A program made the translations under genes and the position numbers. Below are positions 1 to 64,000 of a stretch of 64,000 bases of DNA, one piece after another (the stretch's first letter is position 1; each line of letters begins with the position of its first letter). The stretch is from Candidatus Poribacteria bacterium (lineage in GTDB: Bacteria; Poribacteria; WGA-4E; WGA-3G): contig OZ251518.1 in the NCBI GenBank assembly GCA_965242965.1, forward strand, positions 5,280,001 through 5,344,000, in the 5' to 3' direction. A model generated the notes under the pieces. It made no database searches. It saw nothing but the letters and a program-made list of their open reading frames with translations, and had not been told where the DNA came from.

Positions 1-92
1 TGCGCGTGTGGCATCCGAGGGCCCTCGCCCTACGGTGAAGGGGGCGTTTTTTATCCTAGCGCGGTTTGCTACGTTTCACCGTAGCGCGGGGG
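1..92. repeat. Partial GTAG-REP mosaic at window edge
   Basis: ggcatccgagggccctcgccctac and gtagcgcggggg modules match those in the other intergenic arrays. Confidence 0.8.
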
Positions 93-112
93 ATAGATTC
101 TGATGCACCAAC

Positions 113-213
113 ACCCCGTGGCCTGCCACAACCGCGCAGGCGCACCAGAACCCTAATCCTGTGAAATCCTGCGAAATCTTGAAAATCTTGCTCAATCTTG
201 TAAATCCTGCTAA
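113..213. repeat. AATCCTG/AATCTTG short-period repeat with conserved flanking segment
   Basis: aatcctgtgaaatcctgcgaaatcttgaaaatcttgctcaatcttgtaaatcctgct; 113-158 is a near reverse complement of 14549-14594. Confidence 0.8.
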
Positions 214-228
214 AAAATGAAAATTTAT

Positions 229-257
229 TTGCAATTGTCCGATTTTTGTGTTAAAAT
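229..257 (+). promoter_or_regulatory. Sigma70-type promoter of glyA
   Basis: TTGCAA-17 bp-TAAAAT with TG extension. Confidence 0.6.
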
Positions 258-291
258 TCTTTTTTTACGAATGCACACACGGGGAATTTAA

Positions 292-1563
292 ATGAATAAA
301 TTGTTATCCGAAGTCGACCCACATATTGTTAAGATTACCGAGAGGGAGCTCGCACGCCAACAAAACGCGCTCATGCTCATCCCTTCGGAAAATTATGCGA
401 GTCGCGCCGTAATGGAAATACAGGGTAGCATCCTCGCAAACAAATACGCCGAAGGCTACCCCGGCGAACGCTACTATAACGGCTGCGAATTCATGGACGA
501 AGCTGAATCCCTCGCCATTGAACGCGCGAAGGCACTTTTTGACGTTGAACATGTAAACGTTCAGCCGCACGCCGGCACACAGGCGAACATGGCGGTTTAT
601 TACGCCTTGCTGGAACCCGGTGACACGATTTTGTCGATGTCGCTCAGTCACGGTGGACACCTGAGTCACGGCGACGCGGTTAATTTTTCTGGACGTTACT
701 ACAACGTTGTAACCTACGGCGTGAATGCCGAAACAGAACAGATTGACATGGACGAGGTATCACGCCTCGCACAGGAACATCAGCCGAAACTGATTGTCGT
801 CGGTGCGACAGCGTATCCTCGCCAATTTGATTTCGCCGAGTGGCGGGAAGTTGCGGATTCAGTCGGTGCCTATCTGCTTGCGGACATCGCGCATATCGCC
901 GGGCTTATCGCCGGTGGCGTGCATCCGAGTCCTGTGCCTTACAGCGATGTTGTCACGACGACAACGCATAAGACGCTGCGCGGCCCGCGGGGTGCCATCG
1001 TGATGTGCAAGGGAGAGCATGCCGCAAAAATCGACCGGGCGGTGTTCCCCGGTTTGCAAGGCGGGCCCTTTCTGCACACCATCGCCGCGAAGGCGGTAGC
1101 GTTCAAGGAAGCGAGTGAACCGGCGTTCAAAGCGTATCAGGCGCAGATTGTCAAAAACGCGAAGGCACTCGCCGCGCGGTTGATACAAAACGGGTTTCGA
1201 CTCGTGAGCGGCGGGACGGAAAACCACCTCATGCTTGTCGATCTGACTTCCAAATACGAAAAATTAAGCGGGCGACAAGCCGCCGATCATCTCGAAGATG
1301 CCGGGATTATCGTGAATAAAAACAGCATTCCTTTCGACAAAAGGAAACCCCGGACGACGAGCGGTATCCGTCTCGGCACACCGATGGTGACGACGCGCGG
1401 GATGGAAGAGGCGCAGATGCACCAGATCGCCGATTTCATCGCCGAAACGCTGGAAAACCGGCAGAAAGCCGCCATCAAACGGCGCATCCGCGAGAAAGTA
1501 GCGGAATTGTGCGCGCAGTTCCCGATATATGCCTACATGTCGGCACCAAGATTGTCAGAATAG
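292..1563 (+). CDS. glyA: Serine hydroxymethyltransferase
   Basis: LIPSENY, YAEGYPG, GGHLSHG and [15 protein letters not shown] motifs. Confidence 0.98.
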
Positions 1564-2885
1564 TGGATTACAACGCAGCTATCGCCTACATCACCGAATT
1601 TATTGACTACGAACGAAGTCCTGACTTTTCTCGGCAGGCGCGGTCTTACAATCTCAACCGTATCTCGCGTCTATTGGCACTGCTAGGAAATCCGCAGGAA
1701 CGGCTGCGCGTTGTCCATGTCGCGGGAAGCAAGGGCAAGGGCTCAACGGCGGCACTTATCTCGTCGATTCTCAGCCACGCAGGCTATAAGACTGGGTTAT
1801 TTACCTCGCCGCATCTGATAACGCCGCGGGAACGGTGCCGCATCGACGGTGAGCTCATTTCAGAAGCAGACGTTGCACTGTGCATCGAGAAAATGAGAAC
1901 GGCGATTGACGAGGTGTCGCGTCTGGAATTCGGGCGCGTCTCCTTCTTTGAAATCTACACCGCGCTCGCTTTTTGCTACTTTGCCGATAAAGCGACGGAC
2001 TTCGCTGTCGTTGAGGTAGGATTAGGCGGACGGCTCGATGCAACGAACGTGGTGAATCCTGTCGCAACCGTCATCACGCCAATTGGTTTAGAGCACACGG
2101 CCATCCTCGGTGAAACGCACGCCGCCATCGCCGCGGAGAAGGCGGAGATTATTAAGCCCGGGTGTCCCCTCGCTTTGGCACCGCAGGTGCCGGAGGCACA
2201 GGCAGTTTTCGAGAGGGTTGCGGCGGAACGGAACGCGCCAATTGTTGCCGCGAAAGTAAGCAACGAGATGTGTCGCGCGCGCGGACAAAGCGCGCCTACT
2301 GAACCGCTGGGACAACACTTTGACGTGGAGGACTACCCGGGGCTTTTTATGCCGCTTCTGGGGGAACATCAGCGCGTTAACGCCGCAACTGCCATCGCGG
2401 GGATTGAGTGCCTCACTCAGCGCGGGTATGCTATTCCATGTGAAAGCGTCTATCAAGGCATCGCGCAGGTGGAGTGGCCCGGACGGATGCAGGTGATTCA
2501 GGGTGCGCCGATTGTGCTACTTGATGGCGCGCATTCGCCGGAAGCGATGCAGCTTTTGTGCCGAGAGATACGCCGAAACTTCCGTTACAACCGACTGGTT
2601 TTCGTTGTCAGTCTCATGCGGGACAAGGCAGTGAAGGCGGTTGGCGAGATAGTCTGTCAAGAGGCGGATGCTGTGATTGTCACGGAGGTATCCGATAACC
2701 CGCGGGTGATGCCCGCGCACGACATCCAACGTGCATGGCAAGCAATGTGTCAAGAGGTTACTGTCTCTCCAACGCCGAAGGAGGCACTGAAAACGGCATT
2801 GGCCTTGGCATCGTCAGAAGACCTGGTTTGCGTTACCGGTTCGCTCTATCTCGTCGGCGAGGTTTTGCATGTTACACGCAATTAA
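1563..2885 (+). CDS. folC: Folylpolyglutamate/dihydrofolate synthase
   Basis: HVAGSKGKGS, TSPHL, EVGLGGRLDATN, LDGAH, GSLYLVG; GTG start overlaps the glyA stop. Confidence 0.95.
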   Translation: MDYNAAIAYITEFIDYERSPDFSRQARSYNLNRISRLLALLGNPQERLRVVHVAGSKGKGSTAALISSILSHAGYKTGLFTSPHLITPRERCRIDGELISEADVALCIEKMRTAIDEVSRLEFGRVSFFEIYTALAFCYFADKATDFAVVEVGLGGRLDATNVVNPVATVITPIGLEHTAILGETHAAIAAEKAEIIKPGCPLALAPQVPEAQAVFERVAAERNAPIVAAKVSNEMCRARGQSAPTEPLGQHFDVEDYPGLFMPLLGEHQRVNAATAIAGIECLTQRGYAIPCESVYQGIAQVEWPGRMQVIQGAPIVLLDGAHSPEAMQLLCREIRRNFRYNRLVFVVSLMRDKAVKAVGEIVCQEADAVIVTEVSDNPRVMPAHDIQRAWQAMCQEVTVSPTPKEALKTALALASSEDLVCVTGSLYLVGEVLHVTRN

Positions 2886-2958
2886 TCGTAAAAATCCATA
2901 GGAGCATCTCCTAGCACCTTGAAAATGTGAAGGTTTCCAAAGAAAAGCGTCCTTTTCC

Positions 2959-2987
2959 TTGACAAAGCGAACAGTTTGTGGTAGACT
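2959..2987 (+). promoter_or_regulatory. Sigma70-type promoter upstream of tnpB
   Basis: TTGACA-17 bp-TAGACT with TG extension. Confidence 0.75.
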
Positions 2988-2989
2988 AG

Positions 2990-3075
2990 GTGTTACCGTG
3001 TGGCAGGCTGTGTTCAACACTGACATCCTGTCAGCGTCAGCCTCCGCCTTTTGAACGAGGTAGACACGGAAACAT
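2990..3075 (+). ncRNA. Structured pseudoknotted 5' leader RNA of tnpB
   Basis: P1 2990-3001/3064-3075, P2 3002-3010/3038-3045, P3 3020-3025/3029-3034, P4 3046-3050/3057-3061, pseudoknot GTTCAA/TTGAAC; same fold at 22853-22942. Confidence 0.65.
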
Positions 3076-3078
3076 ACG

Positions 3079-4191
3079 GTGAACACGATGACACACAAAA
3101 CACATAACATTGCACTGCGCCCGAACGCGGAGCAAGAACAAGCCTTCCGCCAGCACGCAGGGTATCGCCGCTTCGTCTATAACTATGCGCTATCTGCTTT
3201 CAAAGCAGGTCTGGCCGCCGGCGAATGGCGAAGTGGCCGTGCGATTCGCACGGGATTCAATGCCAGAAAAGACACCGAGTTTGAATGGCAGCAGCCGTTA
3301 ATCGCCCGCGTGGCATCGCATGCGTTTGACGATTTTAATACGGCGTGCCAGCGGTGGAAACACAACCTTGCAAAGTTCCCGCGCTACAAACGACGGAACG
3401 GGAAACAGTCGTTTCGCATTGATAACGCCCGGGATTCGGTGAAGTTCAAGGGTAAACGGATTAAACTTCCGAAGATTGGCTGGGTGCGAACGTTTGAGAC
3501 GTTAAGGTTCAAAGGCGACATCATGCGAGTCGTCATCAAAAAGCGAGGCCACCGTTGGTTTGCATCACTACTTATCGACACCGAAACACCTGTCAGGTTT
3601 CCGGATACCTGCGGAAACCTGCCTACCGTAGGTATTGATGTAGGTATCAACAGTCTCGCCACGTTGAGTGATGGCCGCGTCTTTGAAAATCCCCGTGCGT
3701 TCCGGCGGTATGAACGCAAGCTTGCGCGCCTGCAACGGAGTCTGTCCCGTTCGGTTTACCTGAGCAATAACTGGTATCGGAAGAAGGCGAAGGTGACTCG
3801 GTTGCATTATCGTATCTCATGTCTTCGTGAAGATGCACATCACAAAGCAACGTCAGCCATCGTGCAGGGCGTTTCTGCGATAGGCATTGAGACACTGCAG
3901 GTGACGCACCTATTGAAAAATCGGCGCATTGCAAAGGCATTGCAAGATGCTGCACTGGGTGGATTTCTATACAAGTTGGTATCCAAAGCGACTGCACTCG
4001 GTATTGACGTAGTGAAGGCAGATAGATTCTTCGCCTCCTCAAAAACCTGCAGTGCTTGTGGAAACGTGAAGGAAGACTTAACCCTCGCAGATAGGAGTTA
4101 CCACTGCGAAACTTGCGGCGTGACTGTGGATAGAGACGTGAACGCCGCAATGAACTTAAAGCCTGTCGCCGCTGGTTTGACGGAGACGTAA
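3079..4191 (+). CDS. tnpB: RNA-guided endonuclease TnpB (IS607/IS200-IS605 family), no tnpA nearby
   Basis: N-terminal HTH_OrfB-like segment; RuvC residues GIDVG, GIETL, DRDVNAA; Zn ribbon CSACG..CETCG. Confidence 0.95.
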   Translation: MNTMTHKTHNIALRPNAEQEQAFRQHAGYRRFVYNYALSAFKAGLAAGEWRSGRAIRTGFNARKDTEFEWQQPLIARVASHAFDDFNTACQRWKHNLAKFPRYKRRNGKQSFRIDNARDSVKFKGKRIKLPKIGWVRTFETLRFKGDIMRVVIKKRGHRWFASLLIDTETPVRFPDTCGNLPTVGIDVGINSLATLSDGRVFENPRAFRRYERKLARLQRSLSRSVYLSNNWYRKKAKVTRLHYRISCLREDAHHKATSAIVQGVSAIGIETLQVTHLLKNRRIAKALQDAALGGFLYKLVSKATALGIDVVKADRFFASSKTCSACGNVKEDLTLADRSYHCETCGVTVDRDVNAAMNLKPVAAGLTET

Positions 4192-4299
4192 AACGCCTGT
4201 GGACACCGTGTCAGACTCGGGTTGCCGAGCAATGGTGGGTGAAGCAGGAATTGAGTAACCTGCGGGAATCTTCGGAAACCTGCGGAGAAAAAGGAACAG
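4160..4299 (+). ncRNA. Putative omegaRNA scaffold / element right end of tnpB
   Basis: ACGCCTGTGGA...GTGAAGCAGGAA block typical of tnpB 3' ends, ctcgg/ccgag hairpin, repeated aacctgcgg; boundaries approximate. Confidence 0.55.
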
Positions 4300-4305
4300 A
4301 AAATA

Positions 4306-6662
4306 ATGCTTGAAATCAACGCTAAAAGTGCAAAGCGTGGGAGTCGGCTTCTGTGCACGCTGATAGTTCCGTTTCTTGGGCTCAGCGCGGTTGAGTCGGC
4401 TTTTGCCCAGACAACCGTGCTGCCCACCGTGCCGGCGGCATGGTGGATCGCGCCTGTCGGCTCCCTGATCGCTTTAGGGTTCGCACTCTATTTTTACCGT
4501 GCTGTCATGAAACAAGATGAAGGCAACTCTACCATGCGTGCCATCGCGCAATCTGTCCGCGAGGGTGCGATGGCATACCTCAGACAACAGTATAAAGTCG
4601 TCGGCATCGTCTTCGTTGTGCTATGCGTCATTTTTCTGTTTATGGCGTTTGTCTTGAAGGCACAAAACCAGGTTATCCCCTTTGCCTTCCTCACCGGTGG
4701 GTTCTTCTCTGGGCTCTGCGGTTTTCTCGGCATGAAGACAGCGACGAACGCCTCCGCACGCACGACAAGCGCGGCGATGCAAGGACTCAACGCCGGCCTG
4801 AAGGTATCCTTCCGGGCAGGCGCGGTGATGGGACTCGTCGTCGTCGGCTTCGCACTGCTTGACATCACTGGATGGTTTCTCATCCTCTATTACGTGTTTC
4901 CGAAGGTATTCCCCGGATTTCTGGCGGAGAACCCGCTGCCGGAGATAACGGTGATAATGTTGAGTTTCGGGATGGGCGCATCAACGCAAGCACTCTTCGC
5001 ACGCGTTGGCGGCGGCATTTATACAAAAGCGGCGGATGTCGGCGCAGACTTAGTTGGAAAAGTCGAGGCTGGTATTCCAGAAGATGACCCGAGGAACCCT
5101 GCCGTTATCGCCGATAACGTCGGTGATAACGTCGGCGATGTCGCGGGATGGGGGCAGACCTTTATGAATCTTACGCCGGCTCCATTCTCGCGACAGCCGC
5201 CCTCGGTGTCGCTGCCGTCGCGGCGAAGGAACACGATAACCTCGCGCTCCAACTCAAATACCTCTCTGCACCGATGATGATCGCCGGCGTTGGTGTGCTC
5301 CTCTCAATCCTCGGCATCTACATGGTGCGCACAAAAGAGGGGGCATCAATGAAGGATTTGATGGGCTCGCTCAACTTCGGGATTAACGGGAGTGCAATCG
5401 GCATCGCGCTTTTGTCCATTCCGGTGGTGCTTTACTTGGATTTGCCCAACAAGTGGCAGATCTGGGGGGCGATTGTCACCGGCCTTGTAGCGGGACTCAT
5501 CATCGGAAAGGTCACGGAAGTCTTCACCTCACACGATTATTCGCCGACGCGCGCCATCGCGAAACAAGCGGAAACCGGACCCGCCACGGTGATTATTGAG
5601 GGAATTGCGGTAGGCATGGAATCCACTGCTATTCCTGTCTTGACGATTATCGGCGCGGTGGCGGTGAGTTACTATCTCCCCGGCGGTGCAAGCGAGCCGC
5701 TGATGGGACTTTACGGTGTTGGTATCGCCGCCGTTGGAATGCTGGCGACGTTGGGCATCACTCTCGCAACGGATGCCTACGGCCCCATCGCGGACAACGC
5801 CGGTGGCAACGCCGAAATGTCGGAATTAGAAGAGAGCGTCCGGCAGCGCACAGATCAGCTCGATGCACTCGGCAACACAACTGCCGCGACAGGCAAGGGA
5901 TTTGCCATCGGTTCGGCGGCACTCACCGCGCTCGCGCTCTTGGCTGCTTATCTGGAGGAGGTGCGATACGGCTTGAAACACCTCGCCGGCATGGAGACGT
6001 TGGTCATCCCCGGCGAAGGAAGCATTGATACCTTGAAGGTGACGATTAGCCAGTTTATGGCATACTACAACGTCACGCTGATGAATCCGCAAGTGCTCAT
6101 CGGGCTGTTTATCGGCGCGGTGATGGCGTTTTATTTCTGTGCGCTTACCATGAAGGCTGTCGGACGCGCGGCAGGTTCGATGGTAGAAGAGGTGCGCCGT
6201 CAATTTCGCGAGAATCCCGGTATCATGAAGCGCGAACAGCAGCCGGATTACGCGCGATGCGTTGAGATTTCGACTGTCGGGGCGCAACGGGAGATGATTT
6301 TTCCTTCCCTCATCGCCATTATTGTCCCTGTCGCTGTCGGCTTAATTTTCAACGTCGCCGGTGTGTTGGGGCTCCTCGCCGGCGGGTTGGCAAGCGGTTT
6401 TGTGCTGGCAATCATGATGGCGAACGCGGGCGGTGCGTGGGATAACGCCAAAAAGTTCATTGAGCAAGGCGCGCACGGCGGCAAAAACTCCGAGGAACAC
6501 AAAGCCACCGTCGTCGGTGATACCGTCGGAGACCCGTTCAAAGACACCTCCGGTCCCTCGCTGAATATCTTGATTAAACTGATGTCGATGGTTTCCGTAG
6601 TGTTTGCCGGCCTCATCGCCAAATATGGTGGTGTGTTTAGTACGTGGTTGGGCATCCAATAA
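4306..6662 (+). pseudogene. hppA: Membrane-bound K+-dependent pyrophosphatase, split by a 1-nt frameshift at ~5146 (probably an assembly error)
   Basis: [36 protein letters not shown]; DVAG and MGADL lie in different frames at gcgggatg. Confidence 0.9.
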
Positions 6663-6677
6663 ATGGAAGGATTGCAC

Positions 6678-7193
6678 GTGAGATTTACACACTTCATCGC
6701 AGGAATCTTGAGTCTGATACTCTGCTGCCTCCTCGGATGCGAGCGTGATGGTGGAAAACTCGTTTCCATTTCTTCTGATGCTGCACCGGTTGCAGTTGAA
6801 AATTGGGGCACCGTCGTCATCGCCGATAAAGCCGATAACTGGGGCACCGATGATTATGTCCTGAACGCCGCCACGATAGTCGGCGATACGCTGACGCTCA
6901 ACGTATCTTACAGCGGCGGGTGTAAACGCCACGACTTTACACTCGTCGCCGCGCAGGAGTTCATGGAATCAGACCCGGTGCAACTTCGCGTCACTCTCGC
7001 GCACGACGCGAACAACGATGCGTGCGAAGCGTATCCGACCGAGGATTATCACTTTGATCTGGGGGAAATTAAGACGCTCTATCAAGAGGCTTACCGGCAG
7101 AAGGCAGGCACCATTGTCTTACGACTTGCGGGCGCGCCGGATGGCAAATTGTCTATGAATGGACGATGTGAATTGTCATTCTTCCCTTCGTAG
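6678..7193 (+). CDS. Hypothetical lipoprotein
   Basis: GTG start, hydrophobic signal ending LLGC; YSGGC...DACEA motif. Confidence 0.7.
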   Translation: MRFTHFIAGILSLILCCLLGCERDGGKLVSISSDAAPVAVENWGTVVIADKADNWGTDDYVLNAATIVGDTLTLNVSYSGGCKRHDFTLVAAQEFMESDPVQLRVTLAHDANNDACEAYPTEDYHFDLGEIKTLYQEAYRQKAGTIVLRLAGAPDGKLSMNGRCELSFFPS

Positions 7194-7217
7194 GTGCGGG
7201 TTGAAACCGCGCCTACT
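7190..7217. repeat. Single GTAG palindrome (REP-like)
   Basis: gtaggtgcgggttgaaaccgcgcctac. Confidence 0.7.
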
Positions 7218-7258
7218 GGGCATGCCATATCTTTCTGAGGAATTCGTAGGAGAACAAA

Positions 7259-8938
7259 ATGTCAAATCAACTCAAACCCCGAAGTTATGCGATTACCGAT
7301 GGCCCAGACCGCGCCGCCGCCCGAACCATGCTGATGTTCGGGGACGGCGGCTTGTCTCCCGAAGACCTGGATAAACCCATCATCGGGGTTGCGAACACGT
7401 GGATCGAAATCGGTCCGTGCAATTTTCATCTTCGGAGGCTCGCGGCGAAAGTCAAAGAAGGCATTCGCGCCGCAGGCGGCACCCCGCTTGAATTCAACAC
7501 TGTCAGCATCTCCGATGGAATTACGATGGGGACAGAGGGGATGAAAACCTCGCTTATTAGCCGCGAAGTCGTCGCCGATTCCATTGAACTCGTTTCGCTT
7601 GGGAACATGTTTGATGCCGTTGTCGCGCTTTGTGGTTGCGATAAGACAGTGCCGGGCACCGTCATGGCACTCGCGCGGTTGGATATCCCATCGCTCACCC
7701 TTTACGGTGGCTCCATCATGCCCGGCCATTTTCAAGGACGCGATGTCACTATCCAAGACGTATTTGAGGCAGTCGGCCAACACGCCGAAGGCACGATAAC
7801 GGTTGAAGAACTCGATGATCTGATTAGCAAAGGGTGCCCGGGTCCCGGTGCCTGTGGGGGACAATTCACCGCCAATACGATGGCGACAGCCGTTGAAATA
7901 CTCGGCATCGCACCGATGGGGAGCGGCAGCGTGCCAGCTGCTGTCAATGAGAAGGACCAGGTTGCATACGAGGCGGGACAATTAGTCATGGATATGTTAG
8001 CCGCCGATCGCCGGCCGAGCCAGATTATCACCCGTAAATCGCTGGAAAATGCGATTACCTCTGTCGCCGCGACAGGCGGTTCTACCAACGGCATTTTGCA
8101 TCTCCTTGCTATTGCGCACGAAGCACAGATTCCACTAACGCTTGAGGATTTTCACGCCATCAGCCAAAGAACACCTGTGCTGGCAGATCTGAAACCGGGT
8201 GGGCAATTTGTCGCCACGGATCTCTATCGCGCCGGCGGCATTCCGTTGCTTGCGAAACGTCTAGCCGAAGCCGGGTTGCTCCACACCGATGAACTCACCG
8301 TCACTGGCAAGACTGTCGGCGATGAAGCGAGTCAGGCTATTGAAACTGAAAACCAGAAAGTGGTGCTGCCGGTAGACAAACCGCTCAAACCGACTGGGGG
8401 ATTTGCCATCCTCAGGGGGAATCTCGCGCCGGATGGCTGTGTGATCAAATTGGCGGGACAAGACAAGACGTTGCACCGCGGTCCCGTGCGTATCTTTGAA
8501 CGCGAAGAGGACACTTTCGCGGCGATTAAAGGCGGGAGAATTAAGCCTGGTGATGTGGTGGCTATCCGTTATGAAGGACCCACCGGCGGACCTGGGATGC
8601 GTGAGATGTTGGGTGTAACGGCGGCAATCGTCGGCGCGGGGCTAAGCGAAGATGTCGCGCTATTGACTGATGGCAGATTCTCTGGTGCAACGCACGGGTT
8701 CATGATCTGCCACGTTGCACCAGAGGCCGCGAAAGGCGGTCCCGTCGCTATCCTTGAAGAGGGAGATACCGTTGTGATTGATGCGGTGAATCGTCGGTTG
8801 GACGTTGAACTTTCCGATGCCGAAATTCAGGCGCGTCTGGAGAAGTGGAATCCGCCGCAACCGCGTTATACCCGCGGTGTCATGGCAAAATACGCGAATG
8901 CTGTCTCTTCTGCTTCAGAGGGCGCGGTGACAGGGTAG
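7259..8938 (+). CDS. ilvD: Dihydroxy-acid dehydratase
   Basis: [39 protein letters not shown]. Confidence 0.97.
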
Positions 8939-9009
8939 GTGAGCGGCACCATGAAAGTCGGGGAAAGTCGGGGAAATTCAAGTTTTTTACGACACCTGCA
9001 CCGCACTAA

Positions 9010-9520
9010 TCGTAGCGCGGGGGCCCTCGGATGCCATACGCGCATCCGAGCGGGTTTCCCCCGCGATCGTCAAATTGCGCGGACGATTCGCCCCCATCTG
9101 TAGTTCGGGAGCACCCGCTCCCGAAAGGGTCAGGATCAGGCGATCTTGACCTACAGAAGGAGAGAAGAGAGGATCTGGTGCATGAACGATGGCGAGGGCC
9201 TGTCCCTCGCCCTACGGTGAAGGGGAGGCGGCCTTGGCAACCGTAGCGCGAGGGCCTGTCCCTCGCGATCGTCATTGTTACGATGCGTCTCTAGGTCCTT
9301 TAGGACCTAAATGTCTATAGAAAAACGTATCGGCCTGTTTTCAAGGTCCGTAGGACCTTAATAAAAAACCACGCGCCGCAATCAAAACACATTAAGGACC
9401 TAAAGGACCTTAGATCTCTTCGCGTATCGGGCTGCTATAGACATTAAGGACCTAAAGGACCTTAAAGACGTTTTTTCCTAGCACGAGCATTGGCGAGGGA
9501 CAGGCCCTCGCCCTTCAGGT
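9010..9520. repeat. GTAG-REP mosaic without recognisable terminal inverted repeats
   Basis: Same palindromic modules as the TIR-bounded copies. Confidence 0.85.
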
Positions 9521-9537
9521 AAATGACGAGTTGAAAA

Positions 9538-10956
9538 ATGGATGCGATAACACAGGCACACTACAACCTCGGCACCGCTTATCTGAACGAGAAGCAGTAT
9601 ACCGAAGCGATTGCCGCGTTCCAAAAGGCGATAGCCCTTGATGTCGATTTTGCGGAAGCACACGGGCAGCTTGGGCTCGCCTATTTTGAATTGGACAGGT
9701 TTGACGAAGCCGGCGCGGAGGCAAAGGAGGCTATCCGGTTAAATCCGAATTATCAGCCCGCACTCAAAATCTTAGACGAACTCAAGCAGGAGCATTACGA
9801 CAGTGGAATCGCTTTCCTCACTGAAGAGGAATACGAAAGCGCGCTCGCGGCTTTCAAAGCAGCGATAGAAATTGACTCGGGTTTTATTGAGGCACACCAC
9901 GCGCAGGGCCTCGCATATCTAGGAATAGGCAAACTAGATATGGCCAAACAGATGGCTGAGGCGGCGTTAAGGCTTGATGCAAACTACGAACCGGCGCAAA
10001 CCCTTCTGAACGCAATAAAGCCGCCACCGGTGCCGCCGAGGCCAACTGCTTCTACGGAAGACCCGAGTGTCAACGCGGGGCAAACCTCATCTCCGGAAAC
10101 AAGCGTGCAAACGCCGATTACCGAACCCATCGTAGTGCAAACGCCGATGCCGGAGACGCATCCGTTAGTTGTCGCGTTGCAGCCAGAGGAACCGGACGCG
10201 CAACCGTCGCCGTCGGAAAAAGAGAAGCACTATGAGCAAGGCATCGCTTTTTTAAATAATGGCCAGTATGACCTGGCTATTGCGGCGTTCAAAAGTGCGA
10301 AAAACCTTGACGCGAACTATCGGGATGCCCACTATGGACTCGGGCTTGCCTACTTCAGAGTCGGCGCGTTAGACGTATCAGAAGTGGCGACGCGGGAAGC
10401 ACTCCGGCTCGATGCTAGTTTTTTGCCCGCGCACCAACTACTAGATACAATTGATGCCCAAGATGCACAGGCGAGAAAGCGGCGACTTTGGCGGAGAGTC
10501 GCGATGGCAATCGGTGTCGTCGGGATAGCACTCATCGCCTTCGCGGCATTCCGGTTAGGGCTTCTAGACTCGTGGCTGAATCCCGAGCCGCCGAAACTGT
10601 CCATCACCAAAGTCGCCTTAAGTGAACACTCCGGAGACGGTTTCCTCCATGCAGGCGAAAGTGGGAGAATTCTCATCACCGTTCAGAATAGCGGTGGCGA
10701 TGTGAGAAACGTTCAACTGAAACTGGACCCGGGCTTCCGTGCCGGTTTGCGTTATCAACCAGTGTTGACTCTTCCGCGATTGGCAGGAGACGATACGCAG
10801 ACGCTCACCATTCCTATCGCCGCCGAAAGTGGCATTCAGGCGCAGACTGTGAGAATGAACATTGACGTGATTGACAAGAACGGGATGCCGCTTGCATCCA
10901 AACCCTTTTCTTTCAAAACGCAATCTGTGCCGCTCTCACCGCAGCGGGTTCGATAA
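9538..10956 (+). CDS. TPR-repeat membrane protein with C-terminal Ig/CARDB-like domain
   Basis: Three HY..G.A.L TPR blocks, Pro-rich linker, one TM helix, beta-rich tail. Confidence 0.85.
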   Translation: MDAITQAHYNLGTAYLNEKQYTEAIAAFQKAIALDVDFAEAHGQLGLAYFELDRFDEAGAEAKEAIRLNPNYQPALKILDELKQEHYDSGIAFLTEEEYESALAAFKAAIEIDSGFIEAHHAQGLAYLGIGKLDMAKQMAEAALRLDANYEPAQTLLNAIKPPPVPPRPTASTEDPSVNAGQTSSPETSVQTPITEPIVVQTPMPETHPLVVALQPEEPDAQPSPSEKEKHYEQGIAFLNNGQYDLAIAAFKSAKNLDANYRDAHYGLGLAYFRVGALDVSEVATREALRLDASFLPAHQLLDTIDAQDAQARKRRLWRRVAMAIGVVGIALIAFAAFRLGLLDSWLNPEPPKLSITKVALSEHSGDGFLHAGESGRILITVQNSGGDVRNVQLKLDPGFRAGLRYQPVLTLPRLAGDDTQTLTIPIAAESGIQAQTVRMNIDVIDKNGMPLASKPFSFKTQSVPLSPQRVR

Positions 10957-10959
10957 ACT

Positions 10960-11697
10960 GAGGGGGTTTCGTAAGTCGTTTTCCCCGGTAGGAGAGACCT
11001 CCTGGTCTCGATGCAAGCGATGTTCCTTGTAGGAGAGACCTCCTGGTCTCGATTGTGATCAGGCGATCACAAACTACAGAGTGGGGAAAGCGAAAAAAAC
11101 GTCTCTCCTTTCTCTTAGGTCCGTTGGACCTAAAGACATAACTTGACGATAGAGATCGCGGGGGACAGGCCCCCGCGCTACGGGAAAAAACGGCGTGCGG
11201 TACCGTAGGGCTTGGGCCCTCGGATGCCATACGCGCATCCGAGCGGGTTTCCCTCGCCATCGTTCGCACTACGAAAAAACGTCTCTTGCTCTCTTCAGGT
11301 CCTAAAGGACCTAAAACGCGACTCTTGACGATGGAGATCGCGGGGGACAGGCCCCCGCGCTACGGGAAAAAACGGCGTGCGGTACCGTAGGGCGAGGGCC
11401 TGTCCCTCGCCATCGCTCGCGCTACGGAAAAATCGAGACCAGGAGGTCTCTCCTACGGGAAGCTCTCGGGCCCACCTCTGTAGTTTGGGAGCGCCCGCTC
11501 CCGAACGGGTCAGGAGCAGGCGCTCCTGAACTACAGAGGTAATGCAGTCTGACAGCAAGGCGCATGGCGAGGGACAGGCCCTCGCCCTACGGTGCGGGGG
11601 AGGCATTTTTTTCATCGTAGCGCGGGGCCCCTCGGATGCCCCACGCGCATCCGAGTGGGTTTCCCCCGCGACGTTGAGCGATTTATGAAGCACCCTC
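10960..11697. mobile_element. MITE-like REP mosaic
   Basis: Ends gagggggtttcgtaa / ttatgaagcaccctc; interior of GTAG palindromes. Confidence 0.75.
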
Positions 11698-11720
11698 AAA
11701 TAACCTGTATAAAACCGGAC

Positions 11721-12683
11721 CTATCGATAAGGCTCCACATCAATTCCCGGATATGCCTGCGCGAGGCGTTTGAGAGTCTCCTCCGTGTAGTAGGCATCGC
11801 CGGGGGCAGGCCATCCTAGCACGCTGCGCACCGATGGCGTTGTCCGCGCGACAAACTTCATATAGTGCGGGCTCGTCCAACCGGGCACAGGACGCGTCGT
11901 TTTACACCAATCCGCATTGTCGGCGCGATGGAAATGATACCCTATCCACGCGCGCTGTTTGCGGCGGTTCTTAAACGGCTGAGCCGCATGGACTAAATAA
12001 CTGGAACGGAAGGCGACACTCCCCGCCTTCGCCGTTACAGGAGTCGGCTCTCCTAACTCCGGAAATTCCCGCAAATCTCGAAGGCTCATGCCACCGGCGT
12101 GCCCCGGATGTTTTGCCCACACCGCATCCAATTGGTTCTGCGAACCTGGGCAGACGAGCATCGGCGCGCCATCTAACTCAATGTCGTGCAGGATAATCCC
12201 AGACAGGATATAGCCGTATCGTTGCCAATCCGGATGCGGCGGCAACGGCGAATTGGTGGCGTTGTCGATATGATACCCCTGCCACGGATGCTCACTATAA
12301 CGCGTATCGGTGAGGCCCTCTCGCACAAAAATCTGGCCATAGCCGAGCCGAATTTCTTCGCTGCCGAGCAGCTGCTGCGCAATCGCTAAATACGCCTCAT
12401 TTTCCAGAAGCGCGTCTACTGCCGCTAACCCAGTCGGAAAATGCAGGGCTTTTCCAAACGGACCGGCGAGTCTTCGCATTGCATCTGTCTTCTCATAAGC
12501 ACGCTGGAGTTCTTCCGGCTGTTCGTCCCACTTGGCGCGATATTCGGCGTAGGTTAACCCATCGTAGGCGTTCCGTTCGATTTCCGCTAACGCCGGCGCG
12601 ACCTGCTCAATTTGAAAAACGTCCGGCACCACAAGCGTCCCATCCCGTTTCCACGCCGCAAGTTGTTCGTGTGTCAGTTTCAT
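11721..12683 (-). CDS. Phytanoyl-CoA dioxygenase (PhyH) family protein
   Basis: W..DG.LVV start, HID facial triad, PGSQ, distal H in YLVHAA; ATGA overlap with rfbB. Confidence 0.85.
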   Translation of the reverse strand: MKLTHEQLAAWKRDGTLVVPDVFQIEQVAPALAEIERNAYDGLTYAEYRAKWDEQPEELQRAYEKTDAMRRLAGPFGKALHFPTGLAAVDALLENEAYLAIAQQLLGSEEIRLGYGQIFVREGLTDTRYSEHPWQGYHIDNATNSPLPPHPDWQRYGYILSGIILHDIELDGAPMLVCPGSQNQLDAVWAKHPGHAGGMSLRDLREFPELGEPTPVTAKAGSVAFRSSYLVHAAQPFKNRRKQRAWIGYHFHRADNADWCKTTRPVPGWTSPHYMKFVARTTPSVRSVLGWPAPGDAYYTEETLKRLAQAYPGIDVEPYR

Positions 12684-13693
12684 GAGAACTTCTCCCATTT
12701 ATCCTCTTCTACCGAGGCATGAATGTTCTCCCACCACGTCTGGTTTTCAATATACCATTGGAGCGTCTCGCGCAATCCCTGCTCAAACGCTATTTTCGGT
12801 TCCCAACCTAGTTCCCTACGAATCTTCGATGAATCCAATAGATACCGACAATCGTGTCCGGGCCGGTCGGGGACGTACGTTTTCAAAGCCTGCGGTTTGC
12901 CGACAACCTCCAAAATAAAATCGCTAATCTCCTCAATGCTTTTCTCAACCCCGCTGCCGACGTTGTAAGTTTCGCCGACTTTGCCGTCGTGGATAACTAA
13001 GGCAATCGCGCGACAATGGTCTTCAACATGCAGCCATTCTCGTCGGTTATGACTGCTGCGATAGAGCGTGAGCGGTTTATCTTGGAGCGCGTTCGTCGTA
13101 AACAGCGGAATCAACTTCTCTGGATGCTGATAAGGACCGTAGTTATTGGAGCAGTTAGAAATCGTAATCGGCATGCCAAAACTATGGAAATAGGCGTTGA
13201 CGAGATGGTCTGCCGCTGCTTTTGATGCGTTATAGGGGGTCTGGGGCCGGTAAGCGGTCTCCTCCGTGAACGCATCGGGTGAGTCCAACGGCAGTTCACC
13301 GTAGACCTCGCACGTAGAGATATGATGAAACCGATGCACGCCATATTTTCGGGCGGCATCCAGCACTATCTGCGTGCCGATGACGTTCGTCTCAAAGAAC
13401 CGCCGCGGTTCTAAAATCGCCCGGCTGTTGTGTGACTCGGCGGCGAAATTGACGATGACATCGGGATGATGGGTTTTCAGCACTGCTTCAACGAGCACCG
13501 CGTCCAGCATATCGCCGTGCGCAAACTCGTAACGCCGCGGGTAACGTTCTACCACATCCTTAAGATTGGCGAGGTTACCGGCGTAAGTGAGCCGGTCGAG
13601 GTTCACGATGGCATCGTCCGGGTAGTGCTGAAGCCAGTATCGAATGAAGTTCGTGCCGATGAACCCGGCCCCGCCGGTGACGAGTAATTTCAT
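12680..13693 (-). CDS. rfbB: dTDP-glucose 4,6-dehydratase
   Basis: GGAGFIG, FAAESH, YNASK, NNYGPYQHPEKLIP, DRPGHD. Confidence 0.95.
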   Translation of the reverse strand: MKLLVTGGAGFIGTNFIRYWLQHYPDDAIVNLDRLTYAGNLANLKDVVERYPRRYEFAHGDMLDAVLVEAVLKTHHPDVIVNFAAESHNSRAILEPRRFFETNVIGTQIVLDAARKYGVHRFHHISTCEVYGELPLDSPDAFTEETAYRPQTPYNASKAAADHLVNAYFHSFGMPITISNCSNNYGPYQHPEKLIPLFTTNALQDKPLTLYRSSHNRREWLHVEDHCRAIALVIHDGKVGETYNVGSGVEKSIEEISDFILEVVGKPQALKTYVPDRPGHDCRYLLDSSKIRRELGWEPKIAFEQGLRETLQWYIENQTWWENIHASVEEDKWEKFS

Positions 13694-13779
13694 TTGAGGT
13701 CTCTTCCTTCGGCCGGATAGAGAAATCCGTCCTGATATGAGTTGCGCAAAAGTCGCTTTGTCTATCTCTCGTTCTCAGC

Positions 13780-14373
13780 CTATCCCTGTTTGCCGTTTTC
13801 CGCTTCAAACGCCTTTTTTGTCTGCGTGAGTTCGTGGCGGACGTAGATAAAATAGGCATCGTCGCCATTTGTCCGATCCTTGAGCGATTCGAGGAGCGTT
13901 TGGAAGGCGTTCGGTTCGTTTTCCTCAAGCCATTGCATGGATTGGGCGAAGGCTTTGCGCGTGCGCGCTTGATGTAGGTTATGGTTCCGTTCTAACAGGA
14001 CGGACCAGAGGCGTTTGACTCTATCAATGTGCTGTTCGCACGGTGTGCCCTCACCATTGAGGGATAGTTTTCGGCGGCGGCGTTCCGCCGCGACCTCGCC
14101 AGTCCGCGGGACCCACACGATACGCTCCGCCGCCGCCCGACGAGCCAGATTTTTCTCTTCAAACCTCTCGTAGATTTGTGAAAGTTCCGCATCTTCTATC
14201 AGTTTCTCAAATTGTTCGGGAGCACGCCGTTTGAGAAATGATAACGACTGACATGCGTGTATTTTCGCTTCCTGTGCGTCCATCTTCGCGAGGCGGACGG
14301 CGCGTTCGGCGTGCTGTTCCACTCGTGTCCCAACCCCATTGAGGCGATAAGCACCTCGTCGTTTTTTAGCCAC
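13780..14373 (-). CDS. Hypothetical basic protein with internal duplication
   Basis: GTG start with AGGAG RBS; LNG.GT..EQH..R..RL and AQS/CQS...P..F..L occur twice. Confidence 0.7.
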   Translation of the reverse strand: MAKKRRGAYRLNGVGTRVEQHAERAVRLAKMDAQEAKIHACQSLSFLKRRAPEQFEKLIEDAELSQIYERFEEKNLARRAAAERIVWVPRTGEVAAERRRRKLSLNGEGTPCEQHIDRVKRLWSVLLERNHNLHQARTRKAFAQSMQWLEENEPNAFQTLLESLKDRTNGDDAYFIYVRHELTQTKKAFEAENGKQG

Positions 14374-14414
14374 CCTTTCACTCCTTCTTTGGTTTGTCAA
14401 AATTGGATACAAAC

Positions 14415-14444
14415 AATATATCATAAATGCGCGAGTGATGTCAA
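14415..14444 (-). promoter_or_regulatory. Sigma70-type promoter
   Basis: TTGACA-18 bp-TATATT with TG extension on the minus strand. Confidence 0.5.
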
Positions 14445-14454
14445 GAGTGTTTTT

Positions 14455-14862
14455 TGAGCAGGATTGAGCAGGATTGAGCAGGATTTTCAAGATTTTCAAG
14501 ATTTCACAAGATATGAGCAGGATTTTCAAGATTTCCAGGATTTACCAAGATTAGGTTTCTGGTGCGCCGTCGCGGTTTTGGCAGGCCACGGGGTATTTGA
14601 TGCACCAAGCCCTATAATCGTGGAAATCCTGCTCCTAATCGTGGAAATCCTGCTCCTAATCGTGTAAATCCTGCTCCTAATCGTGCGAAATCGTGATAAT
14701 CGTGCAAATCCTGCTCCTAATCGTGCAAATCCTGCTCCAAATCGTGCAAATCCTGCTCCAAATCGTGTAAATCCTGCTCCAAATCGTGTAAATCCTGCTC
14801 CTAATCATGAGAATCTTGTAAATCCTGCTCCAAATCGTGCTAATCCTGCAAATCCTGCTCAA
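14455..14862. repeat. AATCCTGCT repeat locus: inverted degenerate block plus 21-bp tandem array
   Basis: gagcaggatt/ttcaagatt units at 14455-14550; taatcgtgNaaatcctgctcc about 11 times from 14615. Confidence 0.9.
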
Positions 14863-14868
14863 ATTTCC

Positions 14869-14897
14869 TTGACAGACGAAACCCAAAATGATAAAAT
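14869..14897 (+). promoter_or_regulatory. Sigma70-type promoter of mod
   Basis: TTGACA-17 bp-TAAAAT with TG extension. Confidence 0.75.
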
Positions 14898-14945
14898 ATA
14901 CTGAAAACCCGAATTGAACCTAGCACCGAAGGATAACCACACCTA

Positions 14946-16610
14946 ATGCCAACGCTCAACTGGATCGGAAAAGAGGCGGTCGTCAATCATCACAACGAAG
15001 TGCCTGTCCATACACTCACGCACAACCCGGAACATTCTATCGGGACAAACGCGCCGCCATCGCCCGCGGCGGGGAATCTGCTCATTGAAGGCGATAACCT
15101 CCTCGCGCTCAAAGCACTCCTCACACACTACGCCGGCAAGGTTAAGTGCATCTTCATCGATCCGCCTTACAACACCGGCAACGAAAGCTGGGTTTACAAC
15201 GACAACGTCAATCATCCGACTATCCAGAAATGGCTCGGCAAAACCGTCGGCACGCTTACCGTCGATCTCTCCCGACACGACAAGTGGCTCTGCATGATGT
15301 ATCCGCGCCTCTGCCTACTCCATCAACTCCTCCGCGATGACGGCGCGATTTTCATCACCATTGACGACAACGAGGTGCATCACCTGCGCATGCTCATGGA
15401 CGACATCTTCGGCGAAGATAATTTCATCGCGAACATCGCATGGGAAAAACGTTACAGCCGTAATAACGATGCTAAACTCTTCTACTCTAAAAAGGACGCG
15501 GTTCTCGTCTTCCGAAAAAGCGATAAACTGAAACTTCTGCGGGAAAACCGGACTGATGAAGCGAACTCGCTATATAGCAATCCGGACAACGATCCTCGCG
15601 GCCCTTGGATGACTACGCCCTATGCGCGGAAAAGTAGCAAAAAACACGCGAATCTCGTTTATCCTATTACCAATCCTAATACCGGGGAAACCGTAATTCA
15701 CCCAGATTATGCGTGGAGATGCACAAAAGCACAGTATGAGATTGACGTGAAGGAAAACAGGCTCTATTGGGGGAAAAGTGGCCGGGCGAAATACCCGAGG
15801 CGAAAACGTTATCTTTCCGAAGCAAGCGGAATGGTCCCGATAGATATTTGGCTCCACAAAGAAACTGGCACCTCCGATGAAGGCACCAGAGAAGTCAAGC
15901 AGGTATTCAATACCGAAAACACTGTTTTTGACTATCCGAAGCCGACGCGCCTTATCCGACGCATCATCAACCTCGTCACAACCTCTGATGGCGATGACAT
16001 TATCCTTGATTCGTTCGCCGGGAGTGGCACGACTGGACATGCTGTCCTCGCGCAGAATCAGGAAGATGGCGGCAACCGGCGATTTATCCTCGTCGAATTG
16101 GATGCAACCATTGCCAGCGAGATTACGGCAGTGCGGCTTCAGCGCGTCATTAACGGCTGGAGGTATGAGAATAACGGCAAGCAACAGCACCGGTTCGGCA
16201 CGGGTGGCAGTTTCGCCTATTACCGCGTCGGCGAGACGTTATTGGAGAAGTCGGAGATTCCGTTTGACGAGATGGGGCAGTATCTCTTTTTCAAGGAGAC
16301 GGGAGTGCCGATGGAAGCGGATGCCGCGCTGGCTCTCACCGAATGTGAGTCGGATACTTATCCGAAAAAGAAGAAGGCGTATTGCGCGTGCAGTGCGGAT
16401 GAGCGGCTGCAGCGTGCTTTTCTCGGCAGTGCGAACGGCATCGGTGTCTATCTTCTCAACAGCGATGATATCTTGACAGAGGCGTTGCTCAGTCGTTTGC
16501 CTCCGCATTCGGGTAGCAGAGTTATCCATTGCGGTGGCAATCGGCTTACGGAGGCGGCGTTGCGGCGGTTGGGGGTTACGTTTAAGCAGATGCCGTATCA
16601 TTTGGTATAG
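14946..16610 (+). CDS. mod: Type III R-M DNA methyltransferase (Mod)
   Basis: MPTLNWIGK, GDNL, IDPPYN, PKP, DSFAGSGTT. Confidence 0.92.
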   Translation: MPTLNWIGKEAVVNHHNEVPVHTLTHNPEHSIGTNAPPSPAAGNLLIEGDNLLALKALLTHYAGKVKCIFIDPPYNTGNESWVYNDNVNHPTIQKWLGKTVGTLTVDLSRHDKWLCMMYPRLCLLHQLLRDDGAIFITIDDNEVHHLRMLMDDIFGEDNFIANIAWEKRYSRNNDAKLFYSKKDAVLVFRKSDKLKLLRENRTDEANSLYSNPDNDPRGPWMTTPYARKSSKKHANLVYPITNPNTGETVIHPDYAWRCTKAQYEIDVKENRLYWGKSGRAKYPRRKRYLSEASGMVPIDIWLHKETGTSDEGTREVKQVFNTENTVFDYPKPTRLIRRIINLVTTSDGDDIILDSFAGSGTTGHAVLAQNQEDGGNRRFILVELDATIASEITAVRLQRVINGWRYENNGKQQHRFGTGGSFAYYRVGETLLEKSEIPFDEMGQYLFFKETGVPMEADAALALTECESDTYPKKKKAYCACSADERLQRAFLGSANGIGVYLLNSDDILTEALLSRLPPHSGSRVIHCGGNRLTEAALRRLGVTFKQMPYHLV

Positions 16611-16652
16611 TGGCGGCGCGTTTTGACATGTTTATGGGGAATGTGTTAAACT

Positions 16653-17133
16653 GAGGGTGTTTCGTAACTCCGTTTCGGTATTTATCGCCCCTGGAGGCGG
16701 GCGAATACCGGTAGGCATCGGGCCCACCTCTGTAGTTCGGGATCGCCTGATCCCGAACGGGTCAAGATCTGGCGATCTTGACCTACAGGGGTGAGGCAGT
16801 CTGACACCAAAACGCATGGCGAGGGAAACCCGCTCGCCTGCGCGTGTGGCAGGCGAGGGCCTCGCCCTACGTGAAGGGGCGGCGTTTTTTCACCGTAGCG
16901 CGGGGGCCTGTCCCCCGCGTTGGCCATCGTCAAGCGGTGGCGTTTTAGATCCTCTCTGTAGTTTGTGATCGCCTGATCACAAACGGGTCAGGATCAGGCG
17001 ATCCTGCCCTACAGGGGTGAGGCGCGCCGCCCTATTGCATCGAGACCAGGAGGTCTCTCCTACGGGGACATCGCTTGCATCGAGACCGGGAGGTCTCTCC
17101 TACGGGGAATGTATTGATATATGAAACACCCTC
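16653..17133. mobile_element. MITE-like REP mosaic
   Basis: TIRs gagggtgtttcgt / atgaaacaccctc; flanks gttaaact / gtcaaact (7/8 match). Confidence 0.8.
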
Positions 17134-17167
17134 GTCAAACTGATAACGACCCTAAAAGGAGGCGCAA

Positions 17168-17890
17168 ATGACACAAACGCAGGTAACATTCACGTCCGAT
17201 GGGCTTCAGCCGTTCGTTGAACGCCTACTCTTTACTTCCCGGGAACGTCTCGTCGCCCTGCTTTCACAGGACGCGGAGAGGGCCGCGCTGGAAACGGAGT
17301 TCCGCGAGTTTTTTGAAGGGTATATCGGGCTCGGGTTTTTATTGGAGGATTACGAAGAATCGCTCCTCGCAGTCCTTGAGACAGAAGAAAGGTTTTCGCC
17401 GCTGCATCACCGTGTCAAGATGGTTGAGTCTCAGCGGAAATCGTCGCCGGATAGTCGCATTGCCCGGCGGATGGGAGTGGGTCCGCTTCTCACAGATCCG
17501 CAGCCGTCGATAAAAGTGATTGAACTGCCGGATGCCGAGTTCCGTGCGTTGCTGGAGATGCTGGTGAGTTGGCCGCTGTTCGCTGCGCGCGAACGCCTCG
17601 CCAAATTGCACAAGGATACCAAAACCGACGAAAATGGCACGCCACGCTTACGCGAGAGCAAACCAGACGCGCGTCTCAAACCCGCATTCTTGGAATTTTT
17701 CGTCTGCTACTTGGAACTTGAACAGTTCCTTGAAAATTATGAATATGACCAGGATGAAGGTTTGGAAGTGCGGCCTGAGGTTCTTGAAGAATGGGATCGC
17801 AGCATCGCGGAGGTCGAAGCGGGTGGGAAAACCTATTCGCTTGAGGAAATCGCGAAAGAGTTGGGGATTGAATTGGAATGTATACCCTAG
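17168..17890 (+). CDS. Putative long antitoxin with duplicated helical domain
   Basis: AGGAGG RBS; LF..RERL..L...F.EFF..Y..L...LE.Y twice; tail SIAEVEAGGKTYSLEEIAKELG; overlaps relE. Confidence 0.7.
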   Translation: MTQTQVTFTSDGLQPFVERLLFTSRERLVALLSQDAERAALETEFREFFEGYIGLGFLLEDYEESLLAVLETEERFSPLHHRVKMVESQRKSSPDSRIARRMGVGPLLTDPQPSIKVIELPDAEFRALLEMLVSWPLFAARERLAKLHKDTKTDENGTPRLRESKPDARLKPAFLEFFVCYLELEQFLENYEYDQDEGLEVRPEVLEEWDRSIAEVEAGGKTYSLEEIAKELGIELECIP

Positions 17891-18135
17891 AACTCAAACC
17901 ACGGGCCCGTAAGGATTTACAACGTTTGGATTCCTCGGTCCGCGCCCAAGTTGTCCGCAGGCTGCAGTGGTTGTGCCGCCATTGCGACGAAACCAAGCGC
18001 AAGGCACTGAAAGGCAAACATCGCGGTAAATTTAGGCTAAAAGTTGCCGAAGTTTATCGAGTCCTCTATAATTTTGATACAGGCACCAGAGTTCTGACTG
18101 TCCATCGAATTGGGCACCGCCGGAACGTCTATTAA
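17878..18135 (+). CDS. relE: RelE/ParE-family toxin
   Basis: 85 aa basic protein: ARKDLQRL, LKG, FRLKV..YRVLY, IGHRRNVY. Confidence 0.88.
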   Translation: MYTLELKPRARKDLQRLDSSVRAQVVRRLQWLCRHCDETKRKALKGKHRGKFRLKVAEVYRVLYNFDTGTRVLTVHRIGHRRNVY

Positions 18136-18137
18136 CC

Positions 18138-19002
18138 GAGGGTGTTTCATAATTCCGTTTGGGTATTTATCCCGCCTTGGAGGAAGGGCGAATACCGGCA
18201 GGCATCGGGCCCACCTCTGTAGTTCGGGATCGCCTGTGGGTGGGCGGTAAAACGGGTCAAGATCGCTTGGCAGGTATGCCAGAGCTTCAGACGATCTTGA
18301 CCTACAGAGGTGATGCACTCTGACCTCAAAACGCTGGCGAGTGAAACCCGCTCGCCTGCGCGTGTGGCAGGCGAGGGCCCCTCGCCCTACGTGAAGGGGC
18401 GGCGTTTTTTTTCCCGTAGCGCGGGGGCCTGTCCCCCGCGTTGCCTATCGTTAAGCGGTGGCGTTTTAGGTCCTCTCTGTAGTTTGTGATCGCCTGATCA
18501 CAAACAGGTCAGGATCAGGCGATCCTGACCTACAGAGGTGAGGCGCGCCGCCCTATTGCATCGAGACCAGGAGGTCTCTCCTACGGGACGCTCGCGGGGG
18601 ACAGGCCCCCGCGCTACGGTAACCGGACGGTTTTTTGGCAGCGGAACGGCTCCCCCCATCGTAGGGCGAGGGCCTGTCCCTCGCCGTGCTGCGGTCTATC
18701 GAACGCTCGCGGGGGACAGGCCCCCGCGCTACGGTAACCGAACGGTTTCTTGGCAGCAGAACGGCTCCCCCCTCCATCGTAGGGCGAGGGCCTGTCCCTC
18801 GCCATGCTGCGGTCCACCGAAAACTCGCGGGGGACAGGCCCCCGCGCTACGGTAACCGGACGGTTTTTTGGCAGCAGCACGGCTCTCCCCATCGTAGGGC
18901 GAGGACCTGTCTCTCGCCGTGCTGCGGTCTATCGAACGCTCGCGGGGGACAGGCCCCCGCGCTACGGTAACCGGACGGTTTCTTGAGTTACGAAACAGCC
19001 TC
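18138..19002. mobile_element. MITE-like REP mosaic with ~117-bp internal tandem
   Basis: TIRs gagggtgtttcataa / ttacgaaacagcctc; first ~450 bp collinear with 16653-17105; about three tandem REP-pair units at 18588-18982. Confidence 0.8.
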
Positions 19003-19035
19003 GCTTACGTATATCACAAGGAAAACTACCAAACC

Positions 19036-21438
19036 ATGCACCACATCCCCAAAGAATACCAACTCCGCACCCTTGAAACCTTGTCGGCTTACTATCAGAA
19101 ATGCCTGACATACGAAAAGGCAGATCTGGCTTTCTACGACATAACGGAGCGGCCCTATGCCCCCGTGGCTTCGTTACCCGGCATGCCTTATGTCTGCTTG
19201 CGGCTGCCGACTGGCGGCGGGAAAACCTTCGTCGCGTGTCATGCCGTGCGCATCACCGCGGCGGAACTCCTCAAAACCGAGAGCCCGATAGTCCTCTGGC
19301 TGGTGCCCTCAAATGCCATCCGCGATCAGACGCTGAACGCGCTCAAGGACCGGGCGCATCCGTATCGGCAAGCGTTGGAAGAGACGCGCCGCAACGCCGA
19401 AATCCGCACTGTCCAAGAGGCACTCCATCTGTCGCCTTCCGTGCTCAATACCAAAACGACGGTGATAGTCTCCACGATGCAGGCATTCCGCGTGGAGGAT
19501 ACCGAAGGACGCAAGGTTTATGAAAACTCCGGCGCGCTGATGGGGCATTTCACGCACCTGCCGGAAGAAACCCTCTCGCAGATTGAACGCGAAGAAGATG
19601 GCACCCCGGTTTATTCCCTTGCGAATCTTTTGCGCGTGAAACGTCCGCTTGTCATTGTCGACGAGGCGCACAACGCGCGCACGGAACTCTCATTTGAAAC
19701 GCTGGCGCGCTTTCGTCCCGCCGCTATCATTGAATTCACGGCGACACCCGATACGGAGAAAAATCCCTCCAATGTGCTCTACACCGTCTCCGCCGCCGAA
19801 CTTCACGCCGAAGACATGATTAAGATGCCGATTCAGTTGGAGACAATGCCGGCGTGGAAGCAGCTCCTCGCCGCCGCTATCGCGCAGCGGGATGCCTTGG
19901 AGACAGACGCGCAACGGGAACAGCACGAAACTGGCGAATACATCCGTCCTATTATGCTCATTCAGGCGCAGCAGCGGCGCAAAAATCAGGAAACCTTGAC
20001 GGTAGAAGTTGTTGAGAAGTGCCTTCGCGAGGACTACGGTATTCCCGAAGAGCAAATCGCCCGCGCCACGGGAGAGGACAGAGGTTTGGAAGATGTCGTG
20101 TTGGATGCCCCGGAATGCGCTATCCGCTATGTGATTACCGTGCAGGCGTTGCGCGAGGGATGGGACTGTCCCTTTGCCTACGTCCTCTGCTCTGTCGCCG
20201 AGATGCGTTCCTCCAGAGCCGTAGAGCAGCTATTAGGAAGAGTCATGCGCCTGCCGCGTGCACGCCGCAAGCAACAGGCATCGCTCAACAAGGCTTATGC
20301 CTTCGTCGCTTCGCGCAATTTTTACGAGACTGCATCAGCCTTAGCCGATGGGCTCGTCCAAAACGGATTTGAGAGACAGGCGGCAGCCGAGCTCATCCGC
20401 GACACAACCGAGCAACCCGTTCTCCCGCTCTTTGCCTACGAGACGAGGGAGAACATTGAATCCGCGCCTGTTGAACGCGGCGAAGTCTTTCAAGTGCCGA
20501 AACTCGTTATTCAACGCGACGCGATGTTCCTTGATTTTGAGGAATCGCGATTCTTGGAGACACCGTGGTCGCTTTCTGAATGCGATGCCGAACTCACTGA
20601 AGAAGAGTTCCCTTCGGAATTCAACACCGGCGTGCGCGGCGAAATCGGTGTCTCAGGTGCCGGGAAGATCGAGATGCACTTCCTCGGTGAACTGCATCAG
20701 CAGATGTTTCACCTCGCACCCGATAAAGGTTGGGATGCCGCCAAACTCGCCGAATGGTTGGACAGAACCATTATCCATCAGGATATTCTGCAACGCGAAT
20801 CACTCCCGTTCCTGCAAAACCTTGTCAAGCATCTGATTGAGACGCGCGGCATTCCGATAGAGGTGCTTCTTCACAACAAATATGTCCTAAAAGATACCGC
20901 CGCGGCGAAGATTGATAGTCACCGGCAGCGCGCCCACCGCGGTGCTTACGAAAACTTCCTTTTGCCCGAATGCGAAACGCCGGTAGTCGTCTCCCCCGAA
21001 AACTGCTTCACTTACGAACGTTATCCCTATAACACCCGATACACCGGCGCGTATCAGTTCCAAAAACACTATTACCGCGACATTGGGGAACTGAAATCGG
21101 AGGGTGAAGAATTCCGCTGCGCGCAGTTTATTGACACTCTCCCGGAAGTCAAGTTTTGGGTGCGCAATCTGGAACGTCAACCGCTGTATGCGTTTTGGCT
21201 CCAGACCATGGATGATAAGTTTTATCCCGATTTTGTCTGCCTGTTAACAGATGGCCGTTATCTCGTCGTTGAGTATAAAGGCGAGCATCTCTGGAGCGCG
21301 GACGATGCCGTTGAGAAACGTGAAATCGGCGAACTCTGGGAGGCGCGGAGTCATGGACAGTGCCTCTTCGTCATGCCGAAGGGGACTGATTTTGAGGCAA
21401 TCCGCGCGAAGTTTATTGACAATCCAAGACAAAAGTGA
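19036..21438 (+). CDS. res: Type III R-M restriction subunit (DEAD/DEAH helicase plus nuclease)
   Basis: PTGGGKT, VDEAH, EGWDCP, QLLGRVMR, YPDF...VEYKG. Confidence 0.92.
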   Translation: MHHIPKEYQLRTLETLSAYYQKCLTYEKADLAFYDITERPYAPVASLPGMPYVCLRLPTGGGKTFVACHAVRITAAELLKTESPIVLWLVPSNAIRDQTLNALKDRAHPYRQALEETRRNAEIRTVQEALHLSPSVLNTKTTVIVSTMQAFRVEDTEGRKVYENSGALMGHFTHLPEETLSQIEREEDGTPVYSLANLLRVKRPLVIVDEAHNARTELSFETLARFRPAAIIEFTATPDTEKNPSNVLYTVSAAELHAEDMIKMPIQLETMPAWKQLLAAAIAQRDALETDAQREQHETGEYIRPIMLIQAQQRRKNQETLTVEVVEKCLREDYGIPEEQIARATGEDRGLEDVVLDAPECAIRYVITVQALREGWDCPFAYVLCSVAEMRSSRAVEQLLGRVMRLPRARRKQQASLNKAYAFVASRNFYETASALADGLVQNGFERQAAAELIRDTTEQPVLPLFAYETRENIESAPVERGEVFQVPKLVIQRDAMFLDFEESRFLETPWSLSECDAELTEEEFPSEFNTGVRGEIGVSGAGKIEMHFLGELHQQMFHLAPDKGWDAAKLAEWLDRTIIHQDILQRESLPFLQNLVKHLIETRGIPIEVLLHNKYVLKDTAAAKIDSHRQRAHRGAYENFLLPECETPVVVSPENCFTYERYPYNTRYTGAYQFQKHYYRDIGELKSEGEEFRCAQFIDTLPEVKFWVRNLERQPLYAFWLQTMDDKFYPDFVCLLTDGRYLVVEYKGEHLWSADDAVEKREIGELWEARSHGQCLFVMPKGTDFEAIRAKFIDNPRQK

Positions 21439-21474
21439 TAAAATGCCCAACAAATCCACACAAAAGGAAAAACC

Positions 21475-22416
21475 ATGCAACAACGAAAATTAGGAAACAC
21501 CGGGCTCAACGTCTCTGAAATCGGGATGGGCACGTGGGAACTCGGCGGACGCGAATGGGGAGACATCGCCGAAACCGATGCTGTCAACCTCCTCCGATAC
21601 GCCTTTGACAACGGCGTTACCTATTACGATACGGCAGACCAGTACGGCGGCGGGCGCGCCGAACGGTTACTGGGAGAAGCGTTCTCTGCACACCGCGACC
21701 GGGTGATTATCGCTACGAAACTCGGCTTTGAATTGGATTCCGATGGCTGGATTAGCCATGGTTGGGAGCATCCGGCGTTCAATGTCTCGCGCGCTTACAT
21801 CCGCGAGGCTGTTGAAGGAAGCCTCAGCCGGCTGCGCAGAGATGTCATTGATATCTATCAATTCCACGCGCCGCCTCCCGCCGCTGCATGGGACGAAGCC
21901 TTCGGCGCAATGGAGGAGCTCAAAGCAGAAGGGAAAATCCGTTTTTACGGGTTGTGCCTCGGCAGTGAGGCGGATGCGTTAAAGGCGATAGCGGAAACCG
22001 GCATTTCTTCCTTGATGTTAACCTACAACATCCTCACGCAAGGCATGGCGGACCCGGTGATGAAGACAGCGGATGAGAATGGCATAGCCGTGGTCGTCCG
22101 GCAGCCGTTGTCATCAGGATTGCTTTCTGGCAACCTCACACCGGATACCGTGTTTGCGGAAAACGATTATCGCAAGACGTGGCCGCGCGAAAAATTCCTC
22201 GCAGATCTGGCGAAGGTAGAGGAGATTAAAGCGATTGTCAGCGATGAAGCGCGGACGTTACCGCAAGCCGCGTTGCAGTTCATCTTATCACACCCCGCAG
22301 TCTGTAGCGTTGTCCCAGGGATGATGACACGGCCGCAAGTGGACGACGGTGTCGCCGCATCGGGTGCTACGTCCCTCTCGTCTGCAGTCTTGCAACAATT
22401 GCGGAGGCGCGCATGA
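21475..22416 (+). CDS. Aldo/keto reductase
   Basis: LGNTGLNVSEIGMG, DTADQYG, IATK, IDIYQFH. Confidence 0.93.
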   Translation: MQQRKLGNTGLNVSEIGMGTWELGGREWGDIAETDAVNLLRYAFDNGVTYYDTADQYGGGRAERLLGEAFSAHRDRVIIATKLGFELDSDGWISHGWEHPAFNVSRAYIREAVEGSLSRLRRDVIDIYQFHAPPPAAAWDEAFGAMEELKAEGKIRFYGLCLGSEADALKAIAETGISSLMLTYNILTQGMADPVMKTADENGIAVVVRQPLSSGLLSGNLTPDTVFAENDYRKTWPREKFLADLAKVEEIKAIVSDEARTLPQAALQFILSHPAVCSVVPGMMTRPQVDDGVAASGATSLSSAVLQQLRRRA

Positions 22417-22727
22417 AAGTCATCGCAGATTTATGCATCGTCCCTCTCGGCGTTGGCGTATCTGTCTCAAAATACGTCACAGCGTGCGAAGAAGTGCTGA
22501 AAGAAGCCGGCTTGAAAACGAAACTTCACGCCTACGGCACTAACATTGAAGGCGAATGGGATGCAGTCTTCGCCGCAATCCGGCGATGCCATGAAGTGGT
22601 GCATGAGATGGGCGCGCCGCGTATCACGACAACGCTCAAGTTCGGCACTCGCACCGACCGGCACCAAACGATGGAGGATAAGGTGAACAGCGTCGAAAAG
22701 CAGGCGGCAAAAAAACTTGACTTTTAA
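22413..22727 (+). CDS. MTH1187/YkoF-family thiamine-binding protein
   Basis: SVSKYV, HAYGTNIEGEWD, RTDR motifs. Confidence 0.88.
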   Translation: MKVIADLCIVPLGVGVSVSKYVTACEEVLKEAGLKTKLHAYGTNIEGEWDAVFAAIRRCHEVVHEMGAPRITTTLKFGTRTDRHQTMEDKVNSVEKQAAKKLDF

Positions 22728-22755
22728 TTTTTTTTGTGTTAACATCATTTTCGAT

Positions 22756-23188
22756 GTCAAATCCCCATGCTTTAGCATGCGGAATGTAGACATCGCTAAC
22801 GGTCTGGAATGAAAAAAAGGCTTGCATTCCAAAGTGAAATGTGGTATACTATCTGTAACCTGCTGGATAGGCGTTCCACCCGCGACATTCCAACGTTGCG
22901 GTGCCTATTCGTCCTCGTGGAACGGGACAGGGTGGGTTGCAGGTGAGAACCTGACAAAACATCGACGAGAGAAACCGACGCGAAAGTCGGGTCATGCTGC
23001 ATCGTGTTGGTTTCTCTCACCCTATCTTCTGGGCGGGGCATCAGTCCAGTGTGAGAGTGAGTGTTAGACGCGGATAACCGTGCATCTCACACGTTGCGGT
23101 CGGTCGCACACATCACAGAATCCATAGCAGAAGCCACGAGGATACCGACAAACTGAATCCTCCTGCTTCAGCGGGTGGAGTATGTCAA
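22756..23188 (+). mobile_element. ORF-less IS200/IS605-type element with promoter and structured RNA
   Basis: Left end gtcaaatccccatgctttagcatgcgg; right end gaatcctcctgcttcagcgggtggagtatgTCAA; no credible ORF. Confidence 0.8.
22822..22850 (+). promoter_or_regulatory. Sigma70-type promoter inside the IS605-type element
   Basis: TTGCAT-17 bp-TATACT with TG extension. Confidence 0.75.
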
Positions 23189-23208
23189 AATAGTTTGCAA
23201 CGTTAGTT
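22853..23208 (+). ncRNA. Putative stand-alone omegaRNA: pseudoknot leader, 17-bp hairpin, TnpB-type scaffold and 3' guide
   Basis: Four-helix pseudoknot 22853-22942; gagagaaaccgacgcga/tcgtgttggtttctctc stem; gtgtgaga/tctcacac stem; right-end hairpin. Confidence 0.6.
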
Positions 23209-23870
23209 GAGGGTGTTTCACAAATCGCTCAACGTCGCGGTGACAGGCCCCCGCGCTATTGCTGGTAGGAGAGACCTCCTAGTCTCGATGAGGTAAGGCG
23301 TGCATTCTCTGGACCCGTTCGGGTGCAGGCGCACCCTAACTACAGGGCCAGCGTGCGCTCCCCGACTGTAGTTCAGGATCGCCTGATCCTGAACTGTTTG
23401 TGATCAGGCGATTACAAACTACAGAGGGGAAAACATACATCGTGACGATGGAGATCGCGGGGGAAACCCTCTCGGATGCGCGTATGGCATCCGAGGGCCC
23501 CCGCGCTACGGTAAAAAACGTCTTTTAGGTCCGTAGGACCTTAATGTCTATAGCACGTGAGGTTGCGAAGAACGCTAAGGTCCTTTAGGTCCTTAATGTG
23601 TTTTGCCAGGGCCGCGCGGGTTTTATTAAGGACCTAAAGGACCTTGGAAACGGGCTGACACGTGTTGCTATAGACATGTAGGACCTAAAGGACCTAAGAT
23701 GGCATCTTGCCGATGGCCAACGCGTGGGAAACCCGCTCGGATGCGCGTATGGAAACCTCCGAGGGCCCCCGCGCTACGGGAACATCGAGACCGGGAGGTC
23801 TCTCCTACGGAGAAGCCATCGAGACCGGGAGGTCTCTCCTACCGGGGAAAACGAGTTATGAAACACCCGC
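23209..23870. mobile_element. MITE-like REP mosaic
   Basis: TIRs gagggtgtttcac / atgaaacacccgc; flanks acgttagtt / acgttaatt (8/9 match). Confidence 0.85.
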
Positions 23871-23916
23871 ACGTTAATTGTTATTAATTTTCATAGAAAA
23901 AAAGGAGTACGTCTTC

Positions 23917-24609
23917 ATGCAAAGGAGATTCTGGGTTTACGCCTGCTGCGCATTGGTATTTTTTATAGCAGTGCCATTCGCAAGCGCGCTAGATAAAATC
24001 GAGGGACCCTGGATGTGGATAATCACCGAAAGCGAAGCCGGTCAGGGCGGCGCACTCGCCACCGACATTGACGGCATTGACGAAGCCACAAAGGGGAAAC
24101 TCACCGAAGAGGATGTCGCAAAAGAAGGGATTACCGATAAAATCCTGAAGGTTAAGTTTCCCGATAAACTTGAGTGGACCGAGGGTGAAATCGCCCCGGT
24201 CGGCGGAAACAACATCAACGACATGCTCATCAAAATTAAGTTGGGACCCGGCGGCGATGTCAATGACTATTGTTCCTATGCCGTTATCAACGCCGTGTCG
24301 AAGAAGAAACTCACCCGTGTGGAAGCCCAGGTCGGCAGCGACGATTCCATTAAGGTGTGGATGAACGGCAAAGAGGTTTGGGTAAACGCTGTCAACCGTG
24401 GTGCCGGCGGCTTTCAAGACACGTTTCCCGTTGACATCAACAAAGGCGATAACGTGCTGATGGTGAAAGTCTGCGAACGCGGTGGAGGCTGGAGCATGTT
24501 TGTCGGCATCGATGCCGATTTGGAATACAACCTGAAGTTCAGAGGGTTACCTGTTGAACCCGCCGGGAAATTGGCTACTACCTGGGCGGCAATCCGAAGC
24601 GCGTATTAA
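23917..24609 (+). CDS. Secreted beta-sandwich protein with C-terminal TTW tail
   Basis: Signal peptide; GSDDSIKVWMNG; ends PVEPAGKLATTWAAIRSAY. Confidence 0.85.
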   Translation: MQRRFWVYACCALVFFIAVPFASALDKIEGPWMWIITESEAGQGGALATDIDGIDEATKGKLTEEDVAKEGITDKILKVKFPDKLEWTEGEIAPVGGNNINDMLIKIKLGPGGDVNDYCSYAVINAVSKKKLTRVEAQVGSDDSIKVWMNGKEVWVNAVNRGAGGFQDTFPVDINKGDNVLMVKVCERGGGWSMFVGIDADLEYNLKFRGLPVEPAGKLATTWAAIRSAY

Positions 24610-24794
24610 CCGCGCCATCCGAAAGCGCGTATTAGACGCGCCGACTCAGCAAAATTATTATTGAGCAAAATTATTATTGCTTGATTTAATTCTGCGTTAT
24701 TTGCTATACTAATTAAGGTATAATAAAAAAGGTTGTCCCATCCTTTCAGAAAGGGGAGGGACAACGCAAAATTAACCCAATTGGAGGTTTTTGA

Positions 24795-26033
24795 ATGTTG
24801 AGAAAAACATTTACGATAGGGCTGGCATGCGTGATGGCACTTTTCGTCATGACGCACGTTGCGCAAGCCCAAGATAAAATTACCGGTCCTTGGCTGTGGG
24901 TTGTTGCTCCAACCGAGGCAAACGAAGGCGGCGCGAATTCTACCGATCTCGATTCGCTTGATGCCGCTAGCGGCGGCGATGTGACAGAAGCCGATGTCGC
25001 TGCAAACGGCGCGAAGGAAGGCGACGCAGTCGGCGACTTCGCGTGGACGCTCGGTGAAATCGCCGATACTGGCGGCAATAACGTCAACGATGCCCTCAAT
25101 GAAATCGGAATGACCGAGGGCGACGTGAACGACCATTCGTCTTACGCGCTTATCACGCTTGAATCCGCAACGGATCAGTCCGATGTGACGATGAAGGTAG
25201 GCAGCGATGACTCCATCAAAGTCTGGCTTAACGGCGAAGAAGTTCACAATAACGCTGTCAACCGCGGCGCAGGCGACTTCCAAGACGAATTCCAAGTCAA
25301 TCTCGTCGCAGGCGATAATCTGTTGCTGGTGAAAGTCAGTGAGCGTGGCGGTGGTTGGAGCATGTTCGTCGGCATCGATGCGGATGTAACGGCTGTCTAT
25401 AAAGAGCCTGTGCCCCCCGTAACCGGCAAAATCACAGGGCCCTGGCTCTGGGTTATTGCGCCAACCGAGGCAAACGAAGGCGGCGCGAATTCCACCGATC
25501 TCGATCAGCTCGAAGCCGCCAGCGGTGGCGATGTGACAGAAGCGATGGTAGCGAGTGAAGGCGCAGCTGAAGGAGACCCGGTCGGCGACTTGGCGTGGAC
25601 AGTTGGTGAGATTGCGGATACCGGCGGTAATAACGTCAACGATCTCGTCAATGAACTCGGACTCGGCGAAGGCGACGTGAACGATCACTCTGTCTACGGA
25701 CTCATCGTTCTGAATTCGCCGGCAGACCAGAGCGGCGTGCCGATGAAGGTCGGCAGCGACGACTCTGTCAAAGTCTGGGTGAACGGCGAAGTTGTCCATA
25801 CCAACGCTGTCAACCGCGGCGCAGGCGATTTCCAAGATGACTTCAATGTCAACCTGAATGCCGGTGCCAACATCTTGCTGGTGAAAGTCAGTGAGCGTGG
25901 TGGCGGTTGGAGCTTGTTCGCCGGTGTCGGTGGCGAAGGCGTTACCACGGCTCTTCCTGAATCGCTTGGTACGGCGGTTGAGGCGGCTGGTAAAGTTATC
26001 ACGACTTGGGGTAGCTTGAAATCCGCCAAGTAG
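24795..26033 (+). CDS. Secreted acidic protein with two tandem copies of the same domain and a TTW tail
   Basis: KITGPWLWV...GSDDS.KVW.NG...ERGGGWS twice; ends AVEAAGKVITTWGSLKSAK. Confidence 0.88.
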   Translation: MLRKTFTIGLACVMALFVMTHVAQAQDKITGPWLWVVAPTEANEGGANSTDLDSLDAASGGDVTEADVAANGAKEGDAVGDFAWTLGEIADTGGNNVNDALNEIGMTEGDVNDHSSYALITLESATDQSDVTMKVGSDDSIKVWLNGEEVHNNAVNRGAGDFQDEFQVNLVAGDNLLLVKVSERGGGWSMFVGIDADVTAVYKEPVPPVTGKITGPWLWVIAPTEANEGGANSTDLDQLEAASGGDVTEAMVASEGAAEGDPVGDLAWTVGEIADTGGNNVNDLVNELGLGEGDVNDHSVYGLIVLNSPADQSGVPMKVGSDDSVKVWVNGEVVHTNAVNRGAGDFQDDFNVNLNAGANILLVKVSERGGGWSLFAGVGGEGVTTALPESLGTAVEAAGKVITTWGSLKSAK

Positions 26034-26101
26034 GCCAAGTAGTCTACGCGAATTCGGATATTCTATTTTTCGTAGGTTCGCTTTCTAAGTGTCCCCGAAC
26101 G

Positions 26102-26135
26102 AAAAAAGGCGCGGTTGCAAACCGCGCCTTTTTTT
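26102..26135. terminator. Bidirectional intrinsic terminator (REP-related stem)
   Basis: aaaaaaggcgcggtt-gca-aaccgcgccttttttt. Confidence 0.85.
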
Positions 26136-26150
26136 GTTACAATGTTACCT

Positions 26151-26703
26151 GAGGGTGTTTCATATCTCGATGCCTTCCCCGTAGGAGAGACCTCCTGGTC
26201 TTGATTTCTTCGGGTAGGAGAGACCTCCCGGTCTCGATGCAATAGGGCGGCGCGCCTCCCGGGGCCGCAGCGGCAGAAAGCCCCCTTCATCGTAGGGCGG
26301 TGGGAAAACCTGTCCCTCGCCATCGTCCTCTTCAGGTCCGTAGGACCTGAATGTCTATAGCAGCCCAAACGCTAAAGGCTCTAAGGTCCTTTAGGTCCTT
26401 AATAGATTTTGCCAGGGCCGCGTGGTTTTTATTAAGGACCTAAAGGACCTTGAAAACGGCACGACACGTGTTGCTATAGACATTAAGGACCTAAAGGACC
26501 TTGAAAACGGGCCGATACGTTTTTCTATAGACATTAAGGACCTAAAGGACCTAAAACGCCACCGCTTGACGATGGCACTCGCGGGGGACAGGCCCCCGCG
26601 CTACGGGAAAAATAGTAGGTCAGGATCGCCTGATCCTGACCCGTTCGGGATCAGGCGATCCCGAACTACAGAGGTTGGCCCGATGCCTTTATGAAACATC
26701 CTC
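26151..26703. mobile_element. MITE-like REP mosaic
   Basis: TIRs gagggtgtttcat / atgaaacatcctc; tandem ctatagacattaaggacctaaaggacc units. Confidence 0.8.
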
Positions 26704-26705
26704 AC

Positions 26706-27563
26706 CTAAACTGCTGCCACGATTTCCTTGAAGACCGGCAGCGATTCCCGAAACCCATCCTCTCGCGTGCCATTCTCCGGTTCATAGACACTCTCCAGCG
26801 AAATCGCCCCTTGGTAATTATCGCGCTTCAATGCGGCGACGATGTCGGCATAATAGGGTGCCATCTGCCCGCGGTTCATCGCGCAGAAATCGAACCGTGC
26901 CGCTGGGACGTTCACAACCCCGTCCTTGAGATGCACGTGCGCGATGTGCTCGCGGATAATCTCGTAGGCATCCGGATAGGGCACCTCGGTGCAGTAGAGT
27001 GAACTGCACGGATCCCAGAGCACCTTCAGGTGTGGCGGATTACCTAAATCGTCAATCAGTTTTTTAGCGAGCACCGCCGAGGTAACGTTGCAGGAGATAG
27101 CTGTTTCAACCACCAGCGTGAGTCCCGCGGCTTCCGCAAGTTTCAACGGCTCTTCTAACAGCACAAGAAGGTTATCCCATGCACCCTCCGCAGCGTTCGG
27201 CTTTGAGCCAAACAGCACCATCTCCTTTCGGAAACTGAAAATTCGCACTAGCGGTGAGCCGAGCTCCTGCGCGATGCCGATGCACCGTTGCAGTGTGTCA
27301 ATCTGCTCGCGATAGATAGGCGCGCTCGGTGACGTATCGACAGGAATTCCTGTCAGATTGTGATGCGAGATACACGAGACCTTCAAATTCCGCGCGTTAA
27401 TGAGGCCGTGGACTTTTTTGACATCTTCAGGAGTCAACTCGCCGACCTCTTTCTCCCACAGATATTGCAATTCGACGAACTCCAATCCGGTTTGGACCAT
27501 GGTGTCCAGTGCATACTCAAAATTCCGGCTGATTCCATCGGTGATGATTCCTAGTTTTCGCAT
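26706..27563 (-). CDS. Sugar phosphate isomerase/epimerase (xylose-isomerase-like TIM barrel)
   Basis: LVVE, LWDP, HVHLKD and ISLE metal-binding pattern. Confidence 0.88.
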   Translation of the reverse strand: MRKLGIITDGISRNFEYALDTMVQTGLEFVELQYLWEKEVGELTPEDVKKVHGLINARNLKVSCISHHNLTGIPVDTSPSAPIYREQIDTLQRCIGIAQELGSPLVRIFSFRKEMVLFGSKPNAAEGAWDNLLVLLEEPLKLAEAAGLTLVVETAISCNVTSAVLAKKLIDDLGNPPHLKVLWDPCSSLYCTEVPYPDAYEIIREHIAHVHLKDGVVNVPAARFDFCAMNRGQMAPYYADIVAALKRDNYQGAISLESVYEPENGTREDGFRESLPVFKEIVAAV

Positions 27564-28474
27564 TCGCCTCCCTCGTTCTTCTGTTCGGTTCTTTTCACTT
27601 CAACGCCCGCGATGTTTTCGAGGATTTTGATGATCGTCCAGTTATCCTCGTCGGGGTTTACCGATTTCCCGGCTTGGAAGAGTTCAAACGCCGCGCTTGC
27701 CGCGAACAGGGGCACACCGCAGTCGTTCGCCATATTTTTCGCGAGCCCGAGGTCTTTGTGCATTGTCCCGATATTGCTTTGACCCTTGAAGTTGCGCGAT
27801 AAGATATTTTCTGTCGTGTCCCGAAAAAGGAAATTGCCGACAACGCTGGTGCTGACGACATCGCGCAAAGTTTCCGGGGCTACCCCTGCCTTCACCGCCA
27901 AGGTGAGTGCCTCAAAGATACCGGCATAAGTCGTGCCGATGAGGACAGCGAGCGCGGACTTGACAGTCTGCCCCATGCCAACTTCTTCACCGACGTGATA
28001 GATGTCTTTCCCGACGGCTTCTAGCACCGGTTTCGTTGCGGCGAACGTCTCTTTCTCTGCCGCCACCATCATCGTCAGGGTGCCGGCGGCTGCGCCGGGC
28101 GCGCCGCCACTGACAGGCGCATCGACAATACGCATCCCGCGGCTCGCCACGAGTTCTCCCACTTCCATCACCTGTGAACGGCCAATCGTCGCCGTGCAGA
28201 TGACGGTGCTTCCCGGTTTGAGGCCTGCTAATAAGCCGTTTTCTGTCAGCAGTGCGGCTTTCACCTGTTCCAAGTTAAGCACCATGAGAAAGACTGCGTC
28301 TGCGCTTAACCCTACTTCTTTCGGGGATGTAGCAGGGCGCGCGCCTTCTTTTTTGAGCGTTTCCAAAGGCTCCGGTCTCACGTCATACGCCGTGAGTTCG
28401 TGTCCTGCTTTCAAGATGTTTCGTGCCATGCCCATCCCCATGTTGCCGACACCGATGAGTCCTACTTTTGCCAT
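27551..28474 (-). CDS. NAD(P)-dependent beta-hydroxyacid dehydrogenase
   Basis: GVGNMG, DAPVSGG, G.G..VK, KDL. Confidence 0.92.
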   Translation of the reverse strand: MAKVGLIGVGNMGMGMARNILKAGHELTAYDVRPEPLETLKKEGARPATSPKEVGLSADAVFLMVLNLEQVKAALLTENGLLAGLKPGSTVICTATIGRSQVMEVGELVASRGMRIVDAPVSGGAPGAAAGTLTMMVAAEKETFAATKPVLEAVGKDIYHVGEEVGMGQTVKSALAVLIGTTYAGIFEALTLAVKAGVAPETLRDVVSTSVVGNFLFRDTTENILSRNFKGQSNIGTMHKDLGLAKNMANDCGVPLFAASAAFELFQAGKSVNPDEDNWTIIKILENIAGVEVKRTEQKNEGGECEN

Positions 28475-28523
28475 TAATTCCCTCCTACGCTTCGGTTTTG
28501 GTGTGAATCACGCAATCTATTCT

Positions 28524-28791
28524 GAGAGTGTTGCATAAATCGCTCAACGTCACGGGGGACAGGCCCCCGCGCTACGATGAAAAAAACGCATCCTCTTCAC
28601 GTAGGGCGAGGGCCTGTCCCTCGCCATCGTTCATGCACCAGACCCTCTCCCCTCTGTAGTTCAGGATCGCCTGATCCTGACCCGTTCGGGAGCGGGTGCT
28701 CCCGAACTACAGAGGTGCGCCCGATGCCTGCCGGTATTCGCCCGCCCACCAAGGCGGGATAAATACCGAAACGGAATTATGAAACACCCTC
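28524..28791. mobile_element. Short MITE-like REP mosaic with perfect 9-bp target duplication
   Basis: ATCTATTCT at 28515-28523 and 28792-28800 around gagagtgttgcataa / ttatgaaacaccctc. Confidence 0.88.
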
Positions 28792-28916
28792 ATCTATTCT
28801 ACTATATGGCCCAAACCAGGTCAAGTGAAAATGTGTGCAAACAAGGCGATTCAGTTTTCCATATTCCAAACGCCTATTGGCAGCAAGAGGCTTCCGTATC
28901 CTTAAACGGAAAACGA

Positions 28917-28977
28917 TAATCCTGCTAATCCTGCTAATCCTGCTAACCCTGCTCATATCCTGTTCATATCCTGTTCT
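28917..28977. repeat. AATCCTGCT 9-mer tandem
   Basis: aatcctgctaatcctgctaatcctgctaaccctgctcatatcctgttcatatcctgttc. Confidence 0.8.
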
Positions 28978-29048
28978 AAAAAGGCGGAATCGAGACATCC
29001 GCTGCTCCCTTAAACCTTTTAGCATTCACAAACGTCTAATAAATAAAT

Positions 29049-29769
29049 GAGGGTATTTCATATTTCGATGCGTTTGTTAGGAGAGACCTCGGGGCTCGAT
29101 GTTCCCGTAGCGCGGGGGCCTGTCCCCCGCGATCGCTCAAGAACCGCTTTTTCATCGTAGCGCGGGGCCCTCGGATGCCATACGCGCATCCGAGCGGGTT
29201 TCCCCCGCGTTGTCCATCGTCCCGATGTGTTTTTCCTCATCTGTAGTTTGTGATCGCCTGATCACAAACGGGTCAGGATCAGGCGATCCTGACCTACAGA
29301 GGTGATACCTACAGAGGTGATGGGTATCGTCCCGATGTGTGTTTAGGTCTTTTAGGACCTACATGTCTATAGCAGCACGTGTCGTTCTGTTTTCAAGGTC
29401 CATTAGGACCTTAATAAAACACGCGCGGCCCTGGCAAAACCTATTAAGGACCTAAAGGACCTTAGCGTTCTTCGCGTCGCCGAGGGCTATAGACATTAAG
29501 GACCTAAAGGACCTTAAAGACGGTTTTTCCGGCGCGCCGACGCTGGGCGAGGGACAGGCCCTCGCCCTACGATGAAGGGGGGGCGTTTTTTTTACCGTAG
29601 CGCGGGGGCCTGTCCCCCGCGATCGTTGGATCGCGCGGACGATGGCGAGGGACAGGCCCTCGCCCTACGATGAAGGGGGGGCTTTCTGACTCCCTATTGC
29701 ATCGAGACCAGGAGGTCTCTCCTACAGGGACATCGCTTGCATCGAGACCGGGAGGTCTCTCCTACCCTC
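29049..29769. mobile_element. REP mosaic, left arm (left TIR only)
   Basis: Starts gagggtatttcat; only ccctc remains at the right end. Confidence 0.7.
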
Positions 29770-29832
29770 AAGCGGCTGCGAAAGGCGAAAACTGAAGGCA
29801 CGCTAGTCATTGAACAATAGGAGACACTAAAA

Positions 29833-30729
29833 ATGAAAAGCCTACACACCCCCTTCTTGGGCACACTCTCGCTTTTTCTGATCTGTCTGCTCAGCGGGTT
29901 CTGGGGATGCGGCGACACTGAAGAGGCGATGGAAACGGAAGCGGGGGCACCCTTCAACCTGCTGTCACCGCGCACCGAGCGTATGGAAACGGAAGCGGTG
30001 GCACCCTTCAACCTGCTGTCACCGCTCATCGAGCAGGACGAGATAGCCTCCGACGGAAGAGAGCTCTCGATGCCGCCAGCGGAAGAAATTGCCGCTGCGG
30101 AATTACGCGCGAAACACTTCAGGGAAGAACTCAGCACCGGAAAAAGGCAGATTCCGCTAGAATGGTGGACAACCGAAGACCTGGTATTACGCGTTGAATA
30201 CTACCGCGCACAACTCATCAAACAGTTTGGCGATATTCCGCAGGTTCACACCGTCGCAGACCACGAACTCAAAGTGGCGATGGGGATTCCTTGGGTGCCA
30301 CGTGAGGTATTCATCGCTTTTTTGGAAGCGCAATATCATCTCTGGCCGCATCCCACAACGCTGCAAGCACTTGAGAACGCTCGCAATCCACCAAAGCCAC
30401 CGGATATGAAGAAACTCCGCACGGAAGACCCGGGGTTATGGGATAAGTTAAACCGCGAACATCTCATCAATCGACATGGCGATATCCCAGACGTTCACCT
30501 CGTTGCGGATTTTCAAATGACGATCACGCTGGAACAAGCGTTCACAGATGATGAATACCTCGCCTATTTGGAAGCACTCTCTCGTCTCCATCCGGCGGAT
30601 GACATCCCGCGGCTGATGGTGGAAAGATACCGAAAGGCGAAAGCAGACGGCATTCCCTTCGGTGATGTTGACGTAGACGATATTCTCGCAAAAATCGACG
30701 GTGAAGAACCTGAGGCGGAGGACGAGTAA
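29833..30729 (+). CDS. Hypothetical lipoprotein with internal repeats
   Basis: Signal ending FWGC; METEA.APFNLLSP twice; LI...GDIP.VH.VAD...LEA...L.P twice. Confidence 0.8.
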   Translation: MKSLHTPFLGTLSLFLICLLSGFWGCGDTEEAMETEAGAPFNLLSPRTERMETEAVAPFNLLSPLIEQDEIASDGRELSMPPAEEIAAAELRAKHFREELSTGKRQIPLEWWTTEDLVLRVEYYRAQLIKQFGDIPQVHTVADHELKVAMGIPWVPREVFIAFLEAQYHLWPHPTTLQALENARNPPKPPDMKKLRTEDPGLWDKLNREHLINRHGDIPDVHLVADFQMTITLEQAFTDDEYLAYLEALSRLHPADDIPRLMVERYRKAKADGIPFGDVDVDDILAKIDGEEPEAEDE

Positions 30730-30759
30730 ACTCCGGAAATTAATGTCCGAATTCCTGAC

Positions 30760-31561
30760 CTGGCGCACGAACGATGGCGAGGGACAGGCCCTCGCCCTAC
30801 GTGAAGGGAAGCGTTTTTTTATCGTAGCGCGGGGGCCTGTCCCCCGCGCGCGTTGGAGTGCGCGAACGATGGCGGGTGAAACCCTCTCGGATGCGCGTAT
30901 GGCATCCGAGGGCCCTCGCCCTACGTGGAGGGGCGGCGTTTTTTTATCGTAGCGCGGGGGCCTGTCCCCCGCGATCTCCATCGTCACGATGTGTTTTCCT
31001 CATCTGTAGTTTGTGATCGCCTGATCACAAACGGGTCAGGATCAGGCGATCCTGACCTACAGAGGTGATGGGCATCGTCCCAATGTGTGTTTAGGTCCGT
31101 TAGGACCTACATGTCTATAGCAGCACGTGTCGTTACGTTGTCAAGGTCCGTTAGGTCCTTAATAAAACCACGCGCGGCCCTGGCAAAACCTATTAAGGAC
31201 CTAAAGGACCTTAGGGTTCTTTTCAGGCGCGCGTGCTATAGACATTAAGGTCCTACGGACCTAAGAACCGTTTTTTATCGTAGCGCGGGGGCCTGTCCCC
31301 CGCGTTGTCTATCGTCCCGATGTGTTCTTCCTTATCTGTAGTTTGTGATCGCCTGATCACAAACAGGTCAGGATCAGGCGATCCTGACCTACAGGGCCTG
31401 GTGCACGAACGATGGCGAGGGACAGGCCCTCGCCCTACGATAAAGGGGGCTTTCTGCCGTCCTATTGCATCGAGACCAGGAGGTCTCTCCTACCGGGGAA
31501 AACGGAATCGTTCGGGGTGTCACGAAACCATTTTGACAACAACGGGTCATGAAACACCCTC
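30760..31561. mobile_element. REP mosaic, right arm (right TIR only)
   Basis: Ends atgaaacaccctc; ~300 bp collinear with 29210-29515. Confidence 0.7.
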
Positions 31562-31615
31562 ACTTCATCATATTGAAAATCCCACTTGAAAAAAACGGGA
31601 GGCTATGAATGACAA

Positions 31616-34354
31616 TCAGGAAACCGAACGCGCCTTCCGCTTCGCATCCAACAATCGTCCCATTGCGGAGGAAGAGCCCGCCGCCATCGGTTCATCTACT
31701 GCCACTGGACGCGCCGAGGCAGTATGTGTTGCAGGAGCAGGGACACCCGCCGCTTTTTTCTCCCTCAATCGCGTTAACGTTTCTGGCACATGTTTCTCGG
31801 CGGGACCGCGTAACCGCGCCCATAATTCCGCGAAGTAACCGCTGGCAATGCTGAATCGGCGGAGAATCATCTCTGCGACGAAGAGGATAACCGCGACGAC
31901 TAACAATGCCTGTGCTAACGAGACGCGGGTTTCAACAGGTTCACCGGAACGTTGTGCGATTTGTGAGGCTGAAGGTTCGTAATGCCCAAGCCTTTGCAGT
32001 AATTGCGCGTTCACACCGAATGCCGCATATTCGGCAGGGTAGGCAAAAGAGAGCGTTTCTGTCCGCTTTGCATTATCTTGCTCCCGCTGCGCCGTGACGA
32101 GATATGCCCCACTCTCCGCTATCTGAAAGTTGCCGGCATAGCGCGTCGGTGTCAACTGTTGCATGGCGACAAGTTCGTGCGATGCATCCGGCTTGGCGAT
32201 GTGAAGACGGTAGGCGGCGTGCGATGGCCGTTGCGTATCAATAACGGCTTGTCCTTTACCACTATGGGAGGATAGGGTGAGCTCAAAGTCAGCGTCGGCA
32301 TCGTCCGCGGGGAGCGTCCAATTGACGACTTGTCCCCAAAAGCGTCCGAAGTGTTGCCATGGAATCCACTCCTTCGCCCAAGCGGGTTTGACATCCGATG
32401 TCCAAGCGATGGATTTCCCTAAGCCAAAACGGCACCCCGCAAGAATTGGTTCGTCTTGATGTGAACGAATGAAGACTTGGGCACTCTCTTTCTCCGCTGT
32501 TGCAATATAGCCGTGGAGCATGGGGAGGGAGCCAATGCCTTCCACAATCGGTGCATCAGGGATAGCTAAACGAGGCAGGAACGTTTCTTGCACAATGTAG
32601 CGTTGCGTTTCTCGGACGGTTTCAGTCAAGACTGCGGGTAATTCTTGCACATTTTGCACGAAGACTGCATTTCCAGCGGCGGCTTCTGCAATTTCGGAGA
32701 GGAGCGTTTTGTCGGCATCGCCTATCGCAATAGTCGTGATGCCGATGCGCGCCGCGGCGAGTTGCTTCGCTAAGTCGAGAAAATCGGAACGTTCCCCGAT
32801 AGAATTCCCATCTGACAAGAGGACGATGTGTTTCCGTTTTGCGTCGGTAGTTTTGAGCATCTCACCGGCTTCTTGGAGGGCCGCGTGCATCATCGTCGTG
32901 CCGCCGGTAGGACGGAGTGTGCCGACAGCACGGAGGAGCGCGCCTCTGTCGGCAGTGAGAGACGAGACGACGTGAACCGCCGTGTTGAAACCGAGGAGTC
33001 CCGCCGTGTCTTCTGTCTTCAGATTGCGAATGCCGGCGCGCACGCCTTCAATGGCGAGTTGGATTTTCTGGCGCGCGTTGACGTAATTCGCCATACTGCC
33101 GGAGGTATCAATCACAAAGAGCATCGCGAGGGAATCTTGCTGTTGGCGCGGTGTCATCTTGACTGGAAGGATACGTTCCAACGCTGTATCGGTATAACCC
33201 CCCGGGCCGAACGCCCGCGGGCCGCCGATAACGACTAACCCATGTCCAAGCACGCGGACATAATTGTCTAAGGTGTTTAACTGCTGTGTTGACAGTGCAT
33301 CAGCGGGGATGTTGCTGAGAATGAGCGCGTCACTCCGTTGGAGTGCAACCAATTCTGTGGGTATCTCTGCTGCAGAAAGGTGCTCAACAATAAACCCGTT
33401 TTCTTCCAAAACCTCTTTCAGCGGTTCGTTATAAGCCGGTTCGCCTTCCACATACAAGACATGCGGTTTATCCTGAATTTTGACAACGCCGTAGGCGTGA
33501 TTATTTTCAGGGATTGCATCGCTGACATTCAGTTTCAAGTGATAGGCATGGATGCCCTCCACTTTCACCTGTTGCACAGGCAGTTCAAGCACATGTCTGC
33601 CTTGCGGCAACGTCCATTCCGCTTCATGAATTGGAACGCCATTGTGTGAGAGTGTGGCTGTGAGCGTGGGGATGCTACCGTCGGTTGCAATAATTGCCTG
33701 TATGCGAAACCGTTGCGCTTTTCTCACCTGAGTCGGCATTTGCAGTTGATGCACCCGCAGCGCGTCTTGGACAGACTGCAGCGGCACTGTCAAAATGTCT
33801 ACGTTACTCGCTTTGAGCAGCGGCAGATAGTCGATGAGCGCGGTGCCGCTTGCATTATCAAGTCCGTCGCTAAAAATGACGATGCGGGGTTGGTGTGCAT
33901 CGACGAGCATCGCCATCGCGCGTTTGATTGCGGCGAGGATATCGGTGCCTTCGCCTGCGAACCATGCGTCGGTAGTGAGCGGCGGTTGTGCGGCTTTTGA
34001 ACGGAGCTCAAGCCAGACAGTGGGTTCCGCCGCGAAACCGATGAGTCCGAACCTGTCGGTGGGTTTCAACTTTGCGATGGCAGTGTTCATCCTGTCTAAC
34101 GCTTCGGCGCGCTGTTCCCTAGCGACGCTGTCGGATGTGTCCAGCAAAAAGACAATCGACAGGCGTTGTTCTCGGTGCGTTTTTTGCAGGTTCGCCAAGG
34201 CGAGAACGGCACAAAAGAGGGCACCCCCTCTGAGACAAAACGTCACCCATCGCCGCCATTTCGCGGCGGTGACGTTTGTCCCTCGTCGCGCGAGTATCAG
34301 CAGCGGCACGGCGGCTAGCAAAATCAAGAAGAGGGGATAGGTAACGTTAAACAT
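31616..34354 (-). CDS. Membrane protein with two vWA domains and a glutamine-amidotransferase-like domain
   Basis: N-terminal TMs; DTSDS and DTSGS MIDAS motifs; GG..AFGPGGY; G.GKSIAWTSD. Confidence 0.88.
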   Translation of the reverse strand: MFNVTYPLFLILLAAVPLLILARRGTNVTAAKWRRWVTFCLRGGALFCAVLALANLQKTHREQRLSIVFLLDTSDSVAREQRAEALDRMNTAIAKLKPTDRFGLIGFAAEPTVWLELRSKAAQPPLTTDAWFAGEGTDILAAIKRAMAMLVDAHQPRIVIFSDGLDNASGTALIDYLPLLKASNVDILTVPLQSVQDALRVHQLQMPTQVRKAQRFRIQAIIATDGSIPTLTATLSHNGVPIHEAEWTLPQGRHVLELPVQQVKVEGIHAYHLKLNVSDAIPENNHAYGVVKIQDKPHVLYVEGEPAYNEPLKEVLEENGFIVEHLSAAEIPTELVALQRSDALILSNIPADALSTQQLNTLDNYVRVLGHGLVVIGGPRAFGPGGYTDTALERILPVKMTPRQQQDSLAMLFVIDTSGSMANYVNARQKIQLAIEGVRAGIRNLKTEDTAGLLGFNTAVHVVSSLTADRGALLRAVGTLRPTGGTTMMHAALQEAGEMLKTTDAKRKHIVLLSDGNSIGERSDFLDLAKQLAAARIGITTIAIGDADKTLLSEIAEAAAGNAVFVQNVQELPAVLTETVRETQRYIVQETFLPRLAIPDAPIVEGIGSLPMLHGYIATAEKESAQVFIRSHQDEPILAGCRFGLGKSIAWTSDVKPAWAKEWIPWQHFGRFWGQVVNWTLPADDADADFELTLSSHSGKGQAVIDTQRPSHAAYRLHIAKPDASHELVAMQQLTPTRYAGNFQIAESGAYLVTAQREQDNAKRTETLSFAYPAEYAAFGVNAQLLQRLGHYEPSASQIAQRSGEPVETRVSLAQALLVVAVILFVAEMILRRFSIASGYFAELWARLRGPAEKHVPETLTRLREKKAAGVPAPATHTASARPVAVDEPMAAGSSSAMGRLLDAKRKARSVS

Positions 34355-34584
34355 TTTATTTTTTTACTATCCTTTTTGCTTGCCGATGTCTCTATACTAT
34401 CAAAACCGAAACAAAAGCATTGGAAATCGTCAGCCGTGGCCGTTTCCAAGAGTTTACAACGCATTGCGTTTTTTATCAACCAAAACCGGGTGCCGCGTGT
34501 CATATATAGCAGCAACGAAAACCGAACACGGTTCGGCTAACGTTTTTTTTTTGAAGAAATCTCCGTTTTTAGGTTACAGATACT

Positions 34585-35190
34585 ATGAAACACCGTTTGA
34601 ATCCGCTACCCGATTTAGATGAGCGGCTCGATCTTGTCGAAGAACAGGTGCGGCAGGCGCGCCGGAGCCTCAACCGACAAGTAGAAGAAGCACTCATCCC
34701 GCTTGATATTCAGGAGGATTACACCCTCTCGGAATTGCAAGGCGACGTGATGCTTGTTTCTATTGATGACGACTTGCATGACAAAATCGGCGAAATCCTT
34801 CGTTCTGAGGGGTATCCGTTTGATATCCCTGAACGCACCTCTGAGGCAATCGGGATGCTGAAACTGCGGAATTACCGCCTGGTCATCGCTGATTGCAGGC
34901 ATAGGCGACGTTCTCGCCTGTTTGACTATATTGAGCGGTATCAGCCGTTTGTCAAAACCATCACGATTGTGCCCAACCGCAGCAGGGCGCGTGAGTCAAT
35001 GACACGGGGCGGCTATAGTTTCCTCATGGGTAAAGATTTTAACCCGGAGCAACTGCGCACTTGTTTGGTAAGTTCGCTGCAGTTGCAACACCGCGTCTGC
35101 TGGCTGCTTGCACACGGCGAACCGTGCAACCGCTCCTGTGTTGATAGTTACCAATCCGATGAAGATTTCGGAGAAATTCAGGAACGGTAA
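34585..35190 (+). CDS. Atypical response-regulator receiver protein
   Basis: N-terminal coiled coil; IDDD, LVIAD and GGYSFL..K receiver pattern; Cys-rich tail. Confidence 0.6.
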   Translation: MKHRLNPLPDLDERLDLVEEQVRQARRSLNRQVEEALIPLDIQEDYTLSELQGDVMLVSIDDDLHDKIGEILRSEGYPFDIPERTSEAIGMLKLRNYRLVIADCRHRRRSRLFDYIERYQPFVKTITIVPNRSRARESMTRGGYSFLMGKDFNPEQLRTCLVSSLQLQHRVCWLLAHGEPCNRSCVDSYQSDEDFGEIQER

Positions 35191-35231
35191 GGGCGGCTAT
35201 TGTTCAAAGCCACCCCCCGTAAACGTCAAAT

Positions 35232-35735
35232 ATGGCAACAAACCTAGAATTCAAAGCCCGGTGTCAATCGCTGACAGCACTCCGACCAGGGTTAGAGAAG
35301 TTAAAAGCGACGCACCGCGAAACCGTCCACCAAGTGGATACCTATTTTCAGGCACCGAAAGGGAGGTTAAAACTGCGCGAAATCGTGGAGACAGACGAAG
35401 GCTGGCTCATTTACTACGAACGTCCGAATCAGCCAGAGTCGCGTTACAGTCAGTATCAACTCTGCGAAATTGCGGATTGCGCCGCCCTGAAAAACCTGTT
35501 AACCGCCGCGTTCGGCATCAAAACAGTTGTCGAAAAACGGCGCGAGCTCTGGATGTTTCACAATACCCGCATCCACCTTGATACTGTTGCTAACCTCGGG
35601 CAGTTTGTCGAATTGGAGACTGTTTTTCAAGGACAAACCGATGCCGAAGCAGTCAAAGAACATCAACACGTAAAAACAACGCTCAATTTAGACGCTGCGG
35701 AACCGATTGCGAGTTCCTACAGCGAGTTGAGTTGA
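35232..35735 (+). CDS. cyaB: CYTH-domain protein (class IV adenylate cyclase family)
   Basis: NLEFKAR, QVDTYF, RLKLRE, IHLD.V..LG.FVELE. Confidence 0.88.
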   Translation: MATNLEFKARCQSLTALRPGLEKLKATHRETVHQVDTYFQAPKGRLKLREIVETDEGWLIYYERPNQPESRYSQYQLCEIADCAALKNLLTAAFGIKTVVEKRRELWMFHNTRIHLDTVANLGQFVELETVFQGQTDAEAVKEHQHVKTTLNLDAAEPIASSYSELS

Positions 35736-35748
35736 GGGAGGACTTACC

Positions 35749-35973
35749 ATGGATTGTTCAATATACCGCGAACTTTTGGAGGCGCACACAAGCGTGGATA
35801 GCCACAAAAGGGACAAACTTATCCGCATCTACGCGCAGGTGCCTTCAGTGCCGAAACTCAAGGCGACCCGGGCAGCATTGGCAGCCTTGAAGACGGCGTT
35901 AAATCGGCGCAATGACGCGCCATTGCCGACAACGGCCATCCGGGTTTGGCTTGACGCGAAGCGTTTGGGATAG
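35749..35973 (+). CDS. Small hypothetical protein
   Basis: GGAGG RBS, 74 aa, follows the CYTH gene. Confidence 0.55.
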   Translation: MDCSIYRELLEAHTSVDSHKRDKLIRIYAQVPSVPKLKATRAALAALKTALNRRNDAPLPTTAIRVWLDAKRLG

Positions 35974-35975
35974 CA

Positions 35976-36252
35976 GTTCGTAGGGTGGGGGCCTGTCCCC
36001 CGCCATGCCATGACGACTCAATGGTTCGTAGGGTGGGGGCCTGTCCCCCGCCATGCCATGACGACTCAATGGTTCGTAGGGTGGGGGCCTGTCCCCCGCC
36101 ATGCCACGACTGCTCAGCAAATCAGGTCTGCGAGGGACAGGCCCTCGCACTACGATAATGCCGGTACGATTCGTAGGGCGGGGGCCTGTCCCCCGCCATG
36201 CCATGACGACTCAGCGAATCAGGTTTGCGAGGGACAGGCCCTCGCACTACGA
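35976..36252. repeat. GTAG-REP tandem (48-bp period) between convergent genes
   Basis: gttcgtagggtgggggcctgtcccccgccatgcc at 35976, 36024 and 36072, followed by inverted REP pairs. Confidence 0.88.
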
Positions 36253-36276
36253 ACGAGAGAAGGCTCGCCTTTCCCC

Positions 36277-37233
36277 TTACTCATCTCTCAATTGCGAAAG
36301 AACCGCTTGCACCAACAACGGAATCATCAACTCGTGATGTCCCGTGAACGTATACCCCTGTCCACCCATTTCTGTGGGACGTTTGACGACGTTCTCTACC
36401 GGCCGGTACTGCTGTTGCATATCAAAATTCGCAGTTGTAAAGTGAGATACTGTGTGCCCCAGGTTCCGTGCAATCGTCAACGCCTTTAAGAAAACTTCCG
36501 GCAGTATCACCGCCGAACCGAAGTTCAGCACAACGCCGCCGCCTTCAAGGTGCGTTATCATCTCTGTTAGCAGCCGAAAATCGGTGAAACTTGCTTCGCC
36601 GATGGCGGCACCGTTTGCGGAAGGATGCTGATGGATGATATCGGTGCCGATGGCGACATGGACTGTTATCGGCACATCGTGGTGAATTCCGGCGGCGAGG
36701 AGGCTATAATCGGTATAGGGCGCGTTTATCTCAATAAGCAGTTTGCCCAATGCTTCCCCCATCCCGATGCCGGTGTCAGCGGCGCGCTGGATAGCCTCAT
36801 TCATCAAGCGTCCTGTCTCTTCCCACATCCCGAATGTGCCGGTTTGTAGGTATGCGCCGACTTCCTCGGAAGTCTCGCCGATGAGTGCAATCTCAAAATC
36901 GTGGATGCTGCTTGCGCCGTTAAAGGCGAATCCGGTAATCACACCGCGCTTTGCCAGTGCAATCAGTAGTGGGCTCAACCCACACTTGATAACGTGCCCT
37001 CCCATCATCACGATGACAGGTTTCTGCCTTTGGTGTGCAGCTGCGATGGTATCAACGAGAGCCAAAAAATCGGGTGCCTTCAAAATGCGCGGGAGACTCT
37101 CCAAGAACAGGGATAAGTCTACCGATGTGCCCGGCACGGTTGCGAAATCGTGAATGGAGACTTTGTTGATGCGTTCTTGAAGAGGATAGGTAGTGACGGC
37201 GGATAAGTCGATTGGATTTGGACGTTTTTTCAT
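36277..37233 (-). CDS. Conserved hypothetical protein, deoxyhypusine-synthase-like fold
   Basis: MMGGHVIKCG, HDFE, GTDIIH, GSAVILPEVFLKA, GHHE; ATGA overlap with the upstream gene. Confidence 0.75.
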   Translation of the reverse strand: MKKRPNPIDLSAVTTYPLQERINKVSIHDFATVPGTSVDLSLFLESLPRILKAPDFLALVDTIAAAHQRQKPVIVMMGGHVIKCGLSPLLIALAKRGVITGFAFNGASSIHDFEIALIGETSEEVGAYLQTGTFGMWEETGRLMNEAIQRAADTGIGMGEALGKLLIEINAPYTDYSLLAAGIHHDVPITVHVAIGTDIIHQHPSANGAAIGEASFTDFRLLTEMITHLEGGGVVLNFGSAVILPEVFLKALTIARNLGHTVSHFTTANFDMQQQYRPVENVVKRPTEMGGQGYTFTGHHELMIPLLVQAVLSQLRDE

Positions 37234-39581
37234 ACCAACCCCACTCGTTTCCGCACGAACCATTCCAACCCCAACATCGCCAGAAGGAGCCCGAAAATGA
37301 GCGGCATATCCCAGATATCCACATCCGTAATTGTTGAGGTAGCACTCTCCACGAGCGGAATTTGTTGGACGAGTTGCGATGCTTCTTCAAGCGGATAGTA
37401 TTTTCCGCCGCTTCCTTCAGCGAGTGCCTTGAGGAGCGCGACGTTGAGTTCCGCATTGCTGAATTCGGCATAAGAGGGTTTCACTTCAAAGAGACTTTGC
37501 TGTTCGCCGAGGGATTCGCCGTTCAGCGTGCCGGTCGCGATGACGGTATACTCGCCGTAGCGGTTGGGGATAAAGCGTGCCGAGTAGAGTCCATCTTCAC
37601 CGAGCACCTGCTCAAGACGTAGCTCTTTGCGCTTTCCCGTTTCATCGACAATTACGGCGCGGAGTTTCGCCTGATTTGTCGGTTCAAATTTCTTGTCTGT
37701 CGCCGTTACTTCGATGACTACGGGTTCTTTCAGCGTGTAAGCCGTTTTGGCGATGTCAAGTTTGAGATGTTCCTTTGGCGCGGTGGTGAGCCATTTCGCC
37801 ACCTGCCGCCAGAAGCGTTGGTAACTCTCGTCTTGATGCGATTGTAGCATCTGCCACCGCCACGAACTATTCGGCGTGAACACCATCACGCGCCCGGCGT
37901 TGTAGTTCTGCGTTGCGAGGAGAATCCGCTTGCCAAACTGATTTCGTTCAGTTGGATGTTCCGCCAAGACGAGTGCCCCCGGTTTAGCGCGTTTGACTTT
38001 ACTGTATCCGAGCAGCGGTTTTTGGCTTTCCCAGCGTGCCAGGTTTTCTACAGGCGTATCTGCCAACGCCATCAGCGGTTCAACTTTCCCATCCGGTGTC
38101 AATTGCAATTGGTAGCCTTCTCGCGAGGCGCGTCCTCGCGGTGCGGGCGGCGGTGGCGGCGAACCGAGCTCTAATTCTACCGGCAGGAGTTGTGCAATCG
38201 GCGTATTGAGATAAGATTCGGCGAGTTCGTGGTTGCCTAGTGATTCTGCGCCGCCGAGCATTAGCAAGCCGCCGCCTCGTGTTCGGACAAACTCTACCGT
38301 GTTCTCCAACTCCTGTTTCGTGAAATGGGTGGCGGCGACGTTGCCAATAATGATAGCGTCAAAATAGAAGAGTGCCTCTTTGGAATCGGGGTAGTAGTCG
38401 TTGAAAACTAGTTCGGTGCCTGTCTGGGTCCCGCCGTACTCGCTGTCGTTCTTTAAAAACCGGTCGGTGAGTTGGATGTTCGGATCTTCCCTGAGGGCGC
38501 GTTTGATATGTTTAAACTCTTGGCGCGGTTTGCCATCGACAAAGAGAATTTTCACGCGTTTAGAAGGCGCGACCTTCAGCAAAAACGTCTTAGTGTTATT
38601 TTGCGGCACCGCTTCGTCAACGTTAGTGTCAGGCAATACGTGCACCCCGTATCGCTGCGTCCCCGGTTGCCGCGGGGTAAACTTGATTGGGACACGGACA
38701 GTCCTTGTCTCTTTTGACGTGCCTTGCGGTTCCACTTTGTCCATGTCAACGGGGAGTGATGTCAGGATGCGTCCGTTGTTTGTTAATTGGAGGTTCACCT
38801 TTTTGCCTTTGTAGCCGCGTCGTTTCACGGTTGCCCACATCTCGACAGGGAAATCCTCTTCCGCCGTGCGCGGAACGTCGACTTTGACAAGTTCCAAATC
38901 GTCCGTGCCTGCCTCAGAACCGATGCCAACGGTATGGATAGGCAATTTCCGTTCGCGGGTTTGCAGTGCCAGTTTTGCGATGTCCGTGCCGCTCCTGTCT
39001 GCACCGTCTGTCAGTAGGACTACACCGGAGAGGGGGATGCCTTGGAGTTCATCGAGTGCCTCGTTGAGTGCGTTTGGGATGTCGGTGCTTTCGCCGTTTG
39101 CGTCTGTTAATGCCTCGCTAGGGATGCGTTTCGCTCCCGTATCAAATGCGAAGAGGCGTGCTTTGAATTTGGCGTTGAGTTGCGCTAGGAGTGCATCGCT
39201 ATCTTGGTTCTCCTCGCCAAACAGCAATTTGTTTGCGCGATGCAGGCGCGTTTCAGAACCGACAGCATCGGTAATCTGCATACTCTTGGAACTGTCTACC
39301 ATCACTAACAGATACGAGTCATCGGGGTTCGTATCGTAAATCGTGAGGAACGGCTTGAGCAGACAGAAAGCGAGAGCGCAAAGCACCAGCGCGCGGAAAA
39401 AGATGAGAACGCCTCGGAGGCCGCGACGCGTGCGGCCTCGCGTGCTCCGATATGCCCAGATTGTAGCGGCGAGTAGCACGCCGAGCAGGACGACAATCAG
39501 GAGCCCCGGCAAGGGAATTCCGAATGAGAAATCGCCTTCCCGAAAAACGTCGATGGGGTATTTCATAAATTTTTCAAACAT
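37230..39581 (-). CDS. vWA / glutamine-amidotransferase-like membrane protein
   Basis: DSSKS MIDAS, LLTDG, GGGLLMLGG, C-terminal TM followed by EWFVRKRVGLV; start chosen outside the MITE. Confidence 0.85.
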   Translation of the reverse strand: MFEKFMKYPIDVFREGDFSFGIPLPGLLIVVLLGVLLAATIWAYRSTRGRTRRGLRGVLIFFRALVLCALAFCLLKPFLTIYDTNPDDSYLLVMVDSSKSMQITDAVGSETRLHRANKLLFGEENQDSDALLAQLNAKFKARLFAFDTGAKRIPSEALTDANGESTDIPNALNEALDELQGIPLSGVVLLTDGADRSGTDIAKLALQTRERKLPIHTVGIGSEAGTDDLELVKVDVPRTAEEDFPVEMWATVKRRGYKGKKVNLQLTNNGRILTSLPVDMDKVEPQGTSKETRTVRVPIKFTPRQPGTQRYGVHVLPDTNVDEAVPQNNTKTFLLKVAPSKRVKILFVDGKPRQEFKHIKRALREDPNIQLTDRFLKNDSEYGGTQTGTELVFNDYYPDSKEALFYFDAIIIGNVAATHFTKQELENTVEFVRTRGGGLLMLGGAESLGNHELAESYLNTPIAQLLPVELELGSPPPPPAPRGRASREGYQLQLTPDGKVEPLMALADTPVENLARWESQKPLLGYSKVKRAKPGALVLAEHPTERNQFGKRILLATQNYNAGRVMVFTPNSSWRWQMLQSHQDESYQRFWRQVAKWLTTAPKEHLKLDIAKTAYTLKEPVVIEVTATDKKFEPTNQAKLRAVIVDETGKRKELRLEQVLGEDGLYSARFIPNRYGEYTVIATGTLNGESLGEQQSLFEVKPSYAEFSNAELNVALLKALAEGSGGKYYPLEEASQLVQQIPLVESATSTITDVDIWDMPLIFGLLLAMLGLEWFVRKRVGLV

Positions 39582-39690
39582 TTTCGTATGTCGCGATGCG
39601 TTGTTCAGCTGCTTTTGTGCAGAGAAGGTTGTCTCCTCAGGCCGTCTTGACGATGTCAAGACTTGCATTTCTGGGCTAAGAAATTTAATC

Positions 39691-40258
39691 GAGGGTGTTT
39701 CATATTTCAATGCACACCCATAGAAGAGCCCTCTGGTCTCGATGCAATATCCCTGTAGGAGAGCCCTCCCGGTCTCGATTTTTCCGTAGCGCGGGGGCCT
39801 GTCCCGCGCGTTGTCCATCGGCAAGATGCTGTCTTAAGTCCGTAGGACCTAAGAGCACGCGCGCCGTTTTTTTCGTTCTCTCCTCTCTGTAGTTTGTGAT
39901 CGCCTGATCACAAACGGGTCAAGATCAGGCGATCTTGACCTACAGGGGTGATGCGGTCTGACAGCAAAACGCTGGCGAGGGACACCCGCTCACCTGCGCG
40001 CGTGGTATGCGAGGGCCCAAGCCCTGCAGTGACGCACCGTTTTTTTTCCGTAGCGCGGGGGCCTGTCCCCCGTGAGCGTTGGATTGCGCCGACGCTGGCG
40101 AGGGGAACCCGCTCGGATGCGCGTGTGGCATGCGAGGGCCCAAGCCCTACGATGAAGGGGGGCTTTCTGCCGCCGCGGCCCCGGTAGGCGCGCCGGCCTA
40201 TTGCATCGAGACCGGGAGGTCTCTCCTACCGGGAAACCATCAATTATGAAACACCCTC
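39691..40258. mobile_element. MITE-like REP mosaic with perfect 8-bp target duplication
   Basis: ATTTAATC at 39683-39690 and 40259-40266; perfect TIR gagggtgtttcat / atgaaacaccctc. Confidence 0.9.
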
Positions 40259-40260
40259 AT

Positions 40261-41244
40261 TTAATCAGGCAAGCGGATGCGCTGGCCCGTGTTCGCGGAT
40301 TCGTGCAAGGCATCGATAACGCGCATATTGCAGAGCGCGTCTGAAATCGGTAGACGCTGCGGCGCGCCGGTTTCTATCACTTCACACAGATTCAGCATCT
40401 CGGCGGCATACGGGTTGATACCTTTGACGCTGAAAGTCTCGCCGTTCACCGTGAAATGCGATGTGTCCTCGCCGTTACCCCACGCCGTTTGGACAGAAAG
40501 CGTTCCATCTGTCCCTGCGACTTCGTAAGATTCGCGCCATGTCCACCCGAAACTGCAATCCAATTGTCCTGTGATACCGTCGCCGAAATCTAGCGTGCCG
40601 ATGAGCGTTTCCCAGACGTGGTTAATCGCCTCAAACTTGCCGGTAGCCCACGCGAATTTCGGTTCTTTCCCGACGAGATACCGGATGATATTGATACAGT
40701 AACATCCCAGATCCATGACGGCACCACCGCCGAGTTCGCCCCGAAGCCGCCAGTTTCGCCTATCCGTCAATCCGGTTGAAAACGTGGCGCGCGCGTATCG
40801 CACTTCCCCGATTGCGCCTTCCTCTATCTTCTCCTTCACCGCCAACGTCAGCGGATGATGCCGATACATAAAGGCTTCCATGATACGGATATTGGCGCGT
40901 TCCGTTACCTGAATCATCTGCTCCAGTTGCGTGGTGGTAACAGCGATAGGTTTTTCAACGAGGATGCCTTTGACACCACACCGCACCGCCTCCATCACAT
41001 TTTTGAGGTGACTGGCAGGCCAGGTTGCCACGAGGAGGACATCGGGTTGTTGTTTCTCCAGCATTTGTCGGAGCTCGTTATAGGTATTTTGGACGTTATA
41101 TTCGTTGGCAAAGCGGGCAAGCGGTTCAAATTTCTCATCGCACGCGCCAACGATTTCAATCTCCGGCACCTCGCGCCATGCGAGGCCGTGTGCATGTGAG
41201 ATGCCGCCACACCCGACAATTGCCACGCGGTATTTTGCGGACAT
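40261..41244 (-). CDS. Gfo/Idh/MocA oxidoreductase
   Basis: GCGGI, VEKP, EAFMYRHHP, GGGAVMDLGCY. Confidence 0.92.
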   Translation of the reverse strand: MSAKYRVAIVGCGGISHAHGLAWREVPEIEIVGACDEKFEPLARFANEYNVQNTYNELRQMLEKQQPDVLLVATWPASHLKNVMEAVRCGVKGILVEKPIAVTTTQLEQMIQVTERANIRIMEAFMYRHHPLTLAVKEKIEEGAIGEVRYARATFSTGLTDRRNWRLRGELGGGAVMDLGCYCINIIRYLVGKEPKFAWATGKFEAINHVWETLIGTLDFGDGITGQLDCSFGWTWRESYEVAGTDGTLSVQTAWGNGEDTSHFTVNGETFSVKGINPYAAEMLNLCEVIETGAPQRLPISDALCNMRVIDALHESANTGQRIRLPD

Positions 41245-41266
41245 AATTTACCTCAGAAGGAACTGA

Positions 41267-42241
41267 CTAGCCGATTTCGGATACCGACACCGGCCGGTTT
41301 TCTTGTGCAGAACGGTTCGCCGCCAATGAAATCGCAAGGGTTTTGACAGCATCGCTATATGGACTCAGGATGCGCGCGTCGTTGCCGCTGCGCACCGCTT
41401 CTACAAAGACTTCATCAATAGTCGGGCTCGGCTCGGTTTTCTCGCTCCATTTTCCATCTTCGCGCACCGAAACTCGCGACGGATTCCAATTGAGCATTTG
41501 TGCGCCGTAGAAGACATCAAGAATGTTCGCGTTGGACCAGTCGCCGTCGTATGCCCATGTCGCTGTCAAAGCACCGATGGCACCACTCGCGAACTGCATC
41601 GAGACACTGTTGACATCGGGGCAATCCGTGGCTTTCAAAAACCGATTCGCCTGCATCGCGTAAACGGTGTCTACTTCGCCGCCCATGTAACGCATCATGT
41701 CAATAGTGTGCGTTGCTTGTTCGACCAGTTGGCCTCCCGATTTGTTCATTTGCCGCAGCCAAGCGTCCGGGTTTCCGTGCCCCGTGTTGCACCAATATTT
41801 GCCCACTAGCATGTTTAGCGAGGCGTTCCGTAAAATCTCGCGTGCTATCAGCGTGGAACCGAGATAACGGAGTTGATAGCCAACGCAGGTAATCAACCCT
41901 GCCTTCGCCACTTGTCCCTCAATTTCGCGGGCGATGTCCATGTTGATAGCCACGGGCTTCTCAACGAAAAAGGGTAACCCGCGCGCGATTACGTCAAGTT
42001 CCGGCTGCCCGTGCGCGAAAACCGGGAGGCTGAGATAGACTGCGTCTAAGTCCTCGCTTTCTAGCATCGCGTGATGCTCGGTATAGGGTTGCGCGTTGTG
42101 CTTTTCAGCTGCGCTTTGCGCGCGTTCGGGTTGAACGTCACACACGGCGACGATGCGCGCCCCTTCTAATTGGGTGAGTTGATTCATGTGGCCGTTGGCA
42201 TTGCCGCCACATCCGATAAATGCAATTTTAACGTCGCTCAT
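41267..42241 (-). CDS. Gfo/Idh/MocA oxidoreductase
   Basis: IGCGG, VEKP, VGYQLRY, SGGQLVEQATH. Confidence 0.92.
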   Translation of the reverse strand: MSDVKIAFIGCGGNANGHMNQLTQLEGARIVAVCDVQPERAQSAAEKHNAQPYTEHHAMLESEDLDAVYLSLPVFAHGQPELDVIARGLPFFVEKPVAINMDIAREIEGQVAKAGLITCVGYQLRYLGSTLIAREILRNASLNMLVGKYWCNTGHGNPDAWLRQMNKSGGQLVEQATHTIDMMRYMGGEVDTVYAMQANRFLKATDCPDVNSVSMQFASGAIGALTATWAYDGDWSNANILDVFYGAQMLNWNPSRVSVREDGKWSEKTEPSPTIDEVFVEAVRSGNDARILSPYSDAVKTLAISLAANRSAQENRPVSVSEIG

Positions 42242-42263
42242 CAATGTCCATCCTACTTTTGTT

Positions 42264-42958
42264 GAGGGTGTTTTATAACTCCGTTGTTGTAAAAATGGTT
42301 TCGTGAGACCTCGAACGCTTCCGTTTCCCCGGTAGGAGAGACCTCCTGGTCTCGATTTCTCCCCGTAGGAGAGACCTCCCGGTCTCGATTTCTTCCTCCC
42401 GGTCTTGATACGGTGCAGGCAGCAACCCGCCGCTTTCACCGTAGGGCGTGGGCCCTCGGATGCCACACGCGCATCCAAGCGGGTTCCCCTCGCCATGCAA
42501 CTGATGAGAAATTTCTGCTGGTTTTAGGTCCGTAGGACCTTAATGTCTATAGCTCTTCGTCCTGCGAAGACTCTTAAGGTCTGTAAGACCTTAATGTGCA
42601 TCTGCACCGCGTCGCTAGCCTGCTATTAAGGACCTAACGGACCTTGAAAACGATGAAAGGCACGTTTTTCTATAGACATGCAGGACCTAAAGGACCTGAA
42701 GAGCCGTTTTTTTCAAAAGAGATTTCGTCGCTGCGAATGGACACCGCCGTTTTACCGTAGCGCGGGGGCCTGTCCCTCGCGATCGTTTTAGGCCCCGTAT
42801 CGCGGGGCCCTCGGATGCCATACGTGCATCCGAGCGGGTTCCCCCGCGATCGTTGCCTGGCGAGGGACAGGCCCTCGCCCTACGGTAAGCAAGGCCATTC
42901 TGGATACCGTAGCGCAGGGCCTGTCACCGCGACGTTAAGCAATTTATGAAACACCCTC
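42264..42958. mobile_element. MITE-like REP mosaic
   Basis: TIRs gagggtgttttat / atgaaacaccctc; flanks acttttgtt / atttttatt (7/9 match). Confidence 0.8.
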
Positions 42959-43006
42959 ATTTTTATTGTTCTCCATGCGGTTGATCGCCTCGTCTGTCCA
43001 ACATGG

Positions 43007-43231
43007 CTACATGCCTTGCAATCGTCTGCCGATTGCCTTTATCAGCGGTGTGATGAAAAAGTTAAGGCTAAAGACGACAAAGGCAATGACTGAAACGAGG
43101 AACAGGTTGGCTAGCAAACGTGGAATAACGTCCGGTTTGGAAAAGAGACTTTTGACAACCCTTGGCGAAAAAAAGCTAAGCGTTCCAAGCCAGTAGTAAA
43201 GATACCGACTCTTCAATTTTGAGAAAAACAT
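43007..43231 (-). CDS. Small membrane protein
   Basis: GGAGG RBS 6 nt before ATG, 74 aa, one hydrophobic helix. Confidence 0.5.
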   Translation of the reverse strand: MFFSKLKSRYLYYWLGTLSFFSPRVVKSLFSKPDVIPRLLANLFLVSVIAFVVFSLNFFITPLIKAIGRRLQGM

Positions 43232-43319
43232 CAAATCCTCCGGTCTGAACAATACGCCTGTCCAAGATGTCATCAATTTTAACATCAAATCCGATTTTAA
43301 ATCAAGAATAAAAAAATAC

Positions 43320-43348
43320 TTGCATCTGTTTTGGATAAGTGTTATAAT
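43320..43348 (+). promoter_or_regulatory. Sigma70-type promoter of the ccm operon
   Basis: TTGCAT-17 bp-TATAAT with TG extension. Confidence 0.7.
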
Positions 43349-43402
43349 TAAATATAGCATTTTCGTAAATTTTAGATATCGGATAAAATAGAGGAGGCTT
43401 AC

Positions 43403-43846
43403 GTGAAACGGAAAAGAGTTAAAATCGTTGCGGCGAGTGCGATGCTGCTTATAGCGATGGCGTTTTTAGTGATAGCGGGCATTCAGAGCACGAGTGTGCG
43501 CCACTTCACGCCCGCGGGGCTCGTCGCGGCGGCGAAATCGCTAAACAATCAACGGGTGCAAGTTGATGGGCTTATTTTAGCGGGGAGCACCGAATGGGAT
43601 GCAGCCAACTTTGAGCTCACTTTTGCTGTACGCGACCGGGAAGGCAGCGAAACCGTCAACGTGCTTTACGCGAAGCGGCTCAAACCGGATAACTTTATTG
43701 ATGACGGCAGCGTGTTTGTGGAAGGCAAATACGATGCCTCGCGGAACCTTATCGTCGCAACGAAACTGATGACGAAGTGTGCTTCCAAATACGAGGAAGC
43801 AGATAGCGCGACGACGGAATTGGTTACAGAAAGAGGTAAAAAATGA
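43403..43846 (+). CDS. ccmE: Heme chaperone CcmE, CxxxY variant
   Basis: N-terminal anchor, PDNF, VEG, LMTKCASKY. Confidence 0.88.
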   Translation: MKRKRVKIVAASAMLLIAMAFLVIAGIQSTSVRHFTPAGLVAAAKSLNNQRVQVDGLILAGSTEWDAANFELTFAVRDREGSETVNVLYAKRLKPDNFIDDGSVFVEGKYDASRNLIVATKLMTKCASKYEEADSATTELVTERGKK

Positions 43847-45864
43847 CAGCGGAAATCGGACAAGCCGCGATAGCCCTCTCTGTCCTCTCTGCGCTGTGGG
43901 CAATTGGATTCCTCTGTGTTGGGTTACGCCTGCGGAATGCGAAGGCAGTGCAGAGCGGCAGGAATGCTGTCGTCGCGACGTTTTTCCTCACCTGTGTCTC
44001 AACGGGTGCACTCATCTACGGGTTTGTGACAGACGACTTTTCACTGCGCTATGTCGTTGAGGTGTCAAGTGCCGCACAGCCGTTGCTGTATAAAATTGCC
44101 GCGCTCTGGGGCGCGATGTCGGGCTCTTTGCTCCTGTGGCTCTGGCTGCTCACCTTAGCGGGGGCGATTGTCGTCTGGCAGCATCGGAATTACACAACGG
44201 ATAACCTCGCCGATTATGCGCTCGTGCCAATCGTCGTTGTGCAGCTCTTTTTTATTATTCTGGTGACAGGTATTCCTGATGGAGTCTACAACCCACTCGC
44301 AAAACTGCCAGGAGGACAGGTTGCCGCCGATGGGCAAGGAATGAACCCGCTCCTTCAGACACCGCTCATGGCGTTCCATCCGCCGACACTCTATATCGGG
44401 TGGATTGGGATGACGGTGCCGTTCGGGTTTGCGATGGCCGCGCTCGCCTCCGGACGTATCGGAAGCAATTGGATACTCCGTTCCCGCAGATGGATGCTGC
44501 TCTCATGGATTATCTTGACTATTGGGATAACGCTCGGCGGCAATTGGGCGTATCGCGAGCTCGGATGGGGCGGTTATTGGGCGTGGGACCCGGTTGAAAA
44601 CGCCTCCTTCATGCCGTGGCTCCTCGGCACGGCCTATCTCCACTCCGTGATGATTCAAGAGAAGCGGAGCATGCTCAAGTTGTGGAATCTCCTCCTCATT
44701 ACGCTGGCGTTCCAGTTCACGCTGTTAGGCACCTTTATCACGCGAAGCGGGGTTATCTCATCTGTTCACTCTTTTGCGCAATCGAACGTCGGCTGGTATT
44801 TCCTCGGCTTCATCTTCGCGACGACTGCCGCTGCCATCGGCATGATGGTATATCGGCGGAAGCGGCTCAGAAGTGAAAACCACTTGGAATCCCTGCTCTC
44901 GCGCGAAAGTGCCTTTATCTTGAACAATTGGCTCCTCGTAGGATTGACGTTGATTATCCTCTGGGGAACGCTGTGGCCGATTCTCTCTGAAGCGATTAAC
45001 GGCGAGAAGGCATCCGTCCCGGAGGCGTTTTTCAACCAGGTGGTTATCATCCCCGGCCTGTTGCTCCTCTTCTTGACAGGAGCCGGTCCAATTATTTCGT
45101 GGAAGAAGTTGACACCGAACAATTTCCGCCGGATGTTTGTCTCACCTATCGGTATCGGTGTGATTGCCGGGGCGTTGACGTGGGGATTTCTCGCGTGGCG
45201 CGGCAACCCAATGCCGATTTATTCGGTGCTTTGCAGTTTCGCCGCCGTTTTCGTGCTCGCGGCAATTTTTAGCGAATTTTACCGCGGTGCAAAATTGCGT
45301 GCCAAACGTCAGGATGCTTCCTTCTTCACGGGGTTAACGCGCCTCGTGATGCGGAACAAGCGGCGATACGGCGGCTACATCATCCACATCGGCATTGTCA
45401 TTCTTTATATCGGCATCATGGGCTCCAAAGGCTATTTCCTGCTGGAATCCGAGGGGCTGAAACTCGGCGAATCGATGCAGGTAGGCACCTTTAATCTGAC
45501 GATGAAGGACTGGTTCCAGGAACGACATGCGAACTACGCCCGGGCTGGCGTGGTGTTTGACATTGAGAGAAACGGCAGACCGGTGGGCGAAATGAAGCCG
45601 GCGCGGCACTACTATGAGAAGACTGGGCAAGGCGAGACAGATACCATTGAGTCCGCCATTCAACATTTTGGCGCGAATGATCTTTACATTGCCCTCGGTG
45701 ATCTGCCGCCGAATATTAATGACGGCGGCATCGTGAACGTCCAAGTCTACCACAATCCGCTCATTAACGTTGTTTGGGTGGGGGTTGCGGTGATGGTGCT
45801 AGGCGGCATTGTCGCTATCGCGGAGAACTATCCGCACAAACCACCGAGCCAGCCGGGAGAATGA
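43843..45864 (+). CDS. ccmF: Cytochrome c heme lyase CcmF
   Basis: HPP, WAYRELGWGGYWAWDPVEN, TRSG..SVHSF. Confidence 0.96.
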   Translation: MTAEIGQAAIALSVLSALWAIGFLCVGLRLRNAKAVQSGRNAVVATFFLTCVSTGALIYGFVTDDFSLRYVVEVSSAAQPLLYKIAALWGAMSGSLLLWLWLLTLAGAIVVWQHRNYTTDNLADYALVPIVVVQLFFIILVTGIPDGVYNPLAKLPGGQVAADGQGMNPLLQTPLMAFHPPTLYIGWIGMTVPFGFAMAALASGRIGSNWILRSRRWMLLSWIILTIGITLGGNWAYRELGWGGYWAWDPVENASFMPWLLGTAYLHSVMIQEKRSMLKLWNLLLITLAFQFTLLGTFITRSGVISSVHSFAQSNVGWYFLGFIFATTAAAIGMMVYRRKRLRSENHLESLLSRESAFILNNWLLVGLTLIILWGTLWPILSEAINGEKASVPEAFFNQVVIIPGLLLLFLTGAGPIISWKKLTPNNFRRMFVSPIGIGVIAGALTWGFLAWRGNPMPIYSVLCSFAAVFVLAAIFSEFYRGAKLRAKRQDASFFTGLTRLVMRNKRRYGGYIIHIGIVILYIGIMGSKGYFLLESEGLKLGESMQVGTFNLTMKDWFQERHANYARAGVVFDIERNGRPVGEMKPARHYYEKTGQGETDTIESAIQHFGANDLYIALGDLPPNINDGGIVNVQVYHNPLINVVWVGVAVMVLGGIVAIAENYPHKPPSQPGE

Positions 45865-45867
45865 AAA

Positions 45868-46530
45868 ATGAGAATCCGAATCGTCTTGCGGGGAGTTATG
45901 CTCTCCTTCGTCATTTTCGCCACCGGCGTGTTTGCACAAGAGGACGGCGACAACTCCTTTGAGACGCAGTTGCAGGAACTCACGACGACGCTTTACTGTT
46001 CCTGCGGTTGTGAGGAAACGATAATCCAGCACTGCGATTGTGACACCGCGCGGGCAATTGAGGAGGAATTCCGAACGCGGTTGGCAGCAGGCGAAACTGC
46101 CGAACACATTCGCGCCGATTACCTGGAAGCGTATACAACGCAACTCAATTATCCTCACAAAACTGAATTGGCACAACTGATGAGTGGCCTTTACTGTGCT
46201 TGTGGCGAGTGTGTGGATTTGACAGTCCTGCACTGTGCTTGTGATGCTGCACATGAATTTGAGCAGAATTTCCGGGCGCAACTGGACACTGGGAAATCTA
46301 TCCAACACATCCGCGCTGATTATTTGCAAACCTTCGGTTTCCAATATGATGCCACCGCGCCGACAGAGAATGGCAATTTGTTTGCCTATGTGATACCAGT
46401 GGGTATTCTTCTCCTACTCGGCGGCGTTATCATCGCTTTCATGCGGAAAGTGAGACAGCGGAATGAAGGAACCGGCGAAAACAGAAACGGTTCTGATAGC
46501 CCGAAACCACCTAGCGTCCCGGAGGCATAA
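45868..46530 (+). CDS. CcmH-like protein with two tandem Cys-rich domains
   Basis: LYCSCGC..HCDC and LYCACGEC..HCAC, each followed by G...HIRADYL; C-terminal TM. Confidence 0.7.
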   Translation: MRIRIVLRGVMLSFVIFATGVFAQEDGDNSFETQLQELTTTLYCSCGCEETIIQHCDCDTARAIEEEFRTRLAAGETAEHIRADYLEAYTTQLNYPHKTELAQLMSGLYCACGECVDLTVLHCACDAAHEFEQNFRAQLDTGKSIQHIRADYLQTFGFQYDATAPTENGNLFAYVIPVGILLLLGGVIIAFMRKVRQRNEGTGENRNGSDSPKPPSVPEA

Positions 46531-46533
46531 GAT

Positions 46534-47007
46534 ATGAAAATCCGAACCGCTTTTCTTGCCAGTGCCCTGCTGAGTGCCGCTTTGGCCACCGTCGTGCTGT
46601 CTCAAGAGCGTTCTGAGCCAAAATTGGAAGAGCTCATGACGAGCGTCTACTGCTACTGTGGATGTGTCAAGGAGACAATCCAAGTCTGTGTGTGCGGCAC
46701 TGCAGTGGCGATTGAAGCCGATTTTCGCGCCCGGTTGAACGCCGGTGAAACTGTCGAACAGATTCGCGCGGATTATCTTGAAACTCACGGACCCGAGTTC
46801 AATGCGCTCATGCCAGCGGAAGGCATCAATCTCGTCGCCTACATTGCACCAGGTGTCATTCTGGTGTTGATTGGCGGGGTTGTCTTTGCCGTTCTGCAGA
46901 AGATGAGAAAGCCGAAAGCTGCGGCGGCACCTCAGGCCGCGCCGGCTTCCGATGCCGCTGTCAAACAGATTGAAGCGGAATTAGAAGAATATAAACAGGA
47001 AAAGTGA
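46534..47007 (+). CDS. ccmH: CcmH-like protein
   Basis: Signal peptide, CYCGC..CVC, GETVEQI...YL..HG, TM. Confidence 0.72.
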   Translation: MKIRTAFLASALLSAALATVVLSQERSEPKLEELMTSVYCYCGCVKETIQVCVCGTAVAIEADFRARLNAGETVEQIRADYLETHGPEFNALMPAEGINLVAYIAPGVILVLIGGVVFAVLQKMRKPKAAAAPQAAPASDAAVKQIEAELEEYKQEK

Positions 47008-47026
47008 CCTGGTTAGGAGCACCCTC

Positions 47027-47365
47027 ATGTCTCTATTTGTCCTCTTGTGGATGAGTATCCTTGGTATTGTGCTGTTGGTATATTTGGCGTATCCGTTTTT
47101 CACGAAAACGGATACGCAACCCATGGAAACCGCCCCGGGCGAAGCGCGCATGCAAACCCTCTTGCAGGAACGCGAACGCAGCTACGCCGCTTTGGCTGAT
47201 CTTGACGAAGACTACGAAACCGGCAAACTCTCCGAAGCCGATTATCGGGAGTTACGTGCCGCCCTTTTGCAGGAGACCGCGCATGTCATCCAGCAACTTG
47301 AAACGAGTGCCAAGACAGATGTTGAGGCAGAAATTGAACGATTCAAACAGCAGAAACGCGGATAA
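47027..47365 (+). CDS. CcmI N-terminal-like membrane protein
   Basis: TM followed by LADLDEDYETGKLSEADY. Confidence 0.7.
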   Translation: MSLFVLLWMSILGIVLLVYLAYPFFTKTDTQPMETAPGEARMQTLLQERERSYAALADLDEDYETGKLSEADYRELRAALLQETAHVIQQLETSAKTDVEAEIERFKQQKRG

Positions 47366-47371
47366 GGAAAC

Positions 47372-48670
47372 ATGGCGAATTTAGTCTCAACATATCTAGT
47401 AGCCGCGCTTTACAGGCGCGCAAAGTGTCCGGTAGGCGCGTTTTGGAAACGCACTTGCCTCGCGATAGCCGCACTTCTCGTTTGCGTGATGTCTGTTCAC
47501 GCCGAAGTCGGCTACATACACGGCAAACTCACGGACAAAAAACGGGAGCAACTCCTTGCTTCGCAGCCCGTAACCCTCCGTGTGCATCGCGCGAATGCCG
47601 CTGTTGAAACACAGGAGACGGTGACTGATGAAAATGGCGTTTACCGTTTCAATGAGTTACCGCTCGACCCGAGTGTCCACTACTCTGTCGCTACCACCTA
47701 CGAAGGTAGTGAATACACGGAGAAGGACCTGGTTTTGTCGGCGTGGGCACCGAATCTCACGGTTAACATTGACATCGGCGCGATGAGCGATGACCGGTCG
47801 AAAGTTCGGATTAACGCGCACATGCTAGTCATCGGCCCGCCGCCGGAAGACCACGCGCCGGACGGTGCAGTGAGCATCACAGAGATACTGCAAGTTGAAA
47901 ATCAGAACGATTTGCCGTTTAAGACGGTGCATGATGGAAACCAGGTCGGCTTGCATTTAGGGCTACCGCGCGGGTATGAGGGGTTTCATAACCTCACGTC
48001 GCACGAACTCGCCGTTAATCCTGCCACCAATCAACTCATGCTGACAACGCCTTTGCCCCCGGGGGAACTGAAATTCAGTTACGCCTACATTTTGCATGTT
48101 GAAGGGACTGAATTGGATTTATCCCGTCTCCTTCAGTTTGACACGGGACAACTCTTCATTTTTGTCCCGGAGCGGTTCAATTTTCGTCCGCAATCCAAGC
48201 GATTTAGCGAGGAGCGAGACGAGGCGATTCATAACATGATTTACAACGTTTACAATAATCCGAAGCGTGAACCGTTTCCGGCGGGCGCGCGGGCTGACTT
48301 AAAGTTGGAGTTCGGCGCGGCAAGTGAAGAGACATCGGCGGACTTGGGGCAGATGGCACTCATCGCCGTTGCCGCCGCGTTGGCGGGTGGGTTTTTCGTC
48401 GCCGCGTTGTTCATGATGCGCGGGGCTCGCCGCAATAAGCCGACAGACGCAGACGATACGCACGAGGATACGAAACCGGATGCTGGCTGGCTTGGGAAAC
48501 TCAACGACGAAGACTTGGAGAATGTCCGGGTCGCGAGGCTTGAGTTTATCACCTATCTTGATGACGCTCGCGAAAATCAGGGCATGTCGGAACGGGTTTA
48601 CAACCGATTGCGCCGAGAGCAGACTGAACGCCTCAGCGCAACCCTCAACGAACGCAAAGAGCGGGAGTAG
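47372..48670 (+). CDS. Ccm-associated exported protein with carboxypeptidase-regulatory-like domain
   Basis: Signal peptide, TDENGVYRF, C-terminal TM and helical tail. Confidence 0.75.
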   Translation: MANLVSTYLVAALYRRAKCPVGAFWKRTCLAIAALLVCVMSVHAEVGYIHGKLTDKKREQLLASQPVTLRVHRANAAVETQETVTDENGVYRFNELPLDPSVHYSVATTYEGSEYTEKDLVLSAWAPNLTVNIDIGAMSDDRSKVRINAHMLVIGPPPEDHAPDGAVSITEILQVENQNDLPFKTVHDGNQVGLHLGLPRGYEGFHNLTSHELAVNPATNQLMLTTPLPPGELKFSYAYILHVEGTELDLSRLLQFDTGQLFIFVPERFNFRPQSKRFSEERDEAIHNMIYNVYNNPKREPFPAGARADLKLEFGAASEETSADLGQMALIAVAAALAGGFFVAALFMMRGARRNKPTDADDTHEDTKPDAGWLGKLNDEDLENVRVARLEFITYLDDARENQGMSERVYNRLRREQTERLSATLNERKERE

Positions 48671-48708
48671 TAGGCAGGTTATCCCTGTCCCGGCAATTGT
48701 ATCTCATC

Positions 48709-48775
48709 GGTAGGAGAGCCCTCCTGGCCTCGACAATTTCTGTCATCGGTAGGAGAGACCTCCCGGTCTCGACAA
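48709..48775. repeat. Two tandem GTAG REPs
   Basis: gtaggagagccctcctggcctcgac and gtaggagagacctcccggtctcgac. Confidence 0.8.
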
Positions 48776-48798
48776 TTTACGTGAAAAAAGGGGAATGC

Positions 48799-49398
48799 AT
48801 GCACCGACCGGTTATTGAACTGATCGACGAATTATCAGATGCAGATGACGAGGTGCGCGATGCCGCCAAGGCAGAGTTAGTCGTTATCGGCGAACCTGCT
48901 ATCCCAGAACTCATCGCGGCACTTGCCGAGAACTTGTGGGATATTTCTGACCAGGCGGCGGACGCACTGGCGCAAATCGGCGAACCAGCCGTGGAACCGC
49001 TCATGGAGCAACTCCAGACTGTTGGGAGGCACCATGCGCTCAGCATCAGCGCGGCACTTTCGCGCATAGGCGTGGCTGCTATTCCGGCACTGACAGCGGC
49101 GTTATCAGACATTGATGAGGAGGTCCGCGAATATGTCATGCGCGCGTTCAGTGCCATGGGGGACGATGCTGTAGGCGCGCTGCCGGCCCTCATCCAAGCG
49201 TTGCGCGATCCGGCCGAGGAGGTGCGCACCTATGCCGCTTACGCAATCGCCAACATCGGCGAACCGGCTGCGGCTGCTATTCCGGCCCTCACCGAGACAT
49301 TTGCTGTTGATTCTGAACGCGTGCAACACCATGTTGTCTTCGCTTTGGAGAAAATCGGCACTTCCGCCGCGTTGGAGGCACTTAAGTCTTTGGTGTAG
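48799..49398 (+). CDS. HEAT-repeat (PBS lyase-like) protein
   Basis: Repeated AIP.L..AL.D..EEVR..AA.AL..IG. Confidence 0.88.
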   Translation: MHRPVIELIDELSDADDEVRDAAKAELVVIGEPAIPELIAALAENLWDISDQAADALAQIGEPAVEPLMEQLQTVGRHHALSISAALSRIGVAAIPALTAALSDIDEEVREYVMRAFSAMGDDAVGALPALIQALRDPAEEVRTYAAYAIANIGEPAAAAIPALTETFAVDSERVQHHVVFALEKIGTSAALEALKSLV

Positions 49399-49509
49399 AG
49401 GCAGCTGCCCGCGCTCCGGTAGGGTGCTGGACAATCGCGGGGGCCATGTCCTCGCCGTGCCTTAATTTCTCGCGAAAATCAAACCTTTCGGGGTAAATTG
49501 AAAAAAAAT

Positions 49510-49538
49510 TTGAAATCGCGATGAAAATGTGGTATAAT
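49510..49538 (+). promoter_or_regulatory. Sigma70-type promoter of korAB
   Basis: TTGAAA-17 bp-TATAAT with TG extension. Confidence 0.7.
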
Positions 49539-49732
49539 TAACTAAAGTAGTATGTTTTAGGGTTATGCCTCATGAAAAAGGCGAAAAGTTAACAAACGAT
49601 TTCAGTTACTATTTCACGCACTCTGGTGGGCGGCCGCCGTCCCCGGAGTCGGATACGAAGAATCTGTCGGTGCGTCGGAGTTATCTGAAGATGACATCGG
49701 CGCACGTCAAAATGATTAAGAAGGGAGCCAAG

Positions 49733-51514
49733 ATGGCAAATTACGACTTTGTAATCGCTGTGGGTGGTGCGCCCGGCCAGGGGATAGACACCGTGGGCAA
49801 AAGCATGAGCCAAATCTGTGCCCGTCATGGCCTGCATGTCTTCACCTATAGTGCTTACCAATCTCTCATCCGTGGCGGACACACCTTCCTCACTATCCGC
49901 ATCAGTTCCGAGCCAGTGGCCAATCACGGCGACAAAATCGATCTGATTATCGCTCTGGACCGGAACAGTCTGGAGAAACACCTTCCCCATGTCGCACCCG
50001 GCGGCGCAATTATCTATAACAGCGATGATGTTAAGCAGGCACCGGAACGCGCCGACATCCAGCTGTGCCCCATCTCCTACAAAGAGCTGTCGGATAACGC
50101 CGACCGGAAGAAGTTGATGCTGAATATTTGCATGTTCGGTGTCGCCTTGAATATGGTAGGCGGGGATTTGGCGGTGCTTGAGGACATCATCACCCTGACG
50201 TTCCTGAAACGGAAGGGACAAGCACTTACGGATGCGAATCTCGCTGTGGCGCGGGCTGGATACAATTACGCCGCGGCGCACTTCACACCGTTCGAGGCGC
50301 AGTTTACGAAACAGGAACCGCTTGCTTTCGTTGATGGCAATTCGGCGATGGCGATGGGCGGCGCGGCCGCCGGGGTCAAATTCTATTGCGCCTATCCGAT
50401 GAGCCCCTCCACCGGTGTCCTGAAATGGATGGCGGACAACGCACGTGACTTAAGCATCATGGTGCGGCAGTGCGAGGACGAGATCAGCGTTATCAACATG
50501 GTTATTGGGGCTGCGCACGCTGGCTGCCGCGCGATGTGTGCTACTTCCGGCGGCGGATTCGCCCTCATGACGGAGGCAATCGGCAGTGCCGGGATGATGG
50601 AAATCCCCATCGTCGTCATTAACGTCCAGCGCGGCGGGCCCTCCACCGGCTTGCCGACGAAGACTGAACAGGGAGATCTGTGGCAGCTCCTCGGTGCCAG
50701 CCAAGGCGATTTTCCAAAGATTATCGTCTCGCCGACGAGCATCATGGATGGGTTTGATACGATTCCGGAACTTTTTAACCTCGTTGATAAGTTCCAATGC
50801 CCCGGCATGGTGCTTTCCGACCTGACGCTCTCCATGGGCTTTACGACGTTCGCGCCGGATTCCATTGATTGGCAGCCGAAGATCGAACGCGGTGAATTGA
50901 TAACCGATGCTGTTCAGACGAACGGCGACTACCTGCGGTATCAGATTACCGATAGCGGGATTTCGCCGCGCGCTATCCCTGGGACTCCCGGGCACGTGCA
51001 CGTCGTTGCTACCGATGACCACGATGAAGACGGCGGGCTCATCAGTGATGAGTTTACCAATCCGCACAAGCGGCGCGACATTATGGATAAACGGCAACGG
51101 AAGATGGATGGCATCGCCGAGCAGCTGCCGCCGCCGACGTTGGAAGGCCCCGCAGATGCGGAAGTCACCCTCATCGGATGGGGCTCAACGCATAGTGTGA
51201 TTGGCGAAGCGGCGCAGCAACTTACCGAAGCGGGGGTTGCCACGAATCACATCCATTTCAAGTGGCTCTACCCTATAGATGAAGATGCGGTGAACGCGGT
51301 GCTTGACAAAGCGGCGCACGCCATCGTTGTTGAGTGCAATTACACGGGACAATTCGCGCGGTTCCTGCGCGGTGAAACGGGTTTCAAGGCGGCTGGGCAC
51401 ATCCGGAAGTATGATGGCGAGCCGTTCATGCCGCACCACATCGTTGATGGTGCGCGGGAGCTCTTCGGCGGCAAAACGGGTGTCTATGTTCCGTATCAGG
51501 AGATTGTCGTCTAA
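49733..51514 (+). CDS. korA: 2-oxoacid:ferredoxin oxidoreductase alpha subunit
   Basis: GGAPGQG, YPMSP, EDEI, ATSGGGF, QRGGPSTGLPT. Confidence 0.93.
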   Translation: MANYDFVIAVGGAPGQGIDTVGKSMSQICARHGLHVFTYSAYQSLIRGGHTFLTIRISSEPVANHGDKIDLIIALDRNSLEKHLPHVAPGGAIIYNSDDVKQAPERADIQLCPISYKELSDNADRKKLMLNICMFGVALNMVGGDLAVLEDIITLTFLKRKGQALTDANLAVARAGYNYAAAHFTPFEAQFTKQEPLAFVDGNSAMAMGGAAAGVKFYCAYPMSPSTGVLKWMADNARDLSIMVRQCEDEISVINMVIGAAHAGCRAMCATSGGGFALMTEAIGSAGMMEIPIVVINVQRGGPSTGLPTKTEQGDLWQLLGASQGDFPKIIVSPTSIMDGFDTIPELFNLVDKFQCPGMVLSDLTLSMGFTTFAPDSIDWQPKIERGELITDAVQTNGDYLRYQITDSGISPRAIPGTPGHVHVVATDDHDEDGGLISDEFTNPHKRRDIMDKRQRKMDGIAEQLPPPTLEGPADAEVTLIGWGSTHSVIGEAAQQLTEAGVATNHIHFKWLYPIDEDAVNAVLDKAAHAIVVECNYTGQFARFLRGETGFKAAGHIRKYDGEPFMPHHIVDGARELFGGKTGVYVPYQEIVV

Positions 51515-51523
51515 TAAAGGAGG

Positions 51524-52447
51524 ATGAATCAGATGGCGAAACGTGAAAGAAGAACTCGGGTGAAAGAGAGACCGGTTATCGGCGCGCCTACGGCGAAAGA
51601 CTTCGCAAGTGATACGCGCCCGGACTGGTGTCCTCAGTGCGGCGATTTCGGGGTGCTACGTTCACTCCAAATGGCTTACGCGAAAAGCGGCCGCAGCAAC
51701 CATGAACATCTCACCGTGAGCGGTATCGGATGTTCATCAAACCTTCCCGGTTATGTTCGGACGTACGGCATGCACACGCTGCACGGCCGGGCCCTCGCTG
51801 TAGCCACCGGCGCGAAACTAGCGAATCACGAGATGAACGTCGTCGTCACCGGCGGAGATGGAGACGGATACGGTATCGGCGGCAACCATTTCGTTCACAC
51901 GATGCGGAAGAACGTCGATCTTCTCTACATCGTGATGAACAACCAGATTTACGGGCTGACTGTCGGGCAGACCTCGCCGACCAGCCTCATGGGTATGAAA
52001 ACTTACAGCACGCCGTTCGGCAACATTGAGGAGCCGATTAATCCGATTGCGATGGCCGTCGTTGCCGGTGCAACGTATGTCGCGAGAGGGTTCAGCGGTA
52101 ACCCAAGGCAACTGGCAGACCTGATGTATAACGGCATGCAGCACAAGGGATTTGCCCTCATTGACGTGTTCAGTCCCTGCGTCACGTTCAATAAGGACAA
52201 TACCTTTGACTTCTTTAAACCGCGCGTTCAGGACCTGCCGGAATCCCACGATGTCTCTGATAAGGCCGCTGCCTTGGAGGAGGCTGTCAAGTGGGGCGAT
52301 GAAATTCCGATCGGCCTGTTCTATCAGGATTCCGAGCGGCCCTCGCTGGAGCAGATGGAACCCGTGTTGGAAAATGGCCCGATGGCGCACCAGCCGCTCG
52401 GCATTTCCAAGGAACAAGGCGAATCGATTACTCGCCGCCTGATGTAG
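51524..52447 (+). CDS. korB: 2-oxoacid:ferredoxin oxidoreductase beta subunit
   Basis: WCPQCGD, SGIGCS, HGRA, GDGD, SPCVTF. Confidence 0.93.
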   Translation: MNQMAKRERRTRVKERPVIGAPTAKDFASDTRPDWCPQCGDFGVLRSLQMAYAKSGRSNHEHLTVSGIGCSSNLPGYVRTYGMHTLHGRALAVATGAKLANHEMNVVVTGGDGDGYGIGGNHFVHTMRKNVDLLYIVMNNQIYGLTVGQTSPTSLMGMKTYSTPFGNIEEPINPIAMAVVAGATYVARGFSGNPRQLADLMYNGMQHKGFALIDVFSPCVTFNKDNTFDFFKPRVQDLPESHDVSDKAAALEEAVKWGDEIPIGLFYQDSERPSLEQMEPVLENGPMAHQPLGISKEQGESITRRLM

Positions 52448-52507
52448 CGGGGCACCTTACATGCGCGAATGGATGTCGCTTTTGTCCGTTCGCGCACCTG
52501 AACTATC

Positions 52508-52543
52508 AAACAGGCGGATGGATATTTCTATCCGCCTGTTTTT
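52508..52543 (+). terminator. Intrinsic terminator after korB
   Basis: aaacaggcggat...atccgcctgttttt. Confidence 0.75.
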
Positions 52544-52571
52544 GCGTACCTACCCACTTCGGGGCTTCACT

Positions 52572-53279
52572 ATGCGTCTGCATGCAACCGGCATCACAAA
52601 GGACTTCGGCTCTCGTCCGATTGTTAAAGACGTTGACATTGCAGTTGACGCAGGAGAAGTCGTCACGATTTTCGGTCCGAACGGTGCGGGCAAGACAACG
52701 CTGCTGAAGATTCTCGCGACGCTCCTCCGTCCGACATCCGGGCGGCTTGTGATTGAAGGCACGGACGCGCTGGCAGATACGCTGGCTGTCCGCGACGCGC
52801 TCGGTGTCGTTATCCATGAACCCTTGGCATACCCCGATTTCAGTCCTTATGAAAATCTCAAATTTTTCGGGCGCATGTATGGCATTGCGCGATTAGAAGA
52901 ACGCTGCACGACGCTCCTCGCGGAAGTCGGGTTGAACCGTTTTATCCATGAACCGCTTCGGCACTTCTCACGCGGCATGACGCAGCGGTTTATGATAGCG
53001 AGGGCTTTGCTCCATCATCCATCAGTATTGCTATTCGATGAGCCTTTCTCCGGGCTTGATGCCGCTGCCAAGCAGTTTGTCCTCCAACGGATCGCGCGAG
53101 AACAGCACGATGGCAAGGGCATTATCATCACCACGCACAACACAGAATTAGGCTATCTTGCTGGCACAAGGTTTCTTTTCATGATAAACGGCGAGTTGGA
53201 AGCAGTGGCCAATAAAGATGACATTGCTGTGGGCGCATTGGTGCGATTATATGAGGAGCGGGTGGTAAATCTGGTTTAG
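52572..53279 (+). CDS. ccmA: Heme exporter ATP-binding protein
   Basis: GPNGAGKT, FSRGM, LFDEPFSGLD; ccm context. Confidence 0.85.
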   Translation: MRLHATGITKDFGSRPIVKDVDIAVDAGEVVTIFGPNGAGKTTLLKILATLLRPTSGRLVIEGTDALADTLAVRDALGVVIHEPLAYPDFSPYENLKFFGRMYGIARLEERCTTLLAEVGLNRFIHEPLRHFSRGMTQRFMIARALLHHPSVLLFDEPFSGLDAAAKQFVLQRIAREQHDGKGIIITTHNTELGYLAGTRFLFMINGELEAVANKDDIAVGALVRLYEERVVNLV

Positions 53280-53355
53280 AAATTTCGGATGCGTTTTGCA
53301 TGCATTCTGCGGAATATGCTATAATGCATAGTAGCGGCGTGCAAGGAGAATTCTA

Positions 53356-53928
53356 GTGAAAGAGCATCGGGTATCTCTGTTAAGTCTCAGACAAGTCTGG
53401 GAGAAGCCGGGTATTTTTATCTTTCTGGCTCAAGTCATCGTATTTTATATCATCGTTGGGCATCACGAAATCGGGAAGGGAAACGGGTTCGCCGAGACGC
53501 TCATCGCTATCTTTGGGCATGTCGCACTCTTCATTCCGGTTGCGATTTTCCACACGATGGTCTTCACTGAAGTAGGAGGTTGGCTGATGATTAAGTATCA
53601 AATGTTCATGGATGAGCGCGCCCAGCGGATTGCGAACGCGGAGGCGAAGGGGAAAGCCGAGGGTATCGCCCAAGGCAAAGCCGAAGGCAAGGCAGAGGGT
53701 AAAGCCGAGGGTATTGCCCAAGGCAAAGCCGAGGGTATTACCGAGGGTATCGCCCAAGGGAAAGCCGCAGGCATCGCCGAGGGCAAGGCCGCAGGCATCG
53801 CCGAGGGCATCGCCGAGCGCGACCGGGAGTGGACAGATTGGAATAATCGACGGCTGGATGCGGCAGCGAAAGGACAACCCTTTGATGAACCGCCGCCGTT
53901 GAATACGCCACCGGCACCCCCGCAATAG
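53356..53928 (+). CDS. Two-TM membrane protein with (K/I)AEG repeat tail
   Basis: Own TTGCAT..TATAAT promoter and AGGAG RBS; about 13 four-residue repeats. Confidence 0.75.
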   Translation: MKEHRVSLLSLRQVWEKPGIFIFLAQVIVFYIIVGHHEIGKGNGFAETLIAIFGHVALFIPVAIFHTMVFTEVGGWLMIKYQMFMDERAQRIANAEAKGKAEGIAQGKAEGKAEGKAEGIAQGKAEGITEGIAQGKAAGIAEGKAAGIAEGIAERDREWTDWNNRRLDAAAKGQPFDEPPPLNTPPAPPQ

Positions 53929-54006
53929 TGCGCGGGAAACGCCGCTTTGTTCCGTAGGGCGAGGGACAGGCCCTCGCCTTACAAGAAGCCAAAGTGAGGT
54001 TGGCTG

Positions 54007-54216
54007 ATGATTAAGTATCAAATGTTCATGGATGAGCGCGCGCAGCGAATTGCGAACGCGGAGGCGAAAGGCAAGGCCGAGGGCATCGCCGAGGGCATCG
54101 CCGAGCGCGACCGGGAGTGGACAGACTGGAATAATCGGCGGCTGGATGCGGCAGCGAAAGGACAACCCTTTGATGAACCGCCGCCGTTGAATACGCCACC
54201 GGCACCCCCGCAATAG
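54007..54216 (+). CDS. Mini-ORF duplicating the C-terminus of the upstream gene
   Basis: GAGG RBS; same peptide except 11 fewer repeat units. Confidence 0.65.
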   Translation: MIKYQMFMDERAQRIANAEAKGKAEGIAEGIAERDREWTDWNNRRLDAAAKGQPFDEPPPLNTPPAPPQ

Positions 54217-54288
54217 TGCGCGGGAAACGCCGCTTTGTTCCGTAGGGCGAGGGACAGGCCCTCGCCCTACAACTCAAAGGTAACGTTG

Positions 54289-54981
54289 ATGAAGGAAACC
54301 GTCCATCACATTAGCACGCTCATTCGGAAAGACCTCGGGCTCCATTTCCGTTCAAAAGAGACATTGGCTTTAATCTTTGTCTTTAGTCTGCTAGTTGTCC
54401 TCATCTTCGCGTTCGCGTTCGGGCCGATTTTCCCAGAGAAAGCGGAACGCGGCAAACTCACCGCCAGCGTCCTCTGGGCCGCCTTCGTCTTCGCAGGAAT
54501 TATCACCTTAAACCGTTCATTCGCGCTTGAAAGGACAAGTGGTGCCTTGCACGGTATCCGACTAACAGGCGTTGATGCTAGCAACTTCTACCTCGCTAAG
54601 GTTATCAGCAACCTCATTTTTCTTTTGCTGTTAGAAGTTGTCATCACGCCGATTGCACTGCAATTCTTGGATCTCCTTAATTTCGTGACGGTAGGCGTGC
54701 TGCTGAAATTGATAGGCGTATTGAGCATCGGCACCCTCGGCTTCTGTGCCGTCGGCGTGCTCCTGGCAGGCATGTCAACGAGTGTCGGCGGTGAAAGCCT
54801 CCTCTCGGTAATCTTACTGCCGCTCGTTCTCCCGATTATCATGGGCGGCGCGAAATGCACCGTATCCCTGCTCGTCAATGGGACGGCGGCAAGCGGGATG
54901 TGGCTGAATTTGTTAGTCGGGTATAGTCTCATTTTCTTAGCCGCCGCCTATCTCCTCGCCGAGGCTGTGATTGAGGAATAA
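54289..54981 (+). CDS. ccmB: Heme exporter permease
   Basis: Six hydrophobic helices; RKDL, NRSF..E, LLSVILLPL. Confidence 0.88.
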   Translation: MKETVHHISTLIRKDLGLHFRSKETLALIFVFSLLVVLIFAFAFGPIFPEKAERGKLTASVLWAAFVFAGIITLNRSFALERTSGALHGIRLTGVDASNFYLAKVISNLIFLLLLEVVITPIALQFLDLLNFVTVGVLLKLIGVLSIGTLGFCAVGVLLAGMSTSVGGESLLSVILLPLVLPIIMGGAKCTVSLLVNGTAASGMWLNLLVGYSLIFLAAAYLLAEAVIEE

Positions 54982-54995
54982 CAGAGGAACATCTT

Positions 54996-57672
54996 ATGTC
55001 TAAAAAACCGATCGATCATTATCAACACCGCGATAAACGCGCCAACAACCCAACGCAAGAGCTCAGCGGGTTTGCCGAAGACGCGGAGACGCAACCCGAC
55101 ACTATCCGCTACCCGCGCGATACTGCGCTGGACCCGCAGCTCGTCTGGCGCGGCAAGGACGCACAGAACGCTGAAGCCCTCGGGGTTAACGCCGTGCCAA
55201 TCTATGCGCAGGAGCACATCCAACCGCAAGCGATTATTGAGGCTCTCCGCGCCCAAAAAGCGCAGGACGAACCGGGGCAAACCGAGATGCTCTTTGAGGG
55301 ATTCAACGCGCTAGAATTTGGACAGCGCATTGAGTTCTATCAGCACGAACAGAATTGGAATAACCGCTTCATTTTAGGCGATTCGCTCCTCGTTATGAAT
55401 TCCCTCGCCGAGAAAGAGGGGCTTAAAAGCCGAGTGCAGACGATATACTTCGATCCGCCTTACGGCATCAAATTCGGGAGTAACTGGCAAGTCAGCACCC
55501 GAAAACCGAGCGTCGGCGATACGAAAACGGAAGATGTGACGCTCCAACCGGAACAAATCCGCGCGTTCCGAGATACGTGGGAACTCGGCATCCACTCCTA
55601 TTTGGCGTATCTGCGCGACCGGCTTACTGTGGCGCGCGAACTCCTCACCGATAGCGGCAGTATCTTCGTCCAAATCAGTGACGAAAACGTCCATCTCGTC
55701 CGTTCGCTATTAGACGAGGTTTTCGGCAGTGACAATTTTGTCACCACAATTGCTTGGACCCGGGCGGAAACTACTTCTTCGACATCCATCTCGTCGGTAT
55801 TTGATTATCTGTTATGGTATGCCAAAGATCGGAATCGGATGAAGTATCGGCAGCTCTATATGGAATGGGACGAACGCAAACCGGACCCGCTCCTTAAATC
55901 TTATGAGCGGGTGCAGCTGCCGGATGGAACACAGCGCAGAATGACGCGTAAAGAGAAGCAAGATCCGAGTCTGCTGCCTGTGGGAAGTCGGAGATTAGTG
56001 GATTATTCGGTTACCTCAGAGACAGCAGGTAATGCCACTTATGAATATGAATTTGAAGGCAGAGGTTTCACGCCAACAAGCGATAGAGGTTGGGCTGCCA
56101 GCCGCGAAGGACTAGATAGACTTGCCAAACAGGGCAGGCTTTTGGCACCGGGTAAATCTTTGCGCTATATTCGATACGCTACCGATTCACCCGGCCGCGC
56201 GCTTACGAACCTTTGGACAGATACCGCGGGAGGACGCTCTGGGAAAACCTATGTCGTTGAGACGCAACCGAAAGTCATCCAACGGTGCATTCTGATGACA
56301 AGCGACCCGGGTGATCTTGTCCTCGATCCCACTTGCGGCAGCGGCACCACCGCCTACGTCGCAGAACAATGGGGCAGACGGTGGATAACAATTGATACCT
56401 CCCGTGTTGCCCTCGCCTTGGCGCGCACGCGGCTCATGTCCGCTGTCTATCCTTACTATCGTTTGGAAGATGCCACCGATATCAAGCAGGGGTTTTCCTA
56501 CAAAACCGCGCCGCACATCAGCCTCTCGGATATGGCGAACAACCTTGAGATTGACGACATCCATGCCGAGTATGCACCGAAATTAGACGAGATTCGTGAA
56601 TTACTAAACTCGCGTTTAGAGAAGGGGGGGGTCTTGGGAAGATTGGGAAGTTCCTCAAGAACCCGATCCTTCGTGGAGTGCGGAAACGCAGCAACTGCAC
56701 AAACGGTGGCTTTCCCTCAAGCGTGAGCGGCAGGCGGAGATGGATGCGTCTACGGCGCGTCGTGCCACCAGCGAGATACTCTATGATAGACCGCATGTTG
56801 ACAGAAGTCGGACGCGCGTCGCCGGTCCGTTTACGGTGGAGAGTTTATCGCCGCACCGCATGCAAGAGGGTGCCGATACTGCGCCGCCTGTGGAATCACC
56901 GGATTTTCATGCGCACATCGTGGAGCATCTGAAGAGTGCGGGTGTGCAGAATCGCATTCGGGAACAACGGCTAACGTTTGACTGGCTGTCGCCGTTCCCC
57001 GGCGAGTATCTCCATGCCGAGGGTGCCTATACCGACGAAAACGGTGAATCACAGAGTGTCGCGATTAGCATCGGGCCGCAGTATGAGACTGTGGGTAGAC
57101 AGTGGATGGAAGGCGCAGCGCGCGAGGCGATGCGTCGTATCCCGAAATTCAAGCAGCTCATCGTTTTAGGGTTCGCCTTTGAGGGATACACGGCGGATGA
57201 GCGCACCCGCATGGGGAGTCTCCCGATTCTTCCGATTAAGATGAGCCCGGAATTGATGATAGGCGAACTCAAGAACACCGGCGCGGGCAATCTCTTCATG
57301 AACTTCGGCGAACCTGACATTGAACTCCAACGGCAGGATGATGGCAGACTCGTCGTGAAGTTGTTAGGCGTTGATGTGTTCGATGCACGGCAAGGCTTGG
57401 TGCGTTCGGATAACCCTGATGAGATTGCCTGCTGGTTTATTGACACCGACTACAACGATGAGGCGTTTTTCATGCGGCATGCCTATTTCACCGGCGCAGA
57501 CGAACCTTACGAGAAACTGAAGCAGACGTTGAGTGACGACATTGACGAGGCGGCGTGGGAGAGTCTGTATCGGACAGAGAGTCTTCCGTTTATGGGGTCT
57601 ACCTCCGGCAAAATCGCGGTGAAAGTGATTAATCACTACGGGGACGAGGTCTTGAAGGTTTACGAGGTGTAA
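54996..57672 (+). pseudogene. mod: Type III-like DNA methyltransferase frameshifted at a G8 tract (56624-56631)
   Basis: FDPPYG and DPTCGSGTT; removing one G joins to SWEDWEVP...RQAEMDAS and the C-terminal IAVKVINHYGDEVLKV. Confidence 0.88.
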
Positions 57673-57685
57673 TTTTTCCTAAAAG

Positions 57686-57714
57686 TTGCATTTCGTCGCG
57701 CGATGTGGTATAAT
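57686..57714 (+). promoter_or_regulatory. Sigma70-type promoter of the ATPase-PIN array
   Basis: TTGCAT-17 bp-TATAAT with TG extension. Confidence 0.75.
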
Positions 57715-57738
57715 TACAGTCAAAGGAGACAGGAAGCC

Positions 57739-59055
57739 ATGATTACGCATATCCGCGTGAAAAACTTCAAATCGTGGGCGGACAGCGGAGCGGTGAAACT
57801 CGCGCCGCTGACGGGATTTTTCGGTACGAATAGTTCTGGGAAGAGCAGTCTGTTGCAGATGCTGTTGTTGCTGAAGCAGACTATCGGCCGCGAAGAGGTG
57901 CTCTTCTTCGGTGATGAGTCTTCGTTGGTGAATCTGGGAAGTTTCCACGATGTCATTCATGGGCATGACACCGATGCCTTGCTGGAGTTGGAATTCGGAT
58001 GCAACCTCTGGCAACCGGGGGGAATCAGGATTCTTGGCAGAGATACCGACTGGAGAATACAGAATCTTCAAATCTCTGTTGACACTTTCACTTTTACCAC
58101 GTCTATCCGGCAAAAACAGCATTCTCTCAGCGTTGCTTCCATTCGCTATGGTTTGGACTCCGGCGATGTTCCAGAGGTTCGTTGGGAGAATGGCAGCTGG
58201 TCTTATAGAGAATTGCTTGGCAGACAACCTAGTTGGCGTGAGCAAATATCGGATTGCTACGGTGGTTCTGTTTCAGCAGATGTCGTAAAGCCGCTCGCCT
58301 TTGCATTTGAGAGGCAATTTTCTCACGTGTATTACCTCGGGCCGGCTCGGGTTACGCCCCAGCGATGTTATCATTGGGAAGGCACACATCCGCGTGACAC
58401 CGGGTTGTGGGGCGATAAAACGATTGACGCTCTACTCTCCGCTCGCGTGAAACGGCTGATAACCCACTATCAGGGAGAACACCGGCAAATCGAGGAGCGG
58501 GTATCAGCATGGCTCCAGGCTATGGAGCTCGCCTCTGCTTTTTCGCTAGATTCCAGTAACAATGGCGACGGAAGGGACTATGAAGTTCGCATCAAAAAAG
58601 ATAGCGTCAGTCCTGAGGTAACGCTGGTTGACATGGGGTATGGGTTATCGCAGTTTCTCCCTGTCCTCGTTCTCTGCTATTACGCACCGGAGGGTTCAAC
58701 GCTCATTCTGGAGCAACCGGGCATGCACCTGCATCCGAAGGTTCAATCGCAACTGGCAGACCTGCTAATAGAGGTTGTCACGGAACGGAATCTCCAAGTG
58801 CTGGTGGAGAGCCACAGCGAACATCTACTCAACCGGTTGCAGCGGCGCATCGCCGAAGAGCAGATTTCTGTTGATAAAACTGCCCTCTATTTTTGTCGTA
58901 ACGAGCGTGGCGTTTCCGCTCGTGAGCGGCTAGAAGTAGACGAATTCGGTAACATCGCGAATTGGCCGGAAAACTTTTTCGGCGACGAGATGGGCGATTT
59001 GTTGGCGATGGCTCAAGCGCAAATGGAACGGCAAAAACGGGCGGGGGAGTCATGA
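57739..59055 (+). CDS. ABC/AAA_15-type ATPase with DUF3696-like C-terminus, copy 1
   Basis: NFKS, GTNSSGKS, GYGLSQ, LILEQPG.HLHP, ESHSEH, WPENFF. Confidence 0.88.
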   Translation: MITHIRVKNFKSWADSGAVKLAPLTGFFGTNSSGKSSLLQMLLLLKQTIGREEVLFFGDESSLVNLGSFHDVIHGHDTDALLELEFGCNLWQPGGIRILGRDTDWRIQNLQISVDTFTFTTSIRQKQHSLSVASIRYGLDSGDVPEVRWENGSWSYRELLGRQPSWREQISDCYGGSVSADVVKPLAFAFERQFSHVYYLGPARVTPQRCYHWEGTHPRDTGLWGDKTIDALLSARVKRLITHYQGEHRQIEERVSAWLQAMELASAFSLDSSNNGDGRDYEVRIKKDSVSPEVTLVDMGYGLSQFLPVLVLCYYAPEGSTLILEQPGMHLHPKVQSQLADLLIEVVTERNLQVLVESHSEHLLNRLQRRIAEEQISVDKTALYFCRNERGVSARERLEVDEFGNIANWPENFFGDEMGDLLAMAQAQMERQKRAGES

Positions 59056-59582
59056 ACGCAGTTATCGTAGACACGAATGTCATCGGCATCGCAAATCGTA
59101 AAGGAGAGCACGCGTCACTGGCCTGTATTGAACACTGTCAACGGCGGCTCCATCAGATTCTCTCCCGCCGCGAAAAGGTGGTTGTTGACGATGCGTGGCG
59201 AATTTTTGGAGAATACACCAGATACGTAGACACCGGCACCCGTAAAGGGATCGGCGATATCTTCGTGAAAACATTGCTGCAAAACTTAAGGAAGCCTGCG
59301 ATTTGTGAGATGGTGCATATCACGCCATTGGCTGGAAACGGCACCGATTTCGCTGAGTTTCCTACCGATGCGGCGTTGAGCAAATTCGATCCGGACGACA
59401 GAAAATTTATCGCTGTCGCCTGCGCGTATCGGCAAACCTCCGGACAATCCGCGACTATCCTGCTAGCGATAGATAGAGGGTGGCTTGACTTTGTGGGTGC
59501 TTTGGCGGCACATGAAGTCGCGATTGACTTCCTCTGTGAGGCGGACATTCAGCGACCTCGTCCAGATGAACAGAGGAGTTAA
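59052..59582 (+). CDS. PIN-like nuclease, copy 1
   Basis: VIVDTNV, GEY, DPDDRKFIAVA, AID; ATGA overlap. Confidence 0.75.
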   Translation: MNAVIVDTNVIGIANRKGEHASLACIEHCQRRLHQILSRREKVVVDDAWRIFGEYTRYVDTGTRKGIGDIFVKTLLQNLRKPAICEMVHITPLAGNGTDFAEFPTDAALSKFDPDDRKFIAVACAYRQTSGQSATILLAIDRGWLDFVGALAAHEVAIDFLCEADIQRPRPDEQRS

Positions 59583-59585
59583 GAA

Positions 59586-60914
59586 ATGTTGACGCACATC
59601 CGACTGCAAAACTTCAAATCGTGGGCAGACAGTGGGGAGGTGGTTCTTGCGCCGCTGACAGGCTTTTTCGGAACGAATAGTTCTGGGAAGAGCAGTCTGT
59701 TGCAGATGCTGTTGTTGCTGAAGCAGACTATCGGCCGCGAAGAGGTGCTGTTTTTCGGGGACGCGCAGTCGCTGGTGAATCTGGGGAGTTTCGGTGACGT
59801 GATTCATGGACACAACACCGATGCTTCGCTGACATTGGAATTCGGATGCAAGCCCCGGAAACCCGTGAAGATCAGCGTGCCTGACGTGAACGCCACTGAA
59901 CATCCAGACGCTCTTTCTGCCCCCATTGGTAGTTTCACTTTCACCACGTCTATCCGTGAAGAAAGGGGAAATTTGAAAGTTGCGCGCCTTCGTTACAAGC
60001 TGCTTTCCGGGGATGTTTCCAAAGTTTCTTGGGAAAAGGGACGCTGGATTCACAGCAATTCGCGCGGCGAATCCGTAGGAGGGAGTAGCACTATCAAGAA
60101 CTGCTGCGGGTCCCCTGAGTGGCGTTTAAGTGAAGTATTAGGGCCTCTGACCGCCGCGTTTGAAGATCAATTCTCTCGCGTTTATTACCTCGGTCCAACC
60201 CGTGTTCATCCGCAACGGCACTATCATTGGAATGGCAAGCATCCGGTGGAGATGGGTTTGTTTGGGGATCAGGCGATCGACGCGCTCCTTTCGGCGCGCG
60301 TGCGGAATCTGAAAACTTCCCACAACGGCAACGGCGTTCCAATTGAAAACCGAGTATCAGCGTGGCTGCAAAAGATGGAGCTCGCGCACGATTTTTGGCT
60401 GGGCCCGAACAGGTCTTCGGACAATAGTACCTACGAGGTTCGCATTCAAAAAAGCCCTTCTAGCGCAAGGGTGACTTTGGCAGACATGGGCTACGGCTTG
60501 GCGGATCTGTTGCCGATCTTAGTCCACTGCTACTATGTGCCAGAAGGCTCGACGTTGATTCTAGAGCAGCCCGGCATTCATCTGCATCCGCATACACAGG
60601 CGCAACTCGCCGACCTGTTTTTAGAGGTGATTGCCGAACGAAATCTCCAAATTCTGATTGAGAGCCACAGCGAGCAGTTGTTGACGCGCCTGCAGCGGCG
60701 CATTGCGGAAAAAAAGGTTGCACAGGACACCATCGCCTTGTATTTTTGCCGTAACACCGACGGTGCCTCTACTATTGAGAAATTAGAGGTAGACGCACTG
60801 GGGGATATCCACAACTGGCCGGAATACTTCTTCGGGGATGTGATGGGCGACATGTTCGCAGTCACTGATGTCCAAGTTGAACGTCTTCAATCCCAAGAGG
60901 AAGCGAGCGGTTAG
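59586..60914 (+). CDS. ABC/AAA_15-type ATPase with DUF3696-like C-terminus, copy 2
   Basis: Same motifs as copy 1; divergent central region. Confidence 0.88.
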   Translation: MLTHIRLQNFKSWADSGEVVLAPLTGFFGTNSSGKSSLLQMLLLLKQTIGREEVLFFGDAQSLVNLGSFGDVIHGHNTDASLTLEFGCKPRKPVKISVPDVNATEHPDALSAPIGSFTFTTSIREERGNLKVARLRYKLLSGDVSKVSWEKGRWIHSNSRGESVGGSSTIKNCCGSPEWRLSEVLGPLTAAFEDQFSRVYYLGPTRVHPQRHYHWNGKHPVEMGLFGDQAIDALLSARVRNLKTSHNGNGVPIENRVSAWLQKMELAHDFWLGPNRSSDNSTYEVRIQKSPSSARVTLADMGYGLADLLPILVHCYYVPEGSTLILEQPGIHLHPHTQAQLADLFLEVIAERNLQILIESHSEQLLTRLQRRIAEKKVAQDTIALYFCRNTDGASTIEKLEVDALGDIHNWPEYFFGDVMGDMFAVTDVQVERLQSQEEASG

Positions 60915-61453
60915 TGAACACCGTTATCCTTGATACCAACGTGATTGTCATCGCGAATGGCCAAGCACCTCAGGCATCCGCGGATTGCGTGAGGCGATGT
61001 CGTCAGCGGCTGGCTCTTATTCTCAGCGGTTCGGAGAAAGTGGTGTTAGACTACGGACAGCGCATTCTGCAAGAATACAGGCGAAATCTGAGAGGTGAAA
61101 GACATCCTCGGCGCGGGCGCGGCGATCTGTTTTTGCAGTGGTTAAGACAAAATCAGTGGAACGAGGAAAGGTGCTCCCTTGTCCATATTACGCCGCTAAC
61201 CGGCAACGGTAACGATTTCGCCGAATTCCCGAACGAGGATACCGCGTTAGCGACTTTTCACAAAAAGGATAGGAAATTCATCGCTGTCGCCTGCGCGTAT
61301 CGGCAAACCTCCGGGCACGCCGCGACTATTCTGCTGGCGATAGATAGAGGGTGGCTTGACTTTGTGGGCGCGCTGACGGCACATGAAGTCGCGATCGACT
61401 TCCTCTGCGAGAGGGACATTCAGCAGCCCCGTCAAGACGAACTGAGGAATTAA
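60914..61453 (+). CDS. PIN-like nuclease, copy 2
   Basis: VILDTNV, QEY, KDRKFIAVA, AID. Confidence 0.75.
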   Translation: MNTVILDTNVIVIANGQAPQASADCVRRCRQRLALILSGSEKVVLDYGQRILQEYRRNLRGERHPRRGRGDLFLQWLRQNQWNEERCSLVHITPLTGNGNDFAEFPNEDTALATFHKKDRKFIAVACAYRQTSGHAATILLAIDRGWLDFVGALTAHEVAIDFLCERDIQQPRQDELRN

Positions 61454-61456
61454 GAC

Positions 61457-62764
61457 ATGTTGACGCATATCCGCGTGGAAAACTTCAAATCGTGGAGAGA
61501 CAGCGGCGAGGTGGTTCTTGCGCCGCTGACAGGCTTTTTCGGTACGAATAGTTCGGGGAAAAGCAGTCTGTTGCAGATGCTGTTGTTGCTGAAGCAGACG
61601 GCTGAGCGTTCAAACGCAGAGGAAGTTATCTTCTTCGGTGATGATACTTCAGCAGTCAATCTTGGCGATTTCAATGCAGTGGCTCACGGACATAAAAATA
61701 ATGAGATCCTCAGGTTAGAATTTGGGGGAGAGCTCAGTTGTCCGATCGGCACTCCGATAGATAACGGTCCTGTGAGAAAAATAGATGGGTTCACATTTGC
61801 AACATTTATTACCCAAGGACTAGAAGGGCTCAGCGTTGACAAACTTCGCTACCGTAGTCTTGAGCGTAATACGCCTGATGGCCGCGTAGATGTATCTTGG
61901 AAGCACCCTGATTTCTTTCACGTGACCGGCCAAGACAGGAGAAAAAAGGTAAAGATAAAAAATAGCTATGGTGTGTCGCCCGATGAGGACAGGACTCTGG
62001 ATGGGTTCACCACCGCCTTTGAAGTTTTGTTTTCTCACCTCTATTACCTCGGTCCCACTCGGGTAGAACCACAACGGCATTACCATTGGGAGGGCGAGCA
62101 GCCTGAGGGCATTGGGCAGTGGGGCCAAAATGCAATTGACGCGCTTCTTTCCGCGCGCATCGATCGGCTCACAACACCGAGCCAAAACGGCGATGTCCCA
62201 ATTGAGGAGCGGATATCAGCATGGCTCCGAAAAATGGATCTCGCGCATGCCTTTTCGTTAAAGCGAACGGGCCTGTGGGATGAAAAGAACTATGCCTTTC
62301 GTATCCAACAAAGTCCGGCGAGTCCGGCGGTGACGCTGGTTGACACGGGCTATGGCTTATCGCAATTTCTCCCGGTGCTCGTCCTCTGTTACTATGCACC
62401 GGAAGGCTCAACGCTCATTCTGGAGCAGCCGGGCATGCACCTGCATCCGAAGGTGCAATCGCAATTGGCGGATTTGCTAATAGAGGTTGTCACGGAACGA
62501 AACCTCCAAGTTTTGGTGGAGAGCCACAGCGAACATCTGCTGACTCGGTTACAACTTCGCATCGCAGAAGAAAAGATTGGCGCGGACAAGGCTGCTCTCT
62601 ATTTCTGTGAAAATAAGGATGGAGTTTCCGAAATGAAATCGTTGGAACTTGACGAGTTCGGAAACATCAAAAACTGGCCCCCAGACTTCTTTGGCACTGT
62701 CAGAGGAGACCTGGTTAAAATGACGAAGGCCCAGATGAAACGTCAGAAGCGAACGGAGGGATAA
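61457..62764 (+). CDS. ABC/AAA_15-type ATPase with DUF3696-like C-terminus, copy 3
   Basis: Same motifs as copy 1; divergent central region. Confidence 0.88.
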   Translation: MLTHIRVENFKSWRDSGEVVLAPLTGFFGTNSSGKSSLLQMLLLLKQTAERSNAEEVIFFGDDTSAVNLGDFNAVAHGHKNNEILRLEFGGELSCPIGTPIDNGPVRKIDGFTFATFITQGLEGLSVDKLRYRSLERNTPDGRVDVSWKHPDFFHVTGQDRRKKVKIKNSYGVSPDEDRTLDGFTTAFEVLFSHLYYLGPTRVEPQRHYHWEGEQPEGIGQWGQNAIDALLSARIDRLTTPSQNGDVPIEERISAWLRKMDLAHAFSLKRTGLWDEKNYAFRIQQSPASPAVTLVDTGYGLSQFLPVLVLCYYAPEGSTLILEQPGMHLHPKVQSQLADLLIEVVTERNLQVLVESHSEHLLTRLQLRIAEEKIGADKAALYFCENKDGVSEMKSLELDEFGNIKNWPPDFFGTVRGDLVKMTKAQMKRQKRTEG

Positions 62765-63306
62765 TGGACGCTGTTGTCGTAGATACTAACGTTATCCTCG
62801 TCGCTAAAGGGATGGCATGTCAGGCATCGCAGGCGTGCGTCCAGACATGCATAGAGCGGCTAGACCGGATTGTTAAGGGGCCGGAGAGAGTCGTCATTGA
62901 TGACAACTGGGAGATCCTCGGCGAATATTCGGATTATGAAGCCGATTCAACGACAGCGGCGCGGACCGGATGGGGATTTTTGGAGTGGTTGATGCGAAAT
63001 CACGAGAATCCGAAACAGTGTGTGAAGGTGCATATCACCCCTTCGGTAGATGGGACCGGATTTGAAGAGTTTCCCACTGACCCGGCATTAAGCGAGTTTG
63101 ACCCGGGGGACAAAAAATTTATCGCTGTCGCTGTCGTTTACGAAAACGAGCATCGTCAAAAAGTGCCAATCTTACAAGCGGTAGACAGCAATTGGTACGG
63201 ATTCCGAGAGGCATTCGCCCGGAATGGATTGATAATTGACTTCATTTGCGCGGAAAACATCCGACTTTTGTATCAAAGGCGCGGTGAAAGACGCGCGAGA
63301 AACTAA
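62764..63306 (+). CDS. PIN-like nuclease, copy 3
   Basis: VVVDTNV, GEY, DPGDKKFIAVA, AVD. Confidence 0.75.
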   Translation: MDAVVVDTNVILVAKGMACQASQACVQTCIERLDRIVKGPERVVIDDNWEILGEYSDYEADSTTAARTGWGFLEWLMRNHENPKQCVKVHITPSVDGTGFEEFPTDPALSEFDPGDKKFIAVAVVYENEHRQKVPILQAVDSNWYGFREAFARNGLIIDFICAENIRLLYQRRGERRARN

Positions 63307-63356
63307 CCGTTTGTGTTGGTTTTGGACTCAATACTTTTGTCTATGGAGAAATTCAC

Positions 63357-64000
63357 ATGCCGAAAGTGAACATAGAAAACCCTGTCATCAACAGCCCGTT
63401 TGACGAACCGCAACGCCACTTCAAATTCGATGAACGCGGCATCACCGAAAACATCGTCAACGGAAGACGCAAAAGCGAATACTTCATTCCGGTGCCGAAA
63501 CCGAGGAAGCAGCCGAAAGAGGTTCAGACGCAACTTGAACTGCACGTGCCCGAACTCCGAGAGGCCAACGCGTTTATCAACCGCGTGCGGGAAGAAGTCA
63601 GCGTCTGGCGCAAAAACGGTTACCCCGGCGTAACGGAAACAACGAGACGCTTGCTTACATACTGGAACGACACCGAACGCGAGCCGAGGCTGTTTTTCTG
63701 TCAACGCGAGGCAGTTGAAACCGCTATCTATATCCACGAAGTGGAAAATCCTCGGCGCGGGGACTCAATACACAAGACGCTGCTGAAAGCGAATGAAGAA
63801 GCGAACCCCGGGCTTTTCCGCATCGCTTTCAAAATGGCGACAGGGAGCGGCAAGACTTTGGTGATGGCGATGCTCATCGTTTATCATACGTTGAACAAAA
63901 TCGCTGCACCGCGCAATCCCCGTTTTTCCGATGCGTTTCTTGTCGTCACACCGGGGCTGACAATCCGCGACCGGCTCCAAGTGCTACGTCCAGAAAACCC
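63357..64000 (+). CDS. res: Type III-like restriction subunit, truncated by the window end
   Basis: MPKVNIENPVINSPFDEP..., LFFCQREAVET, KMATGSGKT; absent from the ORF track because there is no stop in the window. Confidence 0.88.
   Translation, partial: MPKVNIENPVINSPFDEPQRHFKFDERGITENIVNGRRKSEYFIPVPKPRKQPKEVQTQLELHVPELREANAFINRVREEVSVWRKNGYPGVTETTRRLLTYWNDTEREPRLFFCQREAVETAIYIHEVENPRRGDSIHKTLLKANEEANPGLFRIAFKMATGSGKTLVMAMLIVYHTLNKIAAPRNPRFSDAFLVVTPGLTIRDRLQVLRPEN

Follow-up and report, generated by a model that had tools for sequence, protein, structure and literature searches.

Cas12 descends from TnpB nucleases, which have themselves become genome-editing tools; to our knowledge, little is known about how transposons control TnpB expression. 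In the 64,000-nt stretch of DNA analysed here (the window), two segments of different sequence, 2990–3075 and 22853–22942, had been predicted to form the same pseudoknotted RNA fold at the 5′ end of two TnpB-type elements and to be an unrecognised cis-regulatory RNA, a TnpB-binding module or a ribozyme. This raises the question of what the fold is, which elements carry it and what it may do there.

Architecture of the fold in copies A and B

The letters of both segments in the original prediction are correct on direct reading. RNAfold together with direct reading gives the predicted four-helix layout in both copies: a closing helix P1, a helix P2 beginning with GG, an asymmetric bulge, a hairpin P3 stacked on P2, a short P4 and an AG linker. 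Copy A (2985–3080) folds with −35.7 kcal/mol (z −2.42; 3 of 200 shuffles as stable) and copy B (22848–22947) with −48.2 kcal/mol (z −4.43; none of 200 shuffles as stable). The complementarity between the P4 loop and the bulged strand is perfect, as claimed, over 6 bp in A and 7 bp in B, and both folds begin 2 nt past a TG-n-TAnACT (extended −10) box. The parts of the two copies are as follows (R2 is the six-copy covariance model described below).

2990..3075, + strand: fold copy A, from RNAfold and direct reading; R2 match at 2988–3078, E 3.4e-12
2990–3001/3064–3075, + strand: P1 of copy A, GUGUUaCCGUGU/ACACGGaAACAU, 12 positions with one A.A mismatch; inner part, predicted to be transcribed, 2995–3001
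3002–3010/3038–3045, + strand: P2 of copy A, GG(c)AGGCUG/CAGCCUCC
3012..3017, + strand: pseudoknot strand GUUCAA of copy A in the P2/P3 bulge; partner UUGAAC 3051–3056 in the P4 loop
3018–3037, + strand: P3 hairpin of copy A
3046–3061, + strand: P4 of copy A, GCCUU/GAGGU, loop UUGAAC 3051–3056
3062–3063, + strand: AG linker of copy A
22851..22945, + strand: fold copy B, from RNAfold and direct reading; R2 match, E 2.1e-16
22851–22856/22939–22944 (outer) and 22857–22864/22931–22938 (inner), + strand: P1 of copy B, 14 pairs
22865–22873/22902–22910, + strand: P2 of copy B, GGAUAGGC/GCCUAUUC
22873..22879, + strand: pseudoknot strand GUUCCAC of copy B; partner GUGGAAC 22917–22923 in the P4 loop
22880–22901, + strand: P3 of copy B
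22911–22928, + strand: P4 of copy B, loop GUGGAAC 22917–22923
22929–22930, + strand: AG linker of copy B

Judged by sequence comparison, the feature is a conserved RNA domain of ~85–95 nt, a three-way junction (P1, the P2-bulge-P3 arm and P4) with a pseudoknot of 6–8 bp.

Family membership, covariation and pseudoknot

BLAST and tblastn revealed four further copies of the fold in the source genome, which brings the total to six: A, A2, T3, B, B2 and B3. A2 and T3 lie 5′ of two more tnpB genes, and B2 and B3 are paralogs of B. A covariance model built from the three B-type copies alone placed A2, T3 and A at ranks 4, 6 and 8 (E 0.001, 0.01 and 0.058) in an unfiltered scan of 74,504 bases with its own three training copies among the top ranks; the remaining high ranks were palindromic repeats. 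The models were built stepwise because a MAFFT-only alignment misregistered the internal helices: in a two-copy MAFFT alignment these were out of register, and RNAalifold chose just P1 and the pseudoknot.

In the six-copy structural alignment 93.8% of the cells are paired (slid controls 34–48%) and 26 of the 36 pairs are double-changed, a result that none of 500 shuffles matches. The corresponding model (R2) recovers the same six copies from the source genome. It also gives one weak seventh match there (G000:C1:5575186-5575288, 29.2 bits, E 0.004). An alignment of 39 copies has 89.7% of its cells paired, a fraction inflated by fitting to the structure of the model and addressed by slid controls (38–43%) and shuffled ones: the covariation score is 0.72 as against 0.22 in shuffles, with none of 500 shuffles reaching 0.72. 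Here 34 of the 36 pairs are double-changed, in line with the originally claimed covariation of nearly all stem pairs.

The pseudoknot was tested separately because a covariance model cannot represent it. All 39 copies have 6–8 contiguous Watson-Crick pairs, with 17 distinct duplex sequences among them, while bulges combined with loops of other pseudoknot types average 3.9 pairs and shuffled loops 2.8. On these comparisons the pseudoknot is proven by covariation.

Support is uneven along P1. The inner pairs of alignment columns 7–13 are unpaired in 0–1 of 37 rows and the junction pair in 6 of 37, and the inner 8 pairs covary cleanly; the six outer pairs fail in 5–10 of 37 rows, often by gaps. 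About eight columns are at least 90% identical, and each of these belongs to a helix, to the P3 loop or to the pseudoknot. Linkers at the junction (0–5 nt) vary in length and sequence and hold no conserved columns.

The 14-mer GTGTTACCGTGTGG, which comprises the P1 5′ strand and the GG of P2 (2990–3003 in A), is identical in A, A2 and T3 and is extended to 15 nt by a preceding T in A2 and T3. This identity exists despite TnpBs that are 25–44% identical among the three elements and despite the covariation of the other helices. It points to a sequence-specific constraint on the P1 5′ strand.

Elements carrying the fold

The elements around the two copies contain the following parts.

2899..2913, + strand: left-end subterminal hairpin of element A, TAGGAG-CAT-CTCCTA, a 6-pair stem flagged on the − strand; position as in sister elements
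3088..4191, + strand: tnpB of element A; Pfam OrfB_IS605 2.8e-24, Cas12f1-like_TNB 2.8e-18, HTH_OrfB_IS605 3.9e-11 (frame from GTG 3079)
4098..4301, + strand: 3′-end segment of element A with the putative omegaRNA and the right end, assigned by the placement of omegaRNA in TnpB elements
22739..23188, + strand: element B, an ORF-less IS200/IS605-type derivative (PATE-like), collinear over its full length with two paralogs at 76–86% identity
22763..22782, + strand: left-end hairpin of element B, CCCCATGC-TTTA-GCATGCGG with one mismatch, by direct reading; kept in sister elements
23031..23188, + strand: 3′ part of element B, with a tnpB 3′-end relic, an omegaRNA-like scaffold, a right-end hairpin (23159–23180) and the terminal TATGTCAA (23181–23188)

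The 3′ region of A (4098..4301) recurs as fragments at two other places of the genome with 73.6% and 90% identity, and that of B (23031..23188) can be aligned to the 3′ ends of A2 and T3, two elements that do encode TnpB. No ORF with a Pfam match follows copy B. The prediction of two TnpB-type elements is wrong for B, which is an ORF-less derivative of ~450 bp without a tnpB gene; the fold does, as proposed, travel with OMEGA elements, since it accompanies TnpB elements of the IS200/IS605 type (TnpB domains, end hairpins). An imperfect left-end hairpin 5′ of the promoter and a right-end hairpin with TATGTCAA at the far end are common to A2, T3, B, B2 and B3, and the source genome has two Y1_Tnp matches over the cut-off. 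By its end hairpins, TATGTCAA, TnpB and the genomic Y1 transposase, the carrier is an IS200/IS605-type element.

A tnpB gene immediately follows the fold in 11 of the 41 copies examined, as confirmed by Pfam (A, A2, T3, L029, L031, L037, L039, L041, L049, L050 and the frameshifted L040); two of the 11 come from a search of TnpB-relative loci. The TnpBs of the fold-linked copies share just 24–29% identity with the protein of copy A. In the source genome the fold is present on 3 of the 5 full-length TnpB-like frames. The two frames without it are G000:C1:3124253-3125627 and G000:C1:973053-973640; one adjoins a Y1 transposase frame with two in-frame TGA and the other lies in an open frame of 557 aa.

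B, B2 and B3 are collinear units of ~450 bp, each with a left-end hairpin, promoter, fold, tnpB 3′ relic/omegaRNA-like region and right end; promoter, fold and omegaRNA-like scaffold form a single unit of ~340 nt. They are PATE-like deletion derivatives of the Geobacillus type, PATEs being described for Geobacillus in the Meers et al. preprint. Although the three differ by 14–24% in all segments (an apparent divergence of about 17%), 98.1% of their fold cells are paired, which is not significant against shuffles with three sequences (33 of 500 as good). Seven of nine single-step changes keep the pair (rough binomial ~0.008 against an assumed 1/3). Such retention in diverged ORF-less copies hints that the fold has some function apart from the translation of tnpB in cis.

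Among relatives, most of the other copies appear to be ORF-less or decayed, with unrelated genes farther downstream. Recruitment of the fold as a leader of other genes appears unlikely, the ORFs downstream of copies without tnpB being unrelated (MutS, radical SAM, ABC transporter, EF-Tu, xylose-isomerase-like, HEPN_Swt1, HNH_2, DUF6884 or no Pfam match). The sequence after the fold in copies without tnpB resembles, by eye, a decayed tnpB start, and by the same visual comparison these copies appear to be decayed or ORF-less elements. In L022, L026, L032, L035, L036, L042 and L044 (~1596–1660, RNA orientation) the fold precedes a strong AAGGGAGG-type SD, UUG, AACAUU and a U run, with e.g. HEPN_Swt1, HNH_2 or DUF6884 genes after these; these seven may be decayed transposon fragments or leaders captured by other selfish genes.

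Several features of the surroundings are recorded here. A REP/MITE-like stack of short repeats (23200–23880) directly follows element B, and its pieces recur hundreds of times genome-wide; a Y1_Tnp match in a 370-aa frame (G000:C1:3147583-3147918) could be a REP-associated transposase matching these repeats. The right end of element A abuts an H+-pyrophosphatase gene, which starts ~115 nt past the tnpB stop and is split into overlapping frames (4306–5277 and 5148–6662, within 4306–6662) by a frameshift or an assembly error. At 26062–26190 there is a bidirectional terminator-like hairpin, AAAAAAGGCGCGG...CCGCGCCTTTTTT, with several weak sub-threshold Rfam sRNA matches.

Promoter and predicted start of the RNA

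Both folds are preceded by a promoter-like site.

2959..2987, + strand: promoter of element A, TTGACA, 17 nt, TG-n-TAGACT; 10/12 matches with TG present, by promoter prediction
22822..22850, + strand: promoter of element B, TTGCAT, 17 nt, TG-n-TATACT; by direct reading and promoter-score listing

The site of B was not called by promoter prediction because its −35 box TTGCAT matches in just 3 of 6 positions. By consensus matching, +1 is expected at about 2994–2995 in A and at 22857 in B. In 31 of 39 copies the promoter score is at least 9 and the −10 box ends 5–8 nt before the first nucleotide of inner P1 (alignment column 7), while only 3 of 859 random anchors at the same loci combine such score and spacing; the promoter is intact in B, B2 and B3. 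Since the spacing has this value and P1 is solid from column 7, the predicted +1 is the first nucleotide of the well-supported P1. RNAs begun there (2995 in A, 22857 in B) adopt the same fold.

The original prediction depended on a start site that does not exclude most of P1. The predicted +1 does remove the outer 5–6 pairs, and the inner 8 stay. Transcripts from the promoter of the element itself probably lack the outer third of P1 as drawn by hand. We infer that a sigma-70-type promoter inside the left end, flanked by the transposase-binding hairpin and the tnpB start codon, drives a transcript that begins at the predicted +1 and has the fold as its 5′-terminal leader; in this predicted transcript copy A is the 5′ UTR of the tnpB gene.

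Alternative closing partners of P1

Each of the nine tnpB-linked copies examined offers the P1 5′ strand a choice of two 3′ partners, which are adjacent and exclude each other. The energy gap between the two closures ranges from 0.1 to 5.5 kcal/mol over these nine copies, with the pseudoknot, which is common to both states, left out of the energies. Shuffling the rest of the 3′ region yields an equally good alternative 0–6 times per 100 trials in eight copies and 17 times per 100 in the ninth. In 9/9 copies the distal partner has its 3′ end 6–9 nt before AUG, at the ribosome-binding region.

3076..3086, + strand: distal P1 partner of copy A, ACGGUGAACAC, which holds SD-like GGUGA (3078–3082); annotated end 1 nt before ATG
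22939..22953, + strand: distal partner GCAGGU of copy B, overlapping SD-like AGGUGA and followed by the relic start codon CTG (22951–22953)

In copy A the closures differ by 1.5 kcal/mol (ddG) and 1 of 100 shuffles is as good; for the second partner of copy B the count is 2 of 60. The same stretch of B (22939..22953) also forms a small hairpin CAGGU-GAGA-ACCUG, and CTGACAAAACAT of B is homologous, by eye only, to ATGACACACAAAACACAT of A. Family-wide, a second partner is present in 29 of 31 evaluable copies and in 20 of these 29 it beats at least 95% of shuffles; eight copies with no P1 in the minimum-energy fold were left out of the count. As in the SD sequestration of the IS200 type, the ribosome-binding region can sit in a 5′UTR helix, in silico, in 9/9 copies. 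The cis-regulatory function originally suggested is in part upheld: the position, from predicted +1 to the ribosome-binding region, and the alternative closing helices fit it.

Distribution among genomes

Among relatives, the six-copy model has matches in 31 of 151 genomes; the class sample gives 30 of 151 and the phylum sample 31 of 151. Every match belongs to one of two families (24–25 of 90–99 genomes in one, 5–6 of 25–29 in the other), with up to 15 copies per genome in some; the other families gave no matches in the samples searched. Among TnpB-relative loci the fold lies upstream in 2 of 4 from Poribacteria and in none of 6 from elsewhere (five cyanobacterial, one from an uncultured bacterium). 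A whole-genome check of a small sample found it in 2/2 Poribacteria genomes and 0/3 others. The known range is narrow: within the genomes searched, just two families of Poribacteria have the fold. Both its reach and testing in the host are limited because the hosts are uncultured.

Comparison with catalogued RNAs

Rfam 15 gives no match at gathering score in the whole window. At E≤10 there is none in 2700–4600 around A, and none of the 12 weak matches in 22600–26400 around B overlaps 22851–22945. The fold is therefore unrecognised by Rfam, as had been supposed, and is a candidate new family. No description of a tnpB 5′ leader RNA was found in the literature searched, including the accessible text of the Meers et al. 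preprint and of Altae-Tran et al. 2023. The fold is also distinct from the 3′ omegaRNA, in agreement with the original prediction: it is placed at the 5′ end and terminates 1–12 nt before the tnpB start codon, and the B-type covariance model found no look-alike in omegaRNA regions.

The ribozyme option found no support. Small self-cleaving ribozymes (hammerhead, twister, twister-sister, hatchet, pistol, HDV-like) gave no Rfam match, no conserved unpaired core is present, and circularly permuted forms were compared by eye only. Nor do conserved unpaired nucleotides suggest the ligand pocket of a riboswitch, the conserved columns being confined to helices, the P3 loop and the pseudoknot. Mutually exclusive helices of the riboswitch type are present in silico as the alternative P1 partners.

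Possible role of the fold

The reading that we favour, with a probability of about one half, is a cis-acting leader that would shield the 5′ end and gate tnpB translation. With P1 starting at the predicted +1, the transcript would have no free 5′ tail, and the knotted domain could shield it from 5′-end-dependent decay; this single transcript would be both tnpB mRNA and omegaRNA precursor. Pairing with the proximal partner would close the fold and leave the ribosome-binding region free, while pairing with the distal one would bury it, so that the choice of partner by P1 would set how often the ribosome-binding site is free and thereby set or gate TnpB translation. Some observations are at odds with this leader model. 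The SD-like element is weak in some lineages (GAAAG in L029–L040), a tandem duplication, and not a switch, could account for the two adjacent partners, and the pairing of the fold is kept in the ORF-less B, B2 and B3. Moreover, a plain hairpin would do both jobs, as in IS200, so that the model does not account for why a knotted three-way junction is so strictly conserved.

Conservation of the junction across divergent TnpBs, together with its retention in ORF-less copies, keeps alive a reading in which a partner, most obviously TnpB, recognises the fold. The fold would then be a sensor, either an autoregulatory operator bound by TnpB or a riboswitch-like aptamer, in which binding shifts the balance of P1 closure. 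Its layout is that of translational riboswitches, a junction domain whose closing-helix strand also acts as an anti-SD, with a competing partner, and its 3D design is kept through TnpB divergence to 24–29% identity and in copies without an ORF, which fits recognition by a macromolecule in trans. A specific ligand is however hard to reconcile with the few conserved columns, variable linkers of 0–5 nt and lack of an apparent pocket, the downstream genes are those of transposons and not metabolic ones, and the model search brought up no look-alike of the fold in omegaRNA regions. A new class of trans-responsive switch, in which a small molecule, TnpB or some other factor of the transposon or the host picks the P1 closure, appears rather unlikely, though it is the strongest of the alternatives.

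A part in the guide-RNA pathway, with the fold needed for making, stabilising or loading omegaRNA and not for translation, is less probable still. It would explain why ORF-less derivatives retain promoter, fold and omegaRNA-like scaffold as a ~340-nt unit with an intact promoter in all three. The omegaRNA scaffold, however, works without 5′ sequences, and in coding elements ~1.1 kb lies between it and the fold. In the systems described in PMC10691335, omegaRNA is located downstream of tnpB, which also speaks against this role. Improbable to a similar degree is the idea that outer P1 acts only in read-through transcripts by burying the ribosome-binding site. Fold-back inhibition of this type is found in IS10/IS50, where sequence upstream of the +1 of the element pairs with the ribosome-binding site. 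The outer 5′ strand, although situated between the −10 box and the predicted +1, pairs in ~3/4 of rows with some double changes, and the SD window is less accessible in 5′-extended RNAs in 9/9 copies. With shuffled upstream sequence as control, only T3 stands out (0/40) and A weakly (2–5/40), the other seven not at all, and in a direct complementarity test none of the 9 copies did better than shuffles.

Quite improbable is a structure of the single-stranded top-strand DNA that serves transposition. The + strand folds with DNA parameters too (z −3.6 for A, −2.2 for B), and IS200/IS605 transposition uses folded single-stranded ends; on the other hand, the transposase needs only hairpins and cleavage sites, separate subterminal hairpins are already there, the helices contain many G.U pairs, and a DNA structure has no need of anchoring to the predicted +1 of a promoter. 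Very little speaks for a self-cleaving ribozyme trimming the 5′ end of transposon transcripts, the least probable reading of all: a pseudoknotted junction at the 5′ end of a mobile-element RNA recalls the ribozymes of retroelements, but the order of helices is nested, unlike in HDV-like ribozymes, and neither a ribozyme match at E≤10 nor a conserved unpaired core is found.

The fold offers a concrete, testable handle on the control of TnpB dosage and on the stability of the mRNA/omegaRNA precursor, and expression constructs could use it as a compact 5′ module. If the trans-responsive switch were true, the nuclease would be synthesised in step with its own level or with the state of the cell, and OMEGA systems would have their first dedicated regulatory RNA.

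Relation to known systems

The nearest precedent is the leader of IS200. According to PMC4513863, the left end of IS200 has a hairpin that acts against impinging transcription and a 5′UTR stem-loop that keeps the SD sequestered, prevents 30S binding and limits translation. The likeness to this tnpA 5′UTR (PMC4513863) lies in the left-end position between guarding hairpin and start codon and in an SD that can sit within a helix. IS200 has a single stem-loop 5′ of tnpA and an antisense RNA, whereas the fold of Poribacteria is a knotted three-way junction 5′ of tnpB that has two closing partners and is kept in ORF-less derivatives.

The omegaRNA (reRNA) of TnpB is likewise structured and pseudoknotted and belongs to the same elements and the same (predicted) transcript. 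It differs in that it overlaps the tnpB 3′ end and the right end of the element and carries the guide, while the present fold is at the 5′ end with no adjoining guide. mRNA stabilisers of the ompA type are simple 5′-terminal stem-loops; they resemble the fold in having a helix that begins at +1 or a few nucleotides from it (as predicted here), and a role as stabiliser would by itself leave the conserved pseudoknot unexplained.

In translational riboswitches of the purine class, a three-way junction holds parallel arms tied by distal tertiary pairing, and the closing strand competes with an SD-sequestering helix. The fold shares with them the three-way junction, the distal tertiary tie and a closing-helix strand in competition with an SD helix; it has no conserved junction nucleotides, no association with metabolic genes and no Rfam match, and its tertiary contact joins a loop to a bulge, whereas in purine-class riboswitches it joins a loop to a loop.

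What the first reader, a model, noticed from the sequence alone, without database searches (positions are those of the whole stretch)
10960..42958. MITE family with DDE-type ends whose cargo is a shuffled library of GTAG-REP palindromes
Seen: eight complete elements (10960-11697, 16653-17133, 18138-19002, 23209-23870, 26151-26703, 28524-28791, 39691-40258, 42264-42958) and one split pair share a 13-bp TIR, GAGGGTGTTTCAT. Flanking duplications are ATCTATTCT 9/9, ATTTAATC 8/8, 8/9, 7/8 and 7/9; the other copies show weak or none. Interiors of 270-870 bp differ in the order and orientation of about six modules (gtagcgcgggggcctgtccccc, gtagggcgagggcctgtccctc, gtaggagagacctcc.ggtctc, ctgtag...gatcgcctgatc...ctacag, taggtcc.taggacc/ctatagacat). 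At least four interchangeable subterminal types occur, and several copies sit at stop codons. Established: GTAG-REPs are linked to HUH RAYT transposases, which leave no such duplication, whereas TIR plus TSD implies a DDE transposase. Inference: a hybrid system in which REP mosaics are moved by a DDE enzyme and reshuffled internally.
Basis: partly seen in the sequence, partly recalled or inferred. Interest (0 to 1): 0.75.

Follow-up and report, generated by a model that had tools for sequence, protein, structure and literature searches.

The report
Transposon-bounded mosaics of REP palindromes
A sponge-associated-type bacterium (Candidatus Poribacteria) carries small non-coding transposons whose ends match a cut-and-paste insertion sequence of the same phylum, and whose interiors are variable stacks of GTAG-tagged hairpin repeats.

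Summary
Eighteen copies of GAGGGTGTTTCAT form nine inward-facing pairs at the stated coordinates. Four of the nine pairs have 8-9 bp flanking duplications matching at 88% or better. None of 72 mismatched-flank controls reached that level.

The window is from a Candidatus Poribacteria chromosome. Other Poribacteria genomes hold a 1.1-kb insertion sequence with the same 17-nt ends. It encodes a DDE transposase, 332 aa when intact, of the IS4/IS5 clan; IS982 is the nearest model but scores below its cutoff. One of those genomes has a 150-bp MITE with a perfect 8-bp duplication and one GTAG palindrome doublet.

The elements have TIR plus oriented R3-palindrome arms around a BIME-like centre. The centres differ through tandem duplication, apparent joins at shared palindromes and nested hairpins. 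Multi-palindrome blocks are collinear with the TIR at three loci, so the mosaic travels as passenger.

The same palindromes also occur without TIRs at five or more sites. A RAYT, a transposase copy in this genome and empty sites could not be checked. Coxiella QMITE2 and Anabaena GTAG-15 dimers are precedents, so this is a new variant of a known kind.

The parts
10960..11697 (.). E1, MITE 738 bp. Order: TIR, R3 R3, mixed palindromes, type-A end, TIR. Flanks match 6/9.
16653..17133 (.). E2, MITE 481 bp. Type-B left end and R3 R3 right arm. TSD GT(T/C)AAACT, 7/8.
18138..19002 (.). E3, MITE 865 bp. Its left 450 bp is collinear with E2 (85.6%). The right part is a tandem array of an R1/R2 doublet (18588-18985; 115-bp unit, 3.4 copies). 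No TSD.
23209..23870 (.). E4, MITE 662 bp. Type-A left end and R3 R3 right arm. TSD ACGTTA(G/A)TT, 8/9.
26151..26703 (.). E5, MITE 553 bp. R3 R3 left arm. No TSD. The right end lies 2 nt from the stop codon of ORF 26706-27563(-).
28524..28791 (.). E6, shortest MITE, 268 bp. Perfect 9-bp TSD ATCTATTCT (28515-28523 and 28792-28800). Holds four scored palindrome modules plus the type-B palindrome.
29049..29770 (.). E7a, half element: left TIR, then mosaic, ending R3- R3- directly followed by CCCTC. There is no intact right TIR.
29833..30729 (+). 298-aa ORF between the two half elements. No Pfam match. It has a signal-peptide-like start by eye and an internal 54-bp tandem repeat. Conserved in relatives (19-member cluster at 90% identity).
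30760..31561 (.). E7b, half element: mosaic ending in R3-, type-D end and right TIR. No left TIR.
39691..40258 (.). E8, MITE 568 bp. Both TIRs are perfect. Order: TIR, R3+, central cargo, R3-, TIR. Perfect 8-bp TSD ATTTAATC (39683-39690 and 40259-40266); the right copy contains the stop codon of ORF 40261-41244(-).
42264..42958 (.). E9, MITE 695 bp. Type-D end plus R3 R3 on the left, type-A end on the right. TSD 7/9.
8939..9537 (.). U1, a REP mosaic without any TIR. It is collinear (73-84% identity) with internal parts of E4, E6, E7a, E7b and E9.
35976..36252 (.). U2, a TIR-less tandem cluster of R1/R2-variant palindromes (48-bp unit, 2.8 copies, 98% matches; and a 97-bp unit, 1.9 copies).
48704..48778 (+). 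Stand-alone direct doublet of R3 palindromes with no TIR.
53954..54272 (.). Two stand-alone R2 palindromes (53954-53984 and 54242-54272) at the ends of a direct duplication. Only the palindrome core is shared with the MITE copies.
1..92 (.). REP cluster cut off by the window edge. Its right boundary has no TIR.

Best explanation
These are non-autonomous transposons (MITEs) of an insertion sequence that is widespread in Candidatus Poribacteria. The IS is about 1.1 kb and encodes one DDE transposase, 332 aa when intact, of the IS4/IS5 (DDE_Tnp_1) clan. The nearest family model is IS982.

Proposed mechanism: the transposase, supplied in trans, recognises the 15-18 nt ends (GAGGGTGTTTCATAAnTC). 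It inserts the element at AT-rich sites with a staggered cut that leaves an 8 or 9 bp duplication. Such sites in this 54% G+C genome often lie at gene ends and stop codons.

The ancestral element was probably TIR, R3 palindrome, inverted R3 palindrome, TIR. A 150-bp MITE in another Poribacteria genome still has that form. In the window's lineage the space between the two R3 arms is filled with BIME-like clusters of other GTAG-tagged palindromes (R1, R2, R4, R5 and nested N). Transposition needs only the ends, so this centre is a passenger and is copied along with them.

The passenger diversifies in at least three ways:
- local tandem duplication;
- recombination or deletion at palindromes shared between or within copies;
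- gain or loss of hairpins nested in hairpin loops.

Shown: the TIRs, the TSDs, a matching IS in the phylum, oriented R3 arms, collinear multi-palindrome blocks at three loci, and tandem amplification.
Inferred: mobilisation in trans, the order of events (palindromes first colonising a simple MITE), and recombination as the source of the joins.
For: - TIR pairs: 18 of 19 hits form nine inward-facing pairs against 1.13 hits expected.
- TSDs: 4 of 9 pairs match at 0.85 or better, against 0 of 72 mismatched-flank controls and 0.1% of 20000 random placements.
- Matching IS: L039 3001-4122 is a 1122-bp element. Both ends read GAGGGTGTTTCATAAAT and its flanks match 7/8. Its 285-aa ORF hits PF13612 (1.3e-8, 35.4 bits against a cutoff of 27) and NCBIfam IS982 (49.6 bits). 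L019 and L014 hold deleted or degraded copies in two other genomes.
- Transposase family: 772 homologues at E<=1e-5. Most of the 120 listed are 332 aa, many on 1.1-1.3 kb contigs. Those with a name are labelled Candidatus Poribacteria.
- Host: the window is Poribacteria. Its IlvD is 92-95% identical to proteins named Candidatus Poribacteria.
- Minimal MITE: L010 2865-3014 is 150 bp, has a perfect 8-bp TSD AGTTATTT and carries an inverted doublet of an R3-like GTAG palindrome.
- R3 arms: in the eight complete elements, 8 of 8 R3 copies in left halves point one way and 7 of 7 in right halves point the other (Fisher p=1.6e-4). Thirteen of the 15 lie within about 100 bp of an end. R1, R2 and R4 show no such rule.
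- Passenger moves with the ends: E6 (perfect 9-bp TSD) aligns end to end with the left 265 bp of E2 and E3, TIR included. Both elements with perfect TSDs are already full mosaics.
- Diversification: a 115-bp unit in 3.4 copies inside E3, and R3 and R5 duplications. A 30-nt nested hairpin is present in the R2 loop of E2 and E3 but absent in E6, and E6 joins at R1 straight to a type-A end.
Against: - No transposase gene lies in the window (0 DDE or Y1 hits among 50 ORFs).
- No family member was seen on the window's 5,661,971-bp contig among the 120 listed representatives and the 133 listed members of ten clusters. This is inconclusive, because 652 further hits were not listed.
- The copies are old or come from many sublineages. 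Pairwise identity of shared blocks is only 70-87%, and 10 of 18 TIRs carry 1-2 mismatches.
- Four of 9 pairs (E1 at 6/9, E3, E5 and the split pair) have no convincing TSD.
- The palindromes also occur without TIRs at five sites, 19 of 115 module hits, plus a cluster cut by the window edge. They therefore have, or had, another way to spread, or those sites are decayed MITEs.
- The transposase scores below the NCBIfam cutoff of every IS family model.
- No empty site was examined.
Confidence: 0.7

Rival explanations
1. Landing-pad model. The MITEs are ordinary, and the GTAG palindromes are independently mobile REPs or REPINs driven by a RAYT-type HUH transposase elsewhere in the genome. They insert preferentially next to or into existing palindromes, so each resident MITE fills up after it has inserted. 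The mosaic is then not cargo.
For: - Palindromes occur outside TIR pairs at five sites, and at 53954 and 54242 only the core is shared with the MITE copies.
- A hairpin nested in another hairpin's loop is present or absent without any duplication.
- The R2(-)/R1(+) doublets fold as REPIN-like long hairpins (-23.8 kcal/mol, z=-3.3).
- The minimal MITE in L010 carries only the R3 doublet.
- GTAG tags are the hallmark of RAYT-linked REPs (PMC3733652, abstract and passages read).
Against: - Both elements with perfect TSDs (E6, E8) are already complete mosaics.
- A four-palindrome arrangement plus TIR is collinear at three loci, which in-situ filling would not produce.
- No Y1 transposase is in the window. 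A TnpB gene is present, but its flanks show no GTAG palindrome by eye.
- This model is not exclusive of the best explanation. It may describe how the first cargo arose.
Confidence: 0.2
2. Composite-capture model. The transposase acts on any two inverted ends that happen to lie near each other. New 'elements' are then whatever intergenic REP cluster lies between two neighbouring MITE ends. This resembles the mosaic non-autonomous transposons generated by Tn3-derived TIMEs.
For: - End types combine freely. By eye there are nine different pairings of six subterminal types, with A+C2 seen twice.
- The 29049/31561 pair encloses a gene between two half elements.
- TIR-less clusters exist that could be captured.
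- Precedent: PMC4133298 (search listing and start of abstract only).
Against: - The R3 arms are strictly oriented toward their nearest end. That argues for inherited arms rather than random capture.
- The split pair has no TSD.
- No solo TIR was found in the window; 18 of 18 genuine ends are paired.
Confidence: 0.07
3. No transposition. The 13-mer is just one more module of a BIME-like intergenic mosaic that grows in place, and the flanking matches are chance in AT-rich DNA.
For: Only about 15-18 nt are shared at the ends, and the subterminal sequence varies. Four of 9 pairs lack a convincing TSD.
Against: - The TSD statistics use controls with the same flank composition.
- The same 17 nt form the ends of a transposase-bearing IS in three other genomes.
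- A 150-bp MITE in a fourth genome, at 41.5% G+C, has a perfect TSD.
- The module always sits at the outer boundary, pointing inward.
Confidence: 0.03

Closest known systems
QMITE2 of Coxiella burnetii (PMC5896051; abstract and passages read)
   Same: A MITE with TIRs of 17-31 nt and variable direct repeats of 7-11 nt (most table entries are 9). It lies mainly in 3' UTRs and intergenic DNA, sometimes overlapping gene 3' ends. It contains a GTAG REP, and short TIR-less versions look like plain REPs.
   Different: QMITE2 is 150-190 bp, and only a single GTAG REP is mentioned in the text I read. The Poribacteria elements reach 865 bp with 4-13 palindromes (half elements up to 14) of at least five families in varying order. 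I saw no partner transposase named for QMITE2 in the passages read. There is no sequence relationship.
GTAG-15 dimers inside long palindromes in Anabaena variabilis (Di Nocera et al. 2013, PMC3733652, section 7 read)
   Same: GTAG REP dimers are regularly enclosed by a conserved long inverted repeat, and the enclosing palindrome is not found without the REPs.
   Different: No TSD, no transposase partner and no mosaic of several REP families were reported. The authors did not pursue it.
BIMEs of E. coli and REPINs of Pseudomonas (PMC2817692 abstract start; PMC3116915 and PMC3337134 abstract starts; details of BIME motifs recalled)
   Same: GC-rich GTAG-tagged palindromes of two or more types in alternating orientation with conserved linkers, tandem amplification of a doublet, and an extragenic location.
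   Different: BIMEs and REPINs have no IS-type TIRs and leave no target duplication. They are linked to RAYT genes, which could not be looked for here.
IS982 family and the IS4/IS5 clan of DDE insertion sequences
   Same: About 1.1 kb with a single ORF and a DDE_Tnp_1-type domain (PF13612, PF01609). GAG-type ends and TSDs of up to 9 bp occur in this clan (family table recalled).
   Different: The transposase scores 45-56 bits against an IS982 cutoff of 130, and 18 bits or less on IS5 and IS4 models. It belongs to no curated family model. ISfinder was not available.
MITEs with variable internal repeats, e.g. the minisatellite-bearing MITE of Porphyromonas gingivalis (PMC4596501; search listing and abstract start only)
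   Same: Fixed TIRs and TSDs around a variable, repeat-built centre.
   Different: There the centre is one tandem minisatellite. Here it is a mosaic of several palindromic REP families that also exist outside the MITE.

Membership tests
MITE (non-autonomous DDE transposon) | Terminal inverted repeats | tested here: met
   Nine inward-facing pairs. Ten to 13 of 13 positions match between the two ends of each pair. The consensus of the 18 ends is GAGGGTGTTTCATAAnTCnnT.
MITE (non-autonomous DDE transposon) | Target-site duplication of fixed length | tested here: met
   Duplications are 8 or 9 bp. Four of 9 pairs match at 0.85 or better against 0 of 72 controls. Four of 9 have none or a weak match.
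MITE (non-autonomous DDE transposon) | Small and without coding capacity | tested here: met
   Complete elements are 268-865 bp. Four ORFs that lie mainly or wholly inside elements (101-134 aa), and one 179-aa ORF overlapping E7b, gave no Pfam match.
MITE (non-autonomous DDE transposon) | An autonomous IS with the same ends | tested here: inconclusive
   Found in three other Poribacteria assemblies (L039, L019, L014). Not found, but also not excluded, on the window's own chromosome.
MITE (non-autonomous DDE transposon) | Filled versus empty orthologous sites | not testable with these tools
REP / REPIN (RAYT-associated) | Short GC-rich imperfect palindromes carrying a GTAG tag | tested here: met
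   R1, R2 and R3 start with GTAG, and R4 is bracketed by CTGTAG...CTACAG. Hairpin energies are -5.6 to -21.4 kcal/mol with z from -3.2 to -7.1. R5 has no GTAG tag.
REP / REPIN (RAYT-associated) | Extragenic and present in many copies | tested here: met
   There are 115 module hits in 64 kb. The spans holding them carry no Pfam-supported gene.
REP / REPIN (RAYT-associated) | Inverted doublets that can fold as one long hairpin | tested here: met
   The R2(-)/R1(+) doublet at 29546-29624 folds at -23.8 kcal/mol, z=-3.3. L010 holds an R3 inverted doublet.
REP / REPIN (RAYT-associated) | A RAYT (Y1 HUH transposase) gene flanked by the same REPs | not testable with these tools
   None is among the 50 window ORFs.
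BIME-like mosaic | Two REP types in alternating orientation, amplified in tandem | tested here: met
   In E3, R1(-) and R2(+) alternate. The 115-bp unit is present in 3.4 copies at 90% matches.
IS982 family | Transposase reaches the curated family score | tested here: not met
   NF033520 scores 45.4-56.5 bits against a cutoff of 130 for three full-length proteins, and 49.6 bits for the L039 ORF.
IS4/IS5 clan (DDE_Tnp_1) | DDE_Tnp_1-type catalytic domain | tested here: met
   PF13612 scores 30.2-38.9 bits (cutoff 27). PF01609 scores 27.6 and 30.6 bits (cutoff 23) for two of the three proteins and 18.1 for the third. The DNGY and R..E..K motifs are read by eye in P0007.

The most novel reading that the evidence does not exclude
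In this phylum GTAG-tagged REP families may need no RAYT at all. They would spread mainly or only as passengers of a DDE-type MITE. The TIR-less clusters would then be decayed MITEs or products of recombination. That would give REP-like palindromes a second route of dispersal independent of HUH transposases. It would also mean the MITE interior acts as an evolving library of hairpins delivered to gene ends.
Probability: 0.2. Interest if true: 0.75.

Novelty: new variant of a known kind. Interest (0 to 1): 0.55.

Why it matters
REPs and MITEs are usually treated as separate classes of small bacterial repeats with different enzymes: HUH/RAYT for REPs and DDE for MITEs. Here one genome shows both signatures in the same units, and a candidate DDE partner has been identified in the phylum.

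This makes one question directly testable: can REP clusters be spread by a cut-and-paste transposase, and how do such clusters grow? The system also delivers stacks of strong hairpins next to stop codons, where they could act on transcript ends.

For annotation, it explains why Poribacteria assemblies break at these repeats. TIRs lie at contig ends in 4 of the 9 Poribacteria loci. It also explains spurious ORFs called across the mosaics.

Tried and rejected
- Genome-wide census. Most were single matches in unrelated taxa. The window's own genome was not among them (blastn of window against loci gave 0 hits). Genome-wide TSD tabulation and empty-site tests were therefore impossible. A longer or paired pattern would have served better.
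- Transposase copy in this genome. I compared contig lengths between transposase clusters and the window's contig. Nothing was found among the rows listed, which is inconclusive.
- RAYT search.
- Rfam. There were 0 matches at gathering score over the whole window.
- TnpB gene at 3079-4191 as a possible source of the palindromes. Its flanks show no GTAG palindrome by eye, so I rejected this.
- The 29049/31561 pair as a gene-carrying composite. It has no TSD and each half lacks its inner end. It is left open as two half elements.
- Degenerate TIRs at the TIR-less clusters. None were found with up to 3 mismatches.
- Spurious ORF across E1 as a copy-number proxy. It gave 88 partial hits, 2 of them on the window's contig and 5 on two near-relative chromosomes. 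This is only weak evidence that the mosaics are widespread and variable.
- Literature. Searches found no paper describing these repeats in Poribacteria. Supplements were not consulted.

Full report
**Observation.** The 13-mer GAGGGTGTTTCAT occurs 19 times with up to 2 mismatches, against 1.13 expected (largest of 100 shuffles: 5). Eight pairs span 268-865 bp. One pair (29049/31561) spans 2513 bp around a 298-aa ORF. The 19th hit (34585) is unpaired and lies at an ORF start. Relaxing to a 15-mer with 3 mismatches adds only three unpaired 3-mismatch hits. No genuine end is solo in this window. Across the 18 ends, positions 1-15 are conserved in at least 14 of 18, and positions 17, 18 and 21 in 15-16 of 18. 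The consensus is GAGGGTGTTTCATAAnTCnnT.

**Target duplications.** The flanks give 9/9, 8/8, 8/9, 7/8, 7/9 and 6/9 matches, plus three pairs with none. I pairing each left flank with the right flanks of the other elements as a control, which keeps the AT-rich composition. None of these 72 control pairs reached 0.77, whereas 5 of 9 real pairs did. Only 0.23% of 20000 random placements reached 0.77, and 0.1% reached 0.85. The duplication is 8 bp in some copies and 9 bp in others. Three of 18 ends lie 2-3 nt from a stop codon. In E8 the duplicated 8-mer contains the stop codon itself. This fits a preference for AT-rich targets in a 54% G+C genome.

**Host.** The window's proteins lie on a 5,661,971-bp contig. 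Its IlvD is 92-95% identical to proteins named Candidatus Poribacteria bacterium. Among 50 ORFs scanned against Pfam there is no DDE transposase and no Y1/RAYT. One TnpB (IS605 OrfB) gene is present.

**Partner insertion sequence.**
Most were single matches in unrelated taxa, and the window's genome was not among them.
- Nine loci come from six Poribacteria assemblies.
- In L039/L040 two perfect ends face each other 1122 bp apart. Both read GAGGGTGTTTCATAAAT, and the flanks match 7/8.
- Inside is a 285-aa ORF (an upstream N-terminal part is in another frame) that matches PF13612 DDE_Tnp_1_3 and, more weakly, NCBIfam IS982.
- L019 holds the same element with an intact N-terminus but a 3' deletion. 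L014 holds a degraded copy.
- In four further loci the end sits at a contig end, the usual mark of a collapsed repeat.
- The transposase has 772 homologues at E<=1e-5. Most of the 120 listed are 332 aa, and many lie on 1.1-1.3 kb contigs. Those with a source name are labelled Candidatus Poribacteria.
- Full-length members score 45-56 bits on the IS982 model (cutoff 130) and pass PF13612. The IS is therefore an unclassified member of the IS4/IS5 clan. ISfinder could not be consulted.
- No member was seen on the window's own contig among the rows listed. This is inconclusive.

**A minimal relative.** L010 comes from a Poribacteria chromosome; the locus has 41.5% G+C. It contains a 150-bp element (2865-3014) with these ends and a perfect 8-bp duplication, AGTTATTT. 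Its centre is an inverted doublet of GTAGGAGGGACCTCC... This palindrome is homologous to the window's R3. None of the other window modules was found in the Poribacteria loci.

**Anatomy in the window.**
- I scored eight module types. 96 of 115 hits lie in the ten TIR-associated spans, which cover 9.9% of the window. 19 hits lie outside, at five sites.
- The modules fold as strong DNA hairpins, with z-scores from -2.9 to -7.1.
- R3 behaves differently from the rest. In the eight complete elements, 8 of 8 copies in left halves and 7 of 7 in right halves point their GTAG toward the nearer end (Fisher p=1.6e-4). Thirteen of the 15 lie within about 100 bp of an end. R1, R2 and R4 show no orientation rule.
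- The elements therefore have arms (TIR plus one or two R3) around a variable centre. E8 reads TIR, R3+, [R1 R4 R1 N], R3-, TIR. That is the L010 layout with a filled centre.
- Not all ends have R3 arms. By eye there are at least six subterminal types, and they combine freely.

**Is the mosaic cargo?**
- E6 (268 bp, perfect 9-bp duplication) aligns over its whole length with the left 265 bp of E2 and E3, TIR included. A block of several palindromes has therefore been copied with the end to three loci.
- Both copies with perfect duplications (E6, E8) are complete mosaics.
- Shared blocks between elements are 130-450 bp long at 70-87% identity. The family is old or has many sublineages.

**How the centres change.**
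- E3 holds a 115-bp R1/R2 doublet amplified 3.4 times at 90% matches. R3 and R5 units are locally doubled. The TIR-less cluster U2 has a 48-bp unit in 2.8 copies at 98%.
- E2 and E3 carry a 30-nt hairpin nested in the R2 loop that E6 lacks. E6 passes from R1 directly into a type-A end, which itself begins with R1. A deletion or recombination at a shared palindrome would produce exactly this.

**What stays open.**
- The same palindromes occur without TIRs at 8939-9537, 35976-36252, 48704-48778, 53954-53984 and 54242-54272, and at the window's left edge.
- At 53954 and 54242 only the core is shared with the MITE copies. This points to some dispersal that does not use the TIRs.
- I could not test whether that dispersal uses a RAYT, whether a transposase copy lies in this genome, or whether empty sites exist in relatives.

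**Comparison with the literature.**
- QMITE2 of Coxiella is a 150-190 bp MITE with TIRs, 7-11 nt direct repeats and a GTAG REP. Its short versions look like REPs (PMC5896051, abstract and passages; PMC10969869, passages).
- Di Nocera et al. noted GTAG-15 dimers enclosed by long palindromes in Anabaena (PMC3733652, section 7).
- The pairing of TIR and TSD with a GTAG REP is therefore not new in kind.
- What I did not find in print is a MITE family whose centre is a multi-family BIME-like mosaic, with oriented REP arms and an identified DDE partner. I also found no description of these repeats in Poribacteria.

**Verdict.** This is a new variant of a known kind.

Noticed in passing
L016 3001-3896 (also L011, L012, L027, L028, L043, L059, L061, L092, L096): Bacteroidales/Muribaculaceae genomes hold an 896-bp IS5-family IS (NCBIfam NF033580, 2e-51). 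Its ends begin with the same 15-16 nt, GAGGGTGTTTCATAAC, and it is flanked by TAA or TTA. Its transposase is not similar to the Poribacteria one by BLASTP (E=1.8). This is either convergent or a very old shared end sequence within the IS4/IS5 clan.
   Followed up: partly
window 164-214, 14454-14552, 14615-14864, 28917-28976: A second repeat class: tandem arrays of 9-21 nt units (AATCCTGCT, AATCGTGCA types; up to 9.2 copies of a 21-mer at 90% matches). A roughly 40-nt core at 113-148 is an inverted copy of 14562-14597, read by eye. Function unknown.
   Followed up: partly
window 4306-6662: The H+-pyrophosphatase gene is split into two overlapping ORFs, 4306-5277 and 5148-6662 (Pfam profile positions 1-213 and 212-645). 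This is a frameshift or a sequencing error.
   Followed up: no
window 3079-4191: A TnpB (IS605 OrfB, Cas12f1-like TNB) gene with no adjacent TnpA. Its flanks carry no GTAG palindrome by eye.
   Followed up: partly
window 14946-21438: A type III restriction-modification pair: mod at 14946-16610 (PADLOC MTase_III, 2e-170) and res at 18919-21438 (REase_III, 1.7e-140). They are separated by MITEs E2 and E3 and an unknown 240-aa ORF (17168-17890). The E3 right end overlaps the longest res reading frame.
   Followed up: partly
window 54996-63306: A second type III methyltransferase is split into two ORFs (54996-56726 and 56740-57672; profile positions 61-613 and 650-982 of 983). It is followed by three tandem pairs matching the candidate defence system HEC-03 (HEC-03B 1e-105 to 5e-113; HEC-03A 7e-24 to 2e-27).
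   Followed up: partly
window 11685-11697 and other right ends; L039 4110, L014 3002: Read outward, the TIR is ATGAAACACCCTC. It therefore offers an outward-facing ATG, and ORF lists start ORFs with MKHP... in the flank at L039 and L014. I did not test whether this ever drives expression of a neighbouring gene.
   Followed up: no
window 29833-30729: A 298-aa ORF with a lipoprotein-like start (by eye), an internal 54-bp tandem repeat in 2 copies and no Pfam match. It sits between two half elements. It is conserved at 90% or more in 19 sequences from related contigs.
   Followed up: partly
window 53653-54272: A direct duplication of roughly 290 bp, each copy ending in an R2 palindrome. It lies next to a 12-nt (GCCGAGGGCATC) tandem repeat region upstream of ccmB.
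   Followed up: no

What the first reader, a model, noticed from the sequence alone, without database searches (positions are those of the whole stretch)
57686..63306. Triplicated ABC-ATPase + PIN nuclease operon inside a restriction-modification locus: candidate new defence system
Seen: three translationally coupled ATPase (~440 aa) and PIN-like (~180 aa) pairs share one promoter between mod and res, and all are intact. The ATPase N- and C-terminal motifs are conserved while roughly residues 85-190 diverge strongly. All three have EQPG where I would expect EQPE. Established: ABC-ATPase sensor plus nuclease pairs underlie PARIS and Septu, and a DUF3696 ATPase occurs in Menshen, but I know no named two-gene system with this PIN partner. 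Inference: an array of sensors with different specificities, each gating an RNase effector and possibly detecting anti-restriction proteins.
Basis: partly seen in the sequence, partly recalled or inferred. Interest (0 to 1): 0.85.

Follow-up and report, generated by a model that had tools for sequence, protein, structure and literature searches.

The report
Three known HEC-03 defence pairs in tandem
Three side-by-side copies of an already described two-gene anti-phage system (an ATP-binding sensor plus a PIN nuclease, called HEC-03) sit inside a restriction-modification locus of a sponge-symbiont bacterium, and what is of interest is that each copy carries a different, fast-changing sensor segment.

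Summary
Six tightly packed + strand genes form three ABC-ATPase (DUF3696) plus PIN pairs between a type III-like mod and res.

Both proteins match PADLOC models of HEC-03 (ATPase E 1e-105 to 1e-113, PIN E 1e-24 to 1e-27). Payne et al. 2024 (bioRxiv 10.1101/2024.01.29.577857) tested this ATPase + PIN system in E. coli, and both genes were required.

EQPG is a clade trait, not a peculiarity of this window: 66 of 73 ATPases in the closer Poribacteria clade have it, and the distant clade has EQPE.

What I did not find in print:
- mod-(ATPase-PIN)x1-3-res recurs in Candidatus Poribacteria; 22 of 52 closer loci are bracketed by mod and res.
- The ~100-residue insert averages 24% identity against 68% for the rest of the protein (2,850 pairs). 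It is replaced between close orthologues, and it differs between copies of one locus in 24 of 26 pairs.
- Cassette order differs in the nearest relative.

Sensing of anti-restriction proteins is untested. mod carries a frameshift at a G8 run.

Verdict: a known system in a new architectural variant, of moderate interest.

The parts
54996..56726 (+). mod, N-terminal reading frame (N6_N4_Mtase catalytic domain), type III-like methyltransferase
   Evidence: Pfam N6_N4_Mtase E 5e-32. PADLOC MTase_III PDLC03632 E 1e-158, model positions 61-613 of 983.
56625..56632 (+). G8 homopolymer at which the mod reading frame shifts
   Evidence: Three-frame translation against the L018 Mod, the DNA itself, and an alignment with relatives. 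24 of 27 relatives' mod genes are a single open frame.
56740..57672 (+). mod, C-terminal part in a different frame
   Evidence: PADLOC MTase_III PDLC03632 E 1.7e-76, model positions 650-982 of 983.
57686..57714 (+). Promoter-like element: TTGCAT, 17 nt, TG-n-TATAAT. An AGGAGA ribosome-binding site follows, before the ATG at 57739.
   Evidence: Sequence read. A like element lies about 30 nt upstream of the first ATPase in 16 of 24 embedded relatives. The consensus scan did not pick it up. There is no transcript evidence.
57739..59055 (+). ATPase 1: ABC ATPase with DUF3696 tail, HEC-03 ATPase family. Variable insert at about 58000-58290.
   Evidence: Pfam AAA_15, AAA_21 and DUF3696. PADLOC PDLC04148 E 5e-113. 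Sister to L012 unit 2.
59052..59582 (+). PIN 1: stand-alone PIN-like nuclease, HEC-03 PIN family
   Evidence: PADLOC PDLC04147 E 1.3e-27. AF2 model pLDDT 91.9. D7, D46, E54, D116 and D141 are invariant in 95 sequences. PIN_3 matches below threshold.
59586..60914 (+). ATPase 2. Variable insert at about 59844-60152.
   Evidence: PADLOC PDLC04148 E 4e-107. AF2 pLDDT 90.6. Foldseek matches SMC, OLD, PtuA and GajA heads at E about 1e-12.
60914..61453 (+). PIN 2 (GTG start, overlaps the ATPase 2 stop by 1 nt)
   Evidence: PADLOC PDLC04147 E 7e-24. Alignment.
61457..62764 (+). ATPase 3. Variable insert at about 61727-62002.
   Evidence: PADLOC PDLC04148 E 5e-105. Sister to L012 unit 3.
62764..63306 (+). 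PIN 3
   Evidence: PADLOC PDLC04147 E 7e-24.
63357..64000 (+). res, 5' part. The gene runs past the window end and is 987 aa in the genome (L010 357-3320).
   Evidence: Pfam ResIII. NCBIfam BPTD_3080 family restriction endonuclease, 1097 bits against a cutoff of 800. Followed by enolase.

Best explanation
The region is a tandem array of three paralogous HEC-03 anti-phage modules, lodged between the mod and res genes of a type III-like (BPTD_3080 family) restriction-modification system in a Candidatus Poribacteria genome.

Components of each module:
- An ABC-type ATPase with Walker A GxxxxGKS, a Walker B region reading LILEQPG, a GYG signature and a C-terminal DUF3696 helix.
- A translationally coupled stand-alone PIN nuclease of 176-180 aa that keeps the acidic residues expected of an active PIN site.

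Proposed mechanism (inferred, not shown here):
1. The ATPase holds the PIN nuclease inactive, probably through the DUF3696 tail. This is by analogy with the contact predicted between NsnB and NsnC in Menshen.
2. A beta-rich, hypervariable insert of about 100 residues (Insert 1 of the ABC fold) recognises a phage-derived trigger.
3. Trigger binding, coupled to ATP binding or turnover, frees or activates the PIN RNase. The RNase then stops the infection, probably at a cost to the cell.

Because the three inserts are unrelated to one another, the array would widen the range of triggers covered. A conserved promoter-like element ahead of the first ATPase would express all six genes together, independently of mod.
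For: Family membership:
- All three ATPases hit PADLOC PDLC04148 (E 1e-105 to 1e-113). All three partners hit PDLC04147 (E 1e-24 to 1e-27).
- HEC-03 was described as ABC ATPase + PIN. It reduced the efficiency of plaquing of at least two phages in E. coli, needed both genes, and was toxic when induced (Payne et al. 2024, passages read).

Folds:
- ATPase model pLDDT 90.6. It matches Smc4, OLD, PtuA and GajA heads at E about 1e-12.
- PIN model pLDDT 91.9. Most of the top Foldseek rows are PIN-like or NYN folds.
- Pfam PIN_3 matches 55 of 95 family members at E <= 1, best 3.8e-6.
- D7, D46, E54, D116 and D141 are invariant in 95 sequences.

Coupling:
- Stop and start codons overlap in the window and in 78 of 94 related pairs.

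Sensor module:
- The insert averages 24% identity against 68% for the rest, over 2,850 pairs of 76 ATPases, with r = 0.30. In 48 of the 72 pairs that are at least 80% identical outside the insert, the insert is under 40% identical.
- There are 38 insert clusters at 50% identity. In 24 of 26 within-locus pairs the inserts are at most 45% identical.
- Nucleotide identity falls from about 85-95% to about 40-55% exactly over the insert in two of three orthologous units of the nearest relative.

Autonomy from the RM system:
- A fourth, solo pair lies elsewhere in the same genome, between a sulfatase gene and an isochorismatase gene.
- Solo pairs are common in relatives.

DUF3696-PIN contact:
- Predicted for Menshen NsnB and NsnC in PMC12065111 (passages read).
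- The ATPases hit NsnB at E 1e-61 to 1e-64.
Against: - Nothing here shows phage defence, RNase activity or ATPase-PIN binding for these proteins. The tested HEC-03 homologue is a different sequence from another organism.
- The catalytic-glutamate position after Walker B is Q, and the following PE is PG in this clade. ATP hydrolysis may therefore be slow or absent, and the role of nucleotide is unknown.
- Foldseek support for PIN is weak in score: best E 0.029 with probability 0.96. A profile search of PDB sequences found nothing.
- High insert divergence could partly reflect relaxed constraint. dS in the insert is at or near saturation, so dN/dS there is not informative.
- No transcript evidence for the operon was obtained.
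- The host mod is frameshifted in this assembly. Any functional interplay with an active RM system is therefore doubtful in this strain.
Confidence: 0.7

Rival explanations
1. Guard-of-restriction model. The embedded pairs are functionally tied to the RM system. They are triggered when a phage anti-restriction protein or another insult disables Mod/Res, in the way PrrC guards EcoprrI or PARIS senses Ocr. Different inserts would recognise different anti-restriction proteins.
For: - Embedding between mod and res recurs: 22 of 52 closer loci are bracketed by mod and res, and 3 more show one flank at a contig edge or without the other gene.
- The pairs are always co-oriented with the RM genes.
- Payne et al. 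discuss this logic for embedded systems, and note PrrC as almost exclusive to type I RM.
Against: - The same genome has a solo pair far from any RM gene.
- 26 of the 52 closer loci are solo pairs, and none of the 26 distant-clade loci is bracketed by mod and res.
- Embedded and solo copies are intermixed on the tree.
- HEC-03 defended E. coli without a cognate RM system, in a delta-RM strain.
- mod is frameshifted here, yet all six genes are intact.
- The same interval also holds unrelated cargo in relatives. That fits a permissive insertion site better than a functional partnership.
Confidence: 0.15
2. Addiction or toxin-antitoxin-like modules. PIN is a toxin and the ATPase its protein antitoxin. 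Their main role would be to stabilise the RM locus or the cassette itself, not to defend against phage.
For: - PIN (VapC-like) proteins are classic toxins.
- HEC-03 was toxic on induction in E. coli.
- Pfam describes AAA_21 as "putative AbiEii toxin, Type IV TA system".
- Cassettes move between sites and change order.
Against: - A hypervariable surface module with dozens of types is not expected of a pure addiction module.
- The tested homologue gave phage-specific protection that needed both genes.
- There is no VapB-like antitoxin gene.
Confidence: 0.1
3. Decaying duplicates of no current function. Gene copies are drifting apart after duplication, and the variable segment simply reflects loss of constraint.
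For: - The insert is very divergent, and one relative (L012 unit 1) has a deletion of about 50 residues in it.
- mod is broken in this assembly.
Against: - All six ORFs are full length, with invariant Walker A, H-loop and PIN acidic residues.
- dN/dS outside the insert is 0.15-0.22.
- The AF2 model is confident through most of the insert, with pLDDT mostly 83-97 and one block at 63.
- The paralogue lineages are old and kept across species.
Confidence: 0.03

Closest known systems
HEC-03 (Hma-embedded candidate 03; Payne et al. 2024, bioRxiv 10.1101/2024.01.29.577857; PADLOC-DB v2 models PDLC04148 and PDLC04147)
   Same: - A two-gene ABC ATPase + PIN system, with strong HMM matches for both genes.
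- The ATPase gene comes first and is coupled to the PIN gene.
- Found embedded in a DNA-modification defence locus and also solo.
   Different: - Here the pairs are embedded in a type III-like RM. [quoted passage not shown]
- Here there are tandem arrays of up to three divergent pairs. In the paper's main text 'tandem' and 'multiple copies' each occur 0 times.
- This clade has EQPG in place of EQPE.
- Naming is inverted between sources. The paper calls the ATPase HEC-03A, whereas the PADLOC model named HEC-03B is the ATPase.
- I could not see the paper's supplements or figures, so the tested sequence and any array examples there are unknown to me.
Menshen (NsnABC); PMC12065111
   Same: - An NsnB-like ABC ATPase with a DUF3696 tail (PADLOC NsnB E 1e-61 to 1e-64).
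- A degenerate Walker B dyad (EN in NsnB, EQ here) and a GxG signature motif.
- A PIN-fold partner encoded next to the ATPase.
- Marked domain polymorphism.
   Different: - There is no NsnA (ParB-DUF262) gene.
- The partner is a short stand-alone PIN with its acidic residues kept. NsnC is an inactive PIN fused to a C-terminal nuclease.
- The polymorphic part here is the ATPase insert. In Menshen it is NsnA-N and NsnC.
PARIS (AriAB), Septu (PtuAB), Gabija (GajAB), OLD nucleases
   Same: ABC ATPase sensor paired with a nuclease effector. Structural matches to PtuA, GajA and OLD heads at E about 1e-11 to 1e-12.
   Different: - The effector is PIN, not TOPRIM or HNH.
- HMM matches are much weaker (AriA 1e-21 to 1e-25, GajA about 1e-10).
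- The DUF3696 tail is a further difference.
PrrC anticodon nuclease embedded in type I RM (EcoprrI)
   Same: An ATPase-linked RNase lodged between RM genes. Payne et al. note it as almost always RM-embedded.
   Different: - PrrC is a single polypeptide with a different nuclease domain.
- Its activation by a phage anti-restriction peptide is recalled from my own knowledge and was not checked here.
- The pairs here also occur away from RM genes.
VapBC toxin-antitoxin pairs
   Same: PIN-fold nuclease. The best Foldseek row is an M. tuberculosis TA complex chain (7vwo_A). Payne et al. call the HEC-03 PIN VapC-like.
   Different: There is no VapB-type antitoxin. The upstream partner is a 435-450 aa ABC ATPase.

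Membership tests
HEC-03 (PADLOC) | ATPase matches the HEC-03 ATPase HMM (PDLC04148) | tested here: met
   E 5e-113, 4e-107 and 5e-105 for the three ATPases. This is the best of 78-101 PADLOC families hit per ATPase.
HEC-03 (PADLOC) | Partner matches the HEC-03 PIN HMM (PDLC04147) | tested here: met
   E 1.3e-27, 6.9e-24 and 7.2e-24, covering model positions 3-153 of 159. This is the only PADLOC hit for each partner.
HEC-03 (PADLOC) | The two genes are adjacent and on the same strand | tested here: met
   Overlapping stop and start codons in all three pairs.
HEC-03 (PADLOC) | ABC ATPase fold (not AAA+) | tested here: met
   AF2 pLDDT 90.6. Foldseek matches Smc4, OLD, PtuA, GajA and Rad50 heads at E 1e-12 to 1e-10.
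HEC-03 (PADLOC) | Partner has a PIN fold | tested here: inconclusive
   - The model is confident (pLDDT 91.9).
- Foldseek scores are weak: best is 7vwo_A at E 0.029, probability 0.96. Most of the top rows are PIN-like or NYN folds.
- Pfam PIN_3 matches 55 of 95 members, all below threshold.
HEC-03 (PADLOC) | Conserved acidic residues of a PIN active site | tested here: met
   D7, D46, E54, D116 and D141 (PIN 1 numbering) are invariant in 95 sequences, including all three window copies. Their geometry in the model was not inspected.
HEC-03 (PADLOC) | Anti-phage activity that needs both genes | not testable with these tools
   Shown only for the homologue tested by Payne et al..
Menshen (NsnABC) | NsnA (ParB-DUF262 + ParBDB) gene in the locus | tested here: not met
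   Only ATPase and PIN genes lie between mod and res. No DUF262 hit appeared in any of the nine proteins scanned.
Menshen (NsnABC) | NsnB-type ABC ATPase with DUF3696 | tested here: met
   PADLOC NsnB E 1e-61 to 1e-64. Pfam DUF3696 E 1e-8 to 2e-11.
Menshen (NsnABC) | NsnC: an inactive PIN-like N-domain fused to a C-terminal nuclease effector | tested here: not met
   The partners are 176-180 aa single-domain proteins that keep their acidic residues.
PARIS (AriAB) | AriA ATPase plus AriB TOPRIM/DUF4435 effector | tested here: not met
   AriA models hit only at E 1e-17 to 1e-25. There is no TOPRIM partner.
Type III restriction-modification | Mod methyltransferase and Res helicase-nuclease genes, co-oriented | tested here: met
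   - PADLOC MTase_III E 1e-158 and 2e-76 for the two mod parts.
- Pfam ResIII.
- NCBIfam BPTD_3080 family restriction endonuclease, 1097 bits.
- PADLOC REase_III hits are only weak, about 1e-6.
Type III restriction-modification | Intact mod reading frame | tested here: not met
   The frame changes at G8, 56625-56632. 24 of 27 relatives' mod genes are single open frames. A homopolymer assembly error was not excluded.
VapBC toxin-antitoxin | Small VapB antitoxin gene upstream of the PIN gene | tested here: not met
   The upstream gene is the ABC ATPase in all three pairs.

The most novel reading that the evidence does not exclude
In Poribacteria the mod-res interval of a type III-like RM system serves as a cassette site. 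HEC-03 units are stacked there (up to three), reordered, and re-equipped with exchangeable hypervariable Insert-1 modules by recombination between the conserved flanks of paralogues.

This would give a combinatorial innate "sensor array". The logic parallels target-recognition-domain shuffling in type I HsdS, or the domain polymorphism of Menshen. Here the polymorphic element lies inside the ABC ATPase itself, and the insert alone would set phage specificity.
Probability: 0.35. Interest if true: 0.6.

Novelty: new variant of a known kind. Interest (0 to 1): 0.4.

Why it matters
The two-gene system is not new, so the headline claim falls.

The comparative data add something I did not find in the literature I could search:

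- HEC-03 is near-universal and multi-copy in a sponge-symbiont phylum. 123 of 176 genomes have it, with up to five copies, against 0 of 14 control genomes.
- It repeatedly forms arrays inside a type III-like RM locus.
- Its ATPase carries a sharply bounded, hypervariable insert that is replaced between close relatives.

If the insert sets trigger specificity, these natural arrays give a ready-made panel for finding out what ABC-ATPase defence sensors recognise. Payne et al. state that this is an open question for HEC-03.

It would also show how immune repertoires diversify in symbionts of animals that filter large volumes of seawater.

Tried and rejected
- ATPase 2 + PIN 2 complex prediction, both chains given as alignments (collected): no verdict, score 0.01 against a mark of 0.32. 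It is not used for or against binding.
- Sequencing runs: no RNA holder was listed, so nothing can be said on expression.
- Contigs of four runs laid on 54996-63998: these are short Logan contigs from mixed strains.
  - Two bins of X10 had no cover.
  - Joints such as 59326 to 61255 (X1 and X4, side 27) and 58382 to 62133 (X6, side 37, 38 other letters between) could be recombinant or shorter arrays. They are too short-sided to count, and I do not use them.
- Profile of the PIN family against PDB sequences: 0 hits at E <= 10.
- Generic promoter and terminator scan: 8 promoter-like sites against 5.7 +/- 2.2 in shuffles, and 6 terminator-like sites against 10.1 +/- 2.9. It is uninformative, and it missed the TTGCAT-17-TATAAT element.
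- dN/dS script: it stopped on a pattern-match error after 3 of 14 pairs. dS in the insert was about 1 or undefined, so I make no claim of positive selection. I replaced this approach with alignment-based identity comparisons.
- Recent local triplication: rejected. The three copies fall in different old lineages, and A1 and A3 each have an orthologue in L012.
- Hma context: rejected. The flanks are an MTase_III-type Mod and a BPTD_3080-family Res.
- Diversity-generating retroelement as the source of insert variation: considered and set aside without a dedicated search. Insert nucleotide identity of 40-55% is far beyond the adenine-directed changes I recall for such elements.
- Krishnan et al. 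2020 (ABC ATPase classification) could not be read: it is not held and was not found by title. It may already describe DUF3696-ATPase/PIN neighbourhoods.
- Supplements and figures of Payne et al. were not seen. They may show arrays or type III contexts.

They come from one genome per species, and some genomes contribute several loci. The fractions I give are therefore descriptive, not unbiased frequencies.

Full report
**1. What is there**

Between 54996 and the window end, the + strand carries, in order:
- mod, in two frames: 54996-56726 and 56740-57672.
- Six tightly packed genes: ATPase 1 (57739-59055), PIN 1 (59052-59582), ATPase 2 (59586-60914), PIN 2 (60914-61453), ATPase 3 (61457-62764) and PIN 3 (62764-63306).
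- The start of res, from 63357.

Each ATPase stop overlaps its partner's start (ATGA, TAGTG, TAATG). Each PIN stop is 3 nt from the next ATPase start.

The ORF of ATPase 1 opens at 57703. The paralogues all begin MLTHIR or MITHIR, an AGGAGA precedes the ATG at 57739, and the nearest relative has a stop in the upstream extension. The start is therefore 57739.

The ATPases are 56-62% identical to one another and the PINs 42-63%.

In the genome, res is intact at 987 aa and is followed by enolase. A ccmB-like membrane protein gene lies upstream of mod.

**2. What the proteins are**

*ATPases*
- They carry Pfam AAA_15, AAA_21 and a C-terminal DUF3696.
- The AlphaFold model of ATPase 2, built from an alignment of 103 sequences, has pLDDT 90.6. 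It matches ABC-type heads (Smc4, Thermus OLD, PtuA, GajA, Rad50) at E 1e-12 to 1e-10.
- The partly invariant motifs are Walker A G29-x4-G34-K35-S, the E327-Q328-P329-G330 Walker B region, G302-Y-G304, and H361.

*Partners*
- They have no Pfam hit above threshold.
- PIN_3 matches 55 of 95 family members at E <= 1, with a best E of 3.8e-6.
- The model has pLDDT 91.9.
- Foldseek's best rows are weak in score: 7vwo_A at E 0.029, probability 0.96. Most of the top ten are PIN-like or NYN folds, namely an M. tuberculosis TA complex, PRORP, Nmd4 and an exosome complex chain.
- D7, D46, E54, D116 and D141 are invariant across 95 sequences.

**3. It is a described system**

- In PADLOC-DB v2 the three ATPases hit PDLC04148 at E 5e-113, 4e-107 and 5e-105. 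The three partners hit PDLC04147 at E 1e-27 to 7e-24. Both are models of HEC-03. The next-best ATPase hits are NsnB of Menshen (1e-61 to 1e-64) and PDC-M55A.
- I read passages of Payne et al. 2024 (bioRxiv 10.1101/2024.01.29.577857). They define HEC-03 as an ABC ATPase with a PIN-domain protein found embedded in Hma systems. It reduced plaquing of at least two phages by orders of magnitude in E. coli MG1655 delta-RM, both genes were required, and induction was toxic. The paper calls the PIN VapC-like.
- The paper names the ATPase HEC-03A, whereas the PADLOC model called HEC-03B is the ATPase.
- I read passages of the Menshen analysis (PMC12065111). NsnB has the same kind of degenerate motifs: DE replaced by EN, and SGG replaced by GxG. 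Its DUF3696 helix is predicted to hold the PIN-like N-domain of NsnC. This is the basis for my inference about how the ATPase and PIN touch here.

**4. EQPG**

- All four copies in this genome have LILEQPG.
- Of 101 related ATPase hits, 100 could be read as ORFs. Their motifs are EQPG 66, EQPE 27, EEPG 3, EQPD 2 and unmatched 2.
- The split is by clade. The 73 ATPases of the closer Poribacteria loci (L012-L063) have EQPG in 66 cases and never EQPE. All 27 ATPases of the distant loci (L064-L089: other Poribacteria, Chloroflexota, Gemmatimonadota, Acidobacteriota and a cyanobacterium) have EQPE.
- EQPG is thus a fixed clade trait that is compatible with long-term retention. Its effect on ATP turnover is unknown.

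**5. Context in relatives**

The window lies in a 5.70 Mb, two-contig genome. Its nearest relatives are Candidatus Poribacteria MAGs.

*Closer-clade loci (52)*
- 22 are bracketed by mod and res. Of these, 2 have three pairs (L012, L039), 12 have two pairs and 8 have one pair.
- L020 has a second mod between its two pairs.
- L043 has three pairs followed by res, and its contig begins inside the array.
- L014 and L042 show mod only.
- L016 has the pair upstream of mod.
- 26 are solo pairs or solo doublets.

*Distant-clade loci (26)*
- None is bracketed by mod and res.

*Other context*
- The window's genome also has a fourth, solo pair at about 4.14 Mb, between a sulfatase gene and an isochorismatase gene.
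- Across the phylum, the HEC-03 PIN model finds 213 matches in 123 of 176 genomes, and in 101 of 133 high-quality genomes. There are up to five matches per genome. By my count of the table, 22 genomes have three or more. None of 14 control genomes has a match.
- The PIN family has 901 representatives at E <= 0.001 in the 1.84-billion-protein library.
- The mod-res interval also holds other cargo in relatives: WD40 propeller genes in four loci, a Uma2 nuclease, an IS200-like transposase and a DDE transposase.
- These figures come from the best 80 of 263 confirmed matches and are descriptive only.

**6. Old paralogues, shuffled cassettes, replaced inserts**

*Tree of 103 ATPases*
- Window A1 is sister to L012 unit 2 (SH-aLRT 93).
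- A3 is sister to L012 unit 3 (98).
- The solo A4 is sister to the solo L057 (100).
- A2 attaches, with weaker support (87), to a clade of mostly solo copies.
- Embedded and solo copies, and array positions, are intermixed. The array is an assembly of old lineages, not a recent triplication.

*Nearest relative, L012*
- Its modC and res fragments match the window's at 87% and 86%.
- Its units are, in order, A2/P2-like (79% and 80%), A1/P1-like (71% and 84%) and A3/P3-like (70% and 87%).
- Units 1 and 2 are therefore swapped relative to the window.

*Mosaicism within the window, at the DNA level*
- Units 1 and 2 share a 66-nt exact run near the ATPase 5' end.
- Units 1 and 2 are about 90% identical in the PIN 3' half.
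- Units 1 and 3 are 83-93% identical in the ATPase 3' third.
- This is the pattern expected of gene conversion between paralogues.

*The insert (ATPase 2 residues 87-189)*
- It is a beta-rich segment in the model. It corresponds in position to Insert 1 of the ABC fold as described by Payne et al..
- It averages 24% identity against 68% for the rest, over 2,850 pairs of 76 closer-clade ATPases, with r = 0.30.
- In 48 of the 72 pairs that are at least 80% identical outside the insert, the insert is under 40% identical.
- The reverse also occurs. The two copies in L040 are 99% identical in the insert and 71% elsewhere.
- With pairwise realignment, the 76 inserts form 38 clusters at 50% identity. 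In 24 of 26 within-locus pairs the inserts are at most 45% identical.
- Between orthologous units of the window and L012, nucleotide identity falls from about 85-95% to about 40-55% exactly over the insert in two of three units. The third unit keeps its insert, but with a deletion.
- dN/dS outside the insert is 0.15-0.22. Within it, dS is about 1 or saturated, so I claim replacement or very fast divergence, not demonstrated positive selection.

**7. Expression signals**

- TTGCAT (57686-57691), 17 nt, then TG-n-TATAAT (57709-57714) lies between mod and ATPase 1.
- A TAnAAT lies 15-60 nt upstream of the first ATPase start in 16 of 24 embedded relatives. In most of these it has a conserved TTGAAT or TTGCAT 17 nt upstream of it, at a fixed distance of about 30 nt from the ATG.
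- In relatives, ATPase-PIN junctions overlap by 1 or 4 nt in 78 of 94 pairs. PIN to next-ATPase gaps are 26 nt or less in 15 of 21 cases.
- This fits an internal promoter driving the whole array, but no transcript data were obtained.

**8. The mod frameshift**

- The window's mod changes frame at a G8 run, 56625-56632.
- Of 27 mod genes in relatives, 24 are single open frames, 2 have one in-frame stop and 1 changes frame.
- Logan contigs of three runs cover the place, and none of the listed indel rows changes the run by 1 or 2 bases. A fourth run has CAG inserted behind it. Two indel rows were not shown, and one of the runs may be the source sample.
- I cannot tell a real frameshift or a phase-variable tract from a homopolymer error.
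- From general knowledge, not tested here, Res activity in type III systems depends on Mod. If the frameshift is real, the RM system is probably off in this strain while all six embedded genes are intact.

**9. Mechanism and rivals**

*Most likely (0.7)*
- These are three independent HEC-03 modules. Each would be an ATPase sensor that holds and then releases a PIN RNase on sensing a phage cue through its insert.
- The family assignment is shown. The sensing, gating and RNase steps are inferred.

*Rivals*
- The guard-of-restriction version (0.15) is weakened by the solo copies, by the intermixing on the tree, by the unrelated cargo at the same site, and by the tested homologue working in a delta-RM host.
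- A pure addiction role (0.1) does not explain dozens of insert types.
- Decay (0.03) is contradicted by the conservation.

**10. Novelty and verdict**

- The system is known.
- What I did not find in the searchable literature is its recurrent stacking inside a type III-like RM locus in Poribacteria, the EQPG clade, and the sharply bounded, exchangeable hypervariable insert.
- I could not see the supplements of Payne et al. or the Krishnan et al. 2020 paper. Either may bear on this.
- I rate it a new variant of a known kind, with interest 0.4.

Noticed in passing
window 56625-56632: The mod gene changes reading frame at a run of eight G. 24 of 27 relatives' mod genes are single open frames. 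This could be a real inactivation, a phase-variable tract (as I recall for type III mod genes in other bacteria) or a homopolymer assembly error.
   Followed up: partly
G000:C1:4144047-4145944 (L011 10047-11956): A fourth ATPase-PIN pair stands alone between a sulfatase gene and an isochorismatase-family gene. It is orthologous to the solo pair in L057 (80% identity, SH-aLRT 100).
   Followed up: yes
L022 8960-9889; L023 12260-13213; L025 11988-12938; L040 11849-12787: WD40 beta-propeller genes of about 310 aa lie inside the mod-res interval of four relatives, next to the HEC-03 pairs. Their role there is unknown.
   Followed up: partly
L038 11883-12623; L054 7106-7669; L050 13164-14327 (-); L037 11944-13110; L056 7037-7957 (-); L034 8780-9688 (-): Other cargo sits in the same interval: a Uma2-family putative nuclease, an IS200-like transposase, a DDE transposase inserted within an array, and three ORFs of 302-388 aa with no Pfam hit.
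   Followed up: partly
L020 7290-19514: This relative has mod, pair, a second mod copy, pair, res. A whole mod gene is duplicated inside the array.
   Followed up: no
L012 496-5935 compared with window 57739-63306: In the nearest relative, the first two cassettes are in the opposite order. Its first ATPase has a deletion of about 50 residues in the insert.
   Followed up: yes
L040 10001-11248 and 12903-14141: Two ATPases of one array have 99% identical inserts but are only 71% identical elsewhere. This is the reverse of the usual pattern and suggests a recent transfer of the insert between frames.
   Followed up: partly
window 54235-54981: The gene just upstream of mod looks, from its sequence, like a ccmB-type haem-exporter membrane protein, and enolase follows res. 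The RM and HEC-03 block therefore sits between housekeeping genes, with no obvious mobile-element borders.
   Followed up: no
PADLOC-DB v2 models PDLC04147 and PDLC04148: Naming is inverted between the database and the paper. The model labelled HEC-03A is the PIN protein and HEC-03B is the ATPase, whereas the paper's text calls the ATPase HEC-03A.
   Followed up: yes
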